A DNA stretch of 64,000 nucleotides from Candidatus Omnitrophota bacterium (GTDB taxonomy: Bacteria; Omnitrophota; Gorgyraeia; Gygaellales; Profunditerraquicolaceae), in contig JAQURX010000002.1 of the NCBI GenBank assembly GCA_028715415.1, positions 119,144-183,143 of the forward strand, given 5' to 3'. Shown here piece after piece: positions 1 to 64,000 of the stretch. Under the pieces are notes generated by a model. The model saw only the letters and a list, made by a program, of their open reading frames with translations, was not told where the DNA came from and made no database searches. The position numbers and the translations under genes were made by a program. Each line of letters opens with the position of its first letter. Positions within the stretch are counted from its first letter, which is position 1.

Positions 1-2
1 AA

Positions 3-3000
3 AGAGGGATTGCCCATGAACAATTTACGCATGCAGAATTTAATTCAGATGCTTTTATTCAAAGGTTTTGGGATGAGAAAAGATGGGGTAGGCCATTTTA
101 CGCTTTAGCTAAGGAGGTGCCAAAATGTACAAAGCAGAGCAGCTCGAATTTACCAGGGTTATGCCCAGAAAAGACGGTATCTTTGTGGATGCGAAGTATA
201 ATAATTGGCATTACGAGTTTCATTTCCTTATTCAGCAAGACGGTAAAGTTAAAGGCGAAACAAGCACTGGCAGTTGGCTTGAACTTAGCAAAGAATTTAG
301 CAGCCTCGTTGTTAAGAGGGCTCGTTTCGTTATCGCTAATCAAGCAAAACTTATCCATCTTTAGCTTTGCTCAAGACGGATTTTTATTACCTGAAAAGAA
401 AGCGCTTTCCCTAGATAACTGCGTAAACCCAAGATTAAGGATTTTGATTGTGGATGATCAAAAATGCAACCTTGAAATAATAAGTGAAATATTAACAGGT
501 TTTGATTCATTAATAGAAATTACTACTGCAGAGAATGGAGAAAAGGCGTTAGATTTATTTAGTAAAACAGAATTTGACGCGGTGATTACTGACAAGGAGA
601 TGCCAGGAATAAGCGGCCTTTGGTTAGCTTACGAAATCCGAAAAAAGAATCCTAATGTTATTATTTTATTGGCAACTACTAAACCAAAAGACGAAACTAT
701 ATCTGATTATATACGCAGAGGAATTTTAGATGGATATATAGAAAAAAGTTATGTTGATGAGAAAATCTGGGGTGATCAACTAGAGCAAATAAAACGAAAA
801 ATATCGGGAAGACAGGCACAGGCCAAAGATTCTAATAGCGATGGGCAAGTTAACTTACAAGCTTTAAGCCCTGTCTTTTTAGCAATGATTTTGGATTCCA
901 TCCATAGCGTTATTAGTAACCATTTATTTTTCGGTTTATCTATTGTTGCTATGGTAATTGTAGCTGATTTAGGAACGAAAATGTGGGTGTGGCATAAATT
1001 GCTATTAGGTTCGGAAGTTACTGATGACCAAGGGCCTCTTAAGGATGTTGTGAAGGGGAGCTATTATCTTCATAAATCATTCTCCAGGTTTAGTTTTACT
1101 CTGTTTTCAGTCAGCATGGTGATTGGTTTTGTTTGCGTTCAATCGGTTCAAGGCGCAAATTATTTCTTTATAGCTAGCTCTGCTATTACATTAGGAGCAG
1201 TAATATCGCAAACAATCGACTGTTTTATTAATAAAGGTGGAGTTACTGATTGGATAATCTTAAAAAGACAAGTAACGAATATCGCAGATATTATGTTGTT
1301 GGCTAGTCTTTTAGTATTATTTATCGGATTTACAGTTGATATTATCAAACATTGTTTAGTAGAAGTAGATGTCCCATCTATTTTCATTTCTTTAAGCGCG
1401 ATAAATTGCATAGGCGCCTGTTTTAATAATACATATATTTCATGCCCCGCTGCAAAGTTCGTTAGAAAAAGCAATGTTTACCTCTCCGTGGCTGGTGGGG
1501 AACATTCGCTTCTTTGCAACGGGGCGTGGTCTGTTAAGGATAATGACACTCGTGCTTATCCTGCGAAGGCAAGAACGGCAATTAAAAAACCCACCGTGAC
1601 ATTATCAAAGAAAAATGGTAAAGGAAAACTTAAGATTGAAGAAATAAACTATCGGGTTCCCGGCAATCAAATTGAAAGATTAAATACTGAGGAAGAAAAC
1701 GCTTTACCTGAAAAAGTTGCTGATATCCTGGATGGCATTTTAACGCATGCCCCGCCGCATAAAGGGATTAAAATTATTATCACCGGAGAGCGCAATAAAC
1801 AGGTATTCAGCATTGATCGGGAAGGAAATATCCTTGTTTTTACGATACACTGGGTTTTATTAAGAGAAGACTTTGCCAACGGTATTGCCCACAGGCTTAC
1901 AGATATCCGTAAGATTGTTGAGGACGCGAAAGCAGTTATCCGTGATGATATTAAACAGCATGAGAAATGGGAATTAAACGGTATTAATTCAGGTTTGTCA
2001 AAAGAAATAGCCCATCGTATTGCCTGCGAAAAGAGCGTAGAGTATTTTAAAAATCATAAAAGAGAATTGATTGATTTCTTATCCGCAGTGCAAAAATGTA
2101 AATTAGATTTAACCTTGGATGAAACATACGAAAGACAGCTTTTAGAGCTTGCGTTAGAGGAAAATTGTTTAGTTACCGCGTTTGCAGAGGTTCTGTCCGT
2201 TCATAGAAGAATTTCCGAAGAAGTTAGTTATATCGCAAAAACCATTACAAATGAAGATGGCGATATTTGCTTGCAGGATTTACGCTTTTGGCATGGCAAA
2301 ACTTTATTACCTCTTGCAAAGTCGCTTAAGATTATTCATCAAAAAATCTTGTCAGAAAGAGAAGGATTGGTTTGTAATTCAAGTTTCCGTATTGCCTGCG
2401 GTAAGATAGAGATAGACTTTGCTTTTAAAGCAGGGAAAAACCATATTATGATTGTCAGGTCAGACCACGGAGATTGGCATGCTTATGCAGACGAAGAAAA
2501 TTTGTTCAGCGCTCCGGGTTCTAAAGGTGATGCAGGCTTAATCAGTGCTTACCAGACTTTGCTTAACAATCCTAAAGAAATTGAGTATGTAGGTATAGAG
2601 GAGGATAAAGATTTTTCCGCGAAATTAGCGGCGCTCAATGCTTTAAATAAAGAAAAAGGCTCTAATAAGGTTATTGAAAATGTCCTGAATGACCCTGAAT
2701 TTAAGAGAAGAGTATTCTCAATCATCAGGGCTCAGGACAGGCAAGATGATACGGGCGGATATTCTGTGGATAGGCAATGGGCAGAAAAGATTAAGGAAGA
2801 AGTTTTAAATCGCGCAGTTGATGTAATTAAAGACAGGGACATTTTTATCCTGCAGATGGAATATGAGTTATCCGCAAGGTTCTTAAAAGAATTTTGCGAG
2901 TATTTACAGCTTAAAAAAGGCTGTACTTACGATGATGCAATTTACAATACAGGCGAACTTGCAAAGCTTCTAATGGCAGGCGGGTTAGGGAGTTTTAAGC

Positions 3001-6000
3001 CTGATTTAGTAAGAGGATGGTATCAGGTTCTTGAAGAGCACTTGGGGAGTATTGAAGCATTAAATAGATTGCATGTTTTTGGCATTATGTATTCTCAGGC
3101 GATAAAAGGACAGGGTGCAGTTAAGCCTAGAGGCGCTATTGCAAATGAAGACATGGCTGATATTGTGCGAAAGTGTTTAATTAAAATTAAAACCTTTAAA
3201 GATATAGAAATTAATATGAATGGGGTAGATAAGGTTGATGTAGAGATTTATATGAATCCGTATTCTGAATTAAAAGAGTATTGGATTTATGATATACCGA
3301 ATCCCGTTACCGGCCAGAGGGTTTTTCATGAAGCATATTGTGGCGGGGCTGATGATGATTACCGCGCTATCCAGACATTGCTTTATCGGAAAGTTGTCTT
3401 GAGGTTTATTAAGGAAGGTGTTACTGAAGGGTCTATAAGCCGTAGAATGTTATTTTCTACAAGTGAAATAAACAGTACTCTTGTTATTCCGGAAGTTGTT
3501 GAGGATGAATTTGAACACGATGTGGATTTTAAGGAGTTATTAATCCATCATTATAACCATACAATTGTTCCTGCAGGCATGCCTTTATATAATTGGTATA
3601 TGTTTCATGCTTTAAAAATCGCAAAGCAGTTTTCAGACTGTATTTATAACGGCAAGGTAGATTTGGTTAGGATTACTGGTAGGGTCAGCCATATAATCAC
3701 AGGATGTTCTACAGCCCATACAAAGATATTAAGAGAAGAAATATTTAGAGAGTTCGCGGATAAAGTAACTGAAGATGAATTATTCGGCAATAGCGAAGGC
3801 TCGGATGTGGAACGTTGGCAGGGTGAAGAAATCCAAGCCTTGATTAAGGCGTATATGTTAGTTACAAAGGCCGCTACATACAGCGATTTGTTTAATGCTT
3901 TAGATAATGATAAAAAACTAAAAGCAGTTTTTATTAAAAAACTGCTAGAAATCAAGAAAAGGCAGAAGCAACTTTTTATTGATGAACTGTTTAAAGGTAC
4001 TTTTGGCCAGATTGATGTAACTAAGGATGATCTTAAAGCTGCCGGGACATCGTTGATTGATCGGCCGTTCTTTACTTTCGTAAGAAGGTTTGTTGATTAT
4101 AAGTGCGGTGATTTTATTGTAGATGTTTTATATGACCAGAATTTTAGAGAAAGAATTGTTAAGTCAGGAGCGGTAATCCTTATCGGTGGTAGAAAATTCG
4201 GCTCTTTTGCTGACATACAGCACCGCAGAATTCAGGATTTAATCAAAATAGACCCTCGGATGAAATATCATATTGTTTTTGTATCCAACCATAATGTCGC
4301 AACCTCCTGGATAATTCAGCAAGGCACTAATTTCGGAGGCATGCTTTCATGGATGGGTAAAGAAGCAGGGCCTACAAGCTTTGGTAATGCCCAGCAAAAC
4401 GGTGCTCCAAGCTTTGCTTCTCCTGACGGGGTAATTGTTGAAAGGGTTAAGGCGGTTGAGAGAGATGCCGAAGGTAATATTATAAATGGCACAGGTTATA
4501 TTGTTAATTATGGGCAAGAACGTTCATTTTCCGGAGATATCAAACCTGACAGAGAATCATTTGTCGCGAACATGGAAACTGCATGCGGGGATTATTTTAG
4601 GTCCGAGAATTACGGGGTTCTTGCTTATAATGCTTTGAGAATGGGCTTGGGCCAAGGCGACATAAGAAACCAGGCTAAGGGTTTAATTTGTGTCTGGGCA
4701 AAGATGTGTGAATCATTTGATCCTAACCAGCAATATTATAGAGTTGGGGTAGGTTCCGATATTGGAGTAGCTACAAGCCGTCTTAAGCCAGTTGGTTCGG
4801 AAGAAAAAGATATTATGCCGGATGGTGTAGTTATGCTTAAATTAAACTCTGATTTTAACGTTGGAATTAATACTGGTAATGATCGAGTTAATCAATGGTT
4901 TAAAGAGAATGCTCCAGCAATAAATAGTCGTTTTAAGGGCATGGCTAGCGATTCAAGATTAAAAGATTTAGCAGGGATGATTGAAGCTAATCCGGAAATA
5001 AAAGCCATATTTACTGCTAACGCTGAATTTGTCGGCCAAGTTATAAATAGAATTGCTTTATTCCACTGGTCGATGATTACGCGCGCGCCTCCGCTTTTGG
5101 CTCAATTGGTTGTCGTTGAAGAAATCCTGCATTATTATTTCCCCGGACAAAATGAGTTAGTACATAGTGTCATTGATGATTATATCAGAGTAAATTTGGC
5201 AACGTCCTTCCATGAAGCAATCCAAAACGCTAAACAATATGGTATTCATCCTGTAGATGCATGGGGCCAGGAAGATGCCCTCCAGCTTTATAACAGATCG
5301 CCGTATAATCACGCAAAGCATATGGAAGTGGTTATTAAGGCTGATGTTGATATGGCAGGGGATGAATTTGCGATTCAAATACTCAAATGGCTGCAATACT
5401 GGTTTATGCGTGTATCTCCTACTTCTCAAATCGGTATTCAGCTCTGCACAGGTGAGAGCCCGTTTATCGGATACCGTAAGATCGGAGAAATCCTGAAGAA
5501 TTGGGATACTAGAGAAGTACAAGAGTTTTTGCGGGCAAATGGTTTGGATACAGCCTTAAAGCCGGATATGAGAAGGGTTGTTGTTTTTGCCGTAGATGCG
5601 ATGTTTCCTCAGAAACGTACCGACTATTTTTCTTTCGCGAATTTACTTAATAGCGTATGTGACCTGTGGGGTGTGCCAAATGAAAATCGTAATCTATTCT
5701 ATGGCGATATATATGTTAGTTATGAAAATGGTAAGTGGCAGGAAAGCATCATTCCTGATAATGAATATGCAGAGATCTTAAATAGTATTGATAGGGAAGG
5801 TTTGCAGATTTTGGAATTCCAGGCAGCATGTTTGTTGGAGCGCGACCACGCCAAGAGAGATTTGCGTGGTTTTGCTTTTAATTCTGACCTTGTGCGTCAA
5901 GGCAAAAAAGTCTTTGGGCATATGTTGAGAAGAAACAATCGCGGTGACTTTGAAATTATAAAAAGAGAGATAAAACCGCTTTCTCCGGATCACATACAAT

Positions 6001-9000
6001 ATAAATATCTTGAGGGTATGCGCTTGCAGGCAGTGATGATGCATGAACGTTTAGCAGAATTTGGTGGTGCGCATATTACATTGCTTGGCGAAGGGCCATC
6101 GAATGATGGTGAGGGGCATATGGGATTCTGTGAAAGCGGAACTCATCCGAAACAGGCCTGTTTTATCGGAGCTATACATGATTTTGATGCCACATTCCAT
6201 ATCTGCGGTGCACATGCTAAAGAATTCTACGGCTTAAAGAAAATGTTCGTAGAGGTTGGAAATATACGTAAACCGAAATTCGCTTTTATCACTTATGGCC
6301 CGGCTGAATTTATGTATCGCCAAAATAAACATTCTCCACAGAGGGATATTGATAATGAAGTTACAGTTTTGGTTATTTCAACAGGTAATGTCAAGAGCCG
6401 GACTAACTTAAGGGCAATAGAAATGCCACAGGATATTACTTGTCCGATAAGCCTTGCTCAGGGTAGTAAAGGTAAATTTATTTTAGATGCAGCTGCAGCC
6501 AGGGAGTTAAGGGTAGTAAGATTCCCATGGGAATTCCAGATTATGCGCCGCGAATTCTGGAATTTATCAAATGCACGAAAATACTTCATACAAATCGCAA
6601 AGAGCTTAGGTTGTAAGATTGCAAATATCAGCATTAGGACTGCTGCCCGCCATTGGAGAAAAGATAGTTCTGCTATGCAGGAGATCCGTAAGAATAGACT
6701 ACATAATATCAAAGGATTGATTTCAGCTATTTCCGAATCTGGCCGCGAGCCTCGTCAGGTTGTGGAGGATGTTATGAAGGATATACTTTCAGGCATAATC
6801 CGACCGGAGCAAATCGTAGAAAAACTCCGAGAATATGGTATTCATCCGGGAGATCCGCTGCTTTTAGCCAATCCGCATATGGACGATGAGTTCTTAGCCA
6901 AAATGCATCTTATTCAAGTAATGGCTAAGCATTATAAATTAAAAGCTTATTATAGTTCGTTTGGATACACAGCTGTGTATAGTGATTACGTCTTAGGGTT
7001 GTTAGATTTTGCCAGCAAATTAAAGCCCGAAGAAATCAAAAGCTTAACTCCTGAAAAAAGAAAAAGTCTTGTTAAAGAATTGGTTAAAGAACAGAGTAAC
7101 TTTAAGCATGTCCCGGAATTCGATTATGAAGTCTTGCCGCATATGAGCGATAGAGAAAAAGCTCTTCGTGCGAAAGTATTGTTAATTGATTTAAATGAGA
7201 GGTTTGAATCGGCATTTGATACAGTTAATAAGATTGAACAATTAATAGAATTCCTGCGGCAAGTGGAGAAACGAAAACCGCGCGACGGTGGCGTGGATAT
7301 TGATTTTATGCGTTATGCGAAAACAACAGTCAGGTTTACCGAAGCTCAATCAGCATTGATGTCTTTGGGCATTAAATACGAAAATGTTTATTGGCCTTTA
7401 GATGTAAGTTTCTACGGCACTCCAGGCAGGCCTTTGGCAATAAGCAGAGCTGATATTGATAAAATCAAGAATATGATTCGGGATGCAGACCCAAGGATGA
7501 TTATATTCAATGGCGAACGCTTCCCGGATTTCGGCGGGCATTCTAATAACGAAATTGGTATTTGTATTGCGTTACGTGAGCTACTCAATGAAGCCCCGGA
7601 TACTGCGGCAAGAAAGAGAATTGAAGATATTATATTATTCCAATGGGCTGGTGTTTGGGATAGGATCAGTGCTGAAGATGCTAATTTGAGCGTGGTGCTT
7701 ACCAAGGATGAAATCAACGATTTTATTAAGGCATTTATTTATTACTATAGGACACAAGCACCTTACGCGCCTGTTCTTAATGCTTCTTCAAGAAAGCCTC
7801 AATCATTTGCTCATGATGTAAGGGTTAATGCCCATATCTCCGCACAAGAAATGCTTGATTTGATTGATTTGCCTCTTAAGATGTCGTCTATGCTTAGGAA
7901 CGGAGGGGGTATTTTACATTATAGATTGACCCGCTTAGGTGACTCTACGACATTACAGGAATTTGAAACTAAACAACGTACATTAGTTCGTTCTATGACC
8001 AGTATCAATTGTTCAAGCAATGCCGCAATGAATGGCCCTGCGCCATATCCTCAGGCTCTGGATAAAATTTCACAATATTTAAGAGAAGAGATGTTTGCTG
8101 TCGGAGCGATATCTTCCCGTGAGGCGCATTTATTCGAGTCTGGAACTAAGTCAATAGTTTTGGGCTGCAATTTGTTCTTAGTGCAGATTTGGAATTTTAT
8201 AGAAAAATTGATAAAGATGAGTTTATTGCCGCGGCCGTATCTTTCTTTAGGGCCAGTTCCCTTTGAAGTCACAAAAGGCGGCAGGTTTACGACAAACTAT
8301 AATTGCATTGCTTGCTTTATGGATAAAGATAAGCGTGATGAGGCGATTAAGTGGTTAAGCGCTGAAGGCGGCATAGAAGCAATGAAGGCTATGTTATATG
8401 TTTATCAGGTTGTGGCTGAACCTGTTAAGCCCATGTTGGATGTATTAAAAGAGCGATGGAGTTGTTTGGGTTGGCTTCCTAATGGGCAGTTTAATTTTAA
8501 CCAAAATGCCTCTGAAACCAAACTTCTTTTAGAAGGCATAAAAATTTGTTTAAGCAATATTGTAAGCGAGAAGAGTATAGATTTAGAAAAATGCCCACGT
8601 AAACGTGAGGGCACAAGAGCAGGGTTTTTGGTCCAATGGATGATAAAGGCTGCCCGTGAAAATATCCCACACGATAAAAGTTTTGCGTTGATTAAAGAGG
8701 TATTGTTAAAATATCCGGAAAAATCATTGCCTGTGCTGCAGACTAATTTGAAGAAAATTGTTTTAAATTTTTCTTTACGCAGCATATTGCAAGATATCGC
8801 TAAGCAGATTGAAGAAAATGAAAGAGAGCATACTTTAAGCCGTCAGTATTCCTCCGCTGGAATATGTTTCTTCTTTGTTCCGAGCGGGCAGCAAATCAAG
8901 GATTTAATTCACTTGTTGCATAGCGGCTTAAAAGTATTACGAAATTCAGGACTAAAGTTTATCGCGGAAGCTACGCGAAAACTAATGAAAATTGGATTAA

Positions 9001-12000
9001 TCCCGCGGCTATATTTTTCTTTGTACTCATTAGATGTCTCTAAGGGTAGCGCTAATCATGTTCCAGAGCTTCCGCTTTTTGTTTTAGCAGTGGATAATGA
9101 AGATTGGGAGTTGATGTTGCTCAAGCGAACATTAAAAGGTATTATTCCAGCCGATAAGATAATTGAGGCCTTAAGCGGCAATGAAGCATTAGAGTTATTT
9201 AAACAAAATAAAGATAAAATTAATTTAGTTATTACCGATAACAATATGCCGGGGATGTGGGGGCATGATTTAGCAGGAAAAATCAGAGAAATAGCTCCCA
9301 ATATTCTGATAATTATGCGCAGCACAGAGCCGGGAGTGAATAAGACGAAAGAAAATATTGATATATATGTTGATAAAGAAGGCGTTGATTGGAAAGTCGT
9401 AATCGCGCAAGCAAGGGGAATGGTCCAAGAGAGGTTAAGCAAGGAAGTTATTTCTCTGCCAGAGGCTGAACCTTTATTTCCTTCTGGCTTCGGTATCCCG
9501 GAACTTATCCCTGATTCAGCTTTGAACTTGGAACGTAGATTGACGGATCTTGTAATGCTTTTAAAGAGTAATGTTAATTTGTTGAGCCGTGATGAGATTA
9601 AAGAAGTAATTTTGCAAAAAGTAGTTTCTTTAGAAAAAATGCTTGAATTTTTAGCTGTAGCATTAAAACAAAACGTTAATCCTTGTTTAAGTTGTATTAC
9701 GAATATGAAATGTAAGGCTGTTGATGGAGAAGGGCAGTGCGGGAAATGTGTTGGTTTAACTAAATTCCATGTTAGGGAAATACAGGCCTTTCTTGCGGTG
9801 GCAAGAAACTTAGAGCGACTTCTAAAAAATGGCGCTTCCGGAGCAAATAGCCGAGCAGCTTTGAATTATAATCTGGATTTACTTACAGCTGCTTCGCCTT
9901 TTGCAATGCAATTAAACCAGGGAGGAGTTTACTTAGGCTGCAATCTCTTCTTGGCCGATTGGAATTATTTATTATGTAACTTAGTAAAGACTTTAATTAA
10001 GTGTTTAATATTTGATGTGATTGGGCTGCTGCGGGTTACGAAAAGGATTTGGTTCGCCTTCCGTGGCTGGTGGGGATCAAATCTTTTCGCAGCAGCCGAT
10101 TTTACTCAAGCAGTAGATCGATTGAAGATAATGCGTATCCTAATGTTACCGATGAAATTCAATCTGCTTCAAGAGAATAGAAGAAGTGAAGGGATTTATA
10201 GAATAGTTTGTAAGGCAATTCTAGATTTTATCAAGAATAAAGAAAATAAATTAAGCGAAGGACAGAGAATATATTTTCTCGATAAGAAAAGTATTGCTAG
10301 AGAATTAGAGATTCCATACGTATCGTTGCTTAGATATTTCATGGGCAATCAGGAGTTAAGAGAAGCACTGATGGAATTAAATAATAAAATAAAACAGCAT
10401 AATAAAATTCTTAAAGCTCGTAAGCTGAAAATAACTGTTGAGGTAGTAAGATTGGTGCTTGAGTTAACTCGTCAAGAGATGTCCCTTGGGAAAGCTGTGT
10501 CAAGATTAACCCAGCTTAAGTTGGCAAATCGTTTGGCAGTCTCAAATGGATATTTAGGGTTGTTCTTAAGAAAGAATGCATTTCTAAAAGGTGAGTTAAT
10601 TGATTTAAATAAACAGATAAAGGCTCATAATAAACAATTCAAACCGCTTAAGAAACATAGACATTATAAACTTTCGCCAAGGCTTAAAGAGGCACGTGAA
10701 AAATTGCTTACATTTTTAGGAGGTATAAAGCTTTGGGGTTTACCGAAAGAATTTATTCCTAAGAAAAAAGGAGTATTAAGTATCGCTGAAATAGCGAAAC
10801 TTGCGCAGGTGCATCCAAAAACCGTGCGTGCTCTCATAAAGCATAGCCGAAGTGTGAGCAAGTATTTCTCGTGTGTAAACCCAGCATTGATTATGTTGAC
10901 AACAATAGAGCCGCGCATGGACACTATTATTTTAGCCTGCTTAGGATGCTGGTTGTTTGTAAAGATTTATCAAGTAGCCAGGGATTTATTAAGAGCAAAG
11001 AAAGAGGAGGTCTTACCAATTAACGAGCTTGATTTTAATCCTGCTCAAATAATCAGCGAGAAAATTAGAATTCTGAAAGATAAAATTTCTGATCATCTTG
11101 AGATAATGAGCGGTTTAATTACAAGTTTATCTAAAGCTAAGGCAGGCGAGCTGACGGCTGAAACGAAAATTAAGCTTATGAGCTTAGAGAATAAAGTAAA
11201 ACAAATTAATGGGATTGTTTCTCAGTATGTTTATTCCTTAAACAGCCAATCTTTTGATGAAACTCAAGCTAATAGGGAAGATTTAGCTATTCTTTTAAGA
11301 ATAATAGCGGCTACTTTGAGGCATGTTATTCTTACAAGGCTTTTTATAATTCGTGTTCCTGTCAATGACAGCATTCATAGGAATCGCATAGATACAGAAG
11401 ATATTAAAACTATGCCGGAAGAATTTTTACGTATTAAAAAAGTATTTAAGCATCTTAGCAGAGTTAAGTCTGAAACGTATTTAAAAGCAGACATCTTGGA
11501 TTTATATATACCCGGAGTAACATCCGGAAATCTATCGGAATATTGCAGTTTCAAAGAATATATCGCGAGAAAGAAACTGGCATCTACACCAAAACCAGCT
11601 TTTGTTCCGCAGCGCAATATTCTTACTTCTTTTGGCCGCGTAGCTTCTGCCGCAAGAATATCTCCTATTATTATCATATGTATTGCCGGATGCACCTTAA
11701 AAGAAGATATTTATGGTATTGAACCATTTTTTGTATTGACGGCCGCAGTAATTGCATACCTTATCTATAAATTAAGAAAATCAAAGCTTACCAATGAAGA
11801 AATCATCAGGCAAAATGTAATCCAAATCTGGCAGAATAAAATTTATCTATTGATTGCAGGATTAATCGGATTGCTAGGCTTAGGTATATACGAATTAATT
11901 TCATGGGCTTATTATTCCGGTTTTGTCCCGCCGGCTGGAAATCCACCTTTTTATAAAGTCCCGTTTGGGCTTACAGTGCTTATGGGTAGTATGGCTTTTG

Positions 12001-15000
12001 CGCAAAATTTAATGAAGCCTTATGATATTGCTACATCTTTACGGGAGATTAGGCCGTTTCCTTTGTTCGTGATTAACGGAGCTAAAGATTATAAGATTAT
12101 TGCGGAAATTCCTCAAACACACATTGTTTACGGGAATTTCTCATTACCTGAAGAAGAAAACTTGCGCCGCAAGATAGAGGAAAGGTATTGTGTTGGTTGC
12201 AATTGTGCAGAGAGAGTAGAGGCTGTAATCCGTAATCTTAAAGTATTAATTTTAGAATATGCCAGGTTGCAGGATGATTGGCAGGGGCAGTTGCCAAACG
12301 CAAATAAAGGCTTAATAATTTTTAGCGGTCCGACTTCCGGAGCCTGCCTGTTGGGGAACAATTTACAGACTCATCGGCCCGGAATAAATATCCGGCTTTT
12401 GGACGATAGCCTTATAAACCGAGGATTAAGCCGCGAAGGATTAAGGTTACTGACACTGATGAATAGGCTTCATGAAGAAGGTGAGACCTTAAAATGGAAA
12501 CAGAGTTTGATTCTTGAGGCAGAGACGTTGTTCTTTTTAAGCCTTAAGAAATATGAAAATCAACAGGAATTTCTAAGTAGTTTAGGGCGGGTGGAAAGTA
12601 CATTTGGGCCGCAAGGTAAAATTATGCCAAGGCCAAATTTTGATTATTTCTCAAGTGTGTTTTCGGAGCAAGAAAAATTATTCACATCCGACAGGAATTT
12701 CCAATGGATTGATTTACAGGAAAAAATGTGGCAAATCTTTGAAAACGATGCCGTATACGATAACTCTATTAACTTGGTTGAACATTCAATAAGAATACAT
12801 CAGAGAATTAACCATGTTAACAAAAATAAAAGCGTTGAAATGTACAGGCTTATTGTTAGCTCTGGTTTATCCAGGCAGGCTCAAATGGCCTTGCAACATA
12901 TCATGCTTTCTTTTTACGGTTGTTGGTCTACGGAACAGCTGGATAATCTTAAGGGTATCGTAGAAGAGCTTATCCGTATGTTTGCTAAATTTGATAAGGC
13001 TGCCGGGTTTAATCATTGCTTGGAAACCATAATGCAAACCCAGAGCCCTAAGTCAATTGTCGGGGTTTTGGATGAACTCTGGCATGTAGATTTCTTAACC
13101 AAGTTATTAAGTAATAGATTTAATGTAGAGGTTATTGCATTTAGGGTTATTGTTAAGGATCAAACTGGGAATACGCAGACAGATATCGATTCTGTAATCA
13201 AGCTTTATAATAAAGAAAACCAGGAACTATTGGGAAATTACTGGGTACAATCTTCTTCAAAAAAGAATGGCATAGAAAGAAGATTGCGTAATATGTCAAA
13301 GGTTATAAAGTTTCTTGGTAATCCTGATTCTCATTGGAGCGTTTATCCAAAAGAATCTGAGTTTGTGATGATGGATGAAGAACATTGCTTTATTCCTGTT
13401 AAAGGGGTCTTTTTTACCTTCCAAACATTATACAAAGATTTAATGACAAGTTTCCGCAATTATGCATTGGAAGATGAATTGCCTAGATTAGTTAAGGATT
13501 TGCCGAATTTGAAAAATATACCGATACAATGCTATTTTGTTCCCGAAGCCAGATTTGTTCCCGCTATTGGTTCATTTAAAGCAAGGCCGAAAATATATGA
13601 TGCAGGAGTTGATACAGCCCGTAGTAAGCCAAATTCTTTAATGGGTAAAATGAACAGCATACTAAGAGACCTGCAGGTTCTACAAGCTGATTTCCTATCG
13701 CCTGTTCCCGCAAATATTGATTCTGGAGCAAGAATTAATACTATGAATAGCCGGTTCCATCTGGATTTTGATAGCAGCGAAGAAGATTTAGGGGTTGTAA
13801 GAGGGAAAATTATTTTGCCGTCTTTTAAATTTGTTCCGCTTGATGCGCTTACCGAACGCCAGGAAAGGGCACTTGAAGGAATTGATATCAAATTACAAGA
13901 AGTAAAAGAGATTATTAAAAGAATAGGTTATCCGCAATGGTTGATTCAGGAAATGCCTTGCGGGGAAATTCCCGTAAAATTCAAAGTTACTACCAGCATA
14001 GTACATAATAAATTAGCCAAAGTTGAAATAGCAGAAGGCTATGGGCCTAATTCCATAAGTTTTTCCTGGGCAATGCTTACAAGGGCTCCGCCATTGATCG
14101 CTTTGCTAACCTTTGCCGAAGAAATCCTGCATTTTGTTATTGATGAAGATTTAGAGGTGCATAATGCTATTGATTGCTATGTTGCAAATAACCTTTATGA
14201 TTATTTCTTAAGTGAAATTGAAAAAGCTAAAAGAAAAGGAATAAATCCGCATGATAATTTGTATAAATATCTCAATCGTTCCCGCCCAGTAAGCGCCAAG
14301 CAATCAATGTCAACCCCTCAGCCATATTGGAAGGCAATAGATTTAGTTAATAGTTCACAGTGCCTTCCTCCCAGAGAAAGATTACCCGTCTTAATAGATG
14401 CATTTGAGTTAGATCAAAATAATATAGTTATTGCAAATATTATTGCCCAGGAATACCTGCAAACAGCGCATCATCAATATAATACCCCGGAAGAAAAAGA
14501 TGCTTGTGGGCAAGCTGTGTTTTGGGCGAAAAAAGCTATTGATTTAGGTGGTAAACTCATCCGGGAGAATGAAGAGTATTGTGTTTTCGTTGTATACAAT
14601 CAAAAAAGAAGCTATGCAATTATTTTTAAGGTTCATTTGATTAGCGGCAGCTATAAAGAGGCTAAGAGAGCCGCGCAGAAGATTATTGAAATTGATCAGA
14701 GCGATTCTTTTGGGCATTTAAATTTAGCTGCTGTCTTGGCTAAGCAGGATAAGTTAGGAGAAGCATTGAAAGCCAATGATTGGTTTAAAGATAATAATGT
14801 GGAATTTCCTATAGCGCGTAAACAGCGTTGCGAAATTCTGCAGAAATTACAGAGATTGGATGAGGCGCGCGAGGAAGCCAGGAAATATATTGAGTTGGAT
14901 CCTTATGACCCTGATGGTTATGAAGACCTCTGCCGGATAAGCCTTGGATTAGGTGATTTTGATACGGTTATTGCTGCAGCAGATAAAATTATTTTCTTTA

Positions 15001-18000
15001 ATCCCGATAGTGGCTTGGGACATAGTAGAAAGGTTCAAGCGTTGCGTGCTAAAGGCGAGATTAAAGCAGCCTTAAGAGCCGCAGTAAAGTTCGTAAATCT
15101 ATTTCCCAAAGATTCCATAGGCTGGAGCCAGTTGTGCGACGTGTATTATGATTTAGGTGATATGGAAGGCGCTTTAAGTTCTGCTTACGAAGCTATTAGT
15201 TTAGATCCGTCCAGCCCTTACGGTTATGGACAGTTATCAAAGGTGCTTCATTATTCTGGTTTAGAGTTTGAAGCAGCGATTGTTAGTGCTATTTCTAAGG
15301 CTTTGACTCCTGTGGGCCGGGGTTCTTTCGACAGCCGTTTTAATCTTATGTACATTTTAATTAAGGAATTAGATCTTAAGTGGTTAAACGGGAATATTGA
15401 TTTACAAGAGCGCAAATTTGTCCCGTTGTTTACCCCAACCGTTGAACAAAACGAAGCCATCAACATATTTAATCAGCTTATTGCAGAAGCAATTGAAATT
15501 ATCGGGAAAATGGGGGTAGTTTTAGAACCAGAATTAATCCGCACAAAGTTAAGGGTGGATACATCAAATGGTAAACTCGCTTGCGCAGCTGTAGAGGAGG
15601 CAATAGGAGTTACCAATGCAATTATTATATCTTGGGCGATGTTCGGCCGCGTGCCAAGATTAATCGCTTTGTATACTCTTGTAGAAGAAATATTGCATTA
15701 TAGTAAAAATAAGGATAAGGAAGTCCACGACCTTGTAGATGATTATATCGCAGAAAATATATATGATGATTTTCTGGCGGCTGTCAAAGAAGCTGCTGAT
15801 AATGGAATTGTTGCTTATGATCATTTTGTAGAGCGATATCTTTTAGAGGCACGGACTCGAGTTCTTGCGTTAGGGATTTTAAGAAATCTTCTTTTAAAAA
15901 GATATTCACAAGCATTTGAATCAACATCAAAGTTACTGGCTTATGCTACTTCTGATGAGGCACAGATAGTGTTAAGAGATGCGTCGGACATGTATCCCGA
16001 ACGATTAAATCAAATAGATAGAAGCCTTTTAACTGATACTGAATGGAGTTTTTGCAGAAATTTATCTTTAGGTAATTCTCTCAAGGCTCTATATGCAGCA
16101 GCAGAATTTATCAATAAAGAAAAAGAAAGCCCTGTTGGGCATTGGCTGCGCGCAATCGCTTTAGCCCTTCAAGGACGAACATTAGATGCGTTAGGAGAAG
16201 AAAAGAAAGCAAGAGAGTTTGATTTGCAGAACTCTTTTAGTTCTTCATTCTGCTTATCTCTGCCGGTTTTGGCGCTTTTTGGCATCAATGCTTCAGGTGC
16301 ATTTCCCGTAGCTGTAATTGCTATTCTTGCTATCTTTATTTTAATTCGTCAAGGTAGTTTCTCTTTTGCCCAATACGAAAGTCAATCCTTCCAGCCCAAT
16401 GCATGCGAAAGTAATGATCAGATAGAAGTAGCCTTTTTCAATAGGAAATATTTTACGCAGTGCGGTAAAAATATTTACGGCCTCCATATAGGAGATCAAA
16501 CATATCTTTTTGTGGTTCCTAATACGTTACCAGCCAGCCAAGATATGGCAAGTAGTATCACAAATTTGCGTTTAAGCGGCGGTAATGAAACACTGGATTT
16601 TGGTAACAGTAGTTTTGATATTGAAGATAAGAAATTCCAAAGGTATTTTAAATATCTTTTAAGATTTATGACTCAATTGAGTAGTAATGAATTGAATTAT
16701 AGTGATGGTAAAATTGCGATTAAACTGTCGATTAAGTATGGTTTAGAAAGAACTCAACTAAAAATTGATTTCCCGAAAACAGAATTTTCAACCGATATTA
16801 TAGATATCGAGCACAATAAAATGACTATAGATTTTCATAATTCGCCAAATTGGAGAGAAAAATCTTTAGCAGAAAGAAGTGTGTTATGTTTTATATACCT
16901 CCCGGCAATTATGCAGCGTGAAAATCTTAGACTTGGAGATATTGCATTGGAGCTTCTTTCAAATTTGCATTTGGAAATGCACCAGAAGAAAATAAGTAAT
17001 ATAGGCGTTAGGTGTGTAGATTTTCTTAAGTTTATGGCAGGCCAGCGCCGCGAAAAAGACTTAAGATTGTTATTGAGAAAATGGGAAGATGCAGATGAGG
17101 TATTAGCTGAAAGAATTGCGGCAAAGTTGAATGATGATTTACCGTATATAGATACGGGTCTTGTTAATTTAGTTTTACTAGGTAAAAATCCGGAAGCCAA
17201 TTTCCATAAAGCAATTGCTAGTATTTTTTCCGGTTTTGGTATTTCTTTGAAATTAGAAGAATTAGCTTTCTCGTCAAGAGCATTGCATATTGTTGAATTG
17301 GTGTCTAGAAAAATCGGTTTTAATTTAGGTCCGCAGTCTACTATAAAAGAAGAAAACAAATCAACTTTGTCTTGCCATGCTTGGTCAGTTTTAGCGCTTT
17401 TTGTCGGAAGTTATCAGCAAACATCCGTCATTGAGTTTCTCTGGGCAACCGGACCGCTGTGGGTGGTGGTTGCCTTAGCTGCAGTTTTATTCTTATCGAT
17501 GATGAATTTTTCTAAATTAAATCCTTGCCGCGTACCATCAACCCAAACAACTTTAAAACAGATACTTGATTCTAAGAAGATTGATATTAATTTCAAGAGA
17601 ACAATTCTTTATCCGGATATCCTTTTGCTTCTTTTGGGTGAAAGGCCGGGGTATATAAGATGCGAAGACAACGGTGACCCAGATATAAGCAAGATAGTAA
17701 GAAGTAAGATCGGAAATAAGTTAAGATTATTTAAAGCCGGAGATGTCACTATTTCTATCCCTCTTTTTGTTGCAAGGTTGAAGAAAGAAGGTTTATTCTT
17801 GGTAAAAAGCGGGATTATATCAGAAAGTGATTTACGTGCAATCGTTTCAAATTCAGCTTCAACTTGTAGTTTATTAACCGAACTTCTACTCAAATACAAA
17901 GAAAATGAATCTGATAGCGTTCAATTAGTAAAGTTGTGTGGTTTCATAAGCGGTTATCCTTTAAAAGATATAGAGTATGCGTTGTCAGGTAATAATCCGC

Positions 18001-21000
18001 TTAGAAAAGCATGGAGTTTATACGGCCTTAAGCGTTATTCAGACCAGGGGAGGAAAGAAGCTTTATTTAATCGCTGGGATAAGTCTTTAACTGATGCTTA
18101 TTCTTTATTGGCCAATGAATCATATTTTAATTCAGTAATGCCGGCTCGGGCTTTAGTTGCTTATTTGGGCCTTAAAGTTAAATCTGAGGAAAAATGGATT
18201 TATGTCGCAAATTGGTTTAAACGTTTAGCCGGATTTTTTAAGAATATGAAGTTAGCTGATTTTGAAAGAACCAAATATAGTTCAGATATAACGGATTCCC
18301 ATATTATTATCAATAAGCATAAGAGTTCAGGATGGTCTGCCGACCAATATGATGAGGAAAGAACAAGAGTCAGCGTAAGCGGTGGAGAAATAACGTTTGA
18401 TTACCGGTATACATCGAAAATCCATAGCGGCGGGCATGAAGATAGCTTTAAGGTTGTTTTTAAAGGGAATGTAACTGAGTGCGAAGCAAGCAGGGAATGG
18501 TCTCATTATACTGACCGTTTAACACGATATGGATTTGAATTTACATATAGAGGGCCGAGCCCGCTTGTTGATTTTGTAGGAGATTTAGATAATCTGCGCG
18601 CGGTTGTAACTCCTGATTTCTTAATCTGCTTAAGGTCAGCAATAGAACACTTTGATTATAAAAATAGAGGTTGTCGTTGCCAGGCTAAAATGCTCGAACC
18701 TGTAGAACTTAGCAATATATATTTACCTTTTGTCACAGAAACAGGTATTCAGAATAGCCCTGAGTGGAGAAGAAGGTTTTTATTTGAGCGCTTATCTTCG
18801 CATCCGCAAGAAAGCTATCCGTTTATTTTTAAAGATAGTGCAGCTGATTTCTCTAATTCTTTCTACAGTTTCTCCTTTTTGGCGATAGGGCTACCGTTAG
18901 TTTTTGATTTTCAAATAAGAGTGGTCCATATTATCCTAATTTTAGCTATTCTTATGTCTCTTTTTTATAAGTATGTTGTAAGGAAACATCTTTCTTTGAA
19001 CCAAAGTGGACATAAATCAAATTATTATAAGTATGCCATATTTATTATTGTAGCGTTATTGTCTATAGCCGCCGAACTTTTTTCAAACTATACAAAACGC
19101 ATTTATGACAAATTCACGGTAGTTGTAGTTAATGCTAATAATGTAAAACCATCCGAAGCCGCCACTACTCCAACTGAAACAAAGAGAAAAAATATTCTGG
19201 CGATTGTTGATAAGCGTCTTTCGGAAATGCCCGAATCTGAATTCAAAGAACACGCTAGGAGATTCAGAAGGGCACTTCTGTGCGCATCCTCTTTTGAAGA
19301 AGGGGCTTTTATTACTTCTACTATTATGGATGTTAAGAAGCACAAGGTCGGCCTTTCTATAAATTATCAGGTTTTTGTTGAATCCAAGGCGTTAGCGCAA
19401 AAACTATTTATGGTGGTTGAAGGCCGGCAGCTTTTGAATATTGCCTGTGTTGAGCAACTCATAAATATATCCAATGAGATTCCTGTAGTTCTTGATAAAC
19501 ATAATATTCCCCGCCATGATACTGATGCTATCGTACGTTTTGCTTTGCAAAATTCTGAATTTACAGATTTACTGCGAAGGGTTGCTAATTTAATTGTTGA
19601 TGGAACGTATTTTGGGTACAGGGAGGCCATGGAATTCTTGGTTGCAGAAACAAAAAGAATGAATAATGGTAAATTCAGCCTTTCGGAATATGAAACAATG
19701 GTGAAGCAGTATATTAATTCAGGATCCGAAATGTTTATGTTTGTCTGTGAGGATGGAAGCATTGATACCGGCGCATTAAGGAGCCATTTATTTATAAACC
19801 CGGCCAGTCAAAATTTATTATCAGAATTGATTCTGTTTATTGAAATGAAACGAGTGGGCAGCGATAGCAATGCTTTGACGTCTCCCGAATTTAGTAGCCT
19901 GTTATTCTGGCTTGATTACCCTAAATATTTTTGTGATTATTCTAAGGTAAAGATAGATCATCGTTGGAAGGATAATTCTGACTTGAAAAGAATATACGGG
20001 GAGCAAGGTGATTGGTTTAAAGATTATTCGCCTCTATTTAAGCATAATTCTGATGTTCCTTTGCATTGTTTTGCGTCTGTTCCGCTATTGGCGCTTCTTG
20101 GTCCCTGGTCCATCGGACCGCTGTGGATTGCGTTAGGTATTTTTGCTTTGATATTTGTTCTGCAGTTTACACAGACAAATTCCACTTTTCCTTGTAATCC
20201 TATCGTAAAAACTATTATTGCTGCCACTAGAATACATGCCCGGCAGTCTGAAAGCCTTGCCGTGATTTCTACCTTAATTAAGGAAAGAATAGGGATTAGT
20301 TTTAATATTAAAAGTAATAAATATAACCGTGCTACAGATCCTGTTTCTGCAATTGAATTATTAAAGCTAGCCATAAATCCAGGTGATTCAATCGAAATAT
20401 CTGTCCAAGGAGATTGTTCTATAGAATTATTGAATAAGGTTTTAGATATATTCATCAGAGCCTTTCAGGATCATAATCTTGATGCATTCGGATCATATGA
20501 TCATAGGGGTGATGTATTGCGTTTATCAATAGATAATAGCAGAAATGGGGGAGGTTCTATTCTATCCTGCCACGCTTGGCCTGTCTTAGCACTCTTAAGC
20601 TTTAACTCGCTATGGCTGGCGGTTGCCTTATTTGCATTCTTAGGTGTTTTCTATCTTGAGAAGGCGATTAAGAACCCCAATTTATCAGCTGCTATGTTTA
20701 CACCAACCCGCGGATATGGCAAGCGTAAATTCTGGTTTTTAGATAAATTTAGGTCATATATACATGAATCATGGCACATTATAGCGTATATTATTTTACA
20801 TCCTTTTTCTTCGCTTCTTGGGAAAGACAGGATTACTCTTGAGTTATTAAAGGCTACTTATGGAAGTAATCGTTTTGATCCTCCGAAATCTGAAGAAGGA
20901 TTGTTTGGTGCAATAGGTTGTCTGGCGGCTCCGTTTGGAAATGCCGCTTTTCAGGCATTGCTGACTTATGCTGCTATAGGGCTTTTTTCTGACGCATCCG

Positions 21001-24000
21001 GCATAATAGACTATGTTAAGGGGGCTTTTGTTCTTTCTATTGCTGCGATTGTTGCCCTTGATAATTTTGGCTATCTTTTTATAAATTTTGTCGCGAAAGA
21101 ACCGTCCGCTGATTGGAATAAAGCTTTCTGGATGCTGACCAAAGGGAACCGAGGGCTTAGCGTAATTATAACGTCCGCAATTTCCATTTGGCTTGCGCAT
21201 ATTGGTTTTACGCAGATTCCTTTATTGTTGAACGGAGTAACTTCTTTATCAGTAGTTTTCTATTCCATTATTGTGCTGACATTTTTGCCTTGGACAATAA
21301 TAGATACTTTAATTGTCATGAAATCCGGCAGGCTAGAATCCTCGCTCTTTCCTTTTCGCTTCTGGAATAGATTTGATTCCTCTCATCAATTGGGAAAGGA
21401 TATATTATCCGGTAAAGTGCCTCCAAATATTTATGATCATCCTAATGATACCCAGATGCTTTGGCTGGGTAATGCCGAAGCGGTTTTTGCTTCTTTGAAA
21501 TATCCTCAAAAAACAGAAGAATTATTATCAAAAGTTGTTTCTGAGGCGTTGGCGAGAGGTAAGAAAAGCATTGGTTTTAAGTTAACCATGACTGTAGCTA
21601 TAGAAGAATTCTTAAAAGCTTTCTGTGAAAAAATGTACCTCGGTTTTAAAAAAGAGGAGCAAGCCGGTGGAGAAATAACCTTAACGCTTATACAGAAGCC
21701 GAGAGAAGATGTCTTAAGTATTAAAGGGCACATAGTAAAACCTAATTATAAAATAAAGGTTCTTGGCTCAAATATTATAGTTTGTTTTGCAGAGAGGCAT
21801 TTAAGCAATATTACGAAAAAGCTTTGTTGGAAGTGCAAGTTTCATATTGATACTATCCCCGGGGTTATCGCGGTTAGAGGAAAGATCGATGATGATAGAG
21901 TGTCATATTGTCCTATAGAAAAGCACGACCCTATAATCCTATTTACTGATACTCCTAAAACTAGTACATTCTTGGTCCGAAAAGTTTCTGAAGAAACAAG
22001 GGAACTTGAGGCAAAACTTACCTTTACTGTTCTTTCCGTAAAAGAAAATGGCGAGATAGAATTGGATATTAAATCTTCTGTAGAGACGAGGATAAATATT
22101 TTCTTTAAGAAAAGTAAGGTAGATTCTTTTGTTGTCGGGCCGGAAGATGATCCAGCCCGAACAGTTCCACCTTTAAAGAATCGTCAGGCAAGAGAGGAAT
22201 TAAGGGCAATTAGGAATAGGTATGCTGGAGAAATTTCAGCTTTTGCTGTAACTAATAAATATGACCCATTCCGCAGTATGGGTTGTGGTATTCTTAAAAT
22301 GCTTAAAGAGAAGAAGGTCGCCAATATTCTTAAGGGAGCAGTTATTGCGCGCGCTCCTCCTGAATCAGCTTTAGTAAGTGAAATTAATGAGTTTGAAAAA
22401 AAATATCAAGTTAAAGTCCGCGCTTTAAATCTTGCCCCAAATATTATCGCAATGCTTGCTCCGAACCCTAATCTACAAGATTTAGTCCATGAAGCATCTT
22501 CTTTATCCGGCACAAATGATTTTGTCAGCGAGTCATTAGCTAAAAAATGCGCTTATTATAGGCATGCTCTTCCAAAAATAATCGGCAAGCCCGAGAAAAC
22601 TAAAAAAGAATTTATTGAAAAAGTTAGAAAAGAGTTGCTGAAAAATCCTGTCATCGATATTAGCCAGATAAATATATTAATGCCTAAGATAGAATTCTTG
22701 GCTGAACTTTCCGCTAATACAGAGTTTACAGGCAGAAGTGAACAAAGAGTAGTTGTTGAGCATATACTTGGCAGGTTGAGGGATTTAATTTCTCCATGCA
22801 TTATCGGAGCATCACAATCTGAGAGATTAAGGGAAATAGGCCAGCAGATAAGATGCAGCCAGATTTTGCTTGAAAATATGTGGTTAAAGCGTAAGTTTGA
22901 AGCAATTGCATACAACCGTATGGGTTGGATATGGGGAGTTGCCTTCCAGCGCGAATTTGCTTATCTTTCAGAATATATATTAGCCTTAAGGGTTTTTGGT
23001 TATCCTCAGTCAGCTGTTTCTTGCACAATAGAGAGCATGGATTATTGCCTTGCCCGCCTATTTACAGCGATAGAGCATTTTATCCCTATGTCTTCTTACG
23101 ATGACGATGAATTGCGCAGAAAAGTATTCTCTCGCCTTATGGCTGATCTGGTTGAAGATAAAATATATAGCTTAAGATGCCTTTCCGTTAAAGATAGAAA
23201 CAAAAATCGATGTATTAAAGTTTTGAATGAAATTGATTTTGAGCAAATAAAGCAAGTTATCAAGAATGTAAAAAGAAATGAAATGCTTCGTGAAAAAGAG
23301 TCAGAAAGAAAGTTGGCAGGAGAATCATCTTCAGGATTCTCAGGTGGTGGGTTAGGTCCGTCATTAAGGCTATATCCTCTTCAATCACAGGTTCATTCAT
23401 TAGAACAGCGGTTAGCATTACTTCAGAAGACAGCCGCTATTAAAGATGAACCGATCGATGAAGTCCCGGAAGAGTTTAAGGTTGAGCTATCTACTTTTAG
23501 CATTGATTCTTTTTCTTTGAAGAGTACGATTGTAAGTTTGCAAAATCCGCGGACCTACCGATCTCCAAATGGCAATGTTTTCGTGGATTATTCCGGGAAT
23601 ACCATATTAATCCAAGTAGAAGGGCCTGATGCTGAGCGGGTAAGAGGCGATTTAGATATTTTTAAGATAATCGTTGAGCTGGATAAAAATGGTGGTTATA
23701 AGAAAATATCTACATTTCCCGGATTATCCGGACTAAACTTTAGAACCATTGCAATTATTCTGCAGGATTCAGAATTTAATCAAAGTATTACAAACTTACC
23801 ACCGAGATTAAAAGAATATTTTGTTTTACCAGAAGTAGATGATGCTTTACGCAGACAAGAAGCTTTAGCTACTAAGGAAATACCTTTATTTGAATATCAG
23901 CAGCAGATAAACGCTTTAAAAATAGATGAAGACCTATTGGCTGCGCTTGAGGATTTAAAATTCGCAGACTCTCAGACGATCAGGCGCAAGGCAGTTGTTT

Positions 24001-27000
24001 ACCTTGGGCATCTTGTGAATGAACAAAAACTAAGCGTGAGGAGATTCAATTCATTACAGGCAGAATTCTTCCGTCAGGATGTCCTTGAAGACTTATCTTT
24101 AATCCAGAGGGCATTTCATTCTGATATGGATTTTGTCAGTGGTATATTCCGCAATATCTTCGGCAGGGAAATTGCACCTCAGGAATACGATTATTCAACA
24201 ATAAATATCAGGTATTTTGCCCGCGGCGCAAATAAATTAATTTATCTTGTGAATTGGAAGTTTTACGGTGGAGTTGAGATGCCCGCGTTTACAATTTCTA
24301 CTTTACGCGAATCCCAGCTTGGTATCGGCGATTTTGATGAAGAGAAAATTCAGACAGCAGTAAATTATTGGGAAGAAGCATCTTTCTCCGGTTCATCTGG
24401 AATAGCAAAATTTGGCGCTTTACACAGAGTTGTAGACACAAGAGGCCAGAGTGTTGTTATGGACGCACATGGAGGAAAAGAATGGTGCACTGTTTATAAT
24501 AATGTTTTCTTATTGGCAAAGCAGTTTATCCCGGGGATGCCTTTACATAAGGCATTAACCTCCAGCTATTCAAGAAAGAATAGCGCGTTATCGGCTGCTC
24601 AAAAAGGTTATTTTGATGTTTGGGAGAGAACAAAAGGCGCAGAAGGCACGGGCGTTTTCTTGAGAAATCCTCGAGCAGCTGACATTGTGGTTTCAAATGA
24701 AGATGAAGAGACAATCCAGGCAACGATTATCGATCCCGATACTCTTGATAGAGGTGGCCGGGAAACTCTTAAATCAAACTTCCAGAGGCTTGAGGGTTGT
24801 CCAGCCAGATTTACGAGCCTTCTTAGGCAAAGCTGTATTATTGCACCATTGGGTTTTATTGATTTTTCGGGTCTTACGCAATTTTCATTATCAAGTGTTG
24901 AGCTAACAGTATTGTTGGTTGTATTTAGTATCTTCGCACTTTTGTTTATTCAATCTTTTAGTCAAAATAAAGCAACGATTTTCCCTTCTAATCAGACCAA
25001 TTTAATACTTGATATTGGAGGCGCTTGGCCTACTGCTATCAAGTTAACTCTTCAGCATCTTCATCCCAATGATTTAGTTGTTATCTTGGATATCGATCCA
25101 GACAAGATTGAATTGGCTAAACAGTCTGTTGTGCAGGCAGGGAAATTAAATCAATTTATATTCATTGAAGGCGATGTAAGGGCTCTGCCTATTGAAGTTC
25201 AAAAGTATAGGTTTAATGAAATACATGCCTACAACATTTTAAAGAAGGCTCTTACTGATTTTGATAACGGTAAGATGGAATTAGTTATACGAAGCCTGGT
25301 TCCATTGTTACAAGATGGCGGAAAATTCTATCTTGCGGGTGTTGAGGGGCAGTGCGAGCTGGGTTTATTTAGTAAAGTATTTAGTGAAGAAGGTTTTGTT
25401 TTGTCTAGAGAAGAAAAGGGCGAAAAGGCAATGGGGCATTTTGTTTCTTATGATAAGGAAAATCATTGTTTTTGTATATGGGAGAAGCTTAAGCGAGAAA
25501 ATTGCGATGTAATTATTGTTGGTTCTGGGCCTGCAGGGCTTTCCGCAGGGTTATATCTTTCCAGAGAAGGATATAAAGTTGTAATCCTTGAGAAATCATT
25601 TATCGGGGGGAATCTTATCCTTGCCGCAAATATTGAAAATTATCCGGGATTCTTGAATGTAATTGGATTTGAATTAGCGGAGAACATGAGGAAGCAGGCA
25701 GAATTAGCGGGTGTCAAGTTTGATATTAAAGAAGTAAAAGACGTTGTGATTAATGCTCATAATCAAGAAAAACTGATAAGAACAGAAAATCTGGTATATG
25801 CTGCTAAGGCTGTAGTTATTGCGACAGGCACAAGCTACAAGAAATTAGGATTGGAAAAAGAAAATGAATTTACAGGAGCAGGGATTTCTTACTGTGCTGT
25901 TTGCGATGGGCCTTTCTTCAAGGGTAAGAAAGTAGTAGTAATAGGTGGAGGCAATACTGGCGTAGAAGATGCCTTGCATTTAGCAAAAATAGCTTCTCAG
26001 GTGACGCTAATTGTGAATAAAGATTATCTTAGCGCAGATAATGTATTAATAAAACGTATCCAAGCCCTTCCGGAAATAATTATTAAATATGGCAATAAAG
26101 TAATAGAGTTAAAGGGCGACATTAAGGTAAGCGGAGTAGTGATTGAGAATATTAAAACCGGCCTTAAGGAAACAATTGATGCAGAAGGTGTTTTTGTGGC
26201 AATTGGCGTTAAGCCGAATACAGATTTTATACAAGGATTGGTTAATTTAGATGGCAAAGGTTCTGTTATTGCAGATAAAGGCTATAGGACCTCTCAAGAT
26301 GGTATTTTTGCTGTTGGCAGCGTAAGAAGTGGTAGTTATAACCAAATAATTTCTTCTGCAGGAGAGGGAGCAGCTGTTACAAAGTTTGTTACTGAATATC
26401 TAACCTCTTTGAGTAATTATCCTGCAATACTTTTTGGGAAGTGCGCAGCTCCTACACCGAAGCAAATAGATAATTTTCAAAAGTATATTAGTAAAGCAGA
26501 AGACGAATTGTATGAAGATTTCCAAGATAAAATAGTATTGGTAGATAGAACTAAAACAGGCAAGGTTGCGGATTTAACAACAGTTTCGGGGAAAATCGCA
26601 ATCCTAAAGAATTTAGCTGCAAGGGCTCCTCCGTTTGAAGAAGCTAAGAATTCTTCGTATTTCCAATTCCTTCTTAATAAGATTCTGCTCCATGAGCTAT
26701 CCGAAATAAGCAATCATTCCCATACAACAGCCTGCCAGGAAGATTTCCAGCGGTTTGATGAAGTAATAACTGATTTGGTTTCATTGATTTTTTCTTTTAA
26801 GGAATTCGGGCTTTATCCCGATCATGATTATCTCTTAGGCCTTAATAAACTGCATAATGGCATAGCTGGAGATTTGATTAAGATTGGTAATTTCCAGCGT
26901 AGAGATTTTTCATTTGAAAGGTTAGTTTTCAAAGTCATCGGGTTACTTTCTTACGAAGGGCCAAAGGCGGATTTAATCCATAAGGCAGTGTTTAACGGTT

Positions 27001-30000
27001 TAAGAGGTATGGCTGAGGGTGTAGATTTAGGAGAAGATGGCACAGGCAAGGTATTGGGCCTTGCTGGCGAGATATCCGGTTTATTTGAAGTAGTAATTAA
27101 AAGAGGAAGCACTTTAGAGAAAATAGCTTTAGGAGAACTAGAACAGATAAATAGGATAGTTTCTGATAAAACCGGAGTTGTTAAAGAATTTGACGCAGTT
27201 TCAAACAATACAGTTTATGAATTTAAATTTCATCTTTCTCTACGCAAGCTTTATCAACAGGTAATTGGAATTGATTCATGGCGGACACCTCATCTTGAAG
27301 TGCTTACGGATGTTAGGGAATTCAGTGGGGTACGAAATCTGGTTTATTTTGGAGAAACAGACGGCGGCAATGTTATTAAGGCTTTAAAAGAATTTATCCG
27401 AAACAATCCTGAAGTTTTACCACAATTTAATCTTACCGAAACTGGAATTTCAGTTAAATTAAATCTTGAACAGGTAAAAGAATTTCTTTTTTCCGATTCT
27501 ATAATCATGTTAGCAGGGGAAGAAGAATACCAGGGAAGATTTGCAGGATCTTTTGTTGATTATAAACGCCATCATGAATATACAGAAAAGCTTATTAGCA
27601 GAAAAATTAAGCAACTAAGAGGAGAAAAGTTTGACGTTATTATCGCAGTAGGCAATGTTAAACCGAAAGATTTAGAGCAGATTAAGGAAATGTCCAGAAC
27701 TAGACAACAAGAAGCTAAGCCAATAGATTCAAATGTGCTCATTAATAATTCTTATATAGCTATTCCAGTCGATACTCTGGCTAGTCCTTGTGGAGTTAAT
27801 GGCCCTATTTCTAATACAGAGTTCTCTGCGAATCTTCTATTCCAAGAAGTATATGGAGGTTCTTGCTATGAAAGCTCGCTTTGCTATAGCCAGACTCCTA
27901 TTGACCCTCAAATTATTACAGAAAACGCACAATTTATGTCAGATGCTAAGCTGACTTTTGAAGAAAAAGTAGATAAATTATTCGATCTTTTATGTACTGC
28001 ATTTATTCGGCCCGAATATGAGGCAGTTAAGCCTTTGCATCCGGGCTTGTGTTTCCGGTTAGCTGGATTTGTAGCTATATATTTTGCTGCAGCCGGCTAT
28101 TATGCATACAGGGTTAAGCAGAATGGACAAAACTTTGCAATTGTCTATGATATTGTTTCAAAGCGATATCATCTTATTGATTTTTCTGCAGCCCAATTTG
28201 TTTTAGGAGATGCCTTTGGGCATAATTATGGAGATAAATATAGGGCTTCTTATTTAGAATTAGCTACTGCCAATCCTTTTGTAGCCAATCGTCTCGGAAA
28301 ATATGCAAAAAATGGAAAGAGCAACTCTGTTTTATCCTGCTGCGCTCCTTTGGCTATGGCTTTTAGCAGCAACTTTGGTTTAACTAAAACAGTATTAGAA
28401 GCTGTAGGAATATTAGTTGCGGGGTTCATAGTATTATTTATTCTTTTCTACATATTCGCAGATAGTTCCATGAAAGAAGATCAAGCAGCAGGGAAGGGAA
28501 AACACCCGGATACTTATGAAAGAATTATTAATGTCTTAGATGGAATTGTTAATGCGATTCCCCGGGTTATTCAAGGTAAGGAAGGTATATCATTTTCTGA
28601 AACCTTAAAAGAAAAAGTTTGCATTGTCATTACACAAGAGAGAAATATGGCAAGCATTTTGGCAGCACGCAAAAAAATATGGCTTAAAGTGAATCCCGAA
28701 TTTGCCAGATATTTAAATAATAGCGCGCTTGCTTTTATGCTGGGACATGAGATGGCCGAAGCATGTGACTTGAATAGCACTTCGCGATATTTTCTCGATG
28801 TCGCAAGATCATTCTTGTGGCGTATTGCCAACTTGCTTATATTGTTTTCTCCTTTTGGTTTAATATTTATAGTTATTTCTCCCGGCTATTCTTCTGAGTT
28901 CTTTGCTATTTTGGTATTTAGTATAATACTCCGTCAAGCAATTAAATACTCCATGTATAAAAAAGAATTCAAGGCGGATAGTTTGGGGTATCTTTTCATG
29001 AAAAATGCCGGTTTTGATGCAAACGGAGCAAGAGATTTCTTTGAGGTTTATTCCAAATGTAAAATCAAATGGAATATTTATTCAATATTAGGCCTATTGC
29101 TCTTTTGGCATCATCCAACGATTAAAGCAAGGATCAAAAGCTTAGAAAGAAAACAAAAAATAGGCAGCTTAGTATTGCCGTCTTTGTTGTTTGTCTGCGC
29201 TCTTGGCTTGCTTTTCCTCAGCGGCTGCGGTACATCTCCGCATCATACAGCCTATACCATTCAAATTAATTCAATTATTGCTGGCCTTGGTTTATCGCAG
29301 TTAGGGTTTACTTCGCCATTTACGCATGTAGTTAATTTAGTCGGAATTGGATTATTATTGTCCGTATTTGCTTTTATGGTTTCGTCTAATTTACTTAGCA
29401 CTAGGGAGAGGAGTTTGGGAAGCGTAATTAACAGAGCTTTAAAGATAGGATTGCCTACAGATAGGGAAATTAGTGTTTTAGAGAGGCAACAAGAAGCCTC
29501 GATGCCGACATTGGATGATCTGTTGAGTGCTAAAGTAAGTAATCCGGTTGAAAGAACAGCATGGAAGAGAGCCTGTAATAAATTTATTGATGAAATGAAG
29601 CCTAGCAAAAAGAACAAGAGAGAATTTCGCGAGATCGTTGACGACTTTCCTTTTTATAAAAAACAGCTGTTATCGAGGCAAGTATTTATCAATAGATACC
29701 TTTCTTTGTTGATAAATGAAGCGAATGACTTAAAGTCGCTAAAGATAGCTTTTAGTCTTGTGGAGAATTATATGAGAAGTTTTAATGATTCAAATTATCT
29801 TAATTGTATGTTTGCTCATCAAGAATCTTGTAGCTTCATATTAGTTTTTCAGAGATTGGTTAATGCGGCTAAGAGTGCCGAGCAATTGAAAGTCTGGGCT
29901 TCTCTTGTTAATTATTTTATGAAGAAAATCTGCCGTTCGGAACATTTTGTTTTAAGCCTTTCAGTTTTAGCCAGGAAACTGAGAGATAAAGATATCAAAT

Positions 30001-33000
30001 TGCTTAGAGCTTACGCAGATCTAATTATGAGATACCTTAGGGAGAGCGATGATCCTATAAATAGTGTTCAGAGCCTTTTGGAGTTTCCCGAAGCTGTGCT
30101 TGATTTGGCAGTGTTAAATGCAGAGGTATTTTATGCGCCTGCAGAATTATGTTATCGCAGATACGATGAATTTACCGGTAGATATGTAAATGTTTTTGAT
30201 AAAGATGATTTTGAAAAAGAAGTAAAGTCAGGACGGGTAATAGATATAGGAGGGAAGTACTATTTTCCAATTAAAAATCCCTTCATTCCTTATGACAATG
30301 TTCATAATCGTGCCTTGCTTTATAATTCTCGAGGAGTGGACATCGTATACAAAGGAGCAGGTGCATCAGCAAGAATTGTAAAGCACGGATTAATTCTTAA
30401 CTTTAGCCATGACAAGAGCCCGCATATATTATATGGTGGGCTTCCTTCGTCCGAGGCAACCATAGATGTTGATGTTTCATTTAGAAAGGCTTACCAACAG
30501 CTTAAGGCTGAAGAAGACCCGGGGTTACTGCTTGCTGAAAGAAATGGCGCTCGTATCGATATGTATAGAAAACCGATAGCTATGGCAAGGCTTGAAGCAT
30601 TTCCTGTGGTTGTGCCGAATGGTAGCGTTAACGAAAAACAAGCCAAAGAATTATTAAAACATGCGGTTAATAAACCTGATTCACTTGGCCTACCGGAAAC
30701 TGTGAAGCTCATATTGGCGCAGCACTTCCTTAATTTTATAGGAATCCCTAAAGACAGCAAAGAAGAAAGGGATCCTACAGAATATATTTATAGTGTTCCG
30801 GTAAACCGGAGATATCAGGAAATGGATTCTCTGAAAGCTTACGGTCCGGTTTTTGAGTATTATGGTTATAAAGTTAAGTTTGATCGCAAGAAAGGAAGAA
30901 TCTATGCCAAGAACAAGCAAGGCAAGACTGTTGATTTCTCTTCGGTCAGGCGGCAAGTCGTAATTTCTGCTGCTGTCAGGTATGCCTTATTTTTGCGTAT
31001 TTTGCATAAGAAGTTTAATGGCTGCGGGTTTAATAAATATGGTTCGGTTTTTAGTGAGCATAACTGCAATCCTATCACAATATTTGATTATGATGTTATT
31101 AGATATAACGAATTAACCAAAGAAACCCGCGAAGGTGATTTAGGACAAGCAGAGGAGGCGTTGGCTAGGCTACATCTATTATATACAAGCGCTTTTCTTG
31201 GAGAAAAACGTGGTGATGATGAAGATGAATTATATGAGGATAAGTGGGCGAGCAAAAGAATTTTTGATGGAATATATAACGCTCCAATGGATAAAGGGAC
31301 CGTTTCTCAAGCTGAAGCTAAAAGTGCCCCCCTTACAGATAGGAGGAACACTTCTCCGAACGGCCCAAGAACCGGTCTCCGAACAGCTCAAGAACCGGTT
31401 TCTAAGGTTGTGGCTTTATTGCTTATGCTCGGGCTTTGCCTTGCGCAGTTAGGATTTACTTCGCCATTTACGCATATTCTTAATGTAACCGGTGTTGGCC
31501 TTATTATTCTTGGGCTAATTCTTGTTTTTTCCGGGCAATCTTTTGCGCAAAGCAATAGCAGTGCCTCATCCAATAGACGCCTTTTACAAGTCAGGAAGAT
31601 TGCAAATGTACTTAAAGATTTGAGATATCCGAAAGAAGGCATTAAAGATATTCTTCGTAAAATCACTCCTCTGGTTTCAGAAGTTAATCAGGCGAGGATT
31701 AATCTTAGTTGTGAAGATGATGGCCAACTTAAATCTGAGCTTAAGCGTTTGGTCGAGATTCTTAGATCCAATACCCATACAAGTTGGCTGCAATTAAACT
31801 TAATAAATGACTTAGTTGGTTTTGATATTTTTAAGGAGATAGATGGCTCAGTAGAGAAAGGTAATTCCGAAGAAGCAATGCGTAGAAAAGCGACTATGTT
31901 GGGGTGCGTGCCTCTTTCTCAGTTAATGTATGTAATTTTAAAATCATGCGGCTTGGAAGTATATGGAGCCATGACAATGAAACATGCATTTGCTTTAGTG
32001 CTTTTGGAAGATGGAGAAAAAGGCCTAGCAATTGACCTTCTTTTTGGCGTAGTAAGGAAAATTAATTTAAGTAAATATTATAACTACAATAAGGATACCA
32101 GAAGTTATATCCTTAAGCCTAAATTTGTGATGGCGGAAGAGGAAATTGAGGAGTTTAGAAAGAGTTTGGGGGAGGGTGAAATTAATCCTGAGAAATTATC
32201 TTCCTCTGAAAAAATAGGCTTTTTAAATTTAGTATGCCCATATTTCCAATTAACGAATTCTACCGGTTTATCTGCCGCTATTTATACTAACTCTGGGAAT
32301 GTTACTATAAAGTATGGCCTTGAGAAAGTCCCCTTTCAATCAGGTGGTTATTCCAGAGGGCAAGAATGTTTTTGTTTTTATGAACTGGCAAAGAACCTTG
32401 ATTTAATAAACGCTTTTAATAATTACAATCGTGGGCTTGCGGCTATGCATTTTGAAGATATGGAAGTCGCCCTTGATGCTTTTCAGCTTGTAATAGATGC
32501 TTTTCCTTGTTTTGAACCTGCTGTCGAAGCCTTTGAAAGAGTAGAAGAAAAACTTCAAGTAGAAGAAAATCTTCGTAATGGCGGAGATTTCTTTTCAGCG
32601 ATGGATTTTAATTCTTTTTGGGGGAATAGCTGTATTATTTCCCCGTATTTAATTTTATCTTCTTTAGGATTCAGATGTGGGATTGGTTCGCAGCAAACAG
32701 GCATTATCGAATCTCTCTGGTCAACGGGTCCGCTGTGGATGGTTGCACTAATGGTATTTTCTTTTGTTACATATCTATTCTTTGCAGGATCTTCGGGTGC
32801 ATTAACGAGGAACAATGCTCGTTCAAACGAAGAATCATTTGGCGTCATATTGGGATACGACTATGAGCGGTCAGTTATAAAGCCGTTATCACGCCAGTTG
32901 CAACAGCTTGCCCAAAATAAACTTAAACCTGTATTGACTATTAATGAAAAAGGATTAGCCGTAGCTGATTGGGTAAGCGATAAATTTAGAGAATACATTG

Positions 33001-36000
33001 TTTCCCGCAGCCATTCCATTCTTGCTCTATATAATGAGCTTATGCAGGCATTAAAGGAGAAAGGTTTTGCTCCGGCAACGGTTATAGTTCATTCTTCTTA
33101 TATCGTAGCAACAGAGGCTGAAACTTTTCTCGAACCAGAGTTAACCCTAGATACTTATGCTTGGGATAAACACGATAAAATTTATAATCTTTTACCTGAA
33201 CTCGCAGGGGGAGAAGAAATAGTTAGTTTTAGGGATTCAGAAGGCAGCCTTCATTTGCCTTTTGGGTATTTTATGCCCGATACAGGTTTTGCATTAACTA
33301 AATTAATGATGGCTGAGGCGAGTTTGGGCGCTTTAGCCAAGGACACAGCAGAATTAGAAGCATGCGCTCTTAATCATACTTACGAGGAGCTTTTTAATGG
33401 AAAAGATTTTACTTTTAAGCGTGATGATATTGGAGGAGATATTGACAAAAGCAGGATTTTGCCATTTTTAGCTTTAAAATATCATTTTGAAATCTTTTTG
33501 CGCAAAGTCTATGAGATCAGGAAATATCTTGAAGAAGGAGATCTTACAAACTTAACTATACTAAAAGAAGAAATGATTCAATTTATGGCTACGACAATTG
33601 GCGATTGTGGTTTGGATGAGAAGCAAATAGCTGAAAATTGGATAATAGATAAAGAAGTGACAGATGCAGTGCATAATTTTATTATTTCAGCCCGCGTAAA
33701 GAATGCAGGTGAACTTAAGCTTTCGGTAATTAACTCTGCTTTGCTTAACTTCTTTGCGTTTTTGTCTTTAAATGAATCCCCGCGAATTCCCGAGAATATT
33801 TCAGCCACAGATTTTAGTAAAACAACCGAGTTAGCAGCCCTAAAAAGCCATATTTTACAACGACAGGTAACAAAAGAACAACTCTTAAGGGAGCTTTTTA
33901 AGAGGAAGGTGGTTTATATTCTTGATGAAAAAAGGATGCGAGGCATCGCGGAGTTGTTAGGGGAGGTCCCTAATAATACCATGGTAGTTTTTCATGGTTT
34001 TTACTATGCGCTTAATTGCGGTTCTGGTATTGATGAGGAAAAAGTTAATCAGTCATTAAATGACTATCTTCAGAATGGGGATAATAAGTGCTTGGACGTT
34101 CCTTCATCTTTACAATGGGATGAAATTGCATGTGCAGCTTCAAGTTCTCTTAAAAAGGCTTTTGATTATTTGCATCAGCGCAATAGACGAGGCGCTAATA
34201 TAACTTATCATACTGATTTATCCGATTATTTATTCCAGACTATTAATAGTGTTACAGTTCCTTTTGGGGATAGGATAAGTAATTTTACAAATATTTTAGC
34301 TCAAAGTGCTCAGACAAGAAAAGCAGAGCATATATTAATACTCGGCAGCCGAAGGATGTTCCCGATGGACGAAGATTTCTTGAAACCGAGCAGGAACAAG
34401 CAAGGGCCGGTTGTTGAAAGATTAATTGAGGTTTTTGGAAGAGATAATGTAGCTTTAGCCTTAAATCTAATTTGTGTTGATTCAGAAGAAAACATTATTT
34501 CCCGTGCAATTTGGGGGAGTAGTTTAACTTCTTTTGCTTTAAGAGGGCCTTTGCCAGAAACTATACTTCCTGCGCCTATTTGGGATAAGGTTGGAGAAAA
34601 ATATATTTTTGGTAATTTCCCACAAGGTATTTTTGTCACTGCAGTTAAATCTGATGATGGCGATGATCGCAAGCCCGAGCCTGTAGCTCCAGATCCCGAG
34701 CCTGTAGGCGAGGATGCTCCTGTTGGGGATCTAGTTTTGGCGTGCCACACCTTGCCGGTAGTATTGTTATTAGGTTTATTAGGCCTTGGCGGATGCGGGG
34801 TCGTCTCTCATCATGCGTCCTACGTCCTTCAACAGGATTTAACTGTTGAATCCTGTTGGGCGACGGGGACGTTGTGGGTTGTTTTTGTCATGCTTTTTGC
34901 TGTGTCGATGATGTTTGCAGTGCCGGGAAATAATGGCCAATTAGGCAGAGTAAGTGGTAGTTTAAGTCTAGCCCATGCTTTAAGGTGCTCGTCAAGTTTA
35001 TATAGGTATAATGTGTCGGCAGGGGATATACCAGCTCAAGCTAAAGATAAAAGGCTATATTGGGAAAGAAAGATACAAGAGGCCCGAGACAGAAGTGATA
35101 GAAGTGGTTGGCAAGCGCTCACCACATTAAGCAGGTTAAATCATATGGAGTTATGGGCAAATTTAATAATAGATAGGGAGACCACCAGAGGATTATTGAT
35201 CTTCGGAGAAAGCACAAGTGGTAAATCAACAATTACTTCTTTGATGCTGGGTCTTAATCCAAAAAGTAAAGACGTTGGTTTAAGCAATCGTTGGATTCTG
35301 GGAGTAGATGATTTAGCTCAAGGATTCTTTGTAAAAGATAATTTGATAGCCGGGATGAAGCCTTCTTGTGATGGTAGGAATAGATGCAATTTAGAGGTGC
35401 CAGTAGAAGCAAAGCCTCTTTTTGTAGTTGTTGGCATGGTTGTGTTTTTAAATTTAAGATTCGTTCAAAAAGAGCCCATACTAAAAACAAGATTGACACA
35501 TATCCTTAGGGAAATGCACGAATCAAGTTATTTTGCTTTGACAGAAGATTTTTATAGAACACTCCCAATATTGCCTTTATTTGAGGCCCGGGTTTTAGAT
35601 AATTGTGGGCGTAGATGTGATTATCCATCTTTGGCTAAAACAATCGAAAAGACTTGGTTACAAGTTCCCGCAGTGGGGAATGCGACATCGAAAAGGTTAG
35701 CTTTGCTTAATTCTGATGCAGGGAGAAATCACTGGAACGCAACATTTTATTCCGTATTACCCATTATTTTATTCCCGCTAAGCCATTTGCAGATCCAAGA
35801 GCTAATTGAATCCCTCTGGTCAACCGGACCGCTGTGGGTGGTGGTAATATTATTGATTTGCACATTATTCTTCGCAAGCCCAAGCAGTAACAGTTTCCCC
35901 TTTAAGTCCGAAACAGTTTCTAAGAGGAAATTCTATGTAATATTAGAAGAGCATAATAGTATTCGCCTGCCTCCGGAATTAGCAAATAAAATCCTTCTTC

Positions 36001-39000
36001 TGTATCTGACTACACAAGATAGAGCATTAGTTTTTTCAGAGAATCGGAATCTTTTGCCGGATAAAGACTGGGTAAAAGTTGTTGCGGTTGCAGAAGAAGG
36101 CAGAATTTATCTTGATAAGAATTTAGTAAAAGGCCTGGATATAAGCGAAGAAAACGAAATCCCTCTTGTTTATTTAGAAGATAATAGCCCTAAAGATTTT
36201 GCACAACCTCTGCCTATTCGAAGTGCAGATAAGCCGGTTGAGAAAGAAAAGTTTTCCATCAGGCGTCTTGTGTATGGACAACTTTTGGAGTGGACTGAGA
36301 ATTTGATGGTAGAAGATACGCAGTATCAGAAAGTAAGCTCGCCGAGTAGAGGGGGAGAGGAAAATACTGTTTATATTTTTGTAATTGAAAATAGCACTCC
36401 TGAGAAAATAGCCGGCCATGTACAAGTTGTAATCAGAAATAATGACAAATCGTTTGAACGCGGCAGTAACTGGGTGCATCCTTCGCGGGAAGATAAGGCA
36501 AGCATAGAAGAAAAGTTGGATGCGGCTTACAATAATTTTGTTAAAGAGTGGCCGACAATGATGGCAGGGAAGTTAATAAAAATGTTCCTGCGCACGAGCT
36601 GTTTAATTGTATTTGCGTTATTCGCGCTTCTCTATTTAGGCGGATGCGATTTGTTTGTCCTTAGCTCACATCCTACGGAAGCCGACTCTTGGGCATTTGG
36701 TGGGCATTTATGGAGATTATTGCTGGCATCATTACTCGCAGGCGGGTTTAGTTTTGCGGGGATTCATTATGGTTTTGGCAGTGCAAGCGCGAATTCCGCA
36801 AAGCCAACCGTGGTTCATATTATGAGTAATCTTGGGCGAGGTGGAGCGGAAAGAAATACTTTGAATCTGGTAGCAGGATTGAATAAGCAATTGTTCAAAA
36901 TTATCCTTCTTGTCTGCTCTGATAATTCAGAGTATCCCGAAGAGATAAATGAAGCTATAAACGAATACGGAGTAGAAATCCGCTATTTGCCTGAAATGGC
37001 AAAACGAAGAAAACTACCTAAGGGGATTTCTTATATATATCACCGAATATATAGAGTAGTTTATTTATCCAATGTTTTAAAGAAGATAAATCCGGATATT
37101 GTGCATACCCATTGTTTCCATATGGGATTTTTAGGAGGAGTGGCTGCAAGGTTAGCCGGTATAAAAATAATAGTCTCAACCCCTCATTCTGAGCCTCCCA
37201 AGTGGCGTTATTCCTCACAAGGCAAGAATAAAGCAAGTTTGGCTTTTATGGATAGAATAATCGCCCGCGTTAGCCATTTCATCATAGCTATATCACATAT
37301 TGAAGAAAGCCGGCGCAGAGAACAAGATTTTAACAGAGTCGCAGTAACAACAATTTATCATGGTATTGACCATAATAAATTCCTAAAAGATAGTTCAGTT
37401 AAGGTTAGAAATGAATTGCAAATTGATTCTAATGCTATTGTAGTGGGTACAGTTGCTAATTTGTTTGAAGTTAAGGGTTATCCTTATTTGATTCAAGCCG
37501 CAAGGGAAGTGGTTAATAAATTTCCAAAAACAGTTTTCCTTATTGTCGGCGAAGGCGATATGCGTAAAATCCTAATGCAACAGGTGGAGAGTTTGGGGCT
37601 AAAAGAAAATGTTAAATTTTTGGGGCGCCGTGAAGACATCCCCGAAATTCTTTCAGCTATTGATTTGTTTGTTCTGCCTTCTTTAAGCGAGGCATTCGGT
37701 ATCGCAATTATGGAGGCAATGATTGTCTCAAAACCTGTAGTCGCCACTAAAGTAGGCGGGATCCCTGAATTGGTTGTTGATGGTAAAACGGGGATTTTAG
37801 TGCCGAACAAAAATTCTTCTGCATTAGCAGATGCGATTTGCTTCCTCTTAAAAGATAGAAAGAAAATGCAGGAAATGGGGCAAGCCGGAAGAAAACGGAT
37901 TATTGAAGGATTCTTATTGAGCCGCATGGCTAAGAAATACGAAGCAGTATATTTAGGCTTACTAAATGCAAGAGCACAGAAATTGCCGATTACACCGGGT
38001 GTATACACATTTGGGAATAATGGAAAATTTTCGCCGGATAATCATTACTCAACTATACCTAAAGCCTGCGGGTTAGGGATTTATGAAGGTGGAAGAATTA
38101 AGCCGGATGTTGTGCTTCAGGCGGAAAGTAAAATCGCAAACGCAACTACAGCAAAACTATTAACCAGATATCAAGATTGTCCTGAACTTGGCCCTCAGTT
38201 AATTGAGCTAGTCCAGGGAATTTTAGGCAGGCATAATAATCTTTATGTAATTAATGATGATCAACCATTTATTTGGCATAACGGCAACAGGTTCTTATTT
38301 AGTTATGTAAAAGGGCACGATATCCATCTTACATTAGGGTTTATTAAAACAATTATCGCTGTAAATAAAATGAATCTTTTTGCTACGTTATTAGAATTTG
38401 AAAAGATGAATATTGAAGTTAAAAATGAAGATATTGAGCAGGCAGAGAAATTAGCCAGAGAAATTCTTCATGTTGTTCTATCTCATGCTATTTTCTGGAC
38501 AAGCCCCATTGCAGCTTTGGTTACAAAAGGACAGTCCCACGCAGTATCTGAATTGATAAATAAGGTTAAAAAAGATGGCGCGCATATCTATGCTGCGGAT
38601 ACAAATGGAGAATTGGCAGAAGCTGTTTTAGGAAAAGTTCCTGAAGTAAGCGGGCAAGCCTGGCGCGTGCACGCTTTGGATTTAGGAACACAGTTTTATC
38701 TTTATGATGATGGTAGGGATTTTAGAGTTTATGGATATGTTTATTTGGATCCCGAAAAAGCCAAGGAGCATCTTCGTTATCCGCATATCATAATTACGAA
38801 AGCATTATGGGAGAGGTTTAAAGAAGGTAAGATTGATCTAATTGAACCGGTTTGTTTGACTTTGCATGCGGTTTTTGCAGAGAAAAAGTGCGATGCAAGA
38901 GTAAAAATAGAAATTGATATAAAAGAGGATGCTCTCCCGATAGGGGAATTCTTAAAAGAAGTACAGCTAGATCATCCTGCAGATGACGTTGTCCGGGAAG

Positions 39001-42000
39001 AAGAAAAACAAGAGTCTGTGACACCTACTGTTGTAGCCGAGGCTATTGAAGAGAAGCCTCAAGTTGCCTGTGAAGCATTAGGAATAGTGGTTGTGGGGGT
39101 TAAGATTATTAATGATTTAATCTATGGCCGAAGAAGGATATCTTTAGAGTTTAAGAGAACAGGGGTGGTTAAGGATGAGGAAGGCCAAGAGGAAGAAGGT
39201 GACGTTCCTCAGAAAGGCGAGCTTAGAAGTGTTGAATTAATTGTGGATGACCCGGAATTTAAAAACAAAAAAGAAAACAAAGAAAAGATCTGGCGGCCAA
39301 ATGAACCGATTACCGAGTTTTTTAGTAATAAGACAACATTTGATAGTAAAAGATTGCTTGCTGCTTTTGCCGATCGCGAAGAAGTCTCAAAAGAATTTAT
39401 GACTCATTCAAGTATATGGCAGAAACTACTTGCTTCGCCAGTTGTAAATATATTGCCTAAGAAATGGAAGAGCCTGCTTGTTTCAATCATGTTATTAGTG
39501 TTAGGGCTTACTTCAACTGGAAATGCTCAAGGCTTAAATTCTTCAATCCCAGGATCTTCTTGGCCCGGATATTTTATTCTTGTAACCGTTTTGCTTGCGA
39601 TAGCTTTATTGTGTGTTAAGCCATTATGGGCAAATGAGCCAAGAGAAGGTTTTAAAAAAGAAGATGAAATTAGTTTGGGGCTTCGTATCAAAAGAGCATT
39701 GCAAGAACGCAAACAGGAGGAATTCAATGATATTTGGATTAATTTGCGAAGGCGAGGATCAAAAGAGAGCCAGATTGTACAGAATCTCCTTAATTCTCAT
39801 TATATAGATATTGATTCGCTCTTTACTTTTTTTGTGTGGTCATTGGGAGAGGTGCATATTAATGTAAAAATACAGGAAGGCCTCAAGAAAATTAGAAAGG
39901 AAGCTGTTTATGATTATATTAAAGAGTTCTACCTGCCTCCTGTAATTAATGGTCTTTTGCCATTCACATTCTTGTCCCCTATAAGGTTCATAAGCCTAAT
40001 TGAGAGGTATCTTAAATATGTTGAAGAAATCTTATCCTCGGATGATCAATATATGGAGCAGTTATTTATTGATGCACTTGATTACATGATTACCTTTTCG
40101 AGTATGGGCAGAGGGTTTTGCCCTTCGAACCCCTTAGTTGAAGATGTAAGGCGGATAAAATTGCAGTATATCAAAGAAATGATTATATTTGTAAGTACAG
40201 CATGTAAAGGGAACGGAAGAAACTTAACGGAAATTTTTCAAGAGTTAGTTGAATTGATTATCGCAATCGAAAAAGTAGAAGACATTGGTTTACTCCAAGA
40301 GATAAATGATATTGTGAATAATATAAGGAAGCTATTTGCATTAAATGATGAGCGTAATACATTTGACCCGCACCGTGCAAAATTTGAGATGCATCCGGAT
40401 GAAGAGCAGGTTGAAGGAGATATGAGCAGGTGTAATGAAGATGTTGTGAAAGATGGATATATTCTTGGTGCGGTTAACGAAGCTATTGAACGGGTGGCTG
40501 ATAAAGATAATAATGTAAAGGCTGCTTTAGAGCAAATCCGCGACACAATTGTTATCCGTGCAGGCCCCGGCCTTACCTATATATGGGCTACATACCGCAA
40601 TAATATCTTCTACATAGACAAAGACCTGCTTAGCAACCAATACTTACGTTTTGAACTCCTAGTTACACTTATTCACGAAGCAAGAAAAATCGCTTATCCT
40701 GAAGCAAAAGACCATGAAAATGAAGTATTTGCGCAAGAATGCGTGAATTGGTTGCGTGAAGCCATAGGGATTGAATTGATTGTTAAGGATCATGGTGCAC
40801 ACAGAGAAATAGGCCAGGATGGTAAATTGCGTTTTGTAAATGGTAGGTTTGAAGATATTATCCCTAGTCTGCCGGAATATGCCGCGCACGGTGTTACCGC
40901 CATTATGTTTCCGGACGTTAATAAACATGCTCCGCAAAGCGTCTTTGAGATTATTGATCCTTTTGAAGTTAATCCCGATTGCGGAACCAAAGAAGATTTA
41001 AAGAGGCTTCTTGATGTTGCGCATAGTTATGGGATTAAGGTGATATTCCCTGCTATCTTAAATCACGTTTCTTTTGAAAGCGAGCTTTATTTAAAGGCAC
41101 AAACAAGCGGCGATAAAAGTTTCTTTATTACAGATGCAGACGGCCAGATTGTGAAGGCGACGGATAGGCGAGAAAAAGGTGAGTATTTCTGGACATTTGA
41201 TGCAGCTCAATTAAATTTAACGCATCCCGAAGTAAGAAAGTATCTTTTAGATGTTGTGAGGTATTGGATTAGCTTTGGTTTTGATGGGCTTTGGCTTGAT
41301 GCGGCAAGCGCTTTATTAAAGAAAAATGTTAAGAGGAATTGGCAGGATTTACTAAGAGGGGTGGATAACATTGAAAGAAATATGCCGGATGAATTTATCC
41401 CTGAAATAATTAGAACCATCCGGGAAGTCAAATTATCGGCAAGGGTTATGGCCGAGTGTTACGATGTTTTTGACCGACCAGATATGGAAGCAATGGGTGT
41501 TGATTTAACCATGGATTTTGAGGCAATTGAAGCGATTGTACAGTGTTATACTCGTAACAAAGATAACTATCCTTATTTCCTGAGAAAACTTTTAGAGGAA
41601 GATGCAGTAAGGCCGGAGCATGAAAGAATTAGGTTTGACCGTAGGCATTTTGCCCGTGTTAACCATGATAAATTGGAGTTTTGGAATCGCCAGGGGACAT
41701 TAAATAATTACGAGGCTATTTTTACCCATAGTATTCTAGGCGCTTTAGGCAGTTCACTCTGGCTTTGTGAGGGAGAGTTTGAAGGTAGAGGTTATCGTTA
41801 TGATAGGATGGGGGTAGTTCCGCTTGGAGATACATTTAAGAGAGAAAAATTAGGGGATTTCTTAAGGCGCTTATTGCCTATTATTAATCAGCCTGTATTT
41901 AAACACGGAAAATATCATTATCTTTGGCCAAATGCCCGTAACCCTGATTGGTCTCCGGTATGCGCCTTCGTCAGAGTGTATAAAGATGAAATCGTAATTA

Positions 42001-45000
42001 TAGCAGCTAATGTTCCGACTCATCCTGGTGATAAAGAAGTTGGCTGGGCGAATTTTGATATCAGTTGGTTAATAAAGAATAAAGAAGGTTTTTATAAAAC
42101 CGAAAATTTATTTACAAGAGATACTTATGCCTTGGCAATATACCCACTTAGGGAAACATCAGATCCTAATCGGAAGTTTTTCCTCACTGTTGCTGTAATG
42201 CCAGGTGAGGTACAGTATCTGAAGGTTATCAGAGTTGAGCCTCCTCACGATATTTCCGCCTTTAGCGCATATCGCGACAGTGTTATTGCTTTTATATTAG
42301 GCAGCGCCTTAATCTATTTTATTTATTCTTCACTTGGATTCTATCCTGCTTTGGCAGTTGGCTTAGTCGTTCTTTGGGCAACAGTGCAGTTTTATATTAT
42401 TGGCCGTTCAACCTTTGAGGTAGTATCTGGTGAGTTGTTTTCAAGAATCTCAAAAATTGAGGTTGCCGATACGATAGATATACCCGGGAAGAGGCCTAAA
42501 TTCATTCCCGAACAAGATGCGATAAGGATGTCTCGAAAGCAGGCTTTACATAAGCCAATAGCTACAAGTAATGGATTTGTCTGGCAACAGGCTTTTGATG
42601 GATTGCATCCAATCATCCAAAAATGGATTTTGATCCATGAAACTGGAAGGTTACATCTTTCAGGGATGCTGAAAATTATCCCGCGGGTAGACATCCCGAT
42701 AGTTTGGTTATTCGGATACTTAAAGGAACAGACAAGAAATTGGTATAAACAAGAGCTCGCTTCTGCGGAGAAGGAAATATTAGATAATGTTTTTGAAAAA
42801 GCTAACAATTTTGATTCTAGATCAATTCAACCGCTAATTAAATTAGGGGCTTATTTCCGCTTGATTAGTTTTGTCGCTTCGGAAGTTTTTGAATTAAGCG
42901 TGATTATAGGAGCGGTGATTTTATTTAAAATATCATGGCCTATAGCAATTGTGTTATTTGCAATGCTTGCTATCTTTGGCTATTCCTTCGGAGGTATATG
43001 CCGGGAAATCACAACTTTTATCTGGGCAAAGCAAAATCCCGATGTGCGTTTTAATATTATTAAACGCTGGGCTTGGTTTACGATCCCCGGAACAAATATC
43101 TTCGTGATTAAGCCGGTATTATGGCAAATAAATAAAAATATGCGTTCAGATTTATCCGCTGATGGCGATTCTGAACTTACCAGAGAAATTGTAGATCGAA
43201 TTATCGCAAATTCTTCAAAATCCCGCGTCGAAAAGATTGAGGAAGTTAATATTATATTTACTATTCGGGCCTTCTTTGAAGAAGGGCATGATCCAGATAA
43301 GAGTAGCCGCGCGTTTATTTACGGAAGGATTGCCTGTTTATTAAGAAAAACAAAGACAGAGGTTTATGTTTTAAATAATTCTCCGCATTCAGGATATTGG
43401 CAGGTATCAGCTTTAGGTGCAGGGGAGCATTTGTTAAAAATATTTATACGTCAAGATGAAGATGTTAGAGCTAAAGCTATCCATGAGACGGCAGCTGCAC
43501 TTACTGCTATTTCCGGATATCCTACTTCGCATGAAACAAATTTAGAAATTGAAAATGAATATCTGTATTGGCATAAGACTATCCAGATTTGCCATCATGA
43601 AAATCATTTTGAGGAATTTATCTTTACAGAACATGCTTTAAACGAGATTTTAGGATACGAAAAAGGAAAAATAGACTTTGCTGGTGATAACTTAAAAGGA
43701 ATTAATCCTAATCTTTTAGTCTTTATTGGTTTCTTTGCAGGGGTATTTATCATAACCGAATTCGGCGGTTTCCCACTTGGGAAATTCGTTAAGTTTATAA
43801 TCAAAATATTACCAACTATACTTTTGCCTGTTTGGTTGGTTATGTTTTCGCCTTGGTTATATAAATTTTTTAGGAATGATAACCAGCTGCCGCCTAATGA
43901 TTCCGATCTTTCGGCTGAAGGACCGAATTTGATTACTGTATCAGAGAGAGATAAGTTGGTTGAATTAATGAATAGCAAAGGTGCTGGCTATTATAGAGTT
44001 TCTTATAATGGCGAAAAAGATTCAATTGTGGTTGATAGGGTTAACTATAAACAGGAAAGAAGGATTTATGGGAATGATAGATTTTATGATAGTGAGGCGT
44101 TTCAGGTGGTGCGAAATGCTTTAAAGATGGCTTATGAAGTAGTTAGAAAAAATGCTAATGAATATCCGGAAGTCCAGGAAGCGGTAGAAAATTTGCAAAT
44201 TTATCTGATAAATGAATTGCCCCAACATAAAAAAATTAAGATTGGAGAAGAAGGAGAAGTGATGTTTTTGGCGAAAACAAAACAAGGCCAAGATAGGCGA
44301 GTTTGGGTAACTCGGCTGGATGATAAAGCGATCCTGACAACCGAACTGCTTTTTAGTTTATTGGATGATTGCCGCAATAAGGATCATTGGCAAGGTAAAG
44401 GGTATATTCCGGAAAATATGGCTGTTGTAATGCTGGCAGGGGATATTGTTCATGAATTAGTTTGTAGTAATGAAGTTTTAGTGCAGCGATTACAGCCTGA
44501 TGCTAAGGTTGGTGTTAAGGGGTATGGAGAGTATGCACATCTTGAAGGTTTAAAAGCAGAATTAGATGTCCTTAAGTTTGCTAAAGATAAAAAATGCTTG
44601 CCTGAGAAGAATATTAAGAGTTTGTCTTCAGATATGATGGAAGCAATTAAGTCCGCCGAAAAAAGCATTAAAGTTAATCAGGGTAGGGATATTGATTTGC
44701 AAAGTGACAGCGGTTATATAGAAGCCAAAGAAAATTGTGGAGTTTCCGAGGAATCTATTAGGGAATTTGAGGAAGAGGCTCTCCAAATTTTGGAATCCAA
44801 TAGTTCTGATTCAGTGTTTTGGGGAATAAATACCCGGGTTTGGGATTCACATAGAATGTTAATTATACCAGTTATAGATAGTTATAATATTGAAGTCGGA
44901 CAAGAAATAGCAGTTGGAGCTGGAATTGCGGTAAATGTAATGAATATTTTTACATATTGGAAACAGGCTTGCCGTAATTTTATAAGTAAAATAGATAACG

Positions 45001-48000
45001 GAATTAAATTAGCAGTAGACGATATAGAGAAAATAGTTTTTGAACTGGGTTGCAATATCCACAAATACGGAGATAAAGGCATAATTACTTTAAGGATAAT
45101 ATATTTAGAAGACAGGATTGCAGGGGTTGAGATTGTTGCAAGGGATGTGGGAAAAGGTATTGGTGATGTTGAGCTAAAGAGGAGAAGTGCTTTTAGTGAG
45201 GTTAGTTTGAATATTGGCGAAGGAAATGGATTAAGGACTATTATTGGGTATCCTGAACCATCAATTTTTTCCAGAGAAGGCGAAGTCGTTTATGAAACAG
45301 GCGATGGCAGTATCGGCCGCAAATTTATTTATGACTCTGGTAAAAATGAATTCGTGGAATTTCCGGAAGGAAGCAGTATCAAGCAAGGTACTCGCGTCAG
45401 ATTAACGCTAATTAAAGGAAATCCCGGGAGTACTTTATTAGGTATTGTATTTTTGCCAATTTTTGCGTCTCCATCGTTTACTTTTCTAGTAAGTGTGGCA
45501 GCAATTGTCTTATGCGTAGCTATGCTTTTACTTCTTCCGCTAATAAGAAATACCTTGAGCGCTATAAAATCGAAAAATCCTTTATATAAAAATAAGTTAG
45601 AACTTGAAGCGCAGATTGCCGAAAAGGTAAGGGTTTTGTTTGGAAAAAAGATTTCATTCAAGGCCCTATTTAGTAGAAAATCAATTTCAGTTGAGCGGGC
45701 TCGTAGAGGATTTAGTAATTTTACAGTTAAGAATATTACCGATAAAGGGGAAGAATATCAGAAACTTCGGAGTTTGGTTAAGTTATTAGCGCAAAACTAT
45801 GAAGAAATAAGCGCGGCATCAGAAAAGAAGAAGGAAAAGAAGAAATACCTTAAGGCAGCGCTTGTTTTGTATGAGTTGCTTATGCTTTCTACCCCGGATT
45901 TTATTGAAAAGCATCATTTTTGCATTAAATCAGCTGATTGCCATAAATTATTAGGGGACAGAGTTGGCGAGAACACTTATACGCATGCAGCATACGGGAT
46001 GCTCCAATCAGCTAAAGATAATCCTCAATTTGCTGAATTAGAAAAACAGGTTTTATCCAGAATACATTCTGATAATCATCCTGTTCCGGAGCAAAGCCAT
46101 ATAGGCATAGATTCTATGGGCCCAGAAGAGTATGTTTTTGGGATAGGTGTAAGAATGACAGAAACAGCCGATGGAAAATTAGGGTTGATTTGTGATTTTG
46201 ATAGAAATATCCCAGTGGATAGATACGAGGCAATTTCACAATATTTAATTGGCCTATCGAAATGCTATGGCGTGGGGATATTGATTAATTTAAACAGGGT
46301 TGAAATTTGGCGTAATTTAAGCACCAAGTCAGCAGGCGACTTTGCTTTAGGTACTATGCGTTTAGATGAAAGATTATTGAATCCAGAGGCAAGGCCTATT
46401 TTATGGGAAACCATTTTCCATGAAGTGATGACAAGCCTGTTAGTGTTGATTGAGCCAAATCGCGGGGTGCGCGAAGCTGTAGCAACAAATTTAAGCATTA
46501 AGCATTATTTAAATCCGAAAGAATTTATTTTTGGTTCGCAGAATGCCCTGGAAGATACTTTACGATATCGCAGGAATTTTATTGTAGCATTAAACTCCGG
46601 AATCTTTGAAGTTGCTCAGCCGCTTCGTGAGTTATACGGCAGCATAGAAGCTGCTTCCGGTAATGAGTTCGTAAATATTAAAGTATTTGAGAGTATTAGA
46701 AGCCAGCCACGTTATAGCCTGGAAAAAGATAAGTTGGAAGAAATTGAGAAACAAGGCGATCCATATGAAATAGTCCAGAATTCAGTTAATTTAATGAATT
46801 GGTTCTTGGAACAAGTCAATACTGTTGATTTTGTCTGGAGATATATAACTAAAGGCCAAGCAGGAAAAGATAATATCCTTAATATTATTAACGCGTCTAA
46901 TAATGATAATCCTGTGACGGTATGGAACTTAATAGTTTCGTCGCTAATAGCAAAAAGATTTACTCAAAGCAGAAGAATGGATCAAAATGGATTAATTATT
47001 GCAAACGCGATAATTGTATTAGCCCGAGTTTATGAACGCAGAATTATATTAGAAATGAAGAAAACTATAAGCTATGAGGAGCTTTTATATTTGTCTTTAA
47101 TATTAAATGAGCAGGGCCCTGTTAAGACTGACCTTCAATTCTGGGCTTTGGAAAGAGGAGCGTTTAAAGATGTCACTGTAGCTATAGAAAAAATTGCAAA
47201 TTTAAGGGGTAAGTTGGAAATTCCCGAAGTCAGATTCTATAGGCGGTTACCAGCTTTAATAGAATTTGCTTTAGCGCCGAATACAGTAGTCCCTGAAGGG
47301 GCGCATTTGGTTGTAAGTGGATATGGCGATAGGTTAAGAAAGGTACGAAATGCACAAAAACTCACTAAACAAGAAGTCAGTTTTTTAACCGGTGGAAAAG
47401 TTGATGCCGGGCGTATTAAAAGATGGGAAACGGAAAGAGTTTTGCCTCAGATGGATTTGTTAAAAATAGTAACCGATGCATTAGGTGTGCCTTTAATCCA
47501 CATAACAGATAATGCAGGAGATGTGGATTGGGATATCTTGAGATTGCGAGCGAATCGCGCTCCAAGAATAAGAAAGGTAAGGGAATTATTTGGGTTTAAG
47601 CCTATTTATGTTGCCAAGGCTTTAGGTTCAAATGTCGGGGATTATGTGTTGAGGCTTGAAGAAGGGGAAATTTACCCTAGCTTAGAAGTCATTACAAAAT
47701 TAGTTTCAGTATTTAGAGATGAAGTGAGTGCAGAATATTTCTTGGTAGGCACAAACGAGCCTGATTGGACAAAAATAGGTGTTGTTGATGGATGGGAAGA
47801 GCGGATTAAAAATGTTATAAAACAACTTGATTTGAATGTTGTAAAGCTATATCTAACAAGTCATATTGATGATCAGCGTTTTAAACAAATGATGCAGGGG
47901 GTTCTCAGGCCTTCTGTTTTAGAGATGGAGAGAATTGCTGGATATTGTTGTATTCCTCCTGAATATTTGATAAAAGGCACAAATGAACCGGATTGGAGTT

Positions 48001-51000
48001 TGTTTGCATATATATTACCCGGATATGGAATGCGTATTCGTGATTTAAGAGAAAAAAATATGCTTAAGTCTTGTGAATTAGCGGAGGTAGTTGGAGTTGG
48101 TGATGATACTATTTGTGATTGGGAATTTGAGAGAAAAATTCCTTTAGATGAAAATATTACTAAATTATCTAACGTATTAAAAGTTGATAGAATGTATATT
48201 TTAAAGGCGCTAAATCCTCCAGATTGGGATAATTATGGAGTAAAGCCTGGCTATGGCGGGAGAATTTCCAAAGCAAGATTAAAACAAGGATATTTTATTA
48301 GAAATTTAGCAAAGTTAGCAGGATATTCTCAGAATACAATAATTGGGTTAGAGAATGAGGATATTGGGCTTAGCCCATTTATATCAGAGGTTCTTGCAGA
48401 AGTATTGGGAGTTACAGTTGATTACCTTGCGCGTGATAAGAATCCTCCGGACTGGGATAATTTTGGCATTACCAAAGGCTATGGCAAGAGGATTAGGCGA
48501 GCTAGGTTGGCTAAAGGGTTGGCTCAATGTGAATTAGGTAGAAGTATAGGTTTATCAGTTAGTAGGGTTGCGGCTTGGGAGAAAGAAGAGATTGAATGTC
48601 CGACACACGAAGCATTAGAGCGGTTTGCTAAAGCTTTGGATGTGCCGATTGAGTATTTAAAGAATGGGCAAAATGCGCCAACGTGGATAAAAGAATATAA
48701 GTCAAAAGGTGCAATCGCAGGATATGGCGCGAGAATATATAAAACAAGAATAAGAAATGGTTACACAATTGAATACTTATCAATATTAACAGGCATTGAC
48801 CTCCAGACATTATTGTATCTTGAGTTAGAAAGAAGAGATAGGGTTATACCAAGAAGAAATATTTTAAGTAAAATTGCAAATGCATTAGGCGTATCTGTGG
48901 AATATATTCAGCGATCTCAAAATCCTCCGGATTGGAAAACTTTCGGAATTATTAATGGCTATGGTAGAAGAATTAGAAAAGCACGAATGGCATTAAGAAT
49001 GAGTGGGGAAGAATTGGGATTAAGAATGAATATAACAAAAAGCAATGTTTACCAATGGGAGAGTAGAGAATGGGTGGCTGGTTGTCCTATACATGAAAAA
49101 TTGGTAGCTTTTGCTTCTGCCTTAGGGGTTTCATCAGAGTATATACGAAGAGCTACAGATGAACCAGATTGGGAAACCTTCGGTATTTCTCAGGCCAGCA
49201 GCATCCTTATTGGAATCCAGCGGGAAAACAAAGGCATGAGCCGGAAAGATTTAGCGGAAAGAATCAAGGTCAATGAAAAACAAATAGCCGAATGGGAAAA
49301 CAGATATTGCCAAGACCTGCCTACATACACTAATTTTAGGCTTATGGCCGAAGCGATGAAAGTGGATATTGAAACGTTAATCCATCTTCCAAAACTTGAA
49401 GAAGCAATCGGGTTAATTGATAGCCTAATTTATAAAGGCATGCATTTAAGCGCGAAATTGTTGTTGGAGTGTTGTGTTGATACATATGGATTATATACAA
49501 ATAAAGAGTTTTCTCATTATTACGTAAAGGATATTGAAAAGAAGCTGTCCAGAGATTTGAGTGAAAAGAAGAATTATTTGATCTCCCTGGGAGTAGAAAT
49601 AAATGATGAATTATTAAATAAGCCTTTACATGTTCTGGAATATCATATTGACCAGACAATTCTTTTGCCGCTTCTAAACGGAAACGGAGAATTTGATAGG
49701 CAATTGATTATGCCGCTTTTTATTTCGGAAACACTAGATGAGTATTGCCCACGCTCAACTGCATTTAGGAGTTTAGCGCGTTTGGCAGAAATTCAACCTA
49801 AAAGGCTTGCGGATAGATTTCTAACGTTATTGCAATTACCAAGTGGAAACGGCCATGGCAACCTGCCGCGAGATTTACTAAGATTTCTTAATACGCCTTC
49901 AGGAGGGGTGTTAATTAATGCTTTGCAGAAAGAAGGAGATGGGTTGGCGAGTTTTATAGAAACGCACAGAATATTAACTGAAAAAAGCAGTTTAGCTCAT
50001 GTTTTGCAAATCCAAGACCAGGCAGGGAATGGAGAGAAAGACCACAAAAAAGTAGATTCTGCTATAAAGATGTTAAGAAATGAAGGAAAGGTGAGAAAGG
50101 CAAAAGCTTCAGAAGTTGAAAGTAACGAATCTGAGAAAAAGTTTGCCGAAGAAACCATCGGCCTTGTTTTGGATAAACCAGTGCATTGGCATACCATTAA
50201 CGCTATCCCGAGAGAATTTCCATTTGGCGGGCATATACATCAATGCAAGAATCATTACGATATTTATATACGAAAGGATCTTTTGAAATCAGGAAAAGCA
50301 GCGCACGAAGTTACGGCCGGGCTTTTGAGAGATTGCAGCCCGGGAAGAGTGCATTCTGCTGCCTGTAGTGTAGAAAACGCATTCCGCAGTAAATCAAAAG
50401 ATTTATCTGAGCCCCGCGGAGAAAACAAAGAAGACTCTTTAACTTTCTCCGAATTAAAGATTAAGCAGCGGAATTATCGTTCGAATCCGCACCAGCCTTA
50501 TTGGTTTTTAGAAGTTGAGCATCCGCATTTTTATGCAACAACCGCGGTTTGCGGGATAGATTTTCTCCCTCCTGATTTACAACCGGCTTGCGGAGGAGTG
50601 GTGTTTAAAAGTATTAAAGGTTGTGATTTGAATAATGTAGCTCTGCGCAGAAGATCGCAGAAAGAAGCCGGGTATCTTGCTCAGGAAGCAGACCGTACTT
50701 CAGCTAGATATAACGGATACTCCCGCGGTGTCGCAACAGTGGTTGTCTCAGATGGAGAAATAAGCAAGAAGAAAGTTTTGATAGAATTATCACGGGCTTT
50801 TGCATCCAGAAAACTTTTAGGTTGGAGATGCATTGCCGCTCCCAGTTTAGGCACTACAGAAGAAGATAGTAATATTATTTCAGATACAGCATATGAGACT
50901 TCTTTACGTGAGTATTTAAAAAATTCAAGAGTTAATTATGTGACAAAAAGAAAGATAGAAAAGATTATTAGGGAGAAAAAATGGAATGAGATTGACCGTG

Positions 51001-54000
51001 ATTTACGCTGGAAATTAAGATTAGTTAAGCCGGCAGTAGGTTGTACAGAAGCTAAAGGTGGGTATCCACCGTTTGCATGGCTGTTGGGTGGAATTAGTTT
51101 AGCAGCTTCTATCCAAACCCTTATTTTGTTTAAAGGTTATGATTGTTTTGTAGATATTATGATAGATGGCTTCGGCCGAACAGGGCAATCTGTTGCGCGT
51201 AGTATTATTCATGATCTGCCAGAAGAGGTAAGGATTGTAGCGGTAAGGAGTAAAGGGGAGAATGCGCAAGGGATTGTTAATCCAACGGGTTTAAATAAAA
51301 TCAGCCTGTTAATGTGTGTGCCGGAAGTAGAAAGAGGGCAGGAAGTTTGTTTAAAGTCATGTTATAAAAGTGAATGCCAGGCTGTGCTAAAGCCGGAATT
51401 TTTCAAGCAAAAAGCAGACATATTGATTCTTACTGACCGCACGTGCAAGATTAGGTATAGAGATTTAAAGGAAATTAAGGCAGATATTATTATAGAAGCA
51501 ATCCCTAATATTCTTTCCCGCAGGCAGATAAATTGGCTTTCCCGCCATGGCAAGACTTATTTTTCTTCGCTTTGTTTTGATGGAGGAATAGCGTTTGGGA
51601 ATAATCGGGAGGAAGTTATACATGAGGATTGTCCGCAGGAAACCGAGCATATTGATAATATGCGTTTACATGTGCAAACCGGAATTAATGAGCTAACAGT
51701 AGCAATTATGTATGATGCCTTGAAAAGGCGTGCAGCTGCAGCTAAAAGATTAGGAGTTGGCAGAACCCTTCCTTGGCAAGCCGGGAGAGTGTTGGCTAAA
51801 ACAATACGCCGGAACGAATATGAATTATGGAAAGAACTGCAGGCAATAACAACAAAACAAAAGAAAATTGATTGCGAGAAAATAATGGATTGGAAGGATG
51901 GATGGAAAATAGCGAAACATCTTATTCCTTGCGCCAGCCCTAAATTAATCCCCGTGTTGAATTTAGCAATTCAAAACAGCCGTAAAGGAAGAAATACCGC
52001 CTTTGCAATCTCCAGCGCTATAGCTGAGGTCGCGCGGCAACAGGCGCTCTATGACGATAACTCACCCGAGGAAGCGATTATTATTTTAGAAACTGATCTT
52101 ATGCAGTTGTTATTTTCTGTCGAGCAGATAGCTATCAAGTATAAAGGTAATATTTCTCCAGAAGATGTCATCGCCGAATTAAAGATAACAGATTCTTTCA
52201 GGATTGATTTAATTGAAAGATTGTTTGTAGAATTTAATAAAGGAAAATACTCCTGGCCATTAGCTGGAGATGATAGAGAAAATATCCTTATTAGTTTAAG
52301 AGGGTTTGAGGTGATGCAAAAGAGGGTAGCAGCTTTTAGATTAACGCGATTAACTCGTCAATTGGTAGAGCTCGGCCTTTTGCCCCGGGCAAGAGGCGTT
52401 TTACTAAAACAATTGGAAGATGCTGATGATTTTCATGTCCGCGAGGATTCCGCGCATGCGTTAGGATTTCTTCTTCTTGAAGAGAAGAATAAGCAGGCTC
52501 GGTGGGTGATCGCTGAAGCTTTGTTGCATGCGTGTTCCGACCGCAGTGAGGCAGTAGCTTTATGGGCTCATTGGGCAATTTCTATGGGCGTTACCGTTAA
52601 AGCAATAAATCTGGATGAGTTATTAGTAGATATTTCTGATGAGATAAGAATGATTAAGGATGAAATTCGCGGAGTAGATTTGAAGCGTAGCCAAAAAAGG
52701 AATACTCCCGATATTTTAGGTTATTTATATGAGATGAAAGCCAACATATGTGCTTTAAAAGACCAGAAGAAGCGTGCGTTACAAGCTTATAGGTCTGCAC
52801 GAAAACAGTACAAAAAAATGGAGAAATTGATACATGGCCCGTTAGCATTAAAATGTTCTTTGTCTTTGGCCAAAAGTTTGCAGCAGGCAGGCTATAGATC
52901 ATTGGCGATGAAGGAATTTCTTAGCCTGGTTAATCCTGAACAGATGAAAAAACATGCCGGGTATTCAACTATATTTGGGAAATTAGGCGGGCAAGAATAC
53001 TGCCTTTTGGCGCTGGAAGGCATTTTGCATATATATTCACCTATGACTCCGGAAGTTAATATACAGGTGGCAAAAAGAATTAACACTTTATTGGCTTGTA
53101 TAAGCGAAAAAGGTTGGAAAAATGTAGATTTAAAAAAGAAATTTAACCCTCTAGTTGAGATATCAGAACTTATGGTTGCGGATTTATCCGGGCAGGTGGT
53201 TTCTTATGCTCATTATCTAGGTTTGATTCTTATTTATGGAAGTGAAGTCTTTCATAGTGAAGGGTGGGAGAAAATTCAGTATGTGATAGAAGATGTTTTA
53301 ATGTATGCTGATTTAACTGATAAGAAAAATAAAAATCTTCCGGATGTAGCAATAATTTCACAGCTTAATTATAGATGCAGAAAATATAAATTAAACCCGA
53401 TTGAACATGATTTATTGTTTGGGATATTCAAAATCCTAAAGATTATTCAATCACGCGTATTTACTTTCTCAGACGAAGTTGTTTCCGGGGAAAGTATTTT
53501 CTCTTCTCGTAGCCAGGTCTCAATGAAGTTGAGATTTAGCAAAGGAAGATTCCAAATAGAACAAAGGGGGTTTCCTTTATCAAGATTATCCCCAGATGAG
53601 AGGGAGGAATTTAATAGTATACTGGGTTTTGTAAATCACAGCATACATGCGCCTCCGGAATATGATCCGAGTTTGCGTTTTTCTCCGAGCCACACCTCTG
53701 TTTGTAATCTTCGTTTTGTTTCTCACATAGATTCTGTCCAAGGTAGAAATCCTTCCATTGTTTATTGTCCTGAGATGCGCACTCTTTATATCAACCGTAT
53801 CCTTTTGGATAAGCGCATTCCTTATAATTACAAACAAGTTGCTTTCTTTGAAGACGCAGTCTTGCATATGTTTTATGGTTTGGATGAAAAGGAAGCCAAG
53901 CCGTTATTGCGGCGGTTTATTCAGGATAATATGCTTGCAAGGCCGCTCGAGGTGTTTCTTGTAGACCAGCAAGGAGCTGGATTATTAACTAACGCGCCGC

Positions 54001-57000
54001 TTTTAAGCCTTATTGGATCAGGGAAGTCAGTTACTCCGGAAACTGTGGCATTATACAGTTTTCCTGTATGCCTATTTGTGGCTGCATGGGACTTACTTAA
54101 GAAAATAAGATGGTTGATGATCGGGGTTGTTATTTTTATTACAATTTTATCCGGCTGTGCTACTAAAGGCAGAGTTAGCGTTATCGGCCAATCAAAGGGG
54201 AATAAAGATATTTTAAGGGAGTTAGAAAAGGAAACAGGTTTTATCCCTGAGTGTAAAGCTGAAATCTTAGCGATTGGTTTTGAAGGGCTTGGCAGCCATA
54301 ATATGCGTAATTACCTGGCAAATTTACACGATAAGTATATCCCTCAACTTGAGTATTTTATGATTGATGACCATCGTAAGGATGCTGTTGAAATAGTTAA
54401 ACGCGCAGTTAGGGCAGGAAAGATTATTGCTATTCTTACTTATAGTAACAACAGTAGCGTCTTTATGGGGCTTGGTGGTGGATGGCATGATTTTAGTGAA
54501 GATTTAAAAAAGATAAAGGTATGGATTGATATTGCTAAGTTTGACGATGATAATTGGAATCCTGAAATTGCAGATAATATTATTATAGTTCTTAATCTTC
54601 ATACTGATGATGTCATTCAAGGCCCATCAATGTATGCGCGAAGATTTGAAGGAGAGCCTTTAGCGATTGTTGACCGGAAATATATTAACCTTGGGCATTT
54701 GCGTATGCCTCTCGTCCCAGAAGATGCCACAGAAGATGAATGTTGGTATGCTATATCTTCAAATGAATTGTTTATCAGGGCTTGTAATCTGGTTTATGAG
54801 TTAAAACAAAAAGGCAAATTTCCCAGCACGCAGCCGTATGTTAAACCTGTAAAGATGCAGCATAAACGCCGCGGTTCCATCTCTTGGCAGGCGCTTCTAT
54901 GCTGTGCGGTTTTCACGATTCTAGGATTTGTGGGCATTGCATTGTTAAATATTCATAATGATGCTGTTGCTCAAATGGCTTCTATATCTGGAGCAAGCCC
55001 GGAGAATAATCCTGCGAGCTTAGTTCTAGATACTGCAGTAACTTTCGGTGAAAGTTCTGTTTTGGGGCTGCAAGAATCTTTATTATGGATCGTATTTGTT
55101 TATGCGGCAGCGATTATTGTGTTATTGGTTGCTGTGGTGTTTGTTTTCCACAAAATCCTGGCCGAGAAATCCATAATTAAAGACAGCGGAGAGGTATATT
55201 TTGAAAACCAAAGTTATCAGGCGAAATTATTTAATCTATCTATTTCCAGCCAGGGCAATGATGCTGAAACAGGTTTTGGGTTTAGTAAAGAGGGAAATAG
55301 CGGCGAATTGTTTATAGGGGAGAAAAACGGAGTTGATTTTATTGGAATCCAAAAAGGGCAATTTTATGGAGCAGCGCATTGGCATCCGATAAATTCAAAG
55401 AAAAATTATTTTCTCCCTAGTTTTGAAGATATATACGAATCTTATAGATACGGAATAGACTTAGCCGTTGTTGTTTGGGGAAGAGGGAATGATCTATTTG
55501 CGACTGAAGTATCCTTGCCTTTGCTTGAAGACGGCCCGATTAAGCCCTATCAAAGATACCAGAAGTTTATGGATGATTACGGCCCTAAAAAAGCGCTTAA
55601 AATATTAGAAAAATATTCTGTAATAAAATGTTATCAGCTTAGGCTGGAAGCAGGAAGGTATATCTCTAAGCAAATTCATGCAAGGCAGGTTTTAGAGGCG
55701 GTAAAAAGATTAAGTGGAGAAAAGCCCGGTTTACGCTGTTCGGGTTTGTTGTTTGCTAGCGTAATTCCGATGCTGGCGAGTAATGATGTAGGAAGTGTAA
55801 TGCCGCATGCGCCTCCATGGATCCCAATATTGTTTTTGGCCGCAATTTGTTTGTCGTATCTTATCAGTATTTCTAATTTTTCGCAATCAAATGCAAATTT
55901 CCCTCTGGAACAAGATTCTGAAATTACGTTGGATCAGCTAACAGAGAAGATAATTAACAATTGTATGAATGGAGACTTTAGATTGCTTAGGCTTGATTGG
56001 GGACAGGCAATCCACCAGCATCAAGAGTTTATTAAGCACGCCGCTGCAATAAATTCCGCAATTAAACATTTGCTTAAAAACCGTCAGGAAGATTTCATAA
56101 ATTTTAAAGATTTCCTGAAAGCTGCGATTGCCTGCCGGATTGAAATGTTGGAGCATTATCAAGCTCCTTTATCAGCTGAAGGGCTAAGGCAGATTCAGCT
56201 AACCAAGAATGTTTTAATAAAGGACAATCGTTTAACCCAAGAGGTTCTATTGAAGGAGCTTAATAGGGTATTGAATCCTTTTAGGAATTGGTTTATCTAT
56301 TTGTTTAGCGGAGAAAGAAAGGGTATTTTTAATAATACTTTTAAAAAACAGACTGAAAGGATATATTTGGTTGCGACTTGGGGGTGTTCTACGCAATGTG
56401 ACCATTGTTATATTGCAAGTTTAATCCAGGTTACGATTTTTCCTTGGGTTTGGCTGGAAGAATTAGGAAGTATTAACTATTCTAAGCATGTTGATACATA
56501 TAAAAATGATTTTTTAAGAGATTACTATGATTATGTTTTTGATAAAGATGCTTCGGATGTCGCTGATTTATTTAATATAGGGTCGGTCTCAACTTCCGGA
56601 TTTGCTCTTGGTTCAGTAGGAGAGAGGGCTTTTGTGAAGTTCTTGCAAAACAAAAAAGCTATAGGAGGGATTATTATTAGTGTTGTGCAAAGCGCTTGGG
56701 TGCGCAAAATAGGCGTAGAAAAATATATCAGGTATTTGCAGAATATCGATGGATTGTTCCAAGCTCATGGAAGAAAAGGGACTTCTTTAATATATTTCGA
56801 GTTTTCTCTTAACCGCAGGACTGATCCTGAAAATTGGTTTGAGCCTGTTAAGGGTTTTCTTAAAACGAAGGAAAAAGTCTCGCCAAACTTAGTTTTAGAG
56901 AATGCCGGAAGAATGCGCCAACTCTTTGAATGCGGATTAATAAATGCTAATGTGGTTTCTTCAATGTTTACTCATGAAAACTATAGAAAATATTTTATAA

Positions 57001-60000
57001 TTCCTGATGGGCAGGTTGTACGTGGAATTGGGTATGATAAAGATGATAATTGCGCAAGCTATAAAGTAGTTCCGGGTTTAGAAGGCATTGGTAATAAATT
57101 AATTAGATGCTGGTATTGCAGGAACAATTGTAATGGGGATAAGAGAATTAATTGTGTTGGTAGAAAAGATTATTTTGCCGCACAGGGGTTATCTTGTGCA
57201 GGAGGGTTTGCTGCGGAAGATGTGCGTGATTTGCATTGGGCGAAAAGGGTGAATAATCTACCGTTAAATTATGATGCAAGAAAAGAAGCGGTGTTGAAGG
57301 AAATTTACTCAAATACTAAAGTTGTTTCTGATCCTAATACTGTCGCTTATGTAAGGGAAAGAATCAAAGCGGCAAAAGAAAAAGTCCGCAATCATCCTCA
57401 ATGCGATGGAAGAATTATTGTTCAGCTTCAGCTTATGGAAGAATGCCCAATCCGCGCCGGCCCAATGCCTAATTTGCATGCTGTTGTTAATCGTGAACAC
57501 GAAACATCTTTCCAAAAAGCAATCTTCCTTGATACAACTGAAAGCCAATCCCTTCTTGATCCAGCCAACGAGTCCAAATTGCTAATCGGCCTTATACATG
57601 AAGCAAGAGCGCAGGCTTATCCGGCCAGCGCAGATGCGGAGAATGAAACCTTTGCCAGTATCTATTGTGGCGTTTCAATAGGAGATACAATTGAGGAGCT
57701 ATTTGATCATGATCTTTGGCTTTTGCATCGTGACGAAGATCAATATGAAAATATCCCCCCGCAATTCGGGCATCCCAAGACTTACCTTAGGGAATTATTA
57801 GGAAACTCTAAAGTCTGGGTTGATGTAGGGTGTGGCTTGGGGGTTGCTGCAGTAAAACGGGCGTTTTTTGAAAAGTATCCGCTAAAAGTTTATGCTGTTG
57901 ATATCGTTGATTGGGCAAAGAGGGTTGGGAAGATCAAAAAGTACTTAGCAGAGCAACACAGTTATCTTTGCCTTGAGGACTTTCTTGAGCTTCGCGGGAA
58001 AATGTTATCAAGCGGAAAGTTCTGTTTTATTGAGGATGATATGGCATCTGTTGTTTTGCCTGAGCCGCCGGATTTGGTTACAAATTTCTATGTATTGCAG
58101 TATATGCGCGATCCGTTTGCCGCGATAGTCAATATTTATAACCAGCTTGCATTATGGGGGAGGTTTGTTTTTGCGGTTGCTGTCCCTAAACGGGCAGGTG
58201 TTTTTAAACAATATGAATTACTATTTGATTACTTATACAATGAACACAGTGCGCTTGTTTTAAGATGGCATGACAATTCGTTGCCTGATGTTGAAACCTA
58301 TTTAGTTGAGATAAACAAAAATCAGCCAGGTACTGTCCGGAATATATTTGAACTAAATAATTCTCAAGAAGTTTTTGTTAGGCTTAGCGTCCGTGATGAG
58401 AAAAGGGTTATTATCCGAGTTCCAGCTTATGCTGGAAAATCAGTTGTTAGAGAAAGCGCATTTTTATGCCTTAACCCAGGCTTGTTGCTCGCAGCGTTCA
58501 GCGGGAGCGGATATGCTATTGGGCAGTCCTCGTTAATAATTTGTTTAGGCATAATTGTATTGGGGTATTTATTGCTAACTATTTGTTTCAGTGATGATGT
58601 TGTGAGATTGCCAGAACCAAATCCCAGTGCCTTTACTTTATGGTCAAATTTACTTATAAATAAAAATAAAAGAAGAGGGATGCTTTTATTCGGCAATAGC
58701 GGAAGCGGTAAATCATTGCTTACTGCGCTTATGCTTGGTTTTGATGAATTCGGCATAAGAGTAAATCCTCAGCCTCAATGGTTATTCGGAGGGGATGATG
58801 TAATTAAAGGTATTCCTTTAGGGAATAAGCTTTGGGCAGGTTATGATTATAAGAGCCCTGTAATAACTAGTTACGACCCCGCAATCCAAAAACGGCTTAA
58901 GGAATTAGGCTTTAGGGATCTTAGAAGAAGAAATTTAATATGGACTAATATATTCCCGGTTAACATGTTTGTACCGGTTAAACTCGCAGTTTATTTAAAT
59001 ATTACGGATAATGATAAAAAATTAACTCTTGCCCGCGAACAGCTTTTTGAGAAAATTATTGGAACAATCCAATATTCATCTTTACCTCAATGGTTTTTAA
59101 ATGCTTTCTCCGGAATAGAAATGTTGGAGGTGCCCATAGCAAGAAATCGCAGTATAAGAAATTATCCTCAGGCGGCTTTGCGGATAGAAGAAGCATGGCG
59201 CAGAAGTAGTTCAATAAAAAGACAAACTTCGACTTTATCGTGTTACGGTTTACTTTTGGCCACGATTCCTGTATTAACTAATGGTATCAGCCCTATTGTG
59301 CTGTTGTGTGGAGTGTCCGCCTTAGCAGTAATTACTCTTTGTATTGTTTCTTTATTTGCTCAATCAGGAGAACAGGCTTTACAGAATTTGAATCAGGATA
59401 ATAGAAAAGGAATCAACCTGGGAGATTCTGGGGTTGTAATTATTAATGATTCGGTAATAGAGGCAAAGGCAGAAGTGCGGAAAGCATTCAATATGCTTGG
59501 CGATCTATTAGATAAGAAATCCGAAAACAAGAAAGTTAAATTAACAGATCAATTGCTTCATAAGTTTTTTATCCGGGGGATTGAAGCTTTGTGGGCTTTT
59601 GATTTTTTCAAAGGGGATATTGTAAACCAAGAGGAAATCAAAAAGAGGATAGCTAAAGCTATTGTGGTAATTTATGAGTACAAAAGATTAATGGAGGCAT
59701 TTTGTGATTATGGTTCACAGTTAAGGAATTCCGACGCGGCAAATATGGAGTGGGGCAGGAATATGCTTGAATGTATTGATGCAGGAGTATTTGATGCGGA
59801 GTTTTTTGCTGGGTTTAATAATTTTGTTAATGTTCTTCAGGAAGCAGCGGGTAAATTGAGAGATTTTCTGCTTAATTCTTATGATCCTCATCGTGCAGCG
59901 TTGTCTCTTCGTCCTGTGATTAATACTGATATCAGGGCCTGCGGCTCTGATGAAGTTTATTGTAATGACGGAAGAATGACGAAGCCCGCTATTGCTAAAA

Positions 60001-63000
60001 CCATAGAGGTTTTAAAACTTGCTAAAAGGCGGGGTTTGATTGAAGAATCCAAGACGGATTTATTTGAGGGAAAAATAAAACTCTACCATGTTTTTAATAA
60101 CCTCAATCCGGGAGAGGATTTTTCTACAGTAAATTATCTTTGGCGTGAATCTCCAGCTAATTATTTGTTTGCAGTAGCTTTAAGAAATCCTGTAGAGGAC
60201 GAAAACGGTGGCAGCCTTCCTCCTGGGATTTACATTCCATTCGCTTTGTATTTTTGGCTGGCGTTCTGCAACTTTGATTTATTCAAGGAATTGCTTGGAT
60301 ATGAAGAGAAAAATTTCTTAGGCCAGAAAGTAAAAGCAAAGGATAGAAGGTCTATTGTAGACAGGTTAAGCGCCAAGCCGCAATTGACAAAACAACAAAG
60401 GCCGCTAGTCGTAGCAAACTTGCTTACTTATTGTTTATTGTATGAGAAAAAACTGGCATTGCTGCAGGATTTGCGTCCTGCTTTTAAAGAAGCTTATGAC
60501 AATCTAACAGCTAATCGTTTTAACACTGCTGAAATCCCGGAATTATTTAGCAGATTTTGCCTTGTTTCAGAAGATATTAACCATATATTTGGTTCATTTA
60601 TAGGGTTATGGCATACGGTTGAGGGGGTATTGTCTGAATTATATAGGGATGTCGATAAGCTCGATAACCAAGAAGAGTTGAAAGTTCTCCAAACTTTATT
60701 TGAGTTTTTGGACAAGAATACACTTTTCTGGCAGAAACCAATTTCTCCGATTATCATGACTTTGATGGATACAGTTTCGTCTTATAGCTATATTGACAGC
60801 GTAGATAAAGAAGGATTTCCTTTGATGTCAGAGGTAATTAAGAATATGAGTATATCGCGCTGGCTATACCAAAAGTTTGCAGCAATCAGGAAACAATTAG
60901 GGATTTCTATTCAAAAGTGCATAATCTTGTTTCCTTTTGCCGGGCTTTTGCTTTGTTTGGGCGACCTGCATCGCGCGAAGTGGGGGATGAAGCCTACTAA
61001 AGCCGAGATTGAATCTGATATCTCCGGATCAAGCAGTTTTACAAAAAATACATATTTCTTAAAGGTAGTTGAGGATGCAATTACATTAGCTGAATCAAAA
61101 GATAACCGTGTAGCAAGGACATTGAGGGCAATCAAGGATTCTATAGTAGTAAGGGCAGGGCCCTTTACCTATATATGGGGAACTTTCCGCAACAATACAC
61201 TCTACCTCGACCAAACATTACTAATTAACCCTTCCTTACGCGAAGAATTAGCCTTAACCCTTATCCATGAAGCAAGAAAGATTGCTTATCCTAAAGCCCA
61301 AGATGAAGAAAATGAGAATTTCGCAAGGCTCTGTTTCCGCGAAAGCAGCCATAAAATATCATTTACCTTAGATGAACTAGTTTCAATAATTCTAAACGAA
61401 TGTACAAACGGAAACTTTGCTTCTCTTTCTCTGTATTGGAGCCAAAAAACATACCAATACCAGGAATTTATTAAACATGCCTGCGCTATTAATACTGCGA
61501 TTAAGAAACTCATCTCCGAGTCAGTAACAGTAGATAAGGCTTTCCGGAAAGAATTTTTCAAAGCAGCAATCGCGACGAGAATTGATATGATTGAACATTA
61601 TATGGCACCTCTTTCCGATATGGGTCGGGATTTGATTCATGATATAAAGCAAAGGATGGATAAGTTTACAGAAGATTCTTGCTTGGATATCATTGCAAGT
61701 CTTATGAAGCCCGATCGAGAACTCTTTATCAAATTATTTAATGAGGAGAGGTTAAGGATTATTGGTTATCAACTATTTGCTCCAAAAGTTGTAGCTACCT
61801 GGGGTTGTTCTGAACAGTGCGACCATTGTGATGGCGCAAGCCTGTTCCGGGTAGATTGTTTCCCATATATCTGGCTTGAAGAAGCCCAAGAACGCGGCTA
61901 CCAGATTGACCATTACAAAAATGGGTATTTTAAAGATTACTATGATTTTGTTTATGATAAGGATGGGTCAAGTGTAGTCGCAAAGTTTGGTGCAAGCTTT
62001 GCTTATACCGCGCCAATTGAAGAAGGATCGGTAGCAGAGCGTGCTTTAGAAAACTTATGGTTAAGTTTTACTATTTATATCAGTCTTGCTCCGAGTGCAT
62101 TCTGGCGCAGGGTTGGAACTGAAAGATATATGGATGCATTGATTAATATGGAGAGGATATGCCTGAATGCAAAAAATAGTAATATTGCTTATAAATATAT
62201 TGCATATAGATTTTGCCGTTTAGATGATCCCCAGATGTATTTTGAGAATTTGTTTAAATGGGATAATATCGTAGAAGAATCAAGACAAGGGCAGCCTACT
62301 GAAATAAGTAATTGCGGGAGATACTGGCAGTTGGCTTCACTTGGAATATTGGATTTAACCCAGGCAAGTGGGTCGTTTGCTATTGAAAGAGAAGATACCG
62401 GCCGAATTTTTATTTTACCCGATGGCCAAGTTATTAGAGGATTGACTTGTGAAGACGATATCCATTTACGCCGCTATGAAACCGTTCCTTCTCTTGGCCC
62501 AATCAGCAAGAGGTCTATTAGGTGCTGGAATTGTCATTTTGATTGCCAAGGTAAGAATCAAGAAGGCTGTCCGGGAAGAAAGGCATATTTTACTGCACAT
62601 GGATTATCAGAAACAGGCGGGTTTAGTGTTTATTGCGGCATTCCTTTGCCTGCAATCCGGGTATTATTCAAGGCATTTTCGATAATTAGTGTTGTGTTGC
62701 TATCTTTATTCATTAAAGGCTGTGGTTATATCCCAGGAATTGTTAAAGATGTTTTTGCCCAACAATCCTATTGTTCTGATAATTCAAAATATATTGAAGA
62801 AAACACGCGTGTTATTGATAGAAATGGAATTTCAGTTAGATATTTTGACGCAGGTGATGCTTTGGAAACAATTTTATTGGTTCCGGGATTTGATGAAACT
62901 ATTGAAATATTTAGATGCAATGTTGAAGCTTTGGTCCAAGCAGGGTTTAGAGTAGTATGTTTTGACCTTCCGGGGTTTGGACAGACAGGTATCCCGGGTA

Positions 63001-64000
63001 ATTTTGATTTTTCAACTGCAGCATACGCCGGCTTTATTCACGATATGCTCAATGGATTAGATATCCAGGAAGTCTATCTAACCGGGCATTCCATGGGAGG
63101 AAAAATAGTACTTAAATTCTGCTTACTATATCCGGAAATGGTAAAGAGGGCTGTAGTAATTAGCTCGGTAGGTATTGTTTCAAAAGATTCTTGGCTTGAT
63201 TTTGCTATGGAGTTATTTCCTCAAACATTCGATAATCCTGTTAATGCGGCAATTTTAAATAGTGACGCTTTAGATCCTCTCAACGATGAAGAATTTGCTG
63301 CACTTTCAAATCTAAATATTCCATTTTCAATTCTCTGGGGTGAGGGAGATGTCATCGCCCAACCGTGGGAAGCAGCTGTTCTTTCCGAAAAACTTCATAA
63401 TTCATCTGTAACTATTTATGATGACGCCGGGCATCTTGTTACGACAGAAGAAAGTACAAATGTTAACAGCTTGCTAATTAAATTCTTCCAATTCAGCCTT
63501 GCTTTTGCTGCGGTTTTAGCCTTAGGAGGATGTACAGAAGGTTTAAAAATTGCATCTTTAGAAATTGATAATGTAATGGCAGGGAAAGAGATATTTTTAT
63601 TAGTAATAATCCTTTCATTTCTTGGCATTCTTAGTTTTTCTCGATCAAATTCAAATTTTCCTCAGGAAAAAAATTCAGTTAAAAAGTCAATCGAAGATTA
63701 TTCTGAAATCACATTGGATCAATTAATAGAAAGGATAATTAACGATTGCAAGAATGGAGATTTCAGGCTGCTTGAGCTTAATTGGGACCAGGTAATCTAT
63801 AGATATCAGGAATTTATTAAACATGCCTGCGCTATTAATACTGCGATTAAGAAACTCATCTCCGAGTCAGTAACAGTAGATAAGGCTTTCCGGAAAGAAT
63901 TTTTCAAAGCAGCAATCGCGACGAGAATTGATATGTTTGAGCATTATAAGGCTCCTCTTTCGAGATTTGGGATTGATGTGGTTAGGGATATAAAAGAGCG
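3..64000 (+). CDS. Giant multidomain ORF in frame 3, truncated by both window edges. More than 21,300 sense codons with no in-frame stop seen. Mosaic of enzymatic, regulatory and hydrophobic modules.
   Basis: I tiled the whole window into frame-3 triplets by hand and found no TAA/TAG/TGA. Independently indexed motifs at 438 (RILIVDD), 25506 ([11 protein letters not shown]), 28740, 31353, 37689 ([11 protein letters not shown]), 41277 (GFDGLWLDAA), 48021 and 63081 (GHSMGG) all start at positions divisible by 3. Codon usage is uniformly RNY-like with A/T-rich third positions. The ORF track has no frame-3 ORF, consistent with one ORF above its length cap. Confidence 0.85.
110..119 (+). promoter_or_regulatory. 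Shine-Dalgarno-like TAAGGAGGTG upstream of ATG 125
   Basis: AGGAGG at 112-117 with a 7-nt spacer to the ATG. AAG GAG GTG is an unusual codon choice for this AT-rich gene if it is read in frame 3. Confidence 0.45.
125..364 (+). CDS. 79-aa small ORF in frame 2, nested in or overlapping the giant frame. It has a canonical RBS, and its product is a small mixed-composition protein of unknown function.
   Basis: It is listed in the ORF track. TAAGGAGGTG lies at 110-119, 5-7 nt before ATG 125. Frame 2 here has about 30% G at the first codon position and a balanced amino-acid composition (W, H, Y, D, E, K). The frame-3 reading of the same stretch is low-complexity S/L/I/K with many NCG and NAG codons that are atypical of the giant gene. 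Frame-2 stops are at 110-112 (TAA) and 362-364 (TAG). Confidence 0.4.
   Translation: MYKAEQLEFTRVMPRKDGIFVDAKYNNWHYEFHFLIQQDGKVKGETSTGSWLELSKEFSSLVVKRARFVIANQAKLIHL
359..365 (+). promoter_or_regulatory. CUU-UAG-C site with the geometry of the prfB-type +1 frameshift. It joins the end of the small frame-2 ORF to the giant frame-3 ORF.
   Basis: The frame-2 codons are CTT(359-361) TAG(362-364). The frame-3 codons are TTT(360-362) AGC(363-365). There is no SD-like stimulator immediately upstream, so this could be coincidence. Confidence 0.2.
429..800 (+). other. Receiver (REC, CheY-like) domain 1 within the giant ORF
   Basis: PRLRILIVDDQ (beta1 with DD pair), AVITDKEMPGISG (phospho-acceptor Asp in an ITD context plus MPG), IILLATTKPKD (conserved T and K region). 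Confidence 0.7.
850..1480 (+). other. Polytopic hydrophobic region of about 4-5 predicted TM helices
   Basis: Long stretches with no charged residues: LSPVFLAMILDSIHSVISNHLFFGLSIVAMVIVADLG, FSFTLFSVSMVIGFVCV, FFIASSAITLGAVISQTI, IADIMLLASLLVLFIGFTVDII, SIFISLSAINCIGACF. Confidence 0.5.
5055..5260 (+). repeat. Paralogous protein module 'W.M.TRAPPL.A.L..EEILH...H..ID.Y', copy 1 of 3
   Basis: HWSMITRAPPLLAQLVVVEEILHYYFPGQNELVHSVIDDYIRVNLATSFHEAIQNAKQYGIHPVD. Compare the copies at 14060 and 15625. Confidence 0.6.
9060..9440 (+). other. Receiver (REC) domain 2, with a divergent acidic pocket
   Basis: LFVLAVDNEDWELMLLKRTLKG, NLVITDNNMPGMWGHDLAGKIREIAPNILIIMRSTEP...K. The Asp in the ITD context and the MPG motif are conserved, and DNED replaces DD. 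Confidence 0.6.
9684..9750 (+). other. Four-cysteine CxxC...CxxC zinc-ribbon-like motif
   Basis: NPCLSCITNMKCKAVDGEGQCGKCVG. Confidence 0.35.
14060..14270 (+). repeat. Paralogous 'TRAPPL/EEILH' module, copy 2
   Basis: SWAMLTRAPPLIALLTFAEEILHFVIDEDLEVHNAIDCYVANNLYDYFLSEIEKAKRKGINPHD. Confidence 0.6.
14530..15300 (+). other. TPR-repeat region of several tetratricopeptide repeats. A second TPR-like stretch follows at about 15880-16200.
   Basis: EEARKYIELDPYDPDGYEDLCRISLGLGDFDTVIAAADKIIFFNPDSGLGHSRKVQALRAKGEIKAALRAAVKFVNLFPKDSIGWSQLCDVYYDLGDMEGALSSAYEAISLDPSSPYGYGQL has the classic W/L-G-Y..A..-F..A..-P periodicity. Confidence 0.65.
15625..15830 (+). repeat. Paralogous 'TRAPPL/EEILH' module, copy 3
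   Basis: SWAMFGRVPRLIALYTLVEEILHYSKNKDKEVHDLVDDYIAENIYDDFLAAVKEAADNGIVAYD. Confidence 0.55.
17375..17480 (+). repeat. Hydrophobic hairpin motif 'SCHAW.VLALF ... E.LW(A/S)TGPLWVVV', copy 1. DNA core ctgggcaaccggaccgctgtgggtggtggt at 17441-17470.
   Basis: LSCHAWSVLALFVGSYQQTSVIEFLWATGPLWVVVALAAVLFLSMMNF. Confidence 0.6.
20055..20170 (+). repeat. Hydrophobic hairpin motif, copy 2 (ggaccgctgtgg at about 20115). A partial third 'SCHAWPVLALL' copy lies at about 20565-20650.
   Basis: LHCFASVPLLALLGPWSIGPLWIALGIFALIFVLQF. SILSCHAWPVLALLSFNSLWLAVALFAFLGVFYL. Confidence 0.55.
24990..25380 (+). other. Class-I SAM-dependent methyltransferase-like Rossmann module
   Basis: NLILDIGGAWPTAIKL (motif I-like), LVVILDIDPDKIELAK (acidic post-I), FIFIEGDVRALPIE (motif II-like), LLQDGGKFYLAG (motif III-like). 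Confidence 0.45.
25500..26410 (+). other. Complete thioredoxin-disulfide reductase (TrxB)-like FAD/NAD(P)H module with a CAVCD redox-active disulfide
   Basis: [30 protein letters not shown] (FAD GxGxxG). CAVCDG at 25893-25910. KKVVVIGGGNTGVEDALHLAKIASQVTLIV (NADPH GxGxxG/A). GIFAVGSV...GEGAAV at the C-terminus. Confidence 0.8.
29285..29360 (+). repeat. Repeat 'AQLGFTSPFTH..N..G.GL', copy 1. The DNA core is near-identical to 31446-31478.
   Basis: GLGLSQLGFTSPFTHVVNLVGIGLLLSVF. The core cagttagg(g/a)tttacttcgccatttacgcat is shared. Confidence 0.6.
31440..31520 (+). repeat. Repeat 'AQLGFTSPFTH', copy 2
   Basis: LGLCLAQLGFTSPFTHILNVTGVGLIILGLILVF. Confidence 0.6.
32700..32770 (+). repeat. Hydrophobic 'ESLWSTGPLW' motif copy (DNA ggtccgctgtgg)
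   Basis: GIIESLWSTGPLWMVALMVFSFVTYLFF. Confidence 0.5.
34650..34740 (+). other. Acidic and Pro-rich low-complexity linker
   Basis: DDGDDRKPEPVAPDPEPVGEDAPVGD, immediately followed by the hydrophobic hairpin at 34740-34900. Confidence 0.5.
34740..34900 (+). repeat. Hydrophobic hairpin motif copy (LACHTLPVVLLLGLLGLGGCG ... ESCWATGTLWVVFVMLF) containing an internal lipobox-like LGGC
   Basis: Diverged copy of the CHAW/TGPLW pair. Its DNA tgggcgacggggacgttgtgggttgtt resembles the 17441 core. Confidence 0.5.
35150..35330 (+). other. HprK-C-like P-loop module 1 (GESTSGKST Walker A followed by DD)
   Basis: LWANLIIDRETTRGLLIFGESTSGKSTITSLMLGLNPKSKDVGLSNRWILGVDDLAQGF. Compare the HPr-kinase C-terminal pattern G.LI.G.SG.GKSE.AL.L...G..LV.DD. 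Confidence 0.45.
35790..35870 (+). repeat. Hydrophobic 'ESLWSTGPLWVVV' motif copy. DNA ctggtcaaccggaccgctgtgggtggtggt at 35815-35844 matches 17441-17470 at 29 of 30 positions.
   Basis: LIESLWSTGPLWVVVILLICTLFF. Confidence 0.6.
36790..37965 (+). other. GT4-family (GT-B fold) glycosyltransferase module
   Basis: KPTVVHIMSNLGRGGAERNTLNLVAGL at the N-terminal half. [48 protein letters not shown] is the E-x7-E retaining GT-B signature. Confidence 0.75.
40555..40770 (+). repeat. Paralogous module 'IRAGP..TYIW.T.RNN..Y.D...L...L...LIHEARKIAYP', copy 1
   Basis: IVIRAGPGLTYIWATYRNNIFYIDKDLLSNQYLRFELLVTLIHEARKIAYPEAKDHENEVFAQEC. Confidence 0.55.
40840..42250 (+). other. GH13 (alpha-amylase family) TIM-barrel catalytic module with conserved regions I-IV apparently intact
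   Basis: Region I is GIKVIFPAILNHVS. Region II is GFDGLWLDAASAL at 41277 (nucleophile Asp). Region III is RVMAECYDVFD (acid/base Glu). Region IV is RRHFARVNHDKLE (NHD). Confidence 0.7.
44870..45265 (+). other. GHKL-type ATPase (HATPase_c, histidine-kinase or anti-sigma Ser-kinase-like) module
   Basis: N-box ELGCNIHKYGDKG. G1 box IVARDVGKGIGD. G2 box IGEGNGLRTI. Confidence 0.6.
47310..49390 (+). repeat. Tandem array of about nine XRE/Cro-C1-type helix-turn-helix domains. Each is about 75 aa (about 228 nt), joined by a conserved 'N(P/E)PDW..FG...GYG.RIR' linker.
   Basis: YGDRLRKVRNAQKLTKQEVSFLTGGKVDAGRIKRWE. YGMRIRDLREKNMLKSCELAEVVGVGDDTICDWEFERKIPLDENITKLSNVL. KNPPDWDNFGITKGYGKRIRRARLAKGLAQCELGRSIGLSVSRVAAWEKEEIECPTHEALERFAKALDVPIEYL. 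QNPPDWKTFGIINGYGRRIRKARMALRMSGEELG... Confidence 0.75.
51130..51560 (+). other. Possible NAD(P)-binding Rossmann module (D-2-hydroxyacid-dehydrogenase-like GxGxxG...AR)
   Basis: IMIDGFGRTGQSVARSIIHDLPEEVRIVAVR. Confidence 0.35.
52330..52600 (+). other. HEAT/PBS-lyase-like alpha-solenoid repeats
   Basis: DDFHVREDSAHALGFLLLEEKNKQARWVIAEALLHACSDRSEAVALWAHWAIS. Confidence 0.3.
55880..57250 (+). repeat. Radical-SAM-like module, copy 1: CX3CX2C plus a C-terminal Cys-rich (SPASM/twitch-like) segment
   Basis: ATWGCSTQCDHCY at 56385-56408. C-terminal CWYCRNNCNGDKRINCVGRKDYFAAQGLSCAGG. N-terminal ITLDQLTEKIINNCMNGDFRLLRLDW...QEFIKHAAAIN. Confidence 0.5.
57580..57670 (+). repeat. 'LIHEAR' module, copy 2 (partial)
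   Basis: LLIGLIHEARAQAYPASADAENETFAS. Confidence 0.45.
57750..58230 (+). other. Class-I SAM-dependent methyltransferase module
   Basis: Motif I VWVDVGCGLGVAAV. Post-I VYAVDIVDWA. FCFIEDDMASVVLPEPPDLV. FYVLQYMRDPFAAIVNIYNQLALWGRFVFAV. Confidence 0.6.
58640..58810 (+). other. HprK-C-like P-loop module 2 (paralog of the module at 35150)
   Basis: LWSNLLINKNKRRGMLLFGNSGSGKSLLTALMLGFDEFGIRVNPQPQWLFGGDDVIKG. Confidence 0.45.
61150..61340 (+). repeat. 'IRAGP...LIHEARKIAYP' module, copy 3
   Basis: IVVRAGPFTYIWGTFRNNTLYLDQTLLINPSLREELALTLIHEARKIAYPKAQDEENENFARLCF. Confidence 0.55.
61340..62660 (+). repeat. Radical-SAM-like module, copy 2
   Basis: ATWGCSEQCDHCDG at 61806-61829. C-terminal CWNCHFDCQGKNQEGCPGRKAYFTAHGLSETGG. 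It is collinear with copy 1 throughout. Confidence 0.5.
61461..61589 (+). repeat. 129-bp segment identical to 63807-63935, an intragenic direct repeat about 2.35 kb apart
   Basis: caggaatttattaaacatgcctgcgctattaatactgcgattaagaaactcatctccgag...gcgacgagaattgatatg is the same in both places. The copy-1 equivalent at about 56020-56160 is only about two-thirds identical. Confidence 0.9.
62790..63490 (+). other. Alpha/beta-hydrolase-fold module (GHSMGG nucleophile elbow), bracketed by lipobox-like hydrophobic segments
   Basis: ILLVPGFDETIEIFRCNVEALVQAGFRVVCFDLPGFGQTG, VYLTGHSMGGKIVLKFCLLYPEMVKRAVVISSVG, GEGDVIA...DDAGHLVTTEE (catalytic His region). Confidence 0.75.
63640..64000 (+). repeat. Radical-SAM-like module, copy 3 (N-terminal part only, running off the window). 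Its N-terminus resembles copy 1 and its middle is DNA-identical to copy 2.
   Basis: FSRSNSNFPQEKNSVKKSIEDYSEITLDQLIERIINDCKNGDFRLLELNWDQVIYRYQEFIKHACAINTAIKKLI... Confidence 0.55.
63807..63935 (+). repeat. Second copy of the 129-bp identical repeat (partner at 61461-61589)
   Basis: Character-by-character comparison of the two stretches. Confidence 0.9.

Follow-up and report, generated by a model that had tools for sequence, protein, structure and literature searches.

The locus examined here raises the question of whether a 64,000-nt stretch of DNA from a Candidatus Omnitrophota bacterium (contig JAQURX010000002.1, positions 119,144 to 183,143; hereafter, the window), in which one reading frame appeared to run from end to end, is part of a single giant gene and, if so, what such a gene would encode and how its product would be handled.

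The uninterrupted frame

The + strand was scanned at positions 3, 6, 9 and so on over the whole 64-kb window, and no TAA, TAG or TGA was found among the 21,332 codons from 3 to 64000, as a preliminary description of this DNA had stated. The remaining five frames contained 1,615, 2,286, 691, 1,504 and 1,309 stops, and their open stretches did not exceed 810 nt. From the base composition of the window (A.313, T.306, G.225 and C.156), a random codon would be a stop with a probability of 0.073, or about once per 14 codons, and the probability of finding none is thus about (0.927)^21332, i.e. about 10^-700, which bears out the earlier claim that the frame is beyond chance. The frame was also open at both edges, as described, extending over at least 63,996 nt with the start and the stop codon both outside the window. 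Moreover, the codon log-likelihood was always positive for frame 3 and negative for frames 1 and 2 in every 1.5-kb bin, GC1 > GC2 ≥ GC3 held for frame 3 in nearly all of these bins, and G+C content, codon usage and coding signal were uniform along the window. Paralogous modules within the frame showed dN/dS values of 0.12-0.27 across pairs, indicating purifying selection; the youngest pair (copies 2 and 3 of the CxxxCxxC module described below) had a value of 0.27 at a dS of 0.70, and the older pairs, for which dS was saturated, had values of 0.12-0.20. The stop scan, the coding signal and the depletion of Shine-Dalgarno (SD) sites given below confirm that the window belongs to one genuine gene with an uninterrupted frame, which is presumably translated as a single chain; the SD depletion and the purifying selection support its translation indirectly.

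Modules of the window do match stand-alone genes elsewhere, as would be expected if separate genes had been joined in phase by mis-assembly, or had lost their stops through systematic sequencing or consensus error. In addition, exact 52-nt searches of a genome and a metagenome contig collection did not retrieve the source contig, and a protein-based metagenome scan with the first 450 aa gave a weak receiver-domain match and nothing else. However, such an artefact is very improbable: dozens of joins would be needed, all of them in phase and with every stop removed, while the composition and the codon signal do not change along the window, and the same architecture without stops recurs in relatives that were assembled independently in many projects. 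Furthermore, the window held no long DNA repeats that could seed chimeras and no tandem DNA repeats of note, and the SD and promoter-like signals were depleted internally rather than being found at junctions.

In particular, 8 in-frame SD+ATG sites were observed against 15.8±3.4 in synonymous shuffles (about half of the expectation), together with 474 SD cores against 540±23, and none of the cassette starts in the window coincided with an in-frame SD+ATG site. Internal translation starts at cassette boundaries were rejected on account of this depletion. Promoter-like sites numbered 43/43/53 where about 60 were expected, which is at or below chance, terminator-like sites were at chance level, and no tRNA genes or Rfam families were matched in the window. 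These data also bear on the reading of the window as a 'stopless operon', in which one frame would yield many proteins through internal initiation, or through programmed termination or cleavage during translation. The cassettes are gene-sized and some of them start with signal-peptide-like segments, as this reading would have it, but it is scarcely credible given the paucity of SD+ATG sites, their absence from every cassette start, the lack of a Met ahead of the separator and lipobox segments, and the absence of Rfam elements from the window.

Enzyme and regulatory cassettes and the segments between them

The encoded protein was found to be a chain of gene-sized cassettes with 12 distinct Pfam domain types, none of them dominating (best E-value 1e-49), and the catalytic motifs were mostly intact in the Pfam-matched domains. 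About 80% of the chain had no Pfam match, and internal repetition was almost absent when the protein was compared with itself. All the features given below lie on the + strand of the window. The thioredoxin reductase, GT4, GH13, methyltransferase and alpha/beta hydrolase domains named in the preliminary description were all found by Pfam and motifs, and the two receivers, the LspA-like, phosphorylase and M48-like modules and the TPR repeats are additions to it.

Regarding the enzymes, a carbohydrate phosphorylase-like module (3648..4466, aa 1216-1488) gave a partial profile match (PF00343, E=3.9e-10). A SAM-methyltransferase-like module with a weak match (25005..25346, aa 8335-8448; PF13847/PF13649, E about 2e-4, below the gathering score) is followed by a thioredoxin-reductase-like flavoprotein (25506..26366, aa 8502-8788; PF07992, E=1.8e-42), in which the FAD, redox CxxC and second dinucleotide-binding motifs were present (GSGPAG, CAVCDG and GGGNTG, respectively) and the NADPH motif HRRxxxR was not seen on inspection of the sequence. 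The GT4 glycosyltransferase (36840..37898, aa 12280-12632; PF13439, E=2e-18; PF00534, E=3.5e-46) carries E-x7-E, and its best database relative was a glycosyltransferase from an Omnitrophica MAG with 29% identity; a homology search with the GT4-GH13 region matched GT4 alone, in proteins of 1-2 kaa, and yielded no giant relative. The catalytic domain of the GH13 alpha-amylase family (40848..41552, aa 13616-13850; PF00128, E=2.9e-19) retained the D/E/D catalytic residues, with Trp replacing Arg before the nucleophile. Finally, a Methyltransf_23 domain (57786..58181, aa 19262-19393; PF13489, E=1.1e-6) and an alpha/beta hydrolase (62868..63452, aa 20956-21150; PF00561, E=2.7e-29), in which GHSMG as well as the Asp and His are present, were found towards the end of the window.

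Among the regulatory modules, receiver domain 1 (441..764, aa 147-254; PF00072, E=1.8e-18) has the DD...D...T...K residues, and receiver domain 2 (9081..9359, aa 3027-3119; PF00072, E=2e-10) is its paralog with 34.5% identity, in which the conserved Lys is apparently replaced. TPR repeats occupy 14673..15260 (aa 4891-5086; several TPR families, E about 1e-11), and nine Xre-type HTH units of about 76 aa each occupy 47310..49379 (aa 15770-16459; PF01381, E=2e-49), exactly the number counted before. A GHKL module was also announced in the preliminary description, and its motifs were indeed present at 44970..45272 (aa about 14990-15090), namely the N-box, G1 (DVGKG) and G2 (GEGNG) of a SpoIIAB-type protein, but the model matches were all sub-threshold (Pfam HATPase_c PF02518, E=0.19 and 12.6 bits against a cutoff of 26.4; NCBIfam spIIAB TIGR01925, E=8.3e-5 and 22.5 bits against 135), and the module is therefore called GHKL-like here. 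Two P-loop modules were recognized by self-comparison and motif, copy 1 with GESTSGKS (35151..35690, aa 11717-11896) and copy 2 with GNSGSGKS (58638..59231, aa 19546-19743), the former having a homolog in the Omnitrophota fragment P0077. In Pfam and NCBIfam, their matches were confined to generic ABC/AAA Walker-A hits (E>0.03), and no PDB sequence was matched. The proposal that they are HprK-like was not upheld, as nothing beyond the GxSxSGKS Walker A loop matched a model of HPr kinase/phosphorylase.

A further module, carrying a CxxxCxxC motif, occurs in three copies: copy 1 at 55926..57212 (aa 18642-19070), recognized by self-comparison, motif and relatives; copy 2 at 61365..62627 (aa 20455-20875), by self-comparison and motif; and the N-terminal part of copy 3 at 63699..63998 (aa 21233-21332), by self-comparison, which is cut by the end of the window and shares 74% amino acid identity with copy 2. 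The earlier mention of radical-SAM-like triplicates thus stands as to the number of copies, and the module shows the cluster motif and a weak fold resemblance, but no match to Radical_SAM (PF04055 or related) was found in Pfam or NCBIfam. Copy 1 had 57 relatives among 1.84e9 representatives. The module aligned end to end with stand-alone signal-peptide proteins of about 540 aa, which are ordinary separate genes in four other loci (L001-L004); one module of the window is, in other words, a stand-alone secreted protein elsewhere.

The cassettes are parted by hydrophobic helices, of which 44-62 were predicted from hydropathy, i.e. one per ~344-485 aa. Two kinds of separator with a conserved sequence were distinguished. 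The first, 'W-x-T-GPLW', was detected by motif enrichment at 17424..17519, 20079-20177, 32724-32804 and 35802-35897; in the protein of the window, GPLW was seen 4 times against 0.06-0.1 expected, and TGPLW 3 times against 0.002. The second was detected with a profile and consists of LxCxG, a helix, a loop, APPW, a transmembrane segment and NFxxS (55731..55892, aa 18577-18630; copy 2 at 59235-59372), with 2-3 copies in the window, 11 in P0077 and 3 in another fragment, P0059. The GPLW elements were considered as members of the APPW kind and were treated as a distinct variant because the APPW profile did not recruit them. As for membrane topology, it is ambiguous: secretory signal peptides occur in the relatives of the CxxxCxxC module, but in the window copy 1 is contiguous with a SAM-methyltransferase, and hydropathy shows no hydrophobic segment separating the two. 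The parity of transmembrane segments between cytoplasm-type modules, also counted from hydropathy alone, yielded no topology.

Within the part of the chain lacking Pfam matches, a stretch of 1,200 aa (aa 5201-6400) had no match among 5.8e9 proteins, while a cassette of about 1,000 aa (50463..53447, aa 16821-17815) is kept in the giant ORF of a relative, L005, with 41% identity over 995 aa.

Junction modules, lipobox-like signals and possible processing

A zincin-like module of about 125 aa without prior annotation ('DPHRAK…LIHEA…NExFA') was found three times at cassette junctions, each copy abutting an enzyme cassette: copy 1 (40365..40736, aa 13455-13578) lies directly upstream of GH13, copy 2 at 57228..57656 (aa 19076-19218) repeats it, and copy 3 (60963..61328, aa 20321-20442) lies directly upstream of CxxxCxxC copy 2. 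The conservation begins sharply at D-[PL]-H-[RW]-A-K; a His in the N-terminal strand is invariant, as is H-E on a long helix, and N-E-x-F-A comes some 16 residues further on. Of the 20 copies, 19 lacked the second His of HExxH. A 6-sequence alignment retrieved the module in 10 GTDB-representative loci, all of them from Omnitrophota or PVC-labelled MAGs (five labelled 'uncultured Planctomycetales'), and in nine of the ten it lies in an open frame running off the fetched DNA, of up to at least 6,789 aa. The best structural matches of its predicted fold were minigluzincins and M48/M56 peptidases (selecase, projannalysin and proabylysin; BepA, HtpX and BlaR1). The module resembles gluzincins in its small alpha/beta fold (as predicted) and in having H-E on the 'active-site' helix and N-E-x-F-A on the one that follows, at a gluzincin-like spacing, and differs from them in lacking the second zinc-binding His in nearly all copies. 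Unlike minigluzincins, it has no sequence-level family match, and unlike those free enzymes, it is an internal repeat of giant proteins.

Two further modules resemble membrane-bound peptidases. The LspA-like module (942..1328, aa 314-442; PF01252, E=2e-5 / 1.4e-6) is borderline, with 25.2-29 bits against a cutoff of 25, although it covers 139 of the 142 profile positions; two catalytic-Asp motifs are recognisable by eye (..TIDC.. and TNIAD), and hydrophobic segments lie at 302-470. The M48 (HtpX-like) peptidase-like module (28710..29150, aa 9570-9716; PF01435, E=6e-7) has a degenerate zinc motif, HEMAE in place of HExxH. Moreover, five lipobox-like signals fitted a strict pattern, L-[SG]-G-C after a hydrophobic stretch: …LLFLSGC|GTS with Cys at aa 9742 (29157..29228), and those with Cys 11598 (34716-34796), Cys 12215 (36570-36647), Cys 18052 (54093-54158) and Cys 21177 (63462-63533). 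About 0.1 were found in local shuffles and none in the reversed sequence, and relatives likewise showed an excess of the strict pattern (4 against 0.07); it was set after examples had been seen, and a permissive PROSITE-like pattern was not enriched (7 against 5.6). The five signals have the h-region and L-[ASTVI]-[GAS]-C of lipoproteins but are located thousands of residues inside the ORF instead of at an N-terminus, and neither a Met nor an SD was found upstream of them.

These modules suggest, as an unlikely refinement rather than a replacement of the single-gene reading, a self-processing polyprotein: one chain would be made and then cut at cassette junctions, by the zincin-like modules acting in cis or in trans and/or at the five lipoboxes by Lgt together with the LspA-like module of the chain itself, and separate membrane- or lipid-anchored enzymes would be released. 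The placement of the three zincin-like copies, their invariant residues and sharp N-terminal boundary, the excess of canonical lipoboxes in the window and its relatives, and the two Asp motifs of the LspA-like module are consistent with it; in the literature, signal peptidase II has also been reported in a 147-kAA giant, and earlier work has proposed processing by other peptidases embedded in such chains. On the other hand, the HExxH motif is incomplete in nearly all zincin-like copies, the M48-like zinc site is degenerate, the strict lipobox was defined post hoc, three of the five lipoboxes have a further hydrophobic helix within 15-35 aa downstream, and one precedes the GT4 domain, which is expected in the cytoplasm. 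In its most specific form, it is distinctly unlikely: a bacterial polyprotein that cuts itself, in which the mini-zincin (D-x-H-x-A-K … HEA … NExFA) would cleave its own N-terminal boundary and the LspA-like module would process the internal lipoboxes. If that were true, one gene of more than 60 kb would supply, in stoichiometric amounts, enzymes and regulators that are each anchored on their own.

Omnitrophota giant proteins and relatives of the window

With or without such processing, the window is very probably an internal fragment (21,332 codons) of one giant gene of the 'Archaeovorin' or 'multi-enzyme' kind known from Omnitrophota, with cassettes joined in frame, and the core of the preliminary description, one continuous ORF forming part of a giant multi-domain Omnitrophota-type protein, is supported. 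Giants of the Omnitrophota 'multi-enzyme metabolic cluster' have been described by Nielsen & Lui (2026, bioRxiv 10.64898/2026.06.07.730766), and the type of the 'Archaeovorins' is a 39,678-aa protein of Velamenicoccus archaeovorus LiM (West-Roberts et al. 2023, bioRxiv 10.1101/2023.11.21.568195). According to the literature, multi-enzyme Omnitrophota giants reach 147,155 aa; the Pfam families of published giants include GT1, methyltransferase, receiver, radical SAM, signal peptidase II and oxidoreductases; their helices average about 22 in those of at least 10 kAA, the densest case having about one per 370 aa; peptide evidence comes from V. archaeovorus alone; and their proposed role is to make contact with host or prey cells or to feed on them.

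The frame of the window exceeds the length set for such giant ORFs (>20 kb and >10,000 aa uninterrupted), and two other features of the class were also found, namely numerous helices along the chain (by hydropathy) and a wide range of Pfam families, both enzymatic and regulatory, of which no single one prevails. As in the Omnitrophota giants, an ORF of tens of kb is tiled with many Pfam families and mostly unannotated, and it shares with them GT1/GT4, methyltransferases, a glycoside hydrolase, peptidases, receivers, radical-SAM-like modules, signal peptidase II, an oxidoreductase and TPR. Transmembrane helices likewise appear at roughly one per 350-500 aa, conservation between genomes is poor, and the modules private to the window have their relatives in giant ORFs of Omnitrophota MAGs. 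Unlike the published giants, the window is a fragment, and its exact cassette order and ~80% of its sequence are its own. Full-length giants reportedly often carry SecA_DEAD, an N-terminal C39/S8 peptidase, HEAT repeats and NUDIX, none of which was found in the fragment with Pfam at E≤1e-3; this is a point against the assignment, albeit one compatible with membership, since the window comprises neither the N-terminus nor the remainder of the gene. The preliminary description had regarded the mosaic as undescribed for a single polypeptide, which is wrong as a statement about the class, since Omnitrophota giants with the same Pfam families have been published; only the exact domain order is unique, as is the rule for these giants. 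The frame is therefore real and remarkable, although published precedents now exist.

Other very long proteins resemble it less. Giant adhesins (Chlorobium chlorochromatii, and the Omnitrophota 'Dockerin-type' or tandem-repeat scaffolds) have an extreme ORF length and a symbiotic or predatory bacterium in common with it, but consist of many copies of few adhesion repeats, whereas the window is rich in enzymes and regulators and hardly repetitive. Viral, NRPS and PKS polypeptides also have many catalytic units collinear in one frame, and viral polyproteins have embedded proteases at junctions; however, the window contains neither NRPS/PKS domains or carrier proteins nor viral hallmark genes, and its modules are parted by transmembrane segments.

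The product would accordingly be pictured as one very long polypeptide bearing sugar and redox enzymes, methyltransferases, and peptidase-like, receiver, GHKL-like and 9-unit HTH cassettes, with ~80% of the chain being lineage-specific sequence. Hydrophobic helices or helical hairpins, some with conserved sequence, would part the cassettes, with the zincin-like module at several junctions. The whole chain would be translated from a single upstream start and the separators would insert co-translationally, so that the cassettes would be tethered one after another to the cell membrane, either on a single side or on both. The gene would grow and change as whole cassettes are gained, lost, duplicated or reshuffled in frame; some of the cassettes exist elsewhere as ordinary separate genes. 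Giant ORFs are among the least understood bacterial genes and make up a large share of very small genomes, and the window adds one more highly divergent example. It also offers handles on the construction of giant genes (cassettes found as stand-alone genes, in-frame insertion and reshuffling, and conserved hydrophobic separators) and on the processing of their products (the zincin-like junction module, and lipoprotein-type signals alongside an LspA-like module). If translated as one unit, it would bear on how ribosomes, SRP, Sec and YidC handle a chain that exceeds 21,000 residues and has some 50 membrane segments.

Finally, the named relatives of the window modules were Candidatus Omnitrophota/Omnitrophica MAG proteins, many of them 'partial' and filling their contig, and relatives came almost exclusively from Omnitrophota or PVC-labelled MAGs, mostly in ORFs running off their contigs. 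The nearest relatives of five different modules came from Omnitrophota/Omnitrophica MAGs. Single relatives were tagged Desulfobacteraceae and Thermoproteota, and these tags, together with the five 'uncultured Planctomycetales' labels, would by themselves also suit a PVC origin outside Omnitrophota. Cassette order varied between relatives. In L005, the counterparts of the window cassettes 13455-14136 and 16821-17815 are adjacent, while ~2.7 kaa lie between them in the window.

Reading frame and translation unit

Frame 3 of the forward strand contained no TAA, TAG or TGA across 21,332 codons in a row, so the single unbroken ORF proposed for the whole window was borne out by the scan of positions 3, 6, 9 and onwards, and this frame extended past both window edges. 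The other five frames had from 691 to 2,286 stops each, with a longest open run of at most 810 nt. The base composition of the window gives a stop probability of about 0.073 per random codon, and a stop-free run of this length would therefore arise by chance with a probability near 10^-700. Moreover, the GC content (0.36–0.41) and the positive GC skew were even over the whole window, the codon log-likelihood of frame 3 exceeded that of frames 1 and 2 in all 1.5-kb bins, and GC1 > GC2 ≥ GC3 was found in nearly all of them. Among the non-coding frames, antisense frame 1 had the fewest stops (691) and one open run of 810 nt, as usually happens opposite a long sense ORF; it is not a gene.

A total of 8 in-frame ATGs were preceded by an SD core, compared with 15.8 ± 3.4 in synonymous-codon shuffles, and none of them fell on a module boundary, while SD cores in total were also depleted (474 vs. 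540 ± 23). Sigma-70-like sites (43, 43 and 53 vs. a shuffle expectation of about 60) were at or below chance and terminator-like hairpins were at chance level. No tRNA, tmRNA or Rfam matches and no tandem DNA repeats of note were found within the window. Furthermore, the youngest pair of paralogous modules within the ORF showed a dN/dS of 0.27 at a dS of 0.70, and older pairs showed values of 0.12–0.20 with saturated dS; purifying selection acts on these modules. Several independent signals, we would say, point to a single translation unit. An assembly chimera, in which separate genes were artificially joined, is highly improbable, as it requires dozens of in-phase joins, each with its stop lost, and zero compositional seams. 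The core reading of the preliminary description, part of a giant multi-domain protein in one frame, is supported. Very probably, this is a single giant gene with a membrane-tethered product, inserted co-translationally and evolving cassette-wise: enzyme and regulatory cassettes would be tethered in series at the membrane, hydrophobic separators would insert during translation, and the gene would evolve via in-frame gain, loss and shuffling of cassettes.

Domains along the chain

Domains were listed from Pfam searches over overlapping 1,000-aa tiles and from targeted scans, residue i of the translation being nt 3i to 3i+2 of the window and all features lying on the + strand. No Pfam match was obtained for about 80% of the chain. 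The matches comprised a receiver domain (aa 147–254), an LspA/signal-peptidase-II-like membrane module with both Asp motifs recognisable (aa 314–442, nt 942–1328), a carbohydrate-phosphorylase-like domain (aa 1216–1488), a second receiver domain (aa 3027–3119, nt 9081–9359), TPR repeats (aa 4891–5086), a weak methyltransferase match (aa 8335–8448), a TrxR-like flavoprotein with GSGPAG, CAVCDG and GGGNTG (aa 8502–8788, nt 25506–26366), an M48-like module (aa 9570–9716, nt 28710–29150), a GT4 glycosyltransferase with E-x7-E (aa 12280–12632), a GH13 domain with catalytic D/E/D (aa 13616–13850, nt 40848–41552), nine Xre-type HTH units (aa 15770–16459), Methyltransf_23 (aa 19262–19393) and an alpha/beta hydrolase with its Ser-Asp-His triad (aa 20956–21150). 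Pfam matches and motifs thus confirmed the TrxR, GT4, GH13, methyltransferase and hydrolase labels assigned beforehand, and the unit count that of a 9x HTH array. The GHKL label (near aa 14990–15090) is plausible as to its motifs, but the model scores were sub-threshold (HATPase_c, E=0.19; NCBIfam SpoIIAB, E=8e-5, far below cutoff). The ‘HprK-like’ label was not supported, its sole basis being a GxSxSGKS Walker A loop, with nothing specific from Pfam, NCBIfam or PDB sequence searches.

Self-comparison of the translation revealed few internal repeats. These were two P-loop modules (aa 11717–11896 and 19546–19743), three CxxxCxxC modules (aa 18642–19070, 20455–20875 and 21233 to the window end), matching the triplicate previously noticed, three copies of a roughly 125-aa module treated below, and a further three-copy module without family match whose copies had ‘RAPP…EEILH’ motifs in common (aa 1667–1765, 4579–4761 and 5107–5286; nt 4950–5342, 13710–14312 and 15300–15872). 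Hydropathy gave 44–62 helix-length hydrophobic segments, i.e. one per 344–485 aa, flanking nearly all recognisable modules. Moreover, aa 5201–6400 (nt 15603–19202; 1,200 aa) had no detectable homologs among 5.8 billion proteins, with normal coding statistics. Key residues were changed in several domains: the zinc motif of the M48-like module was HEMAE rather than HExxH, the second receiver domain appeared to be without the conserved Lys, GH13 had Trp where Arg usually precedes the nucleophile, and the TrxR-like domain was without the HRR NADPH motif. Some embedded domains are perhaps pseudo-enzymes, or modules of altered specificity.

Cassettes, separators and junction modules

The CxxxCxxC module aligned end to end with stand-alone proteins of about 540 aa, which begin with classical MKK-hydrophobic signal peptides and are encoded by ordinary separate genes in conserved neighbourhoods (loci L001–L004; gene at 10001–11632 and equivalents), and it had an internal hydrophobic segment where these homologs have the signal peptide. 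On these alignments, cassettes appear to equal genes. The stand-alone homologs, with their Sec-type signal peptides, also had an adjoining PIN/PhoH gene in conserved synteny, and it is odd for a secreted protein to combine an invariant CxxxCxxC with a core that looks radical-SAM-like. Furthermore, a related locus (L005) matched window aa 13455–14136 (nt 40365–42410; 42% identity over 688 aa) and aa 16821–17815 (nt 50463–53447; 41% over 995 aa) with the second cassette starting at most 13 residues after the first, compared with about 2,700 aa between them in the window that hold the GHKL-like module and the HTH array as well as hydrophobic segments. This comparison is direct evidence for in-frame cassette insertion, deletion or shuffling. 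Other dark stretches matched different relatives in other orders.

A separator of the form LxCxG-helix-loop-APPW-TM-NFxxS was found at aa 18577–18630 and 19745–19790 (nt 55731–55892 and 59235–59372), with 11 further copies in the Omnitrophota fragment P0077 and three in P0059. Its variant W-x-T-GPLW-TM occurred four times in the window vs. about 0.1 expected (nt 17424–17519, 20079–20177, 32724–32804 and 35802–35897). Each type contains aromatic/Pro motifs and a conserved Cys, which recall sorting signals. In each of the long Omnitrophota relatives (P0045, P0048, P0051, P0055 and P0071), what look like module junctions repeatedly carry a short motif peculiar to that relative (SASPL, SSSPV/SSSPI, SSSPL, RRSPSGK and ASSP). 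These motifs may serve as linkers or as sites of proteolysis or glycosylation; no counterpart among short Ser/Pro motifs was found in the window.

A module of about 125 aa occurred at three junctions (aa 13455–13578, 19076–19218 and 20321–20442; nt 40365–40736, 57228–57656 and 60963–61328), each copy directly adjoined by an enzyme cassette, with the consensus D-[PL]-H-[RW]-A-K … IRAGP … LYLD … LIHEA … D-x-E-N-E-x-F-A. Relatives have up to three copies each; the module recurs where cassettes meet in the giant ORFs of Omnitrophota/PVC MAGs. It had no Pfam, NCBIfam or PDB-sequence matches; its fold, predicted with high confidence (pLDDT 94.3), is zincin-like, and the top Foldseek matches, which were non-significant, belonged to the minigluzincin or M48/M56-type zinc metallopeptidase class. 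The gluzincin HExxH…NExFA layout is mimicked by an invariant H-E followed about 16 residues on by N-E-x-F-A. Unlike in gluzincins, the second His was absent in 19 of 20 copies, and an invariant His of the N-terminal strand might replace it.

In addition, the chain had five internal lipoprotein-type signals, in which at least eight hydrophobic residues lead into L-[SG]-G-C (Cys at aa 9742, 11598, 12215, 18052 and 21177; nt 29157–29228, 34716–34796, 36570–36647, 54093–54158 and 63462–63533). This strict lipobox pattern, defined post hoc with examples already seen, gave none in the reversed sequence and about 0.1 in local shuffles, and four vs. 0.07 expected in pooled relatives; a permissive PROSITE-like pattern showed no enrichment in the window. 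Three of the five sites had another hydrophobic helix downstream, within 15–35 aa. The sites share a polypeptide with the LspA-like module, and ‘…GGC|AP…’ sites resembling lipoboxes were present in P0048, P0059, P0088 and P0090. Post-translational cutting at the junctions, by the zincin-like module and/or through lipoprotein processing involving the LspA-like module, is an unlikely alternative to an uncut tethered chain; if true, it would extend the earlier proposal, in the literature on Archaeovorins, of embedded C39/S8 peptidases as possible cleavers of Omnitrophota giants. As to the topology of the tethered chain, the cytoplasmic face is favoured by its cofactor-dependent modules (TrxR, GT4, receiver, HTH and SAM methyltransferases) and the outer face by the signal-peptide-bearing relatives of the CxxxCxxC module, and by hydropathy no hydrophobic segment lies between that module and a methyltransferase; the literature on Archaeovorins notes the same inside/outside contradiction.

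Published giants and relatives

Giant ORFs of >20 kb are present in most Velamenicoccia genomes, and that of V. archaeovorus has 39,678 aa, 42 TM helices and peptide evidence. Glycosyltransferases, methyltransferases, glycoside hydrolases and peptidases abound in the ‘Archaeovorins’ (bioRxiv 10.1101/2023.11.21.568195). ‘Multi-enzyme metabolic cluster’ giants are up to 147,155 aa long, with GT1, methyltransferase, receiver, radical SAM and signal-peptidase-II domains, a TM helix about every 370 residues in the densest case and 80% sequence singletons (bioRxiv 10.64898/2026.06.07.730766). Aravind and colleagues described gigantic Omnitrophota proteins with polysaccharide enzymes, kinase-receiver signalling, metallopeptidases, methylases and TM segments. 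As these describe exactly this class, the window, highly divergent in sequence, belongs to it and is no new kind of gene; the novelty claimed for the mosaic was overstated, since Omnitrophota giant multi-enzyme ORFs with this repertoire were already documented. What is noteworthy in the window is the junction zincin-like module, the pairing of internal lipoboxes with LspA and the direct evidence for a cassette-wise build.

In contig collections, a protein-based metagenome scan found nothing closely related to the 5′ end of the window, and the closest GT4 relative was an Omnitrophica MAG protein (29% identity). Among 1.84 billion cluster representatives, the CxxxCxxC module had only 57 relatives, and those with names were for the most part proteins from Candidatus Omnitrophota MAGs, 2,869–7,346 aa long; several were marked ‘partial’ and matched their contig in length. 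Ten zincin-like module loci (L005–L014) were found in GTDB species representatives, five labelled Omnitrophota/Omnitrophica and five ‘uncultured Planctomycetales’, and in nine of the ten the module lay inside an open frame running off the fetched DNA (longest at least 6,789 aa). Planctomycetales and Omnitrophota belong to the same PVC superphylum. By homology, the relatives of the private modules of the window all seem to point to one origin, Omnitrophota/PVC. Some relatives (P0051 and P0042; L005, L006, L010, L012 and L014) bear the database name ‘Thermoproteota archaeon’, ‘Desulfobacteraceae bacterium’ or ‘uncultured Planctomycetales’; being short contigs or automated TPA bins, they are probably mis-binned or coarsely labelled kin of Omnitrophota.

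Follow-up and report, generated by a model that had tools for sequence, protein, structure and literature searches.

Introduction

The small gene comS lies within srfAB, in the surfactin synthetase operon of Bacillus subtilis, where it is co-transcribed with its host and translated separately (PMC12915044). It is thus wholly enclosed by a far larger, multi-domain gene; the two share a strand but are read in different frames. The host srfAB encodes an NRPS, its reading over comS is a conserved NRPS domain, and comS itself has a narrow taxonomic range. A different arrangement is found in prfB, the RF2 gene, in which a short upstream ORF ends in CUU, the stop codon UGA and C, a Shine-Dalgarno (SD) stimulator stands 3 nt upstream, and a +1 slip leads into a long ORF. 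Overprinted gene pairs of phages and bacteria, such as the phiX174 genes and lambda Rz/Rz1, keep two frames open under asymmetric constraint. To our knowledge, well-supported and conserved same-strand nested genes are rare in bacteria.

Giant proteins of Omnitrophota have been described in two preprints (West-Roberts et al. 2023; Nielsen & Lui 2026); they are encoded by ORFs of tens of kilobases that carry many unrelated Pfam domains. Text searches of these two preprints found no mention of out-of-frame nested genes or of internal SD-led ORFs.

Here we analysed a 64,000-nt stretch of DNA, referred to as a whole as the window, in which a giant ORF encloses, near the 5' end, a 79-aa reading frame that lies on its own strand and in its -1 frame. 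We read it as a genuine small-protein gene nested in a multi-enzyme giant ORF and probably translated separately from it, and give this reading a probability of about 0.75. The features discussed below are collected in Table 1.

Table 1. Features of the 5' part of the window and of the enclosing ORF (positions in nt of the window).
Feature	Position	Strand	Remarks
Giant ORF, frame 3	3..64000	+	at least 21,332 codons, both ends cut by the window
TAA stop, frame 2	110..112	+	immediately 5' of the SD, closes the small-gene frame on its 5' side
Shine-Dalgarno AAGGAGGTG	111..119	+	GGAGG core 113-117, 7 nt before ATG125
Nested small gene, 79 aa, frame 2 (-1 relative to the giant ORF)	125..364	+	ATG125 to TAG362-364
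Frame-3 reading of the small-gene DNA	126..365	+	non-conserved spacer peptide, stop-free
Hairpin (353-381) enclosing the UAG, with T-rich tract TTTTTATTA (381-389)	353..389	+	intrinsic-terminator-like
CTT TAG C, last codon of the small gene, stop and next base	359..365	+	AGC 363-365 in frame 3
Palindrome GAAAGCGCTTTC	398..409	+	within the conserved block TTTTTATT...AAGAAAGCGCTTTC
REC domain, first in the giant ORF	441..764	+	Pfam PF00072, E = 3.8e-18

Results

A multi-enzyme giant ORF spans the window

Frame 3 had no stop codon in the 64,000 nt, whereas frame 1 had 1,615 and frame 2 had 2,286. Because it runs without a stop over this length, we class frame 3 with the multi-enzyme giant ORFs that have been described in Omnitrophota; its length exceeds the 10,000 codons that mark such giant proteins. 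Many distinct Pfam domains were tiled along it, comprising sugar-metabolism and signalling modules, so that enzymes and regulators form a mosaic: two REC domains, phosphorylase-like and SPase II-like domains, TPR, Pyr_redox_2, M48, GT4/GT1, alpha-amylase, four or more copies of HTH_3, a methyltransferase and an alpha/beta hydrolase. GT1, PGM, REC, SPase II, methyltransferase and HAD domains are common to the window and the described Omnitrophota giant proteins, which have transmembrane segments between their domains, and the domain content agrees with that of the 'multi-enzyme metabolic cluster' giant proteins (bioRxiv 10.64898/2026.06.07.730766). Several TM-like segments were located by a Kyte-Doolittle scan in the first 500 residues. 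The placement in Omnitrophota draws on domain content and the literature; the window contains no marker genes.

The first REC domain corresponds to residues 147-254 of the frame-3 translation counted from nt 3, and codon scores there gave an ordinary frame-3 coding signal. Frame 3 was also the coding frame upstream of about nt 108, as the initial annotation had recognized for the sequence ahead of the small gene. Frame 1 is open in that upstream part as well, to an extent expected by chance (P = 0.71), and the idea of another nested gene there (frame 1, 1-108) was dropped on this account. When residues 122-621 of the giant ORF were compared with genome_contigs, and frame-3 residues 1-466 with the protein database, only unrelated REC domains were matched, and a search of viral_contigs found no relative. 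Two minus-strand ORFs of more than 170 aa had no Pfam match.

A second coding frame with its own translation signals at 125-364

The small reading frame is wholly contained in the frame-3 ORF, as comS is in srfAB. When 80-codon windows were scored with the codon model of the giant gene, frame 3 was outscored by another frame in only 1 of 21,254 windows, and this was the site of the small gene. The margin there was +0.24 bit/codon, where the background averaged -1.27 (sd 0.42), and the frame-3 codon score across the small gene was near the 0.5th percentile. The base composition of the three codon positions agrees with frame 2 and does not fit frame 3, and 113-364 is the longest stop-free run of frame 2 in the window. 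The frame-2 coding signal noticed at the outset is thus real, and frame 3 is not favoured throughout. The window has further long ORFs in alternative frames, among them 31144-31452, 62446-62955 and 11474-11722, but these were rejected as candidates because their translations are junk-like and they have no SD.

The small gene has a translation start of its own. The sequence TAAGGAGGTG occupies 110-119, and the SD within it is the strongest of the window; AAGGAGGT occurs once in the 64 kb with both strands counted. In the giant frame the SD stretch reads K-E-V. An SD-driven start had been proposed from the beginning, and the SD itself stood, but its spacing had to be corrected to TAAGGAGGTG-N5-ATG, that is, GGAGG-N7-ATG. 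We found no sigma-70-like promoter ahead of the small gene and no direct or inverted repeats flanking it as marks of insertion, and nt 1-1500 had no Rfam matches.

Codon choice in the small gene keeps the giant frame open. All seven of its Leu codons are CTT or CTC and it contains no NTA codon, whereas 39% of the Leu codons of the giant gene are TTA, a peculiarity already pointed out in the initial annotation together with the openness of frame 3. When the 79-aa protein was recoded with the synonymous usage of the giant gene, 5.7 stops were expected in frame 3 and none was observed (P(none) = 0.0002-0.0013). The reverse recoding gave 5.5 stops expected in frame 2 (P(none) = 0.001).

The small protein belongs to a family of short, free-standing or nested proteins

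A phmmer search of 1.84 billion representative proteins with the 79-aa product retrieved 48 homologues at E<=1e-3, 12 of them at <=1e-10. They were about 71-148 aa long, mostly 74-83 aa, and the alignments covered most of each length; no in-frame fusion of the domain was present in this search space, every match being 148 aa or shorter. W51 is invariant in the family, and W28, F34, G40 and G44 are at least 90% conserved. AlphaFold2 modelled the small protein with a pLDDT of 89.7 and a pTM of 0.77, predicting five beta strands followed by a C-terminal helix.

The family was detected only by the full HMMER scan: an exact-sequence look-up and a word-indexed homology search with the 79-aa protein gave no match, nor did searches of Pfam, NCBIfam, PHROGs and PADLOC, and Foldseek found nothing significant in the PDB for the model. 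A weak match to the RecA C-terminal domain in a PDB sequence profile search was inflated by multi-RecA fusion chains and was set aside as noise.

Seven further metagenome loci share the nested layout

The same layout was found in eight loci in all, namely the window, L006, L018, L019, L020, L021, L023 and L025. They are independent assemblies, comprising JGI contigs and contigs of ENA/MEGAHIT style and SPAdes style. L006 covers 20 kb of the 714-kb contig Ga0265297_10000019 and is stop-free throughout, with at least 10 kb open upstream of the small gene, and L020 is 5.2 kb long. Six of the eight loci are short contigs (0.5-5 kb), so the enclosing ORF is demonstrably giant only in the window and L006. 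The +1 frame relative to the small gene is stop-free over all the sequence examined in seven of the eight; the exception, L025, has one stop in it, 266 nt upstream of the small gene. The host ORF of L025 opens after a stop at nt 53 and may not be giant. The recoding and divergence statistics cover the other seven nested loci, including the window.

In these seven loci, synonymous recoding gave 3.4-6.2 expected stops per locus in the +1 frame and none was observed (P(0) 0.0000-0.0123 each). Among the 21 pairs, differences at codon positions 1, 2 and 3 of the small gene were 0.42, 0.32 and 0.61, and amino-acid identity was 0.44 in the small frame versus 0.26 in the giant frame. The nested frame is thus under purifying selection of the kind expected for a pair such as comS/srfAB, and the host frame is maintained across the overlap in its openness only, not in its sequence.

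The start signals were conserved likewise. A GGAGG-like SD precedes the ATG by 5-8 nt in seven of the eight loci, and L018 has the weakest, GAAGG, so that an SD is present in all eight. The GGAGG-N7-ATG geometry is the same in the window, L006 and L020, the small-gene SD is the strongest in each of the long loci, and a stop in the small frame lies 4-6 codons before the ATG in L006, L018 and L023 as it does in the window. In L006 and L020 the small gene was also the top-ranked site at which the -1 frame outscores the giant frame. The flanking giant-ORF protein of the window has no similarity to that of L006; on sequence comparison, the small gene is not kept in position by conserved neighbours.

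More distant relatives are free-standing genes, with stops inside or adjoining the small gene in their +1 frames. In L022 the stop of a multi-enzyme gene of 6,803 aa lies 82 nt before the small-gene start, and in L010 it lies 3' of a gene of at least 1,376 aa with DUF4147, MOFRL and LMWPc domains.

Because the layout recurs in seven other loci, we regard the overlapping pair of genes as real and reject both a frameshift site and an error of sequencing. An overlapping nested gene was one of the explanations first suggested for this locus, and it is borne out by the conserved family, the seven further loci, the purifying selection on the small frame and the avoidance of stops in the giant frame. 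That the layout is an artefact or a coincidence, arising from two compensating indel errors or from a giant gene that starts after 364 with frame 3 open upstream by chance, is hardly credible. Indel errors do occur in long-read assemblies and one locus alone would be insufficient for exclusion, but compensating errors, which the initial annotation had also considered, are excluded because the layout is conserved in eight independent assemblies. The stop four codons ahead of the ATG closes the small frame, moreover, and the N-terminal Met of the family is aligned with that of the free-standing members. As for coincidence, the chance that frame 3 would be open across the small ORF is 0.0002-0.0013 in the window and similar in each further locus, and frame 3 has coding signal upstream of nt 108. 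A small gene standing just upstream of a giant gene with a non-AUG start, a further early suggestion, is excluded by the same open and coding-like upstream frame, and no related nested locus has a frame-3 stop across the small gene that would place the start of the giant gene downstream.

A quite improbable alternative is that, once engulfed by the giant ORF, the small gene ceased to be translated, with the frame-2 signal and the SD as decaying leftovers. The spacer-like frame-3 reading and a downstream hairpin and T-tract resembling a degraded terminator would suit such a fossil. The small frame, its ATG and its SD are intact in all eight loci, however, despite pairwise identities of 32-57%, differences are in excess at third positions (0.61 vs 0.32-0.42 elsewhere) and the family-invariant residues are retained. 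A dead frame would be expected to acquire about five stops from the frame-3 side, and its probability of staying open is 0.001.

The CUU-UAG-C site resembles that of prfB only superficially

The CTT TAG C at the end of the small gene, from which a +1 slip would read AGC in frame 3, is present as originally described and, like the prfB site, comprises CUU, an in-frame stop and C. It had been proposed as a programmed +1 frameshift: ribosomes would start at AUG125, slip with tRNA-Leu from CUU to UUU and continue in the giant frame, in which case the small ORF would be the true 5' end of the giant gene or an alternative entry point to it. The SD, the strongest in the window, and the TTT TAG C ending of L023, which is also slippery in principle, are compatible with this.

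The comparison with prfB nevertheless makes such a frameshift very improbable. No SD-like element was found within a few nt upstream of the CTT, where the sequence is AAAACTTATCCAT, and GCAAAACTTATCCAT upstream of it has no purine-rich match to the anti-SD, whereas in prfB the stimulator precedes the slip codon by about 3 nt. Since the stop is UAG and not UGA, autoregulation of the RF2 type would not apply. The site is not conserved: the endings in the seven loci including the window are CTT TAG C, TCT TAA A, ACA TAA T, GCC TAA A, GCC TAA G, TAC TAA A and TTT TAG C, and L025 ends in TCT TAG T, so that six of the seven other nested loci have another codon-and-stop context and five of these seven (TCT TAA A to TAC TAA A in this list) have endings that cannot slip. 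Unlike the long ORF of prfB, the giant frame does not depend on the start of the short ORF; it is open and coding-like from base 3 in the window and open for at least 10 kb upstream in L006, and a slip of this kind is unneeded because the giant frame continues upstream. A frameshift also does not predict that stops are avoided in frame 3 along the whole small ORF.

Two related candidates were dropped. A -1 shift out of the giant frame into that of the small gene lacks a conserved slippery sequence, and a small-frame stop lies just before the SD; for termination-reinitiation into frame 3, no start codon of that frame is conserved past the small-gene stop.

A terminator-like hairpin and a conserved block follow the small gene

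The hairpin around the UAG has a dG of -7.9 kcal/mol and ranked 5th of 157 among T5 runs of the plus strand. A 99-nt fold gave z = -0.2, and a strict terminator scan found none. The free-standing genes of L016 and L022 have clear hairpin-plus-T-run terminators at the equivalent place, and the nested genes of L020 and L023 are followed by a hairpin and then a T-tract. In the window the hairpin and T-tract may be left over from a terminator that belonged to the small gene, or may work as an attenuator. If the element is active, transcription would not always pass through it, which would complicate a simple read-through picture.

The block that contains the palindrome reads G-F-L-L-P-E-K-K-A-L-S in the giant frame. 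Its synonymous sites AAG-AAA-GCG are conserved, though just 16% of Ala codons are GCG. There is one copy of the palindrome in the 64 kb, and the motif recurs 64-190 nt past the small-gene stop in L020, L023 and L006, in the last as a variant.

One could suppose that these elements, from the SD and small ORF to the hairpin with its T-tract and the palindrome, make up a conserved unit by which expression of the giant gene is divided. Such a unit would let ribosomes load internally, attenuate transcription in a translation-sensitive manner and bind a protein at the palindrome; expression of the giant ORF would then not proceed as a single unbroken unit. The conservation of the 3' block at synonymous sites in the window, L020, L023 and L006, the single palindrome in 64 kb, the rank of the hairpin with its T-run, the terminators of free-standing relatives at the equivalent place and the strength of the small-gene SD in the long loci are all compatible with such punctuation. 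We nonetheless consider it unlikely. The distance from stop to motif varies from 34 to 190 nt, L018, L019 and L021 lack the palindrome, the hairpin of the window is weak by both its dG and its z value, a conserved frame-3 start codon after the small gene is absent, and one module per 64 kb is too few for segmenting a giant gene. If it were true, genes of 60-440 kb would be expressed in regulated segments instead of as one transcript and polypeptide, and the target of the small protein would be the giant protein or the expression of that protein.

Discussion

The sequence comparisons above show that both frames are coding and that their layout is conserved, and they suggest separate translation of each product. 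In the reading that we prefer, an independently translated gene overrun by the giant ORF, ribosomes loading at the internal SD would make a free 79-aa protein and stop at its UAG, while ribosomes on the giant ORF would pass through these 240 nt in frame 3, translating them into a spacer whose sequence is immaterial and from which stops are excluded. Selection would keep the amino-acid sequence of frame 2 and, in frame 3, the absence of stops only. The openness of frame 3 would be achieved through the synonymous choices of the small gene, with all Leu codons CUY, no NUA and an excess of third-position pyrimidines.

As to origin, a long multi-enzyme gene may formerly have ended just 5' of the small gene, a state that would persist in the relatives; after loss of its stop, the upstream gene would have run across the small gene and the remnant of its terminator into the next gene. 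As the giant ORF would thus have run on across the small gene, an older small gene was presumably overprinted by a growing giant ORF and not the reverse. This scenario is based on a handful of free-standing relatives and not on a phylogeny.

Compared with comS, which is narrowly distributed, the nested gene of the window comes from an older family, some of whose members are free-standing. The host reading over comS is a conserved domain, whereas that of the window is an unconserved spacer kept only stop-free, and in place of an NRPS gene the host is a giant multi-enzyme ORF exceeding 64 kb. The pair is like classical overprinted pairs in that one frame is conserved, the other is compositionally odd and both are kept open. 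In classical overprinting, however, it is the short frame inside that is new; here the gene inside is old and conserved, and the long host ORF has apparently been extended across it. The comparison of eight independent loci thus backs a nested pair of unusual direction, in which the host reading is new.

These findings would bear on how giant genes grow and how they are annotated. Giant genes may grow by running across neighbouring genes, with intermediates still visible in relatives. That the giant frame appears to be selected to stay open where its peptide is irrelevant provides indirect evidence of translation through enormous ORFs. Gene callers output only one of the two, the giant ORF or the small gene, and on short contigs giant ORFs are falsely split at the site of the small gene. 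Members of the family in the database come almost exclusively from contigs of 340-760 nt, which suggests that the family is systematically missed in genomes with giant genes. Being tightly linked to long multi-enzyme genes, whether nested in them or located just 3' of them, the small protein is a candidate partner of the giant proteins.

The giant ORF and a second coding frame

Frame 3 contains no stop codon over the 64,000 nt of the window, against 1,615 in frame 1 and 2,286 in frame 2, so a single ORF, no shorter than 21,332 codons, spans the entire window. By Pfam, unrelated domains form a mosaic along this frame: two REC domains, a phosphorylase-like segment, a signal-peptidase-II-like membrane segment, TPR, a pyridine-nucleotide-disulphide oxidoreductase, an M48 peptidase, a GT4/GT1 glycosyltransferase, an alpha-amylase, a methyltransferase, an alpha/beta hydrolase and a helix-turn-helix cluster, which is unexpected in a multi-enzyme protein anchored in the membrane. 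Omnitrophota encode giant "multi-enzyme metabolic cluster" proteins of up to 147,155 aa, with recurrent GT1, PGM, REC, SPase II and methyltransferase domains and many transmembrane helices (bioRxiv 10.64898/2026.06.07.730766; West-Roberts et al., 10.1101/2023.11.21.568195). Judged by its predicted domain content, the giant ORF matches this class. Searches of genome and protein collections turned up nothing closely related to the window. Pfam gave no match for the two longest antisense ORFs, which probably result from the absence of stops in the sense frame.

Features of the window and of equivalent regions in other nested loci
Feature	Locus	Position (nt)	Strand	Remarks
Shine-Dalgarno (SD) sequence TAAGGAGGTG	window	110-119	+	5' of ATG125
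Small ORF, 79 codons	window	ATG125 to TAG362-364	+	frame 2
Hairpin	window	353-381		encloses stop of small gene
T-tract TTTTTATTA	window	381-389		directly after hairpin
Palindrome GAAAGCGCTTTC	window	398-409		ends conserved block after T-tract
Hairpin/T-tract and conserved block	window	353-409
Hairpin/T-tract and conserved block	L020	332-410
Hairpin/T-tract and conserved block	L023	268-352
Hairpin/T-tract and conserved block	L006	10405-10440
Antisense ORF, 174 aa	window	16835-17359	-
Antisense ORF, 171 aa	window	37493-38008	-
HTH_3/XRE-type helix-turn-helix	window	about 47,300-49,500		giant ORF, frame 3; at least five (at least four HTH_3 by Pfam)

A codon model trained on the giant frame was scored in 80-codon windows (n = 21,254). 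Frame 3 was outscored in only one of these, at the small ORF. The difference there was +0.24 bit per codon (background, -1.27 ± 0.42), with the frame-3 score near the 0.5th percentile. In the same stretch, base composition at the three codon positions fitted the giant-gene pattern in frame 2, not frame 3; upstream of about nt 108 it favoured frame 3 again, and the open frame 1 was unremarkable (P = 0.71). The longest stop-free run in frame 2 was 113-364. Both measures agree with the initial annotation, which had placed the coding signal in frame 2 over 125-364 and a gene-like frame 3 upstream, and frame 3 was not favoured throughout. Its seven-nucleotide SD spacing holds when counted from the GGAGG core, but from the 10-mer the gap to ATG125 is 5 nt; a scan of both strands gave a single copy of AAGGAGGT in the window. 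The codon counts also bear out its remark on leucine: all seven Leu codons are CTT or CTC and NTA codons are absent, unlike the giant gene, in which 39% of Leu is TTA. When the 79-aa protein was rewritten with the synonymous usage of the giant gene, 5.7 frame-3 stops were expected and zero arose in just 0.02-0.13% of trials; the reverse recoding predicted 5.5 frame-2 stops (P = 0.001). The two frames are therefore open over the same 240 nt far beyond chance.

A family of small proteins

The database search suggested in the initial annotation, run in full with HMMER over 1.84 billion representative proteins, yielded 48 homologues of the 79-aa product at E <= 1e-3, of which 12 reached <= 1e-10. 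All were at most 148 aa long, mostly 74-83 aa, with alignments covering most of their length. W51 is invariant, and W28, F34, G40 and G44 are kept in at least 90%. The AlphaFold2 model from the family alignment (pLDDT 89.7, pTM 0.77) confidently predicts five beta strands and a C-terminal helix. A function search gave no match in Pfam, NCBIfam, PHROGs or PADLOC. A weak match of the family profile (positions 43-75) to the RecA C-terminal domain (1aa3, E = 0.5) among PDB sequences was treated as noise; concatenated multi-RecA constructs inflate E-values in this search. The HMMER scan showed no in-frame fusion of the domain into a long protein. Two database proteins, P0159 (148 aa) and P0140 (142 aa), carry the domain at their N-terminal start followed by unrelated sequence, which in P0159 is the C-terminal part of aldehyde dehydrogenase; they may be gene-calling frame-switch artefacts at nested loci, or real fusions.

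In the databases, contigs of 340-760 nt supply most of the family, which therefore hardly appears in annotated genomes with giant genes. Where contigs are short (L020, L021, L023, L018), gene calling yields the small gene, with the adjoining long ORF started or truncated beside it; on long contigs it yields the giant ORF only.

The nested layout recurs in eight loci

A metagenome scan provided L006, part of a 714-kb contig, whose small gene is 56% identical and is preceded by AAAGGAGGTGG-N4-ATG. Its +1 frame has no stop over the 20,231 nt examined, including 10 kb upstream of the small gene, and encodes a multi-enzyme mosaic as well (cytidylate kinase, UDPGP, epimerase, PGM, HAD, CofD, fucose pyrophosphorylase); no protein similarity to the window's giant ORF was detectable outside the overlap itself. 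Contigs of other family members added six nested cases, L018, L019, L020 (5.2 kb, PFK domain downstream), L021 (HD domain downstream), L023 and L025 (host ORF beginning after a stop at nt 53), which brings the total to eight with the window. In all eight, the host ORF occupies the +1 frame of the small gene, and a GGAGG-like SD lies 5-8 nt before the ATG in seven, L018 having a weaker GAAGG. The codon-score signature is also present in L006 and L020.

Selection was quantified in seven nested loci (21 sequence pairs; L025 left out). Synonymous recoding predicted 3.4-6.2 host-frame stops per locus and none was observed (P = 0.0000-0.0123 each), contrary to the possibility, raised in the initial annotation, that orthologues would carry frame-3 stops here. 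Sites differed at frequencies of 0.42, 0.32 and 0.61 for the first, second and third codon positions of the small gene, and amino-acid identity between loci was 0.44 in the small frame versus 0.26 in the host frame. In these comparisons the evidence shows a small frame under protein-level purifying selection and a host frame selected only to stay open, which implies that both would be translated. Ribosomes would enter the small gene at its own SD, while others would pass through in the host frame.

The annotation's first explanation, an overlapping gene nested in the giant ORF, was thus the right one, given a conserved family and a layout found in eight loci; on this sequence evidence, a conserved same-strand nested gene inside giant multi-enzyme ORFs is well supported. 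Because eight independent assemblies share the layout, two compensating indel errors are excluded; the open, coding-like frame 3 upstream excludes a non-AUG giant gene that starts downstream, with the small gene just before it. A prfB-like +1 frameshift had also been proposed. CTT TAG C is indeed present, and a +1 slip would enter frame 3, but the other defining features fail: the window has no SD-like stimulator upstream of CTT, its stop is UAG where that of prfB is UGA, and the other nested loci carry different contexts (TCT TAA A, ACA TAA T, GCC TAA A, GCC TAA G, TAC TAA A, TTT TAG C; TCT TAG T in L025). Moreover, the giant frame requires no start at the small ORF, and stop avoidance across the whole overlap would be left unexplained. 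The frameshift is not supported; low-level slippage may occur at the window's site.

L018 has another small ORF (3-191) directly 5' of the family member (219-458) and in frame with it; this ORF is homologous (E = 6.8e-10) to a 74-aa gene preceding the family member in L010. A single stop-free +1 frame covers both ORFs of L018, which appear to be two nested genes in tandem. The host reading of the overlap includes a TM-like hydrophobic stretch in the window (VSLWMRSIIIGITSFISLF, 177-233), and the equivalent spacer in L006 is Ser/Thr/Pro/Asn-rich instead. The region 3' of the small gene encodes transmembrane helices in L006, L018, L019 and L020, and a REC domain in the window.

Free-standing relatives and a possible origin

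More distant members (L007, L016, L024) stand alone as ordinary genes, their other frames interrupted by stops. Two free-standing cases are informative. The L022 gene begins 82 nt past the stop codon of a multi-enzyme gene (6,803 aa); in L010, three tandem small paralogues (4333-4557, 4612-4839 and 5168-5401), one very divergent, come directly after the stop of another multi-enzyme gene, at least 1,376 aa long and with DUF4147, MOFRL and LMWPc.

Just 3' of the small gene, L016 and L022 have clear hairpin-plus-T-run terminators. At the equivalent place in the window, the hairpin ranked fifth of 157 T5-run sites. The GAAAGCGCTTTC palindrome occurs once in the 64 kb, and its block is common to the window, L020, L023 and, as a variant, L006, including synonymous positions. 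The hairpin, T-tract and block may be a relic terminator, now read F-L-L-P-E-K-K-A-L-S; a working attenuator or binding site is improbable.

Among known systems, comS within srfAB comes closest: a small gene occupying another frame of a very large one (PMC12915044). Over comS, however, the srfAB reading encodes a conserved domain, whereas the window's host reading is only kept open. Term searches of the two reports on these giant proteins (10.64898/2026.06.07.730766; 10.1101/2023.11.21.568195) found no mention of nested genes. We infer that an ancestral long gene ended just upstream of the small gene, and that loss of its stop would have extended the ORF across it. The embedded gene would then be the older one, so that the usual direction of overprinting would be reversed.

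What the first reader, a model, noticed from the sequence alone, without database searches (positions are those of the whole stretch)
17375..35870. Recurrent hydrophobic hairpin cassette '..CHAW.VLAL.. / E.LW(S/A)TGPLWVVV' with a conserved nucleotide core, repeated at least 5 times
Copies lie at about 17375, 20055, 20565, 32700, 34740 and 35790. The 30-nt cores at 17441-17470 and 35815-35844 match at 29 of 30 positions although they are 18 kb apart, and 'ggaccgctgtgg' (G+C-rich in an AT-rich gene) recurs in four copies. These look like repeated membrane-insertion hairpins punctuating the protein, which is consistent with a protein threaded repeatedly through or along a membrane. Nucleotide-level conservation beyond what the protein requires suggests ongoing homogenisation or a functional RNA/DNA element.
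Basis: seen in the sequence. Interest (0 to 1): 0.6.

Follow-up and report, generated by a model that had tools for sequence, protein, structure and literature searches.

The report
Membrane-hairpin linkers in a giant gene
The repeated motif is real: it is a short, conserved membrane-hairpin linker that separates enzyme modules inside one enormous bacterial gene (probably Omnitrophota), and its nearly identical 30-base core most likely reflects copying between the repeats, not a functional RNA.

Summary
All six copies exist. GGACCGCTGTGG occurs 3 times exactly and once with one mismatch, against 0.03 expected.

The whole 64-kb window is a single stop-free reading frame of at least 21,332 codons. 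It carries many unrelated enzyme domains, like the published 'multi-enzyme' giant proteins of Omnitrophota.

The cassette has a short first hydrophobic helix (10-15 aa, Cys near its start, Pro in its middle), a loop almost free of Lys/Arg, a W-x-T-G-P-L-W motif, and a second helix of 16-23 aa. It sits at module boundaries, for example on both sides of an HPr-like domain and of a P-loop module.

Another Omnitrophota protein (MDD5432943.1) has at least 11 related cassettes flanking its modules.

Excess synonymous identity is confined to a ~15-codon core. Elsewhere the copies are saturated, and one copy keeps the motif with none of the shared codons. There is no common RNA fold and no Rfam hit. 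Mosaic relationships point to short-tract gene conversion. An extreme rare-codon, GC3-rich cluster at the core remains unexplained.

The parts
3..63998 (+). Single stop-free reading frame (at least 21,332 codons) that runs off both ends of the window. This is the giant multi-domain gene that holds all the cassettes.
   Evidence: 0 stops in this frame against 691-2286 in the other five. Pfam domains of many unrelated families, all in this frame.
16239..16391 (+).
   Evidence: 22.9 bits against the combined profile, of which it was a training member; 3.4 bits against the P0002-only profile; its VLALF codons match copy A at 14/15 nt.
17361..17528 (+). Cassette A (aa 5787-5842): STLSCHAWSVLALFVG / SYQQTSVIEF / LWATGPLWVVVALAAVLFLSMMNF.
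   Evidence: AlphaFold2 gives helix 4-30, a break at TGP, and helix 34-54 (pLDDT 73.7).
17430..17470 (+). Nucleotide core of copy A, the reference of repeat family D2.
   Evidence: its codon rarity is at the 0.08th percentile of the ORF.
20055..20192 (+). Cassette B (aa 6685-6730), a tight hairpin: LHCFASVPLLALLG-PWSIG-PLWIALGIFALIFVLQF. Core at 20094-20134.
20193..20555 (+). HPr-like phosphocarrier module (aa 6731-6851), bracketed directly by cassettes B and C.
   Evidence: PF00381 at 24.0 bits (cutoff 23), E 4.1e-5; the only PDB hits are HPr-related proteins, and they are weak (E 0.15).
20556..20687 (+). Cassette C (aa 6852-6895): ILSCHAWPVLALL-SFNS-LWLAVALFAFLGVFYL. It has the first half-motif only.
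   Evidence: its first helix is 77% nt-identical to that of A.
32622..32807 (+). Cassette D (aa 10874-10935). Core at 32706-32746, with GGTCCGCTGTGG.
32808..34730 (+). Conserved module of unknown function between cassettes D and E. Homologues exist as stand-alone 626-648-aa proteins and inside long Omnitrophota proteins.
   Evidence: the hits cover giant aa ~10936-11600; in P0005, P0008 and P0009 the same module is bracketed by RSE.R motifs instead of cassettes.
34731..34940 (+). Cassette E (aa 11577-11646). Its first helix is long and ends in a lipobox (the Cys-containing signature at the end of a lipoprotein signal peptide), LGLGGC. Its motif is ESCWATGTLW, encoded with entirely different synonymous codons. 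Core at 34845-34885.
   Evidence: it has its own 21-nt near-palindrome at 34823-34865.
34947..35711 (+). P-loop (Walker A, GESTSGKS) module between cassettes E and F. Paralogous to aa 19546-19742, and homologous to P0001 and to P0002 residues 4013-4250.
   Evidence: only weak P-loop/ABC ATPase hits.
35742..35897 (+). Cassette F (aa 11914-11965). Core at 35805-35845, 29/30 identical to A over 35816-35845.
   Evidence: codon rarity at the 0.05th percentile.
55725..55904 (+). Canonical-type cassette (aa 18575-18634): GLRCSGLLFASVIPMLASNDVGSVMPHAPPWIPILFLAAICLSYLISISNFSQS.
   Evidence: 42.8 bits, E 2.9e-14, against a profile built only from cassettes of the Omnitrophota protein P0002.
59229..59381 (+). 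Canonical-type cassette (aa 19743-19793), STLSCYGLLLATIPVLTNG.., directly downstream of the second P-loop module.
   Evidence: 14.5 bits, E 2.1e-5.; its STLSC is encoded with codons different from those of copy A.
63492..63680 (+). Weak cassette-like hairpin (aa 21164-21226) whose first helix ends in a lipobox (LALGGC). Paralogue of the 55725 cassette together with its downstream module.
   Evidence: 9.5 bits; aa 18582-18735 against 21166-21331, 47% identity.

Best explanation
The cassette is a protein-level element: a 45-70-residue helical membrane hairpin that links modules in a giant, probably Omnitrophota, multi-enzyme protein.

Anatomy:
- a short first hydrophobic helix (10-15 aa; Cys near its start in five of the six copies, Pro in its middle in five of the six; both are near-invariant over the wider 20-sequence set);
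- a short loop almost free of Lys/Arg;
- a Trp-rich interfacial turn (W-x-T-G-P-L-W, or P-P-W in the canonical type);
- a second helix of 16-23 aa that returns the chain to the side it came from.

Inferred function: each cassette staples the polypeptide to the cytoplasmic membrane, so that successive cofactor-dependent modules stay on the cytoplasmic face, tethered at intervals.

A related cassette type occurs in at least one other Omnitrophota protein.

The ~30-nt nucleotide island is most likely a by-product. Strong purifying selection on the interfacial motif keeps enough identity for short-tract gene conversion between copies, and that conversion then homogenises the synonymous sites of the core only.

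What is shown: the repeats, their statistics, their position at module boundaries, the hydropathy and charge pattern, and the confinement and mosaicism of the nucleotide identity. What is inferred: membrane insertion, the topology, and the conversion mechanism.
For: One ORF that carries many enzyme families.

The repeat statistics are far beyond chance.

Hydropathy of both segments fits membrane helices.

The loops hold 0.028 Lys+Arg per residue, against 0.149 upstream, 0.102 downstream and 0.123 background, over 21 cassettes from two proteins.

Homology to proteins elsewhere starts and stops at the cassette edges.

In P0005, P0008 and P0009 the same module is bracketed by RSE.R motifs where the window has cassettes D and E.

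An HPr-like domain lies between B and C, and a P-loop module between E and F.

The lipobox helix that precedes the glycosyltransferase family 4 (GT4) domain also proves to be half of a hairpin.

P0002, an Omnitrophota protein from a metagenome-assembled genome, carries at least 11 cassettes that flank its modules.

Cys and Pro are near-invariant across 20 cassettes.

Nucleotide side:
- Excess synonymous identity occurs only in the core.
- Old paralogous modules sit at expectation, with best 30-nt windows of 21-27/30.
- The first helix of A is closest to C (0.77), while its core is closest to F (0.91).
- In P0002, copy 3344 is 88% identical to copy 3952 in the first half and 91% identical to copy 3022 in the second half.
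- STLSC in A and in the 59229 cassette differs at 4 of 5 synonymous sites.
Against: No trained topology predictor could be run.

The first helix is too short for a normal span, so the element may be re-entrant (dipping into the membrane without crossing it) or even a single pass. A single pass would put alternate modules on opposite sides.

The AlphaFold2 models are of low to moderate confidence and give no geometry.

The link between the GPLW subfamily and the P0002-type cassette is not statistically established: hhalign gives probability 4.6% and E 0.0088 over 26 columns, and the P0002-only profile scores A and B below zero.

Searches with the cassette profile found nothing in 5.8 billion proteins or in GTDB genomes. 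Even P0002 was not recovered, so the distribution of the cassette is unknown.

Gene conversion was not tested against orthologues.

The rare-codon, GC3-rich character of the core in five of six copies, including copy C with a different peptide, is not predicted by plain conversion.
Confidence: 0.6

Rival explanations
1. The cassettes are processing sites. The giant ORF would be a bacterial polyprotein, and the conserved hairpins (and the RSE.R motif in soluble relatives) would mark where membrane or soluble proteases cut it into separate, individually anchored enzymes. This is how internal signal/stop-transfer helices work in flavivirus polyproteins.
For: The TM cassettes occupy the same positions as the protein-level RSE.R motif around the same module.

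Cys, Pro and small residues (S/A-T-G-P) are near-invariant at the top of the second helix.

The same ORF holds an LspA-like (signal peptidase II) region and a Peptidase_M48 domain. The LspA-like region scores 20.7 bits, below the cutoff of 25; the VTDWI and NIAD blocks are visible in it.

At least four internal lipoprotein-type signal peptides are present, one of them the first helix of copy E.

West-Roberts et al. also raised cleavage of giant proteins as a possibility.
Against: There is no direct evidence of cleavage. The cassettes match no known sorting or cleavage signal: each NCBIfam or Pfam family was hit by at most 1 of 20 cassettes, at E of 0.006 or worse. Most cassettes lack a lipobox. 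The peptidase hits are weak or generic.
Confidence: 0.15
2. The conserved core is a nucleotide-level signal, for example a programmed slow-translation (rare-codon) patch at the entry to the second helix that aids co-translational insertion, or another RNA/DNA element.
For: The cores of F, A, C, D and B are at the 0.05-1.2 percentile of codon rarity in the ORF.

GC3 (G or C at the third codon position) is 5-6 of 9-11 in all six copies, against about 3.2 of 10 expected.

The rare codons CTC and CTG (4% and 6% of Leu) are shared. Codon context does not explain this: outside the cassettes CTG precedes Trp in 1 of 29 cases, and GGA precedes Pro in 1 of 34.

A second hairpin family, QLGFTSPFTH, also has a core that is 29/30 identical.
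Against: Copy E keeps the peptide motif with 0/7 codons shared with A and an ordinary codon-rarity rank of 17.6%.

The canonical cassettes and the QLGFTSPFTH family are not rare-codon rich.

The distance from the first helix to the core varies from 9 to 46 codons.

There is no common RNA structure (z scores -0.97, -0.74, +0.51, -4.49, +1.09) and no Rfam match.

The motif DNA is absent from GTDB genomes and from JGI metagenomes, apart from two unrelated hits.
Confidence: 0.15
3. The cassettes are relics of an in-frame mobile or duplicating mini-element (like Rickettsia palindromic elements), or of the terminal anchors of genes that were once separate and then fused. On this reading they have no present function as linkers.
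For: The similarity is limited to 37-55 aa within flanks that cannot otherwise be aligned. The modules exist as stand-alone proteins elsewhere. The unit 'P-loop module plus downstream cassette' recurs three times.
Against: No terminal inverted repeats or target-site duplications are shared by the copies.

Outside the core, synonymous sites are saturated while the peptide pattern (L-x-C, Pro, Trp turn) persists. That means long-term purifying selection.

The stand-alone homologues P0004 and P0007 have no such anchor, and P0001 has an unrelated N-terminal helix.
Confidence: 0.1

Closest known systems
Multi-enzyme, membrane-anchored giant proteins of Omnitrophota (West-Roberts et al. 2023, bioRxiv 10.1101/2023.11.21.568195; Nielsen & Lui 2026, bioRxiv 10.64898/2026.06.07.730766)
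   Same: The ORF exceeds 21 kAA. It holds many unrelated Pfam families (response regulator, glycosyltransferase group 1, phosphorylase/amylase, methyltransferases, signal-peptidase-II-like). It has dozens of hydrophobic helices at roughly one per few hundred residues. Its nearest relatives are Omnitrophota proteins from metagenome-assembled genomes.
   Different: In the text held here, those papers count TM helices but describe no conserved, recurring hairpin cassette at module boundaries. The words hairpin, linker, gene conversion and polyprotein do not occur in Nielsen & Lui, and hairpin does not occur in West-Roberts et al.. They also leave open on which side of the membrane the enzyme domains sit.
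Internal signal/stop-transfer helices of flavivirus-type polyproteins
   Same: One long polypeptide is punctuated by pairs of hydrophobic helices that fix the side of the membrane for successive functional units.
   Different: There the helices are proven cleavage sites for signal peptidase and a viral protease. Here cleavage is untested, and the host is a bacterium. This comparison rests on general knowledge and was not tested.
Monotopic or re-entrant hairpin anchors (the reticulon-type wedge hairpin; the re-entrant helix of PglC with its Ser-Pro break)
   Same: A short hydrophobic helix-break-helix, 30-45 residues in all, with a conserved Pro. It is too short for two full spans, and both ends lie on the cytoplasmic side.
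   Different: There is no sequence relationship. The geometry here is unknown. In the longer copies (A, D, E, F) a polar loop of 15-21 residues suggests that the loop is really exposed. This comparison is from memory and was not tested.
Concerted evolution of intragenic repeats by gene conversion (as in repeat-bearing bacterial surface proteins)
   Same: Patches of near-identity between paralogous repeats of one gene, with a mosaic of nearest neighbours.
   Different: The tracts here are very short (about 30-40 nt) and lie in flanks that cannot otherwise be aligned. The tract coincides with the most constrained peptide motif.

Membership tests
Omnitrophota giant multi-enzyme protein (Nielsen & Lui class 1) | A single ORF of at least 10,000 aa | tested here: met
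   at least 21,332 codons without a stop, open at both ends.
Omnitrophota giant multi-enzyme protein (Nielsen & Lui class 1) | Many distinct Pfam families tile the polypeptide, and none dominates | tested here: met
   Response_reg, Phosphorylase, Pyr_redox_2, Peptidase_M48, Glycos_transf_1, Alpha-amylase, HTH_3 (five copies), methyltransferases, Abhydrolase_1, PTS-HPr.
Omnitrophota giant multi-enzyme protein (Nielsen & Lui class 1) | The organism belongs to Omnitrophota | tested here: inconclusive
   The source contig was found in no collection. The only named relatives are proteins from Candidatus Omnitrophota metagenome-assembled genomes, MDD5432943.1 and MDP3921239.1.
Omnitrophota giant multi-enzyme protein (West-Roberts 'giant genes') | A divergent SecA DEAD domain is present | tested here: not met
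   There is no SecA hit in the 21,332 aa of the window. The ORF is incomplete at both ends, so absence from the whole gene is not shown.
Helical transmembrane hairpin | Two hydrophobic segments separated by a short loop | tested here: met
   the loops are 3-21 aa long in 21 cassettes.
Helical transmembrane hairpin | Each segment is long enough (about 18 aa or more) to span the bilayer | tested here: inconclusive
   the second helix is 15-28 aa. The first helix is only 10-15 aa in all copies except E (25 aa). A re-entrant geometry is possible.
Helical transmembrane hairpin | Positive-inside rule: the loop is poor in Lys/Arg compared with both flanks | tested here: met
   0.028 in the loop, against 0.149 and 0.102 in the flanks (background 0.123).
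Helical transmembrane hairpin | Called as a TM-TM pair by a trained topology predictor, or shown by experiment | not testable with these tools
   No TMHMM, DeepTMHMM or Phobius was available. AlphaFold2 gives only helix-break-helix, at pLDDT 73.7 and 46.8.
Lipoprotein signal peptide (SPase II substrate) | A positively charged n-region, a hydrophobic h-region, and a lipobox [LVI][ASTVI][GAS]C at the end of the helix | tested here: not met
   of the six copies only E has a lipobox at the end of its first helix, and its upstream flank holds no Lys/Arg. In the others the conserved Cys lies at the start of the helix with no h-region before it.
C-terminal sorting signals (LPXTG, PEP-CTERM, PGF-CTERM and similar) | A match to the signal's profile, a C-terminal position, and a basic tail after the helix | tested here: not met
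   PGF-, PEF- and PGAP-CTERM were each hit by 1 of 20 cassettes, at E of 0.15 or worse. The cassettes are internal. The downstream flank is not enriched in Lys/Arg.
Structured RNA element | A shared, thermodynamically unusual fold, or a match to an Rfam family | tested here: not met
   z scores -0.97, -0.74, +0.51, -4.49 and +1.09, with different structures in each copy; no Rfam hit in the window.
In-frame mobile repeat (RPE/MITE-like) | Terminal inverted repeats, and nucleotide similarity over the whole element | tested here: not met
   no inverted repeats shared by the copies; outside the core the nt identity is 0.25-0.42.
P0002-type (canonical) Omnitrophota cassette | A significant match to a profile built from the P0002 cassettes | tested here: inconclusive
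The window copies at aa 18575 and 19743 match (42.8 and 14.5 bits). They share the L-x-C start, the mid-helix Pro, the (G/P)P(L)W turn and the position next to homologous modules.

The most novel reading that the evidence does not exclude
The hairpin cassettes, and the RSE.R motif that replaces them around the same module in soluble Omnitrophota relatives, are programmed 'punctuation' of an operon written as one ORF. Under this reading they are sites where the giant polypeptide is cut into separately anchored enzymes. Their in-frame, near-identical cores may also serve as recombination junctions through which modules are gained, lost and shuffled. That would explain both how such genes are built and how their products are used.
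Probability: 0.15. Interest if true: 0.85.

Novelty: new variant of a known kind. Interest (0 to 1): 0.5.

Why it matters
Giant Omnitrophota proteins are known to carry many membrane helices. The two papers read here leave two things open: where the modules begin and end, and on which side of the membrane the enzymes sit.

A conserved hairpin cassette at module boundaries would help on both counts. It would give a practical rule for cutting these proteins into units for structure prediction. It would also argue that the cofactor-dependent modules stay on the cytoplasmic face. And it offers concrete sites at which to test for proteolytic processing and for recombination-driven module shuffling.

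Tried and rejected
Searches for relatives that found nothing:
- The cassette profiles A1 and A3 against 5.8 billion proteins gave no hits. Even P0002 was missed, so this null mainly reflects the limits of the word index.
- Giant aa 5700-6899 gave no hit at E <= 1e-3.
- The degenerate DNA motif gave 0 matches in GTDB genomes. In JGI metagenomes it gave two matches, both in stop-rich, eukaryote-like DNA unrelated to this gene.
- DNA for P0002 is not on record, so codon-level comparison in a second gene was impossible.

Structure prediction: AlphaFold2 of the B-HPr-C segment without an alignment gave pLDDT 46.8, too poor for a fold search.

Readings tested and rejected:
- RNA-element reading: no shared fold, no Rfam hit.
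- Mobile-element reading: no terminal repeats.
- Known sorting signal or Pfam family: none.
- Codon-pair context as the explanation for the shared rare codons: rejected.
- A fixed 'pause when the first helix leaves the ribosome tunnel' model: rejected, because the spacing varies from 9 to 46 codons.

Not pursued: Chi-like reading of GGGTGGTGG in copies A and F. It occurs in only two copies, and the Chi sequence of this lineage is unknown.

Full report
**Context**

The whole window is one open reading frame. Frame 3 of the + strand has no stop in 21,332 codons, while the other five frames have 691-2286 stops. The gene runs off both ends of the window.

Pfam finds many unrelated domains in this one frame:
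- two response-regulator receivers;
- a weak signal-peptidase-II-like region;
- glycogen phosphorylase;
- TPR repeats;
- methyltransferases;
- a pyridine-nucleotide disulphide oxidoreductase;
- Peptidase_M48;
- a glycosyltransferase family 4 (GT4) domain;
- alpha-amylase;
- five HTH_3 domains;
- an alpha/beta hydrolase;
- an HPr-like domain.

This is the 'multi-enzyme metabolic cluster' architecture described for giant proteins of Omnitrophota, which are also reported to carry very many transmembrane helices.

The source contig was found in no collection. The only named relatives recovered are proteins from Candidatus Omnitrophota metagenome-assembled genomes.

**The observation**

All six copies exist, in frame.

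GGACCGCTGTGG occurs exactly three times and once with one mismatch. The expected count is 0.03, and none of 100 shuffles reached four.

Repeat family D2 has five in-register members. Copy C shares only the first half of the cassette.

**Anatomy**

Each cassette has four parts:
- A short first hydrophobic segment of 10-15 aa (25 aa in copy E). It usually opens with L-x-C and has a Pro in the middle.
- A loop of 3-21 aa.
- A Trp-rich turn, E-x-L-W-(S/A)-T-G-P-L-W.
- A second hydrophobic helix of 16-23 aa, followed by an F-(S/A)-x and S/N/Q-rich tail.

Kyte-Doolittle means of the second helix are 2.0-2.7.

Over 21 cassettes from two proteins the loops hold 0.028 Lys+Arg per residue. The upstream flank has 0.149, the downstream flank 0.102, and the background is 0.123. 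Acidic residues are not depleted in the loops. By the positive-inside rule this pattern puts both ends on the same, cytoplasmic, side.

AlphaFold2 on copy A, using the six copies as its alignment, gives helix, a break at T-G-P, then helix, at pLDDT 73.7. A second model, of the B-HPr-C stretch, was too poor to use at pLDDT 46.8.

The first helix is too short for a normal span. A re-entrant geometry, in which the hairpin dips into the membrane without crossing it, cannot be excluded.

**Position at module boundaries**

Self-comparison shows that cassette similarity extends over only 37-55 aa. The flanks cannot be aligned.

A search of 1.84 billion representative proteins with giant aa 10850-12049 found homologues of the stretches between cassettes, and the matches stop at the cassette edges:
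- The D-E stretch matches stand-alone proteins of 626-648 aa and parts of long proteins.
- The E-F stretch is a P-loop module. It matches a 373-aa protein (P0001) and residues 4013-4250 of P0002, a 7346-aa partial Omnitrophota protein.

The 121 aa between cassettes B and C are an HPr-like domain (24.0 bits against a cutoff of 23). The PDB support is weak.

The lipoprotein-signal-like helix just before the GT4 domain turns out to be the first half of another hairpin.

Crude segmentation shows that paired segments, or single hydrophobic stretches of 33-41 aa, are common along the ORF. Several segments it scores as single are the first or second helix of a cassette.

HPr, P-loop and GT4 modules need cytoplasmic substrates. 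That fits hairpins which return the chain to the cytoplasm. This last step is an inference.

**A wider family**

P0002 carries at least 11 copies of a related cassette: L-(H/S/G)-C-x-G-L-L-L-x-x-I-P-V-L-A-N ... A-P-P-W ... F-x-F-(A/S)-(Q/E)-T. They flank its modules, and one immediately precedes the module homologous to ours. A twelfth, divergent hairpin follows that module but does not match the profile (-5.0 bits).

A profile built only from P0002 cassettes finds two further cassettes in the window. These lie at aa 18575-18634 (42.8 bits, E 2.9e-14) and aa 19743-19793 (14.5 bits). There are weaker candidates at aa 5413-5463 and 21164-21226.

Cys and Pro in the first helix are at least 90% conserved over 20 cassettes.

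- shared features;
- an identical STLSC opening in copy A and the 19743 copy;
- an equivalent position, with a cassette directly after the P-loop module twice in the window and the divergent hairpin in the same place in P0002;
- an hhalign alignment that pairs GPLW with PPW.

Statistically the link is weak: hhalign probability 4.6%, E 0.0088. I treat it as likely, not shown.

No Pfam or NCBIfam family, including the C-terminal sorting signals, matches the cassettes.

**The nucleotide question**

At aligned identical amino acids, codon identity between copies is 31/72 in the 15-codon core, against 21.6 expected from the gene's codon usage. In the rest of the cassette it is 51/138 against 52.3. 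The excess comes mainly from three pairs: A-F (8/10), A-B (3/3) and B-F (3/4). Copy E shares 0/7 codons with A yet keeps the peptide motif.

Older paralogous modules in the same gene (32-57% aa identity) mostly sit at expectation, with one pair at z 3.8. Their best 30-nt windows reach only 21-27/30. The cores are therefore unusual islands.

The nearest neighbours are mosaic. The first helix of A is closest to C (0.77 nt identity), its core is closest to F (0.91), and the remainder of the second helix is near random for all pairs.

In P0002 the same mosaicism is visible at the protein level. Copy 3344 is 88% identical to copy 3952 in the first helix plus loop, and 91% identical to copy 3022 in the second helix.

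STLSC in A and in the 19743 copy differs at four of five synonymous sites. The peptide pattern is therefore old and under purifying selection.

A second, unrelated hairpin family (QLGFTSPFTH, nt 29298-29327 and 31446-31475) shows the same behaviour. Its core is 29/30 identical, and in its flanks conserved residues use different codons.

Taken together, this favours short-tract gene conversion acting where protein constraint preserves enough identity.

An RNA element is not supported. The five cores fold differently, and only copy E is unusually stable, through a private palindrome. Rfam finds nothing. No flanking inverted repeats are shared.

**What stays unexplained**

The cores of F, A, C, D and B are among the rarest-codon windows of the whole ORF, at percentiles 0.05-1.2. 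Copy C, with a different peptide, is one of them.

All six copies are GC3-rich, meaning rich in G or C at the third codon position.

The shared Leu codons CTC and CTG make up 4% and 6% of Leu codons in this gene. Codon-pair context does not favour them.

GC-biased gene conversion and selection for slow decoding both fit. They cannot be separated without orthologues.

**Comparison with the literature**

The two Omnitrophota preprints report the number and density of TM helices. They disagree with themselves on which side of the membrane the enzyme content sits.

Neither mentions a conserved hairpin or linker.

The cassette is therefore a new, specific feature within a known kind of protein. It is not a new kind of system.

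**Limits**

No topology predictor was available. No DNA of a second cassette-bearing gene could be obtained. Searches for further carriers failed for technical reasons. The distribution of the cassette beyond two proteins is unknown.

Noticed in passing
window 3-63998 (+): The entire 64-kb window is a single stop-free frame of at least 21,332 codons. GC skew is strongly positive throughout (0.08-0.33). The gene is cut at both ends of the window.
   Followed up: yes
L003 208-24177 (P0009); also P0008 and P0005: These long Omnitrophota proteins share the window's D-E module but have no TM cassettes. In them the pentapeptide RSE[LVMA]R recurs 15, 10 and 3 times (expected 0.10, 0.03, 0.01) and brackets the shared module on both sides. 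Its codons vary freely in L003, so it is a protein-level signal. It may be a processing site or linker signature. A literature search for the motif found nothing relevant.
   Followed up: partly
window aa 9739, 11595, 12212, 18049 (nt ~29217, 34785, 36636, 54147); by eye also aa ~20900 and ~21177: Textbook-looking lipoprotein signal peptides lie deep inside the ORF, with a basic n-region in most, a hydrophobic core, and a lipobox L-(S/G)-G-C (for example KKIRWLMIGVVIFITILSGCAT). The reversed-sequence control gave 1 against 4. Together with the LspA-like region near the start of the window, they raise the possibility of self-processing.
   Followed up: partly
window nt ~942-1328 (aa 314-442): A divergent signal-peptidase-II (Peptidase_A8) region scores 20.7 bits, below the cutoff of 25. 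The blocks ADLGTK, GGVTDWI and TNIAD are recognisable. They resemble the conserved LspA blocks that carry the two catalytic Asp residues; that assignment is from memory. The N-x-G-x-A-F block was not found.
   Followed up: partly
window 29298-29327 and 31446-31475 (family D5, 29283-29350 / 31431-31498): A second, different hairpin family (QLGFTSPFTH just before the second helix; in one copy the first helix has a lipobox) also has a core that is 29/30 nt identical. In its flanks, conserved Gly and Leu residues use different codons. The 'identity island' phenomenon is therefore not unique to the GPLW cassette.
   Followed up: partly
window 34823-34865: Copy E alone contains a 21-nt near-palindrome (81% complementary, 1-nt spacer) that spans the QQD...ESC codons. 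A 101-nt stretch around it folds at -40 kcal/mol (z -4.49). The Leu-to-Cys change in its motif extends the stem.
   Followed up: no
window nt ~47270-49380 (aa ~15758-16460): A tandem array of at least five HTH_3 (Cro/C1-type) DNA-binding domains lies inside the giant ORF, with 25-39% identity between units. DNA-binding domains tethered to a membrane-anchored giant protein are odd.
   Followed up: no
window 61435-61615 and 63781-63961: A pair of 181-nt direct repeats at 92% identity, 2346 nt apart. The encoded proteins are 74% identical over 96 aa, and synonymous identity is z 5.6. This is a recent internal duplication near the 3' end of the window, which shows that the gene is still growing by duplication.
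   Followed up: partly
window aa 11717-11896 versus 19546-19743: The two P-loop modules are only 32% identical in protein yet share 33/52 codons at identical residues, against 20.4 expected (z 3.8). Other old paralogues in the gene do not show this.
   Followed up: no
L001 1204-1233 (-) and L002 2496-2525 (+): The only metagenome matches to the degenerate motif encode FWSTGPLW and LWATGPLW, in stop-rich, eukaryote-like DNA. The two resemble each other downstream (..F(E/D)PI..R..). They are probably copies of some eukaryotic repeat and are unrelated to the giant gene.
   Followed up: partly

Follow-up and report, generated by a model that had tools for sequence, protein, structure and literature searches.

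Domain content of a giant open reading frame

The window analysed here, meaning the whole stretch of 64 kb, was found to be occupied by a single giant open reading frame (ORF), with each of the other five frames containing 691-2286 stops (Table 1). A host polypeptide of more than 21,000 aa had been described in the first-pass annotation of this DNA, and the uninterrupted frame bears this out, the length being a lower bound because the ORF overruns both ends of the window. At least twelve different domain families were identified in the product. It is a mosaic that includes receiver, signal peptidase II (SPase II), phosphorylase, TPR, methyltransferase-like, thioredoxin reductase (TrxR), M48 peptidase, GT4, alpha-amylase, HTH-array, Methyltransf_23 and alpha/beta-hydrolase domains, and between 46 and 58 transmembrane (TM)-like helices were counted along its length. 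Rfam and tRNA scans of the 64-kb window gave no matches.

This composition matches that of one class of giant proteins of Candidatus Omnitrophota, the 'multi-enzyme metabolic clusters' (West-Roberts et al. 2023, bioRxiv 10.1101/2023.11.21.568195; Nielsen and Lui 2026, bioRxiv 10.64898/2026.06.07.730766). Common to these giants and to the host ORF are a length above 10,000 aa, numerous TM helices, and tiles for methyltransferase, GT1/GT4, receiver, signal peptidase II, peptidase and TPR domains. On the grounds of these shared sequence features, and of domain X described below, the host ORF is counted among this phylum's giant mosaic genes. Thioredoxin reductase and Pyr_redox domains are not mentioned in the texts of bioRxiv 10.1101/2023.11.21.568195 and 10.64898/2026.06.07.730766, and one paper on Omnitrophota giant proteins names only 'oxidoreductase content' and an F420-oxidoreductase.

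Segments with the anatomy of a lipoprotein signal peptide (K/R n-region, h-region and L-x-[GAS]-C) were identified at four internal sites of the host ORF, with lipobox cysteines at aa 9742, 12215, 18052 and 21177. The same search returned none in the mirror image of the sequence and 0.54 +/- 0.73 in local shuffles, with a shuffle maximum of 5. No Pfam match to thioredoxin, glutaredoxin, peroxiredoxin or Msr was obtained in any tile or offset tile of the 21,332 aa, and neither a second copy of the TrxR cassette nor a Trx-like CxxC was found within the window.

The tile that carries the TrxR domain spans approximately 1,150 aa and is ordered as a TM helix, a methyltransferase-like stretch, the TrxR module, a 154-aa segment, a conserved domain here called domain X, approximately 230 aa of further sequence and a closing TM helix.

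Table 1. Coordinates of the giant ORF and of the features of the TrxR-containing tile (nucleotide positions within the window)
Feature	Residues or motif	Position	Strand	Remarks
Giant open reading frame	21,332 codons	3..63998	+	Frame 3, 0 stops
Tile-opening TM-like helix	aa 8298-8316, SVELTVLLVVFSIFALLFI	24894..24950	+	Kyte-Doolittle 2.59
Divergent class I SAM-methyltransferase-like Rossmann stretch	aa 8317-8497	24951..25493	+	Sub-threshold HMM matches
Low-Mr thioredoxin-reductase-family module, full length	aa 8499-8803, ~305 aa	25497..26411	+	HMM and PDB matches
FAD-binding GxGxxG	GSGPAG, aa 8507-8512	25521..25538	+	Glycines 99% conserved in the 111-member panel
Redox-active CAVC and Asp	CAVCD, aa 8631-8635	25893..25907	+	Columns 99-100% conserved in the panel
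Second dinucleotide-binding GxGxxG, NAD(P)H domain	GGGNTG, aa 8648-8653	25944..25961	+	
HRRxxxR position	VNKDYLS, aa 8671-8677	26013..26033	+	NADPH 2'-phosphate arginines absent
'GD' position of the C-terminal FAD segment	G-S, aa 8772-8773	26316..26321	+	Ser codon AGC
Unannotated 154-aa segment	aa 8804-8957	26412..26873	+	34-42% homologs
Domain X, conserved, ~270 aa	aa 8958-9230	26874..27692	+	No Pfam/PDB match
Tile-closing TM-like helix	aa 9467-9485	28401..28457	+	

A module of the thioredoxin reductase family

The first-pass annotation had proposed that a full-length flavoenzyme of the thioredoxin reductase type, of about 300 aa as in a TrxB monomer, lies in frame within the giant ORF, and had named pyridine-nucleotide disulfide oxidoreductase models as a check. 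This proposal held. The module matched the NCBIfam model TIGR01292 ('thioredoxin-disulfide reductase') with an E-value of 6.6e-96 and 320.6 bits over positions 2-300 of 300, and Pfam Pyr_redox_2 with an E-value of 1.7e-42 over positions 2-290 of 291. The TIGR01292 score falls 23 bits short of the equivalog cutoff of 343.45 bits, so that the match is one at family level and not that of an assured functional equivalog. A phmmer search against the PDB returned 52 TrxR/AhpF chains at E<=1e-20, the best being 4ZN0 (E 3.4e-65, module residues 6-306 aligned to 8-308), and the identity to the solved TrxRs 4ZN0, 5UWY and 2Q7V was 45-50% from end to end with few gaps. Judged by these scores, the family matches exceed chance by far. 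Models of AhpF gave 241-264 bits (E 1e-71), compared to 321 for TrxR, and remained well under their own cutoffs; the N-terminal tandem thioredoxin-fold domain of AhpF was also sought, with no thioredoxin-fold Pfam match found upstream of the module.

Two other origins for the module were considered and rejected. It has neither an ATG at its start nor a stop after its end, which speaks against a self-standing gene with a start codon of its own; the closest in-frame ATG lies 22 codons 5' of it, within the methyltransferase-like domain, and no competing ORF of more than 85 aa was found on either strand. Recent horizontal insertion was rejected because the codon usage of the module is that of the host ORF (z = -0.9).

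In length and in its FAD and NAD(P)H domain architecture the module resembles the canonical low-Mr NADPH-TrxRs (E. coli TrxB, Methanosarcina mazei NTR 4ZN0 and the Deinococcus enzyme 2Q7V), and shares with them two GxGxxG motifs and a CxxC-Asp in the NAD(P)H domain. The motifs reported in the first-pass annotation, namely the GxGxxG pair and CAVCD, were all located. Unlike these enzymes, the module is continuous on either side with the rest of a chain exceeding 21,000 aa, and has VNKDYLS for HRRxxxR and GS for GD.

Conservation was assessed with a panel of 111 diverse free-standing TrxRs, representatives of different 50%-identity clusters. Residues were named with an E. coli TrxB sequence as a ruler, which bears on the naming of residues only. 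Agreement was found at 37 of the 41 panel columns with at least 90% conservation, and three of the four deviating columns carry substitutions that are also found in bona fide TrxRs; among the TrxRs of the panel, departures average 1.5 +/- 1.4 of the 41 columns and do not exceed 7 in any member. Retained residues include N8546 and Q8781 in addition to Cys8631, Cys8634 and Asp8635. The terminal Gly of GGGNTG takes the place of the usual Ala, as it does in five of the 111 panel TrxRs.

The cofactor residues flagged for checking in the first-pass annotation were thus only partly confirmed, both glycine motifs and the CxxC-Asp being intact with HRRxxxR and GD both altered, two changes that the annotation had not pointed out. 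At the HRRxxxR site, RR was present in 79/111 panel members, and 15/111 have no Arg at the three positions. HRRxxxR is the NADPH-phosphate motif, and TrxRs that lack it use NADH, F420 or ferredoxin (PMC6262447, PMC10880999). The 'GD' site of the module reads FAVGSV. In the panel this column holds 108 Asp, two Glu, one Gln and no Ser, and in the first-round homologs it is Asp in 120/120; the AGC codon of Ser8773 is two substitutions away from GAY. In the TrxR flavoprotein superfamily the 'GD' aspartate hydrogen-bonds the ribityl chain of FAD, and the change to GS could weaken FAD binding by the module. The name 'TrxB' overreaches if read as an NADPH-dependent thioredoxin reductase, given the lost arginines and the change from GD to GS.

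Comparison was extended to TrxRs that do not use NADPH, namely the NADH-dependent TR of Thermoplasma acidophilum (3CTY), the F420-dependent TR of M. jannaschii and the ferredoxin-dependent clostridial/cyanobacterial FFTRs (6GNA-6GND). Like these, the module is without the arginine cluster of HRRxxxR, and its match to 3CTY was strong (E 4.4e-55); unlike it, they are free homodimers. FFTRs are defined by the absence of both GxGxxA and HRRxxxR and by clustering with FFTRs (PMC10880999). FFTRs lack GxGxxA/G, whereas this motif is intact in the module, and the structures 6GNA-6GND matched it at E 1e-27 to 1e-30, compared to 1e-65 for canonical NTRs, which places it outside that definition.

Tethering of a TrxR, presented in the first-pass annotation as a departure from the free homodimer, is real in that the module is embedded in the giant, but it has precedents in natural fusions such as AhpF, the plant/cyanobacterial NTRC and the approximately 400-aa glutaredoxin-TrxR proteins. 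The closest database relatives of the module are themselves fusions (glutaredoxin-TrxR, thioredoxin-TrxR, CoA-binding-TrxR and HAD-TrxR), and glutaredoxin-TrxR fusions were its top word-indexed matches, at 42-43% identity. In AhpF, NTRC and glutaredoxin-TrxR a thioredoxin-fold partner is found at one terminus, whereas the TrxR of the giant neighbours methyltransferase-like and unannotated sequence. An enzyme tile is also less surprising here because Omnitrophota giants tile many enzymes that are normally free-standing. P0126, a protein of 1,427 aa with two TrxR modules, was considered as a relative and rejected, being an unrelated ankyrin/PH-domain protein.

Flanking domains and Omnitrophota relatives

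A methyltransferase-like module had been placed directly before the TrxR in the first-pass annotation. The position was upheld, with a linker of approximately 6 residues (the junction reads ...HCFCIWEKLKRENCDVIIVGSGPAG...), but the assignment is qualified by sub-threshold HMM matches and a degenerate SAM loop. The best Pfam match of the isolated nt 24951-25487 was Methyltransf_31 (E 4.5e-5, 23.6 bits, cutoff 27). All six of the weak Pfam matches were to class I SAM-methyltransferase families, aligned in register, and further matches were obtained to PDB 3DLC (E 0.055) and NCBIfam UbiE (E 0.0035). On direct reading, the motif order ILDIG / VVILDID / IEGDV / LLQDGGKFYL fits a seven-strand Rossmann-like fold. 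Motif I reads ILDIGGAWP (LDIGGAWP at aa 8336-8343) against the SAM-binding (D/E)xGxGxG, with Ala and Pro at the second and third glycine and Trp in between; as read from these residues, the glycine loop is degenerate. AlphaFold2 run on this stretch with no alignment gave a pLDDT of 36.5, and no homologs of it and its upstream flank were found by search. Solved-structure and NCBIfam searches of the flanks at nt 21303-24950 and 26403-28400 also gave no match.

Homologs of the 154-aa segment downstream of the TrxR were found elsewhere in three Omnitrophota giant ORFs and in protein P0122, where their placement is not collinear with that of domain X. Domain X itself is marked by the signatures LGLAGEISGLYE, KEFDA..FEFKFHLTLRKLYQQVIG, IRNxVYFGE and GEKFDVIIAVSN, and also exists as a free-standing protein of approximately 340 aa. 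Its homologs were identified at 41 loci with 38-57% identity, nearly all from Candidatus Omnitrophota metagenome-assembled genomes (MAGs), and every one of the 41 sits within a very long open frame. Among ten relatives the enzymes upstream of domain X differ, and none of the 41 related loci has a TrxR cassette within 10 kb of it.

A word-indexed comparison of the 700-aa cassette to 5.8 billion proteins gave best matches of no more than 43% identity, none of them to a giant and with the methyltransferase-like part uncovered. Scans of GTDB representative genomes, JGI metagenomes and IMG/VR viral contigs returned no relative of the cassette, the locus L001 being an irrelevant TrxR-like fragment of 30% identity. 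The cassette was found in none of these relatives, which leaves no basis for claiming that it is conserved between species. From these comparisons the TrxR is a one-off, private cargo in the host ORF and, by its family matches, a real TrxR-family domain.

Proposed role of the module and alternative explanations

The explanation we favour, with moderate confidence, is that of a genuine two-domain low-Mr TrxR-family flavoprotein module that is under selection and forms one cargo tile of a multi-pass, membrane-anchored mosaic of the Omnitrophota type. As predicted from its residues, the module probably acts as a disulfide reductase tethered to the membrane and independent of NADPH. In low-Mr TrxRs both chain ends lie within the FAD domain, as seen in E. 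coli TrxR structures, and because of this, in-line tethering would leave the NAD(P)H/CxxC domain able to rotate between flavin reduction and dithiol exposure. Electrons would be taken from a donor other than NADPH, since the 2'-phosphate arginines are missing, with NADH being the simplest candidate because GxGxxG is retained. From the donor they would reach FAD and then Cys8631/Cys8634, which would in turn reduce a disulfide substrate; this may be a separate thioredoxin-like protein or lie in a portion of the giant encoded beyond the window. The dimer required by TrxRs would have to be assembled from two anchored giant molecules, and the scheme assumes that a module held within a chain of more than 21,000 aa can dimerise. 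Caveats to be read alongside it are the GD to GS change, the sub-cutoff TIGR01292 score, a window with no redox partner and the lack of a relative with the cassette; a tile on the outer face of the membrane, moreover, would be out of reach of any nicotinamide donor.

The same observations could be explained by a pseudoenzyme or scaffold, in which the TrxR fold is kept with no turnover and serves as a structural or binding spacer, like the neighbouring degenerate methyltransferase-like domain. We consider this unlikely, though it is the alternative to be taken most seriously. It is consistent with a GD to GS change that has no precedent in the 111 panel members and 120 first-round homologs, with the loss of the NADPH arginines, with the score under the equivalog cutoff and the degenerate SAM loop next door, and with a cassette that is not kept in relatives and has no redox partner in the window. 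However, the catalytic Cys8631 and Cys8634 are retained together with the acid-base Asp8635 and the two glycine motifs, and the few deviations at conserved columns are, with one exception, those of bona fide TrxRs. In a module approximately 45% identical to any relative, such a pattern should have been lost had the active site not been under selection, and Ser should still be able to hydrogen-bond the ribityl chain.

Loss of the NADPH motif could also point to a nicotinamide-independent flavoenzyme that forms or exchanges disulfides on the outer face of the membrane, acting on cysteines of the giant protein itself or of envelope proteins of prey or host. Small TrxR-like dithiol oxidases of natural-product pathways, namely GliT, DepH and HlmI, serve as a model for this. 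A TM helix lies immediately before the tile, a published topology survey puts the multi-enzyme content of the largest giant of Omnitrophota on the periplasmic/extracellular face, and the same literature associates the giants with secretion machinery and with attack on cell envelopes. Against this, the second dinucleotide-binding GxGxxG is fully retained, the module is nearer to canonical NAD(P)H TrxRs (E 1e-65) than to ferredoxin-dependent or divergent ones (E 1e-30 or weaker), and the receiver, HTH and GT4 domains of the host ORF require cytoplasmic substrates. An O2-dependent oxidase is unlikely too, because Omnitrophota lack aerobic terminal oxidases according to a genome survey and inhabit anoxic groundwater. 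We regard an outer-face enzyme as improbable. The positive-inside rule was tried for the membrane side of the tile and dropped as unreliable because the helices on the two sides of the tile gave opposing votes.

About equally improbable is a polyprotein, cut at internal signal-peptide-like or linker sites to release the TrxR tile as a free or lipid-anchored protein of ordinary size that dimerises normally. The lipoprotein signal-peptide-like segments outnumber those of the mirror and the average shuffle, and the host ORF itself encodes signal peptidase II and M48 peptidase domains. However, none of the four segments borders the TrxR tile, the nearest being approximately 940 aa downstream of the module, and the short junction between the methyltransferase-like and TrxR domains carries no cleavage-like feature. 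The motif count is low, the shuffles reached up to 5, the motifs may be leftovers of fused lipoprotein genes, and experimental evidence of processing is not reported in the two giant-gene papers. It is highly improbable that the TrxR is a separate gene, fused in appearance only by an assembly or sequencing error. In its favour, the contig is absent from the collections searched (GTDB representatives, JGI metagenomes, IMG/VR and protein collections), which precludes an independent check, but the zero stops of the frame against 691-2286 in the others, the module's lack of a start codon at its N-terminus and of a stop after it, the uniform codon usage and the same kind of giant frame around domain X in 41 independent assemblies all argue against it.

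With the favoured reading of a selected TrxR-family tile, a core redox housekeeping enzyme joins the free-standing proteins that have been absorbed by Omnitrophota giant genes. Tests of catalysis by enzyme tiles are not reported in the giant-gene papers (West-Roberts et al. 2023; Nielsen and Lui 2026), and the excisable 305-aa module offers a concrete handle on whether these tiles are catalytically alive. Its cofactor pattern, with the glycine loop kept, the arginines lost and GD changed to GS, predicts NADH or another donor and an altered flavin affinity. The literature is undecided on the membrane side of the enzyme content of the giants, and the activity and location of the TrxR would help to settle this, because a nicotinamide-dependent flavoenzyme works only in the cytoplasm.

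Domain X, as a marker of giant ORFs with varying upstream cargo, may prove more useful than the TrxR for understanding how these genes are built. It is conceivable, if improbable, that domain X follows interchangeable captured enzymes, in this giant the methyltransferase-like and TrxR domains, and that the lipoprotein-type sites are cut by the giant's own SPase II and M48 peptidase, which would yield a membrane-tethered, NADPH-independent disulfide reductase of ordinary size. A self-processed modular giant of this kind would in effect be an operon in single-protein form.

Thioredoxin reductase module and its neighbour

Both GxGxxG motifs and the CAVCD motif were found in the translation of nt 24990-26410, as described in the first-pass annotation. 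The thioredoxin reductase (TrxR) module lying there was matched over its full length by Pfam Pyr_redox_2 (positions 2-290 of 291, E 1.7e-42) and by the NCBIfam thioredoxin-disulfide reductase model TIGR01292 (2-300 of 300, E 6.6e-96, 320.6 bits), which upholds the earlier call of a complete TrxR-type flavoenzyme. A PDB sequence search with the module returned 52 chains at E<=1e-20, headed by canonical low-Mr TrxRs (4ZN0 with E 3.4e-65, followed by 5UWY and 2Q7V) in end-to-end, gap-poor alignments. Identity to solved structures is 45-50%, high enough to make the predicted TrxR fold secure; at the family level the module is a thioredoxin reductase, being a low-Mr TrxR by HMM and by most of its defining motifs. 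Assignment as AhpF was ruled out by the lower scores of AhpF-type NCBIfam models (241-264 bits, behind TIGR01292), and assignment as a ferredoxin-dependent FFTR by the weaker matches to 6GNA-6GND (E 1e-27 to 1e-30) compared with 4ZN0.

The module was aligned with a panel of 111 free-standing, TrxR-sized proteins drawn from as many 50%-identity clusters. It agreed at 37 of the 41 columns conserved in at least 90% of the panel; among panel members themselves, the number of departures at these columns is 1.5 +/- 1.4 (maximum 7). Of the module's four deviations, three (A to G8653, A to S8785 and A to V8792) have precedents in genuine TrxRs. The remaining one, Ser8773 (FAVGSV), replaces the aspartate of the 'GD' FAD motif near the C-terminus; in the panel this column holds 108 Asp, two Glu, one Gln and no Ser, and 120 of 120 first-round homologues carry Asp there. 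As the Ser8773 codon (AGC) is two substitutions from GAY, it cannot be accounted for by a single-base error.

The HRRxxxR arginine cluster, which coordinates the NADPH phosphates, is replaced by VNKDYLS; TrxRs without these arginines draw on NADH in Thermoplasma, F420 in M. jannaschii and ferredoxin in the FFTRs (PMC6262447; PMC10880999). An Arg-Arg pair was present in 79 of the 111 panel members, while 15 lacked arginine at all three positions, so the state of the module is a minority one, but known. Unlike in the FFTRs, the second GxGxxG is retained. Conservation of the cofactor residues is therefore partial, with the glycine motifs and CxxC kept and HRRxxxR and GD (now GS) lost. We read the active site as being under selection; judging from these residues, specificity for NADPH is questionable and the binding of flavin may have changed. 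The TIGR01292 score also falls below the equivalog cutoff of that model (343.45). Since this cutoff, HRRxxxR and GD are all three missed, the module should not be annotated as an NADPH-dependent TrxB: the family placement behind the earlier "TrxB" label stands, but the label itself does not.

The upstream TM helix is followed by a stretch of 179 aa, which a junction of approximately 6 residues (…HCFCIWEKLKRENCDVIIVGSGPAG…) joins to the TrxR module. Six Pfam matches were obtained, every one to a class I SAM-methyltransferase family and in register, all under curated cutoffs (best E 4.5e-5), with marginal matches of the same type to NCBIfam UbiE and OlsG and to PDB 3DLC and 3MGG. On direct reading, the motif order (ILDIG, VVILDID, IEGDV, LLQDGGKFYL) fits the methyltransferase fold, with the SAM glycine loop reading G-G-A-W-P, not GxGxG. 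No homologues were detected among 5.8 billion proteins, and AlphaFold2 without an alignment gave a low-confidence model (pLDDT 36.5). With matches this weak, no homologues and such a model, "methyltransferase-like fold" is a reasonable label, while "SAM-dependent methyltransferase" exceeds the evidence. The Rossmann methyltransferase-like module proposed earlier does directly precede the TrxR module, but with its sub-threshold scores and its glycine loop it is supported more weakly than was implied.

The giant ORF and domain X

Frame 3 of the + strand was found to be open from nt 3 to 63998 (21,332 codons, no stops; residue i begins at nt 3+3(i-1)), confirming a host polypeptide of more than 21,000 aa, with 691-2286 stops in each of the remaining five frames. 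The ORF crosses both window ends and is incomplete at either side. GC content is approximately 0.38 throughout, GC skew is positive over the entire window, and no RNA families or tRNAs were found in it. Pfam and NCBIfam searches of tiles across the window identified a domain mosaic comprising two receiver domains, a signal peptidase II domain, a partial alpha-glucan phosphorylase, TPR repeats, the methyltransferase-like and TrxR pair, an M48 peptidase, a complete GT4 glycosyltransferase (E 2.6e-46), an alpha-amylase, a Cro/C1 HTH domain array, Methyltransf_23 and an alpha/beta hydrolase, along with 46-58 TM-like helices. Searches of IMG/VR, JGI metagenomes, the GTDB species representatives and 5.8 billion proteins did not recover the window sequence itself; once domain X and the recognisable enzyme domains are set aside, they also left most of the ORF, with the 367 aa ahead of TrxR, lacking a detectable homologue.

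Features of the giant ORF (coordinates in the window)
Feature	Nucleotides	Residues	Remarks
Signal peptidase II domain	~942-1328
Methyltransferase-like stretch	24951-25487
TrxR module	25497-26411 (+)	8499-8803
GSGPAG		8507-8512	present in translation
CAVCD		8631-8635	present in translation
GGGNTG		8648-8653	present in translation
VNKDYLS		8671-8677	at HRRxxxR position
154-aa segment	26412-26873	8804-8957	between TrxR and X
Domain X	26874-27692	8958-9230	~270 aa; also loci L002-L042, proteins P0121-P0171
Lipoprotein-type segment 1	~29139-29228		lipobox Cys 9742
Lipoprotein-type segment 2	~36558-36647		lipobox Cys 12215
Lipoprotein-type segment 3	~54093-54158		lipobox Cys 18052
Lipoprotein-type segment 4	~63471-63533		lipobox Cys 21177
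HTH_3 array	~47310-49400	15770-16464
~450-aa duplication, copy 1	~55746-57212	18582-19070
~450-aa duplication, copy 2	~61365-62630	20455-20876
LW(A/S)TGPLW(V/M)V	~17439, ~32703, ~35814	5813, 10901, 11938
GLxLxQLGFTSPFTH(I/V)xNxxG(I/V)GL	~29295, ~31443	9765, 10481

When the entire inter-TM tile was used as query in an exhaustive HMMER search, approximately 20 long proteins (1.9-8 kaa) were returned, which match solely domain X, at about 50% identity. On species-representative genomes, a profile of X identified 41 loci, nearly all titled Candidatus Omnitrophota; X lies inside a very long open frame in all 41, in most cases one that spans the retrieved locus from end to end (up to 6,950 codons), and this sharing is direct evidence for what the host ORF is. 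The ORF belongs to an already described class, matching in its domain content the "multi-enzyme metabolic cluster" giants of Candidatus Omnitrophota, which carry methyltransferases, GT1, receivers, radical SAM, signal peptidase II and many TM helices (West-Roberts et al. 2023; Nielsen and Lui 2026). Within the text and searchable supplement of these two papers, neither thioredoxin reductase nor Pyr_redox is mentioned, the sole related wording being "oxidoreductase content" in one of them.

Domain X recurs in Omnitrophota giant ORFs, at times in two copies (~50% identity), and also forms a free-standing family of ~340-aa hypothetical proteins (~40% identity). It has signature motifs (LGLAGEISGLYE, KEFDA..FEFKFHLTLRKLYQQVIG, IRNxVYFGE and GEKFDVIIAVSN), no conserved Cys and no Pfam or PDB match; its AlphaFold2 model (pLDDT 77.6) gave nothing against the PDB with Foldseek at E<=0.001. 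At locus L043 (3321-7071), a free-standing X gene (P0295) lies directly 3' of an alpha-glucan phosphorylase gene (DUF3417 + Phosphorylase), with an NTP_transferase gene nearby. This neighbourhood and the phosphorylase, GT4 and alpha-amylase tiles of the giant ORF may link X to glucan metabolism. The 154-aa segment is itself a reusable unit, with homologues (34-42%) in three Omnitrophota giant ORFs (L006 3911-4312, L016 13846-14259, L037 12689-13117) and one long protein (P0122 603-715), at positions not collinear with X.

Possible function and origin of the tethered module

The TrxR module is the sole redox module within the 21,332 aa; it is tethered at both ends with its catalytic residues intact, and no thioredoxin-fold partner was found in the window. 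In low-Mr TrxRs, as in the E. coli structures, both termini lie in the FAD domain, with the NAD(P)H/CxxC domain inserted, so in-line tethering need not prevent the domain rotation required for catalysis. Fusions among the nearest relatives (glutaredoxin-, thioredoxin-, CoA-binding- and HAD-TrxR) indicate that tethering is tolerated, although in all of these a single end is tethered.

The likeliest predicted function, and on balance a probable one, is that of a membrane-tethered, cytoplasm-facing disulfide reductase with a non-NADPH donor. Electrons would be supplied by NADH or another non-NADPH source, and the substrate would be either a separate thioredoxin-like protein or regions of the giant polypeptide that lie beyond the window. 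That the module is a catalytically dead scaffold, as the GD to GS change and the degenerate adjoining methyltransferase-like domain could suggest, is unlikely given its intact active site. A thiol oxidoreductase on the outer face, independent of nicotinamide, is improbable, and so, to the same degree, is a tile freed by processing; an apparent fusion created by misassembly is the most improbable of all. The module introduces no new principle, but is well suited to testing whether the enzyme tiles of Omnitrophota giants function and on which side of the membrane they lie.

The TrxR cassette does not appear to be conserved. Using tblastn on the 41 X loci with 10 kb either side, no match was found for TrxR, the methyltransferase-like stretch, the pre-TM flank, the post-X stretch or the M48 tile, and no protein in either large collection searched combines these parts. 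Ten relatives were compared over the 1,000 aa that precede X, and each had another enzyme there or nothing recognisable, examples being sugar transferase with YrbL-like, receiver with HPr, HD with HTH, GNAT, and RpiB with ribulose-phosphate epimerase and ATP-grasp. A recent arrival of the module was rejected, as its codon usage is typical for the giant ORF (z = -0.9). It has no start or stop codon of its own, and nothing else encoded was found at its locus on either strand.

Other elements of the giant ORF

Four internal segments were identified with complete lipoprotein-signal-peptide anatomy (K/R-rich n-region, hydrophobic core and L-x-[GAS]-C lipobox), for example MMAGKLIKMFLRTSCLIVFALFALLYLGGC and LLKKIRWLMIGVVIFITILSGC, in the same ORF as the signal peptidase II domain. 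Reversed sequence gave none and local shuffles 0.54 +/- 0.73. Such segments may have been left behind by lipoprotein genes that became fused, or may be sites of internal processing and anchoring.

The two copies of a ~450-aa duplication (37-47% identity) each carry CxxxCxxC (ATWGCSTQCDHC and ATWGCSEQCDHC) followed later by RCWxCxxxC. In sequence the segment looks like radical SAM; Pfam Radical_SAM gave no match to either copy at E<=0.001. At least five tandem Cro/C1-type HTH_3 DNA-binding domains were also found (E 1.7e-44, 4 stretches within one tile; internal repeats 25-32% identical), such a string of repressor-type domains being odd in a membrane-anchored polypeptide. At or beside TM helices, LW(A/S)TGPLW(V/M)V occurs at least three times and the longer GLxLxQLGFTSPFTH-type motif twice (64% over 22 aa), which suggests a membrane-anchor cassette reused between tiles.

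Follow-up and report, generated by a model that had tools for sequence, protein, structure and literature searches.

Gly-Cys-capped helices as possible membrane anchors, mostly hairpins, in a giant Omnitrophota open reading frame

Seven hydrophobic helices of a giant open reading frame (ORF) from a Candidatus Omnitrophota bacterium end in a Gly-Cys cap that is non-random, directional and lipobox-mimicking. We consider the chances about even that these helices are membrane anchors, mostly hairpins, and not relics of lipoprotein genes, because the cap is unconserved within a duplicated hairpin and no module with lipoprotein relatives was found. The caps, of the form [L/I]-x-G-C, would then mark the C-terminal ends of helices that appear to run from the cytoplasm to the outside, presumably with no processing at the cap, and some of the anchor helices probably descend from signals for export or anchoring at the N-termini of genes that were captured.

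The window, the whole 64,000-nucleotide stretch analysed here, lies entirely inside one giant gene, which is longer than 21,332 codons. A six-frame stop count showed that frame +3 is open over all 64,000 nt (21,332 codons, 0 stops) and that each of the five other frames contains 691-2286 stops; only two internal ORFs of at least 150 aa occur in the window, both antisense. Hydropathy analysis placed 56-67 hydrophobic helix cores across the 21,332-aa chain. Pfam domains of about 12 families are tiled along its entire length, and most are cytoplasm-type: receiver, phosphorylase, Pyr_redox_2, methyltransferases, GT4 and an HTH_3 array. As a single ORF of more than 10,000 aa with many transmembrane (TM) helices and tiled enzyme domains, it is of the membrane-tethered, multi-enzyme giant type described in Omnitrophota (West-Roberts et al. 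2023, 10.1101/2023.11.21.568195; 2026 preprint, 10.64898/2026.06.07.730766). It shares with the published giants its length, with tens of thousands of codons in one ORF, dozens of TM helices, and glycosyltransferase group 1, response-regulator receiver, methyltransferase and peptidase domains. These giants are described predominantly as "TM-only, membrane-anchored cytoplasmic-domain" (10.64898/2026.06.07.730766). No close relative or orthologue of the ORF itself was found in the sequence collections searched.

The six peptides that a first-pass annotation of this DNA had flagged are present exactly where it placed them, all in frame +3 of the single ORF. Their Cys residues are 9742 (nt 29226), 11598 (34794), 12215 (36645), 18052 (54156), 20907 (62721) and 21177 (63531), referred to here as motifs 1 to 6 (Table 1); a seventh site, ...ARISPIIIICIAGC, with Cys3897 (nt 11691), lies outside the range of that annotation. 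The residue at -1 is Gly at 7/7 sites, never Ala or Ser. Two LSGC sites and IAGC satisfy a strict lipobox, [LVI]-[ASTVI]-[GAS]-C; the three LGGC sites match only the permissive PROSITE PS51257-type pattern, and FIKGC, which is not a canonical lipobox because of its Lys at -2, fails. The hydrophobic stretch said to precede each Cys is present as uncharged runs of 15-22 aa at the flagged sites (11-22 aa over all seven), except that the run before FIKGC is broken by the same Lys. K/R residues occur in the 15 aa preceding the uncharged region at five of the seven sites (motif 2 has none and motif 5 is interrupted). In their basic n-region, uncharged h-region, [L/I]-[S/A/G]-G-C ending and probable N-in/C-out orientation with Cys at the outer face, the sites resemble lipoprotein (Sec/SPII) signal peptides. 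Unlike these, in which the Cys lies within about residues 15-35 of the precursor, they are all internal to a stop-free ORF and thousands of residues away from an N-terminus; a return helix comes after five of them, Gly always occupies -1, Gly or Lys occupies -2 in four sites, and no lipoprotein homologues were found.

Table 1. Features of the window discussed in the text, with residue numbers of the translated chain and nucleotide positions.
Feature	Residues (aa)	Position (nt)	Strand	Remarks
Single giant ORF		3..63998	+	open at both window ends; holds all features below
Signal peptidase II (Peptidase_A8 / LspA-like) domain	314-442	942..1328	+	Pfam profile
Seventh x-G-C site		11649..11765	+	helix ...ISPIIIICIAGC (Cys3897), 11-aa loop, return helix aa 3905-3921
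Hairpin copy	5783-5860	17349..17582	+	LSCHAWSVLALFVGS...LWATGPLWVV...; no Cys at helix-1 end; 5.3e-32
Hairpin copy	6681-6743	20043..20231	+	ends FTQTN; no Cys at helix-1 end; 2.4e-20
Peptidase_M48 (HtpX/Ste24 family) domain	9570-9716	28710..29150	+	directly upstream of motif 1
Motif 1		29160..29387	+	n-region RIKSLERKQK, 22-aa uncharged run to LSGC (Cys9742)
Hairpin copy	10872-10947	32616..32843	+	3e-24
Motif 2 (duplicated hairpin copy)	11574-11656	34722..34970	+	LGLGGC (Cys11598) ends helix 1; i-Evalue 1.6e-23
Hairpin copy	11910-11981	35730..35945	+	2e-27
Motif 3		36558..36776	+	n-region MMAGKLIKMFLR, helix to LYLGGC (Cys12215), return helix aa 12231-12258
GT4 glycosyltransferase module	12280-12632	36840..37898	+	Glycos_transf_1 2e-45, Glyco_transf_4 1e-17
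Motif 4		54042..54158	+	helix aa 18014-18029, basic loop DLLKKIR, 15-aa helix to ILSGC (Cys18052)
Soluble-looking module behind motif 4 (~238 aa)	18053-18290	54159..54872	+	
Module X copy 1	18642-19071	55926..57215	+	helix ending SNFSQSN precedes
Module X copy 2	20455-20876	61365..62630	+	no helix precedes
Motif 5		62664..62723	+	single helix to FIKGC (Cys20907), between module X copy 2 and hydrolase
Alpha/beta-hydrolase module (Pfam match)	20956-21089	62868..63269	+	Abhydrolase_1, 1.9e-28
Motif 6 (hairpin copy)		63474..63650	+	helix to LALGGC (Cys21177), 19-aa loop, helix 2 to ...LSFSRSN; i-Evalue 2.1e-17
Module X copy 3	21237 onward	63711..63998	+	cut by window end

We compared the frequency of the cap with mirror and shuffled controls. 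A permissive PROSITE-type pattern was no commoner than in the controls, with 7 forward matches compared with 6 for the mirror and 5-7 for the shuffles, and a "full signal peptide" definition gave 3 observed against 1.2-2.2 expected. Sharper tests separated the sites from the controls: a lipobox directly after a strongly hydrophobic 12-mer was observed 6 times against 0.4-0.8 in local shuffles (mirror 1), and a second sharp test gave 5 against 0.06-0.19; in both, 0/1000 shuffles reached the observed count. A statistic that is not tuned to any lipobox pattern and covers all 307 Cys of the 21,332 residues agrees, with Gly at -1 in 7/15 Cys directly after a hydrophobic run versus 22/292 elsewhere (Fisher p=1.2e-4; mirror 1/9). 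DNA identity among the sites is only 33-56%; they are therefore not one DNA repeat and are independent at the DNA level. That about 60 helices and 307 Cys simply yield a handful of lipobox look-alikes fits the two broad definitions, but the sharp tests, the Gly statistic with its null mirror and the independence of the sites disfavour it, and we regard chance as a highly improbable explanation.

The architecture around the sites points to hairpins. At 5/7 sites a second hydrophobic helix lies 11-37 aa after the Cys, in place of an exported mature domain; soluble modules stand directly behind the Cys only at Cys18052 and Cys20907, so the proposal that each motif precedes a new module needs qualifying. 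At motif 1, a 35-aa K/R-free loop leads to a return helix at aa 9779-9795 (K+R 6 upstream, 0 downstream); the "LGLSQLGFTSPFTH + helix" element on the downstream side is paralogous to one at aa 10481. The M48 domain upstream of this motif scores 29.6 bits when excised (cut-off 20.3), with the metal motif HEMAE, not HExxH. The motif 3 loop is 15 aa and acidic (K+R 3 upstream, 0 downstream), and the GT4 fold starts about 12 aa after its return helix, not after Cys12215. At Cys3897, K+R is 3 upstream and 1 downstream, with a best KD15 of 2.07 at +11. Motif 2 continues into a W-A-T-G-T-L-W helix after Cys11598 and has no basic n-region. Motif 4, the most canonical site, carries Cys18052 on the second helix of its pair, and the next helices after its module are at aa 18299 and 18363; the hydrolase fold begins about 30 aa after motif 5.

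In 14 isolated helix pairs, K+R per residue drops from 0.146 upstream of the pair to 0.069 in the loop and rises again to 0.154 downstream (background 0.123), and over the seven sites K+R totals 17 upstream versus 6 downstream (p=0.035). Since loops are K/R-poor and flanks K/R-rich, the module that follows, such as GT4, probably stays cytoplasmic in this topology, which we derived from Kyte-Doolittle windows and charge counts and not from a trained predictor. In the mechanism that we propose, insertion would be co-translational, by a presumed SRP/Sec/YidC route: helix 1 would act as an internal signal-anchor and helix 2 as a return (stop-transfer) helix, and at 5/7 sites the chain would come back, making a hairpin of two helices whose outer loop is short and poor in K/R. 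Such hairpins would hold cytoplasm-type modules (GT4, the methyltransferases, the HTH array and receiver domains) at the inner membrane and would not export them, whereas Cys18052 and Cys20907 would end single outward helices with soluble modules behind them. The rule that these motifs predict which modules face outward fails: hairpins keep the chain on the same side, and three helices, an odd number, separate two copies (2 and 3) of the same module X. Helix or signal-like motif counts alone cannot tell which modules face outward. The odd number also means that at least one "helix" is not membrane-spanning or that our model is locally wrong. A further point against the model is the shortness of helix 1, no more than 10-13 aa, in several copies of the hairpin.

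Motifs 2 and 6 are copies of a hairpin element of 60-75 aa that is duplicated within the ORF; six copies are clear and three weaker. The other copies lack a Cys at the G-C position, with VGS, LGP, GIGS, PLS or SFNS aligned there; the paralogue at aa 18565-18645 likewise has none at the position aligned to motif 6. Because Cys-free copies exist, these two motifs do not each stand for a lipoprotein gene of their own. Neither the element nor its F-S-Q-S-N tail nor the G-C cap turned up in five other giants or in the collections searched, a difference between this ORF and the published ones.

The first-pass annotation had read the motifs as vestigial signal peptides of once-independent lipoprotein genes, fused in frame and now serving only as internal anchors. 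The modular mosaic that it described is real, and some modules have free-standing relatives with N-terminal targeting helices, but no lipoprotein ancestry emerged for any of them. Module X has stand-alone Omnitrophota homologues of 530-563 aa with type I signal peptides and exists as a secreted family of its own in this phylum; one such member, P0040, has a possible lipobox, IIAC, by eye. The only relatives of this module that the searches detected, ten loci, are mostly from Omnitrophota (7 Omnitrophota/Omnitrophica, 2 Planctomycetia, 1 Desulfobacteraceae), and five of the loci lie inside other giant ORFs, where module X is joined without any helix. An N-terminal hydrophobic anchor sits where the FIKGC helix does in 11/38 free-standing hydrolase homologues, but a lipobox occurs in 0/38, a comparison that the annotation had itself named as a refuting test. 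The nearest solved relatives of the GT4 module are BshA, GlgM, MshA, PimA/B, GlgA and WaaG, which are cytoplasmic enzymes using nucleotide-sugar or sugar-phosphate donors, and a return helix separates GT4 from its Cys. Behind ILSGC, the aa 18053-18290 module gave no detectable homologues and no Pfam match. Inherited signal peptides would give directional enrichment, no part of the n-, h- and lipobox series is missing from motifs 1, 3 and 4, and motif 3 starts with Met-Met and is the only site with in-frame ATG codons nearby. Shine-Dalgarno matches are absent near all seven sites, and there are no start-codon remnants; the test is weak because the stand-alone genes also have no obvious one. An unselected Cys should moreover decay in fast-evolving paralogues such as those of this ORF, which are 33-47% identical. 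Together with the duplicated hairpins and the return helix after five sites, these observations make fusion of lipoprotein genes an unlikely origin.

The second helices raise a different question, namely whether they are the true export signals, of SPase I type and taken from captured secreted proteins. The second helix would then export the next module, perhaps with cleavage, and the Cys-bearing helix 1 would be a mere stop-transfer. Their tails, F-[SA]/Q-[ST]-N, have S, A or T at -1 in 5/5 sites and an acceptable -3 in 3-4/5. The pattern helix + F[SAT][QR][ST][NG] has 5 matches, 5/5 of them directly after helices, against 0.02-0.09 expected (reached by 0/500 shuffles; mirror 0). In 2/3 module X copies the helix, which for copy 3 belongs to the motif 6 hairpin, occupies the position of the stand-alone homologues' N-terminal type I signal peptide. 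The signal peptides of free-standing Omnitrophota proteins have similar ends, with cuts LFA/QN, VFS/QE and SFA/DD, and Gln at +1 recalls the Bacteroidetes Q-rule (PMC5837995). Against this, the loop would be outside and the tail inside according to the charge bias, so that the second helix runs N-out/C-in, opposite to a signal peptide; GT4 and a methyltransferase come after such helices or are on the same side as module X; and the remaining module X copy, like those in five other giants, has no helix. We therefore consider type I export by these helices very unlikely.

The same ORF contains a Peptidase_A8 domain. Excised, it scores 29.3 bits (cut-off 25, E 1.2e-6) over profile positions 1-139 of 142 as the only family match; within a 5,000-aa chunk it scores 20.7 bits. 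It has four hydrophobic helices by hydropathy and lies between cytoplasm-type domains, a receiver (aa 147-254) and, further downstream, a phosphorylase (aa 1216-1488). In a block-wise manual alignment, D416 (VTDWI) and D429 (NIAD) fall on the catalytic dyad D118/D136 of S. aureus LspA. Using a published list of conserved LspA residues (PMC6952399), we found 8/14 kept (equivalents of D21, K25, D109, V116, D118, N133, A135 and D136); N52/G54 of the beta-cradle, G102 and R110 are missing, N106 is Gln and F132 is Thr. The domain thus resembles LspA (5DIR, P. aeruginosa; 6RYO, S. aureus) in clearing Pfam's gathering threshold along the whole profile and in its dyad and four hydrophobic segments. 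LspA is a 150-190-aa protein, whereas this domain is embedded in a giant ORF, and the dyad spacing is 13 residues here versus 18 in LspA. A 3-sequence LspA HMM returned only an envelope at aa 311-450 with a non-significant score; phmmer found no relative of the segment, NCBIfam and PDB sequence searches gave no match, and a single-sequence AlphaFold model was uninformative (pLDDT 53). "Signal-peptidase-II" content was reported independently in a published Omnitrophota giant of 147,155 aa.

This domain bears on the idea that the lipoboxes are functional: the outward helices would present [L/I]-x-G-C outside, Lgt would lipidate the Cys, and the A8 domain of the ORF or the cell's own Lsp would cut before it, so that the polypeptide would end up in pieces about 270 to 5,800 aa long, anchored by lipid and helices. 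The enrichment and direction of the cap, the N-in charge bias and uncharged runs within the range of about 7-22 aa for lipoprotein signal peptides all agree with it, as do the in-cis A8 domain above its cut-off with both dyad residues, the flanking cytoplasm-type domains, which match the N-in/C-in topology that LspA requires, and the independent report in another giant. The cleavage sites of giant proteins are acknowledged to be an open question (10.1101/2023.11.21.568195). Neither that study nor the 2026 preprint mentions lipoboxes or lipoproteins, and the preprint's pipeline suppresses internal signal-peptide calls as chunking artefacts (10.64898/2026.06.07.730766). On the other side, paralogous copies of the hairpin do not conserve the Cys, the invariant Gly at -1 and the Gly (three sites) or Lys (one) at -2 are atypical, and the A8 domain is missing 6/14 conserved residues, including the beta-cradle N-x-G and Arg110, with neither a phmmer relative nor an informative structure model. 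Pfam detected no Lgt, Lnt or SPase I domain within the window, five other giant ORFs have nothing comparable, and an internal lipobox is without precedent in the literature searched. In E. coli CyoA, a lipobox Cys is closely followed by TM helices, behind a signal peptide that is N-terminal; a return helix alone thus does not exclude lipoprotein processing. On balance we consider functional lipoboxes rather unlikely.

A mechanistic likeness, not one of ancestry, exists with viral polyproteins (pestivirus, bunyavirus), in which alternating internal signal-like and return helices at module boundaries also set topology and possibly processing. Those act at the eukaryotic ER with signal peptidase I and demonstrated cleavage, whereas cleavage of this ORF is purely hypothetical. 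Further observations speak against the anchor reading that we prefer: a plain anchor role does not explain the enrichment and direction of a lipobox-like cap; the A8 domain, above its Pfam cut-off with the dyad kept, is in the same ORF; and module X is cytoplasmic in our model, yet its stand-alone homologues are exported with cleavable type I signal peptides.

Giant Omnitrophota ORFs are already documented; to these the window adds seven [L/I]-x-G-C caps at outward helix ends as candidate sites, a Peptidase_A8 domain with an intact dyad as a candidate protease in cis, and a reproducible G-C statistic applicable to the published catalogue of 916 long proteins. There is a small but real chance that the giant is a polyprotein that processes itself, for which no bacterial counterpart has been described, with six or seven internal lipoboxes lipidated by Lgt and cut by the in-cis signal peptidase II or by Lsp. 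If so, it would release membrane-anchored enzyme fragments of about 0.3-5.8 kaa, which would settle both the place and the manner of cleavage in the giant proteins of Omnitrophota. Even without processing, the module boundaries would mostly be two-helix hairpins with outer mini-loops, which would explain how cytoplasm-type enzymes occur in a chain with dozens of helices.

Frame +3 of the window is free of stop codons across all 64,000 nt (21,332 codons) and open at both window ends, and the remaining five frames contain 691-2286 stops. The lipobox-like motifs flagged by the first-pass annotation are therefore internal features of one giant ORF. We rejected separate genes in an altered genetic code, given that 0 of the 21,332 codons is a stop; we know of no genetic code that removes all three stops. 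The only internal ORFs of at least 150 aa, both antisense to the giant ORF and one of them opposite the glycosyltransferase (GT4) module, are probably spurious. GC skew is positive in all 2-kb bins of the window (0.08-0.33, at 36-41% GC), a pattern consistent with one long coding strand. A Pfam scan of the translated chain returned the domains listed in the table, and hydropathy places 56-67 helix cores along it. The ORF resembles giant ORFs of Omnitrophota, which are likewise rich in helices and combine multiple enzymes; the reports describing them mention neither lipoboxes nor lipoproteins (10.1101/2023.11.21.568195; 10.64898/2026.06.07.730766). Internal paralogues at 27-52% identity (aa 145-255 vs 3025-3132, including a second receiver-like domain; 4579-4761 vs 5107-5284; 11717-11896 vs 19546-19743; and, three-way, 13455-13580 vs 20321-20444 vs 19104-19219) show that it grew partly through internal duplication. 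No close relatives of the ORF were detected in a genome scan with the GT4 region or a metagenome scan with aa 18030-18700. The Cro/C1-type HTH_3 tandem array (five Pfam stretches, about nine repeat units by self-blast) represents DNA-binding-type content within a membrane-tethered chain. Peptidase_M48 (HtpX/Ste24 family; 29.6 bits, cut-off 20.3) has HEMAE, not HExxH, as its metal-binding motif and stops 26 aa short of the motif 1 LSGC.

Features of the giant ORF, in chain (aa) and window (nt) coordinates
Feature	aa	Window nt	Detail
Receiver	147-254		Pfam
Peptidase_A8	314-442	942-1328	Pfam
Glycogen-phosphorylase-like	1216-1488		Pfam
TPR	about 4890-5070		Pfam
Pyr_redox_2	8502-8788		Pfam
Peptidase_M48	9570-9716	28710-29150	Pfam
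GT4	12280-12632		Pfam
Alpha-amylase	13617-13849		Pfam
HTH_3 array	about 15758-16470	about 47274-49412	Pfam
Methyltransferase	19263-19393		Pfam
Alpha/beta hydrolase	20956-21089		Pfam
Seventh Gly-Cys site	Cys3897		IAGC; new
Motif 1	Cys9742		LSGC
Motif 2	Cys11598		LGGC
Motif 3	Cys12215		LGGC
Motif 4	Cys18052		LSGC
Motif 5	Cys20907		IKGC
Motif 6	Cys21177		LGGC
Clear hairpin copy	from 5783	17349-17582	
Clear hairpin copy	from 6681	20043-20231	
Clear hairpin copy	from 10872	32616-32843	
Clear hairpin copy	from 11574	34722-34970	
Clear hairpin copy	from 11910	35730-35945	
Clear hairpin copy	from 21166	63498-63704	
Weaker hairpin copies	6849, 8277, 18603		
F-[SAT]-[QR]-[ST]-[NG] tails	6722, 10514, 18626, 19785, 21212	20166, 31542, 55878, 59355, 63636	
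Pre-helix Cys	5791, 6689, 6856, 8278, 9446, 10877, 11581, 5417, 19747, 20878		
Module X copy 1	18642-19071	55926-57215	family loci L001-L014
Module X copy 2	20455-20876	61365-62630	
Module X copy 3	from 21237	63711-63998	cut by window end
Antisense ORF		16835-17359 (-)	
Antisense ORF		37493-38008 (-)	opposite GT4

All six peptides that the first-pass annotation had read as lipobox-like (motifs 1-6) are present at the coordinates it gave, and a seventh Gly-Cys site lies beyond the range it covered. The permissive PROSITE lipobox core is no commoner than in the controls, with 7 forward matches beside 6 in the reversed sequence and 5-7 in local shuffles, but this test is too loose, and the reading of no enrichment was overturned by sharper, mirror-controlled tests. 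In tests that were partly designed post hoc, lipoboxes directly behind a strongly hydrophobic 12-mer number 6 against 0.4-0.8 expected (0 of 1000 shuffles reach 6; mirror 1), and L[ASG][GA]C occurs at five sites, all behind helices, against 0.06-0.19 expected (mirror 0). Glycine at -1, a statistic that like the mirror control was not tuned to the pattern, precedes 7 of the 15 cysteines directly behind a hydrophobic run vs 22 of 292 other cysteines (p=1.2e-4 by Fisher's test), and the mirror control shows no such effect (1 of 9). Chance occurrence of the Gly-Cys sites, which the permissive counts alone would allow, is extremely improbable beside these figures. DNA identity among the seven sites is only 33-56%, so they are not one repeat, and a DNA-level repeat as their source was rejected.

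Topology was derived from hydropathy windows and charge counts. Lysine and arginine at the seven sites total 17 upstream vs 6 downstream (p=0.035), which suggests that the helices lie in the membrane as signal peptides do and expose the Cys on the outer side. Behind five of the seven, the chain enters another strongly hydrophobic helix within 11-37 aa, forming a hairpin whose first helix carries the Gly-Cys cap. Across 14 isolated helix pairs, lysine plus arginine per residue falls from 0.146 upstream to 0.069 in the loops and rises again to 0.154 downstream (background 0.123); by the positive-inside rule, the loops are predicted to lie outside and both flanks in the cytoplasm. This arrangement fits the cytoplasm-type domain content and the position of GT4, which starts about 12 aa behind the return helix, as well as the nearest solved relatives of this module, BshA, GlgM, MshA, PimA/B, GlgA and WaaG, which are cytoplasmic enzymes with nucleotide-sugar or sugar-phosphate donors. 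Our preferred reading, with moderate confidence, is that the motifs cap anchor helices, which in most cases form part of hairpins tethering cytoplasmic modules; the Gly-Cys ending may serve as a structural cap or have been inherited. Motif 4 is an exception, as its Cys sits on the later helix of a pair with a basic linking loop (DLLKKIR), and the roughly 238 aa directly behind it look soluble. At motif 5, a lone helix precedes the hydrolase fold by about 30 aa. C-terminal sorting signals of the PEP-CTERM or MYXO-CTERM type were rejected as the origin of helix 1, since the loops lack a basic cluster.

The further proposal that the motifs predict outward-facing modules does not hold. Three hydrophobic helices (aa 20876-21237; nt 62630-63711) separate copies 2 and 3 of module X, a module present three times in the window, and this odd number would put the two copies on opposite membrane sides unless one "helix" is non-spanning. 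At least one "helix" therefore probably does not cross the membrane, and the odd count makes the motifs unusable as a simple guide. Copy 1 falls on the same side as the SAM methyltransferase, although stand-alone module X is exported.

Chain self-blastp followed by an iterated HMM revealed a 60-75-aa two-helix element that is internally duplicated, with six clear and three weaker copies; a metagenome scan with the hairpin alignment detected no relatives. Two copies contain motifs 2 and 6. In the others, the position aligned to the Gly-Cys cap reads VGS, LGP, GIGS, PLS or SFNS, and the motif 6 paralogue lacks a Cys at this point. Conservation is highest in the second helix (L-W-S-T-G-P-L-W-V-V) and in the tail F-[SAT]-[QR]-[ST]-[NG], which occurs five times in the chain, each time directly behind a helix (expected 0.02-0.09; 0 of 500 shuffles reach 5; mirror 0). 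Type I signal peptides of stand-alone Omnitrophota proteins have a similar c-region and +1 Gln (LFA|QN, VFS|QE), and the Gln of the tail brings to mind the Bacteroidetes "Q-rule". Despite this likeness, it is very unlikely that the helix-2 tails are internal type I signal peptidase (SPase I) signals. Of 13 hairpin-type elements, 10 have a separate cysteine 2-6 residues ahead of helix 1 (LSCHAW, LHCFAS, LACHTLP, SCIISP, LSCCAP and others), and this residue is better conserved than the Gly-Cys cap.

Outside the flagged coordinates, yet directly relevant to the lipobox-like motifs, lies a Peptidase_A8 (signal peptidase II, LspA) domain. It scores 20.7 bits inside a 5,000-aa chunk and 29.3 bits (E 1.2e-6) when excised, against a Pfam cut-off of 25; the excised match, the only one to any family, spans profile positions 1-139 of 142. 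In a block-wise manual alignment it keeps 8 of the 14 conserved LspA residues (PMC6952399), including both catalytic aspartates (D416, D429), and lacks the beta-cradle N-x-G and Arg110. The segment had no match in PDB phmmer or NCBIfam and none in an exhaustive phmmer search of 1.84 billion representatives; its single-sequence AlphaFold model has a pLDDT of 53, and a 3-sequence LspA HMM found the correct location at a non-significant score. Signal-peptidase-II content was independently listed in a 147,155-aa giant (10.64898/2026.06.07.730766). Scans of excised helix clusters found no Lgt, Lnt or SPase I domain in the window. Functional internal lipoboxes processed by Lgt and Lsp would account for the Gly-Cys enrichment, the helix orientation and the A8 domain in cis; however, the Cys is not conserved among the hairpin copies, and such sites are without precedent in the literature searched, where the term "internal lipobox" does not occur. 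We consider this explanation unlikely.

The first-pass annotation proposed that formerly independent lipoprotein genes were fused in-frame, leaving vestigial signal peptides as internal anchors. Free-standing homologues of the hydrolase module number 38, all of them distant (no more than 29% identity across most of the module). Of these, 11 carry a plain N-terminal hydrophobic anchor at the place taken by the FIKGC helix, and the other 27 carry no signal; none has a lipobox. The module behind ILSGC (motif 4) yielded no homologue. The family of module X, about 430 aa in length, is uncharacterised and without a Pfam match. Its sequence includes an invariant W-G-C-S-x-Q-C-D-H-C (CX3CX2C) and, at the C-terminal end, a cluster of cysteines; the AlphaFold model (pTM 0.81) matches nothing in the PDB significantly. 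The stand-alone secreted homologues of module X, mostly from Omnitrophota, are 530-563 aa long with classical type I signal peptides (...SFA|DD, ...SLA|SD, ...LFA|QN). Their genes lie in housekeeping neighbourhoods beside a PhoH/PIN gene, and we rejected the idea of an "unfused operon" counterpart to the ORF. Two of the three internal copies have helix 2 plus F-S-(Q/R)-S-N in place of the signal peptide, and the third lacks a helix. Reference genomes yielded five further giant ORFs (L006-L009, L012; the longest at least 7,104 aa) in which module X has no helix ahead and, in four or more of them, is attached through Ser/Pro-rich linkers. These ORFs are helix-poor (20 helices in 21.5 kaa) and show neither lipobox excess nor F-x-Q-x-N tails. 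Vestigial start codons or Shine-Dalgarno sites were uninformative as fusion remnants because the stand-alone genes also lack an obvious Shine-Dalgarno site. With the lipobox-free hydrolase homologues and type I module X proteins, a lipoprotein origin of the modules is not supported, and vestigial-lipoprotein fusion as proposed is distinctly unlikely. Its gene-capture component stands: the comparisons with homologues and other giant ORFs give good support to the idea that giant ORFs have captured ordinary genes, and it is plausible that the ORF in the window retained their N-terminal targeting helices.
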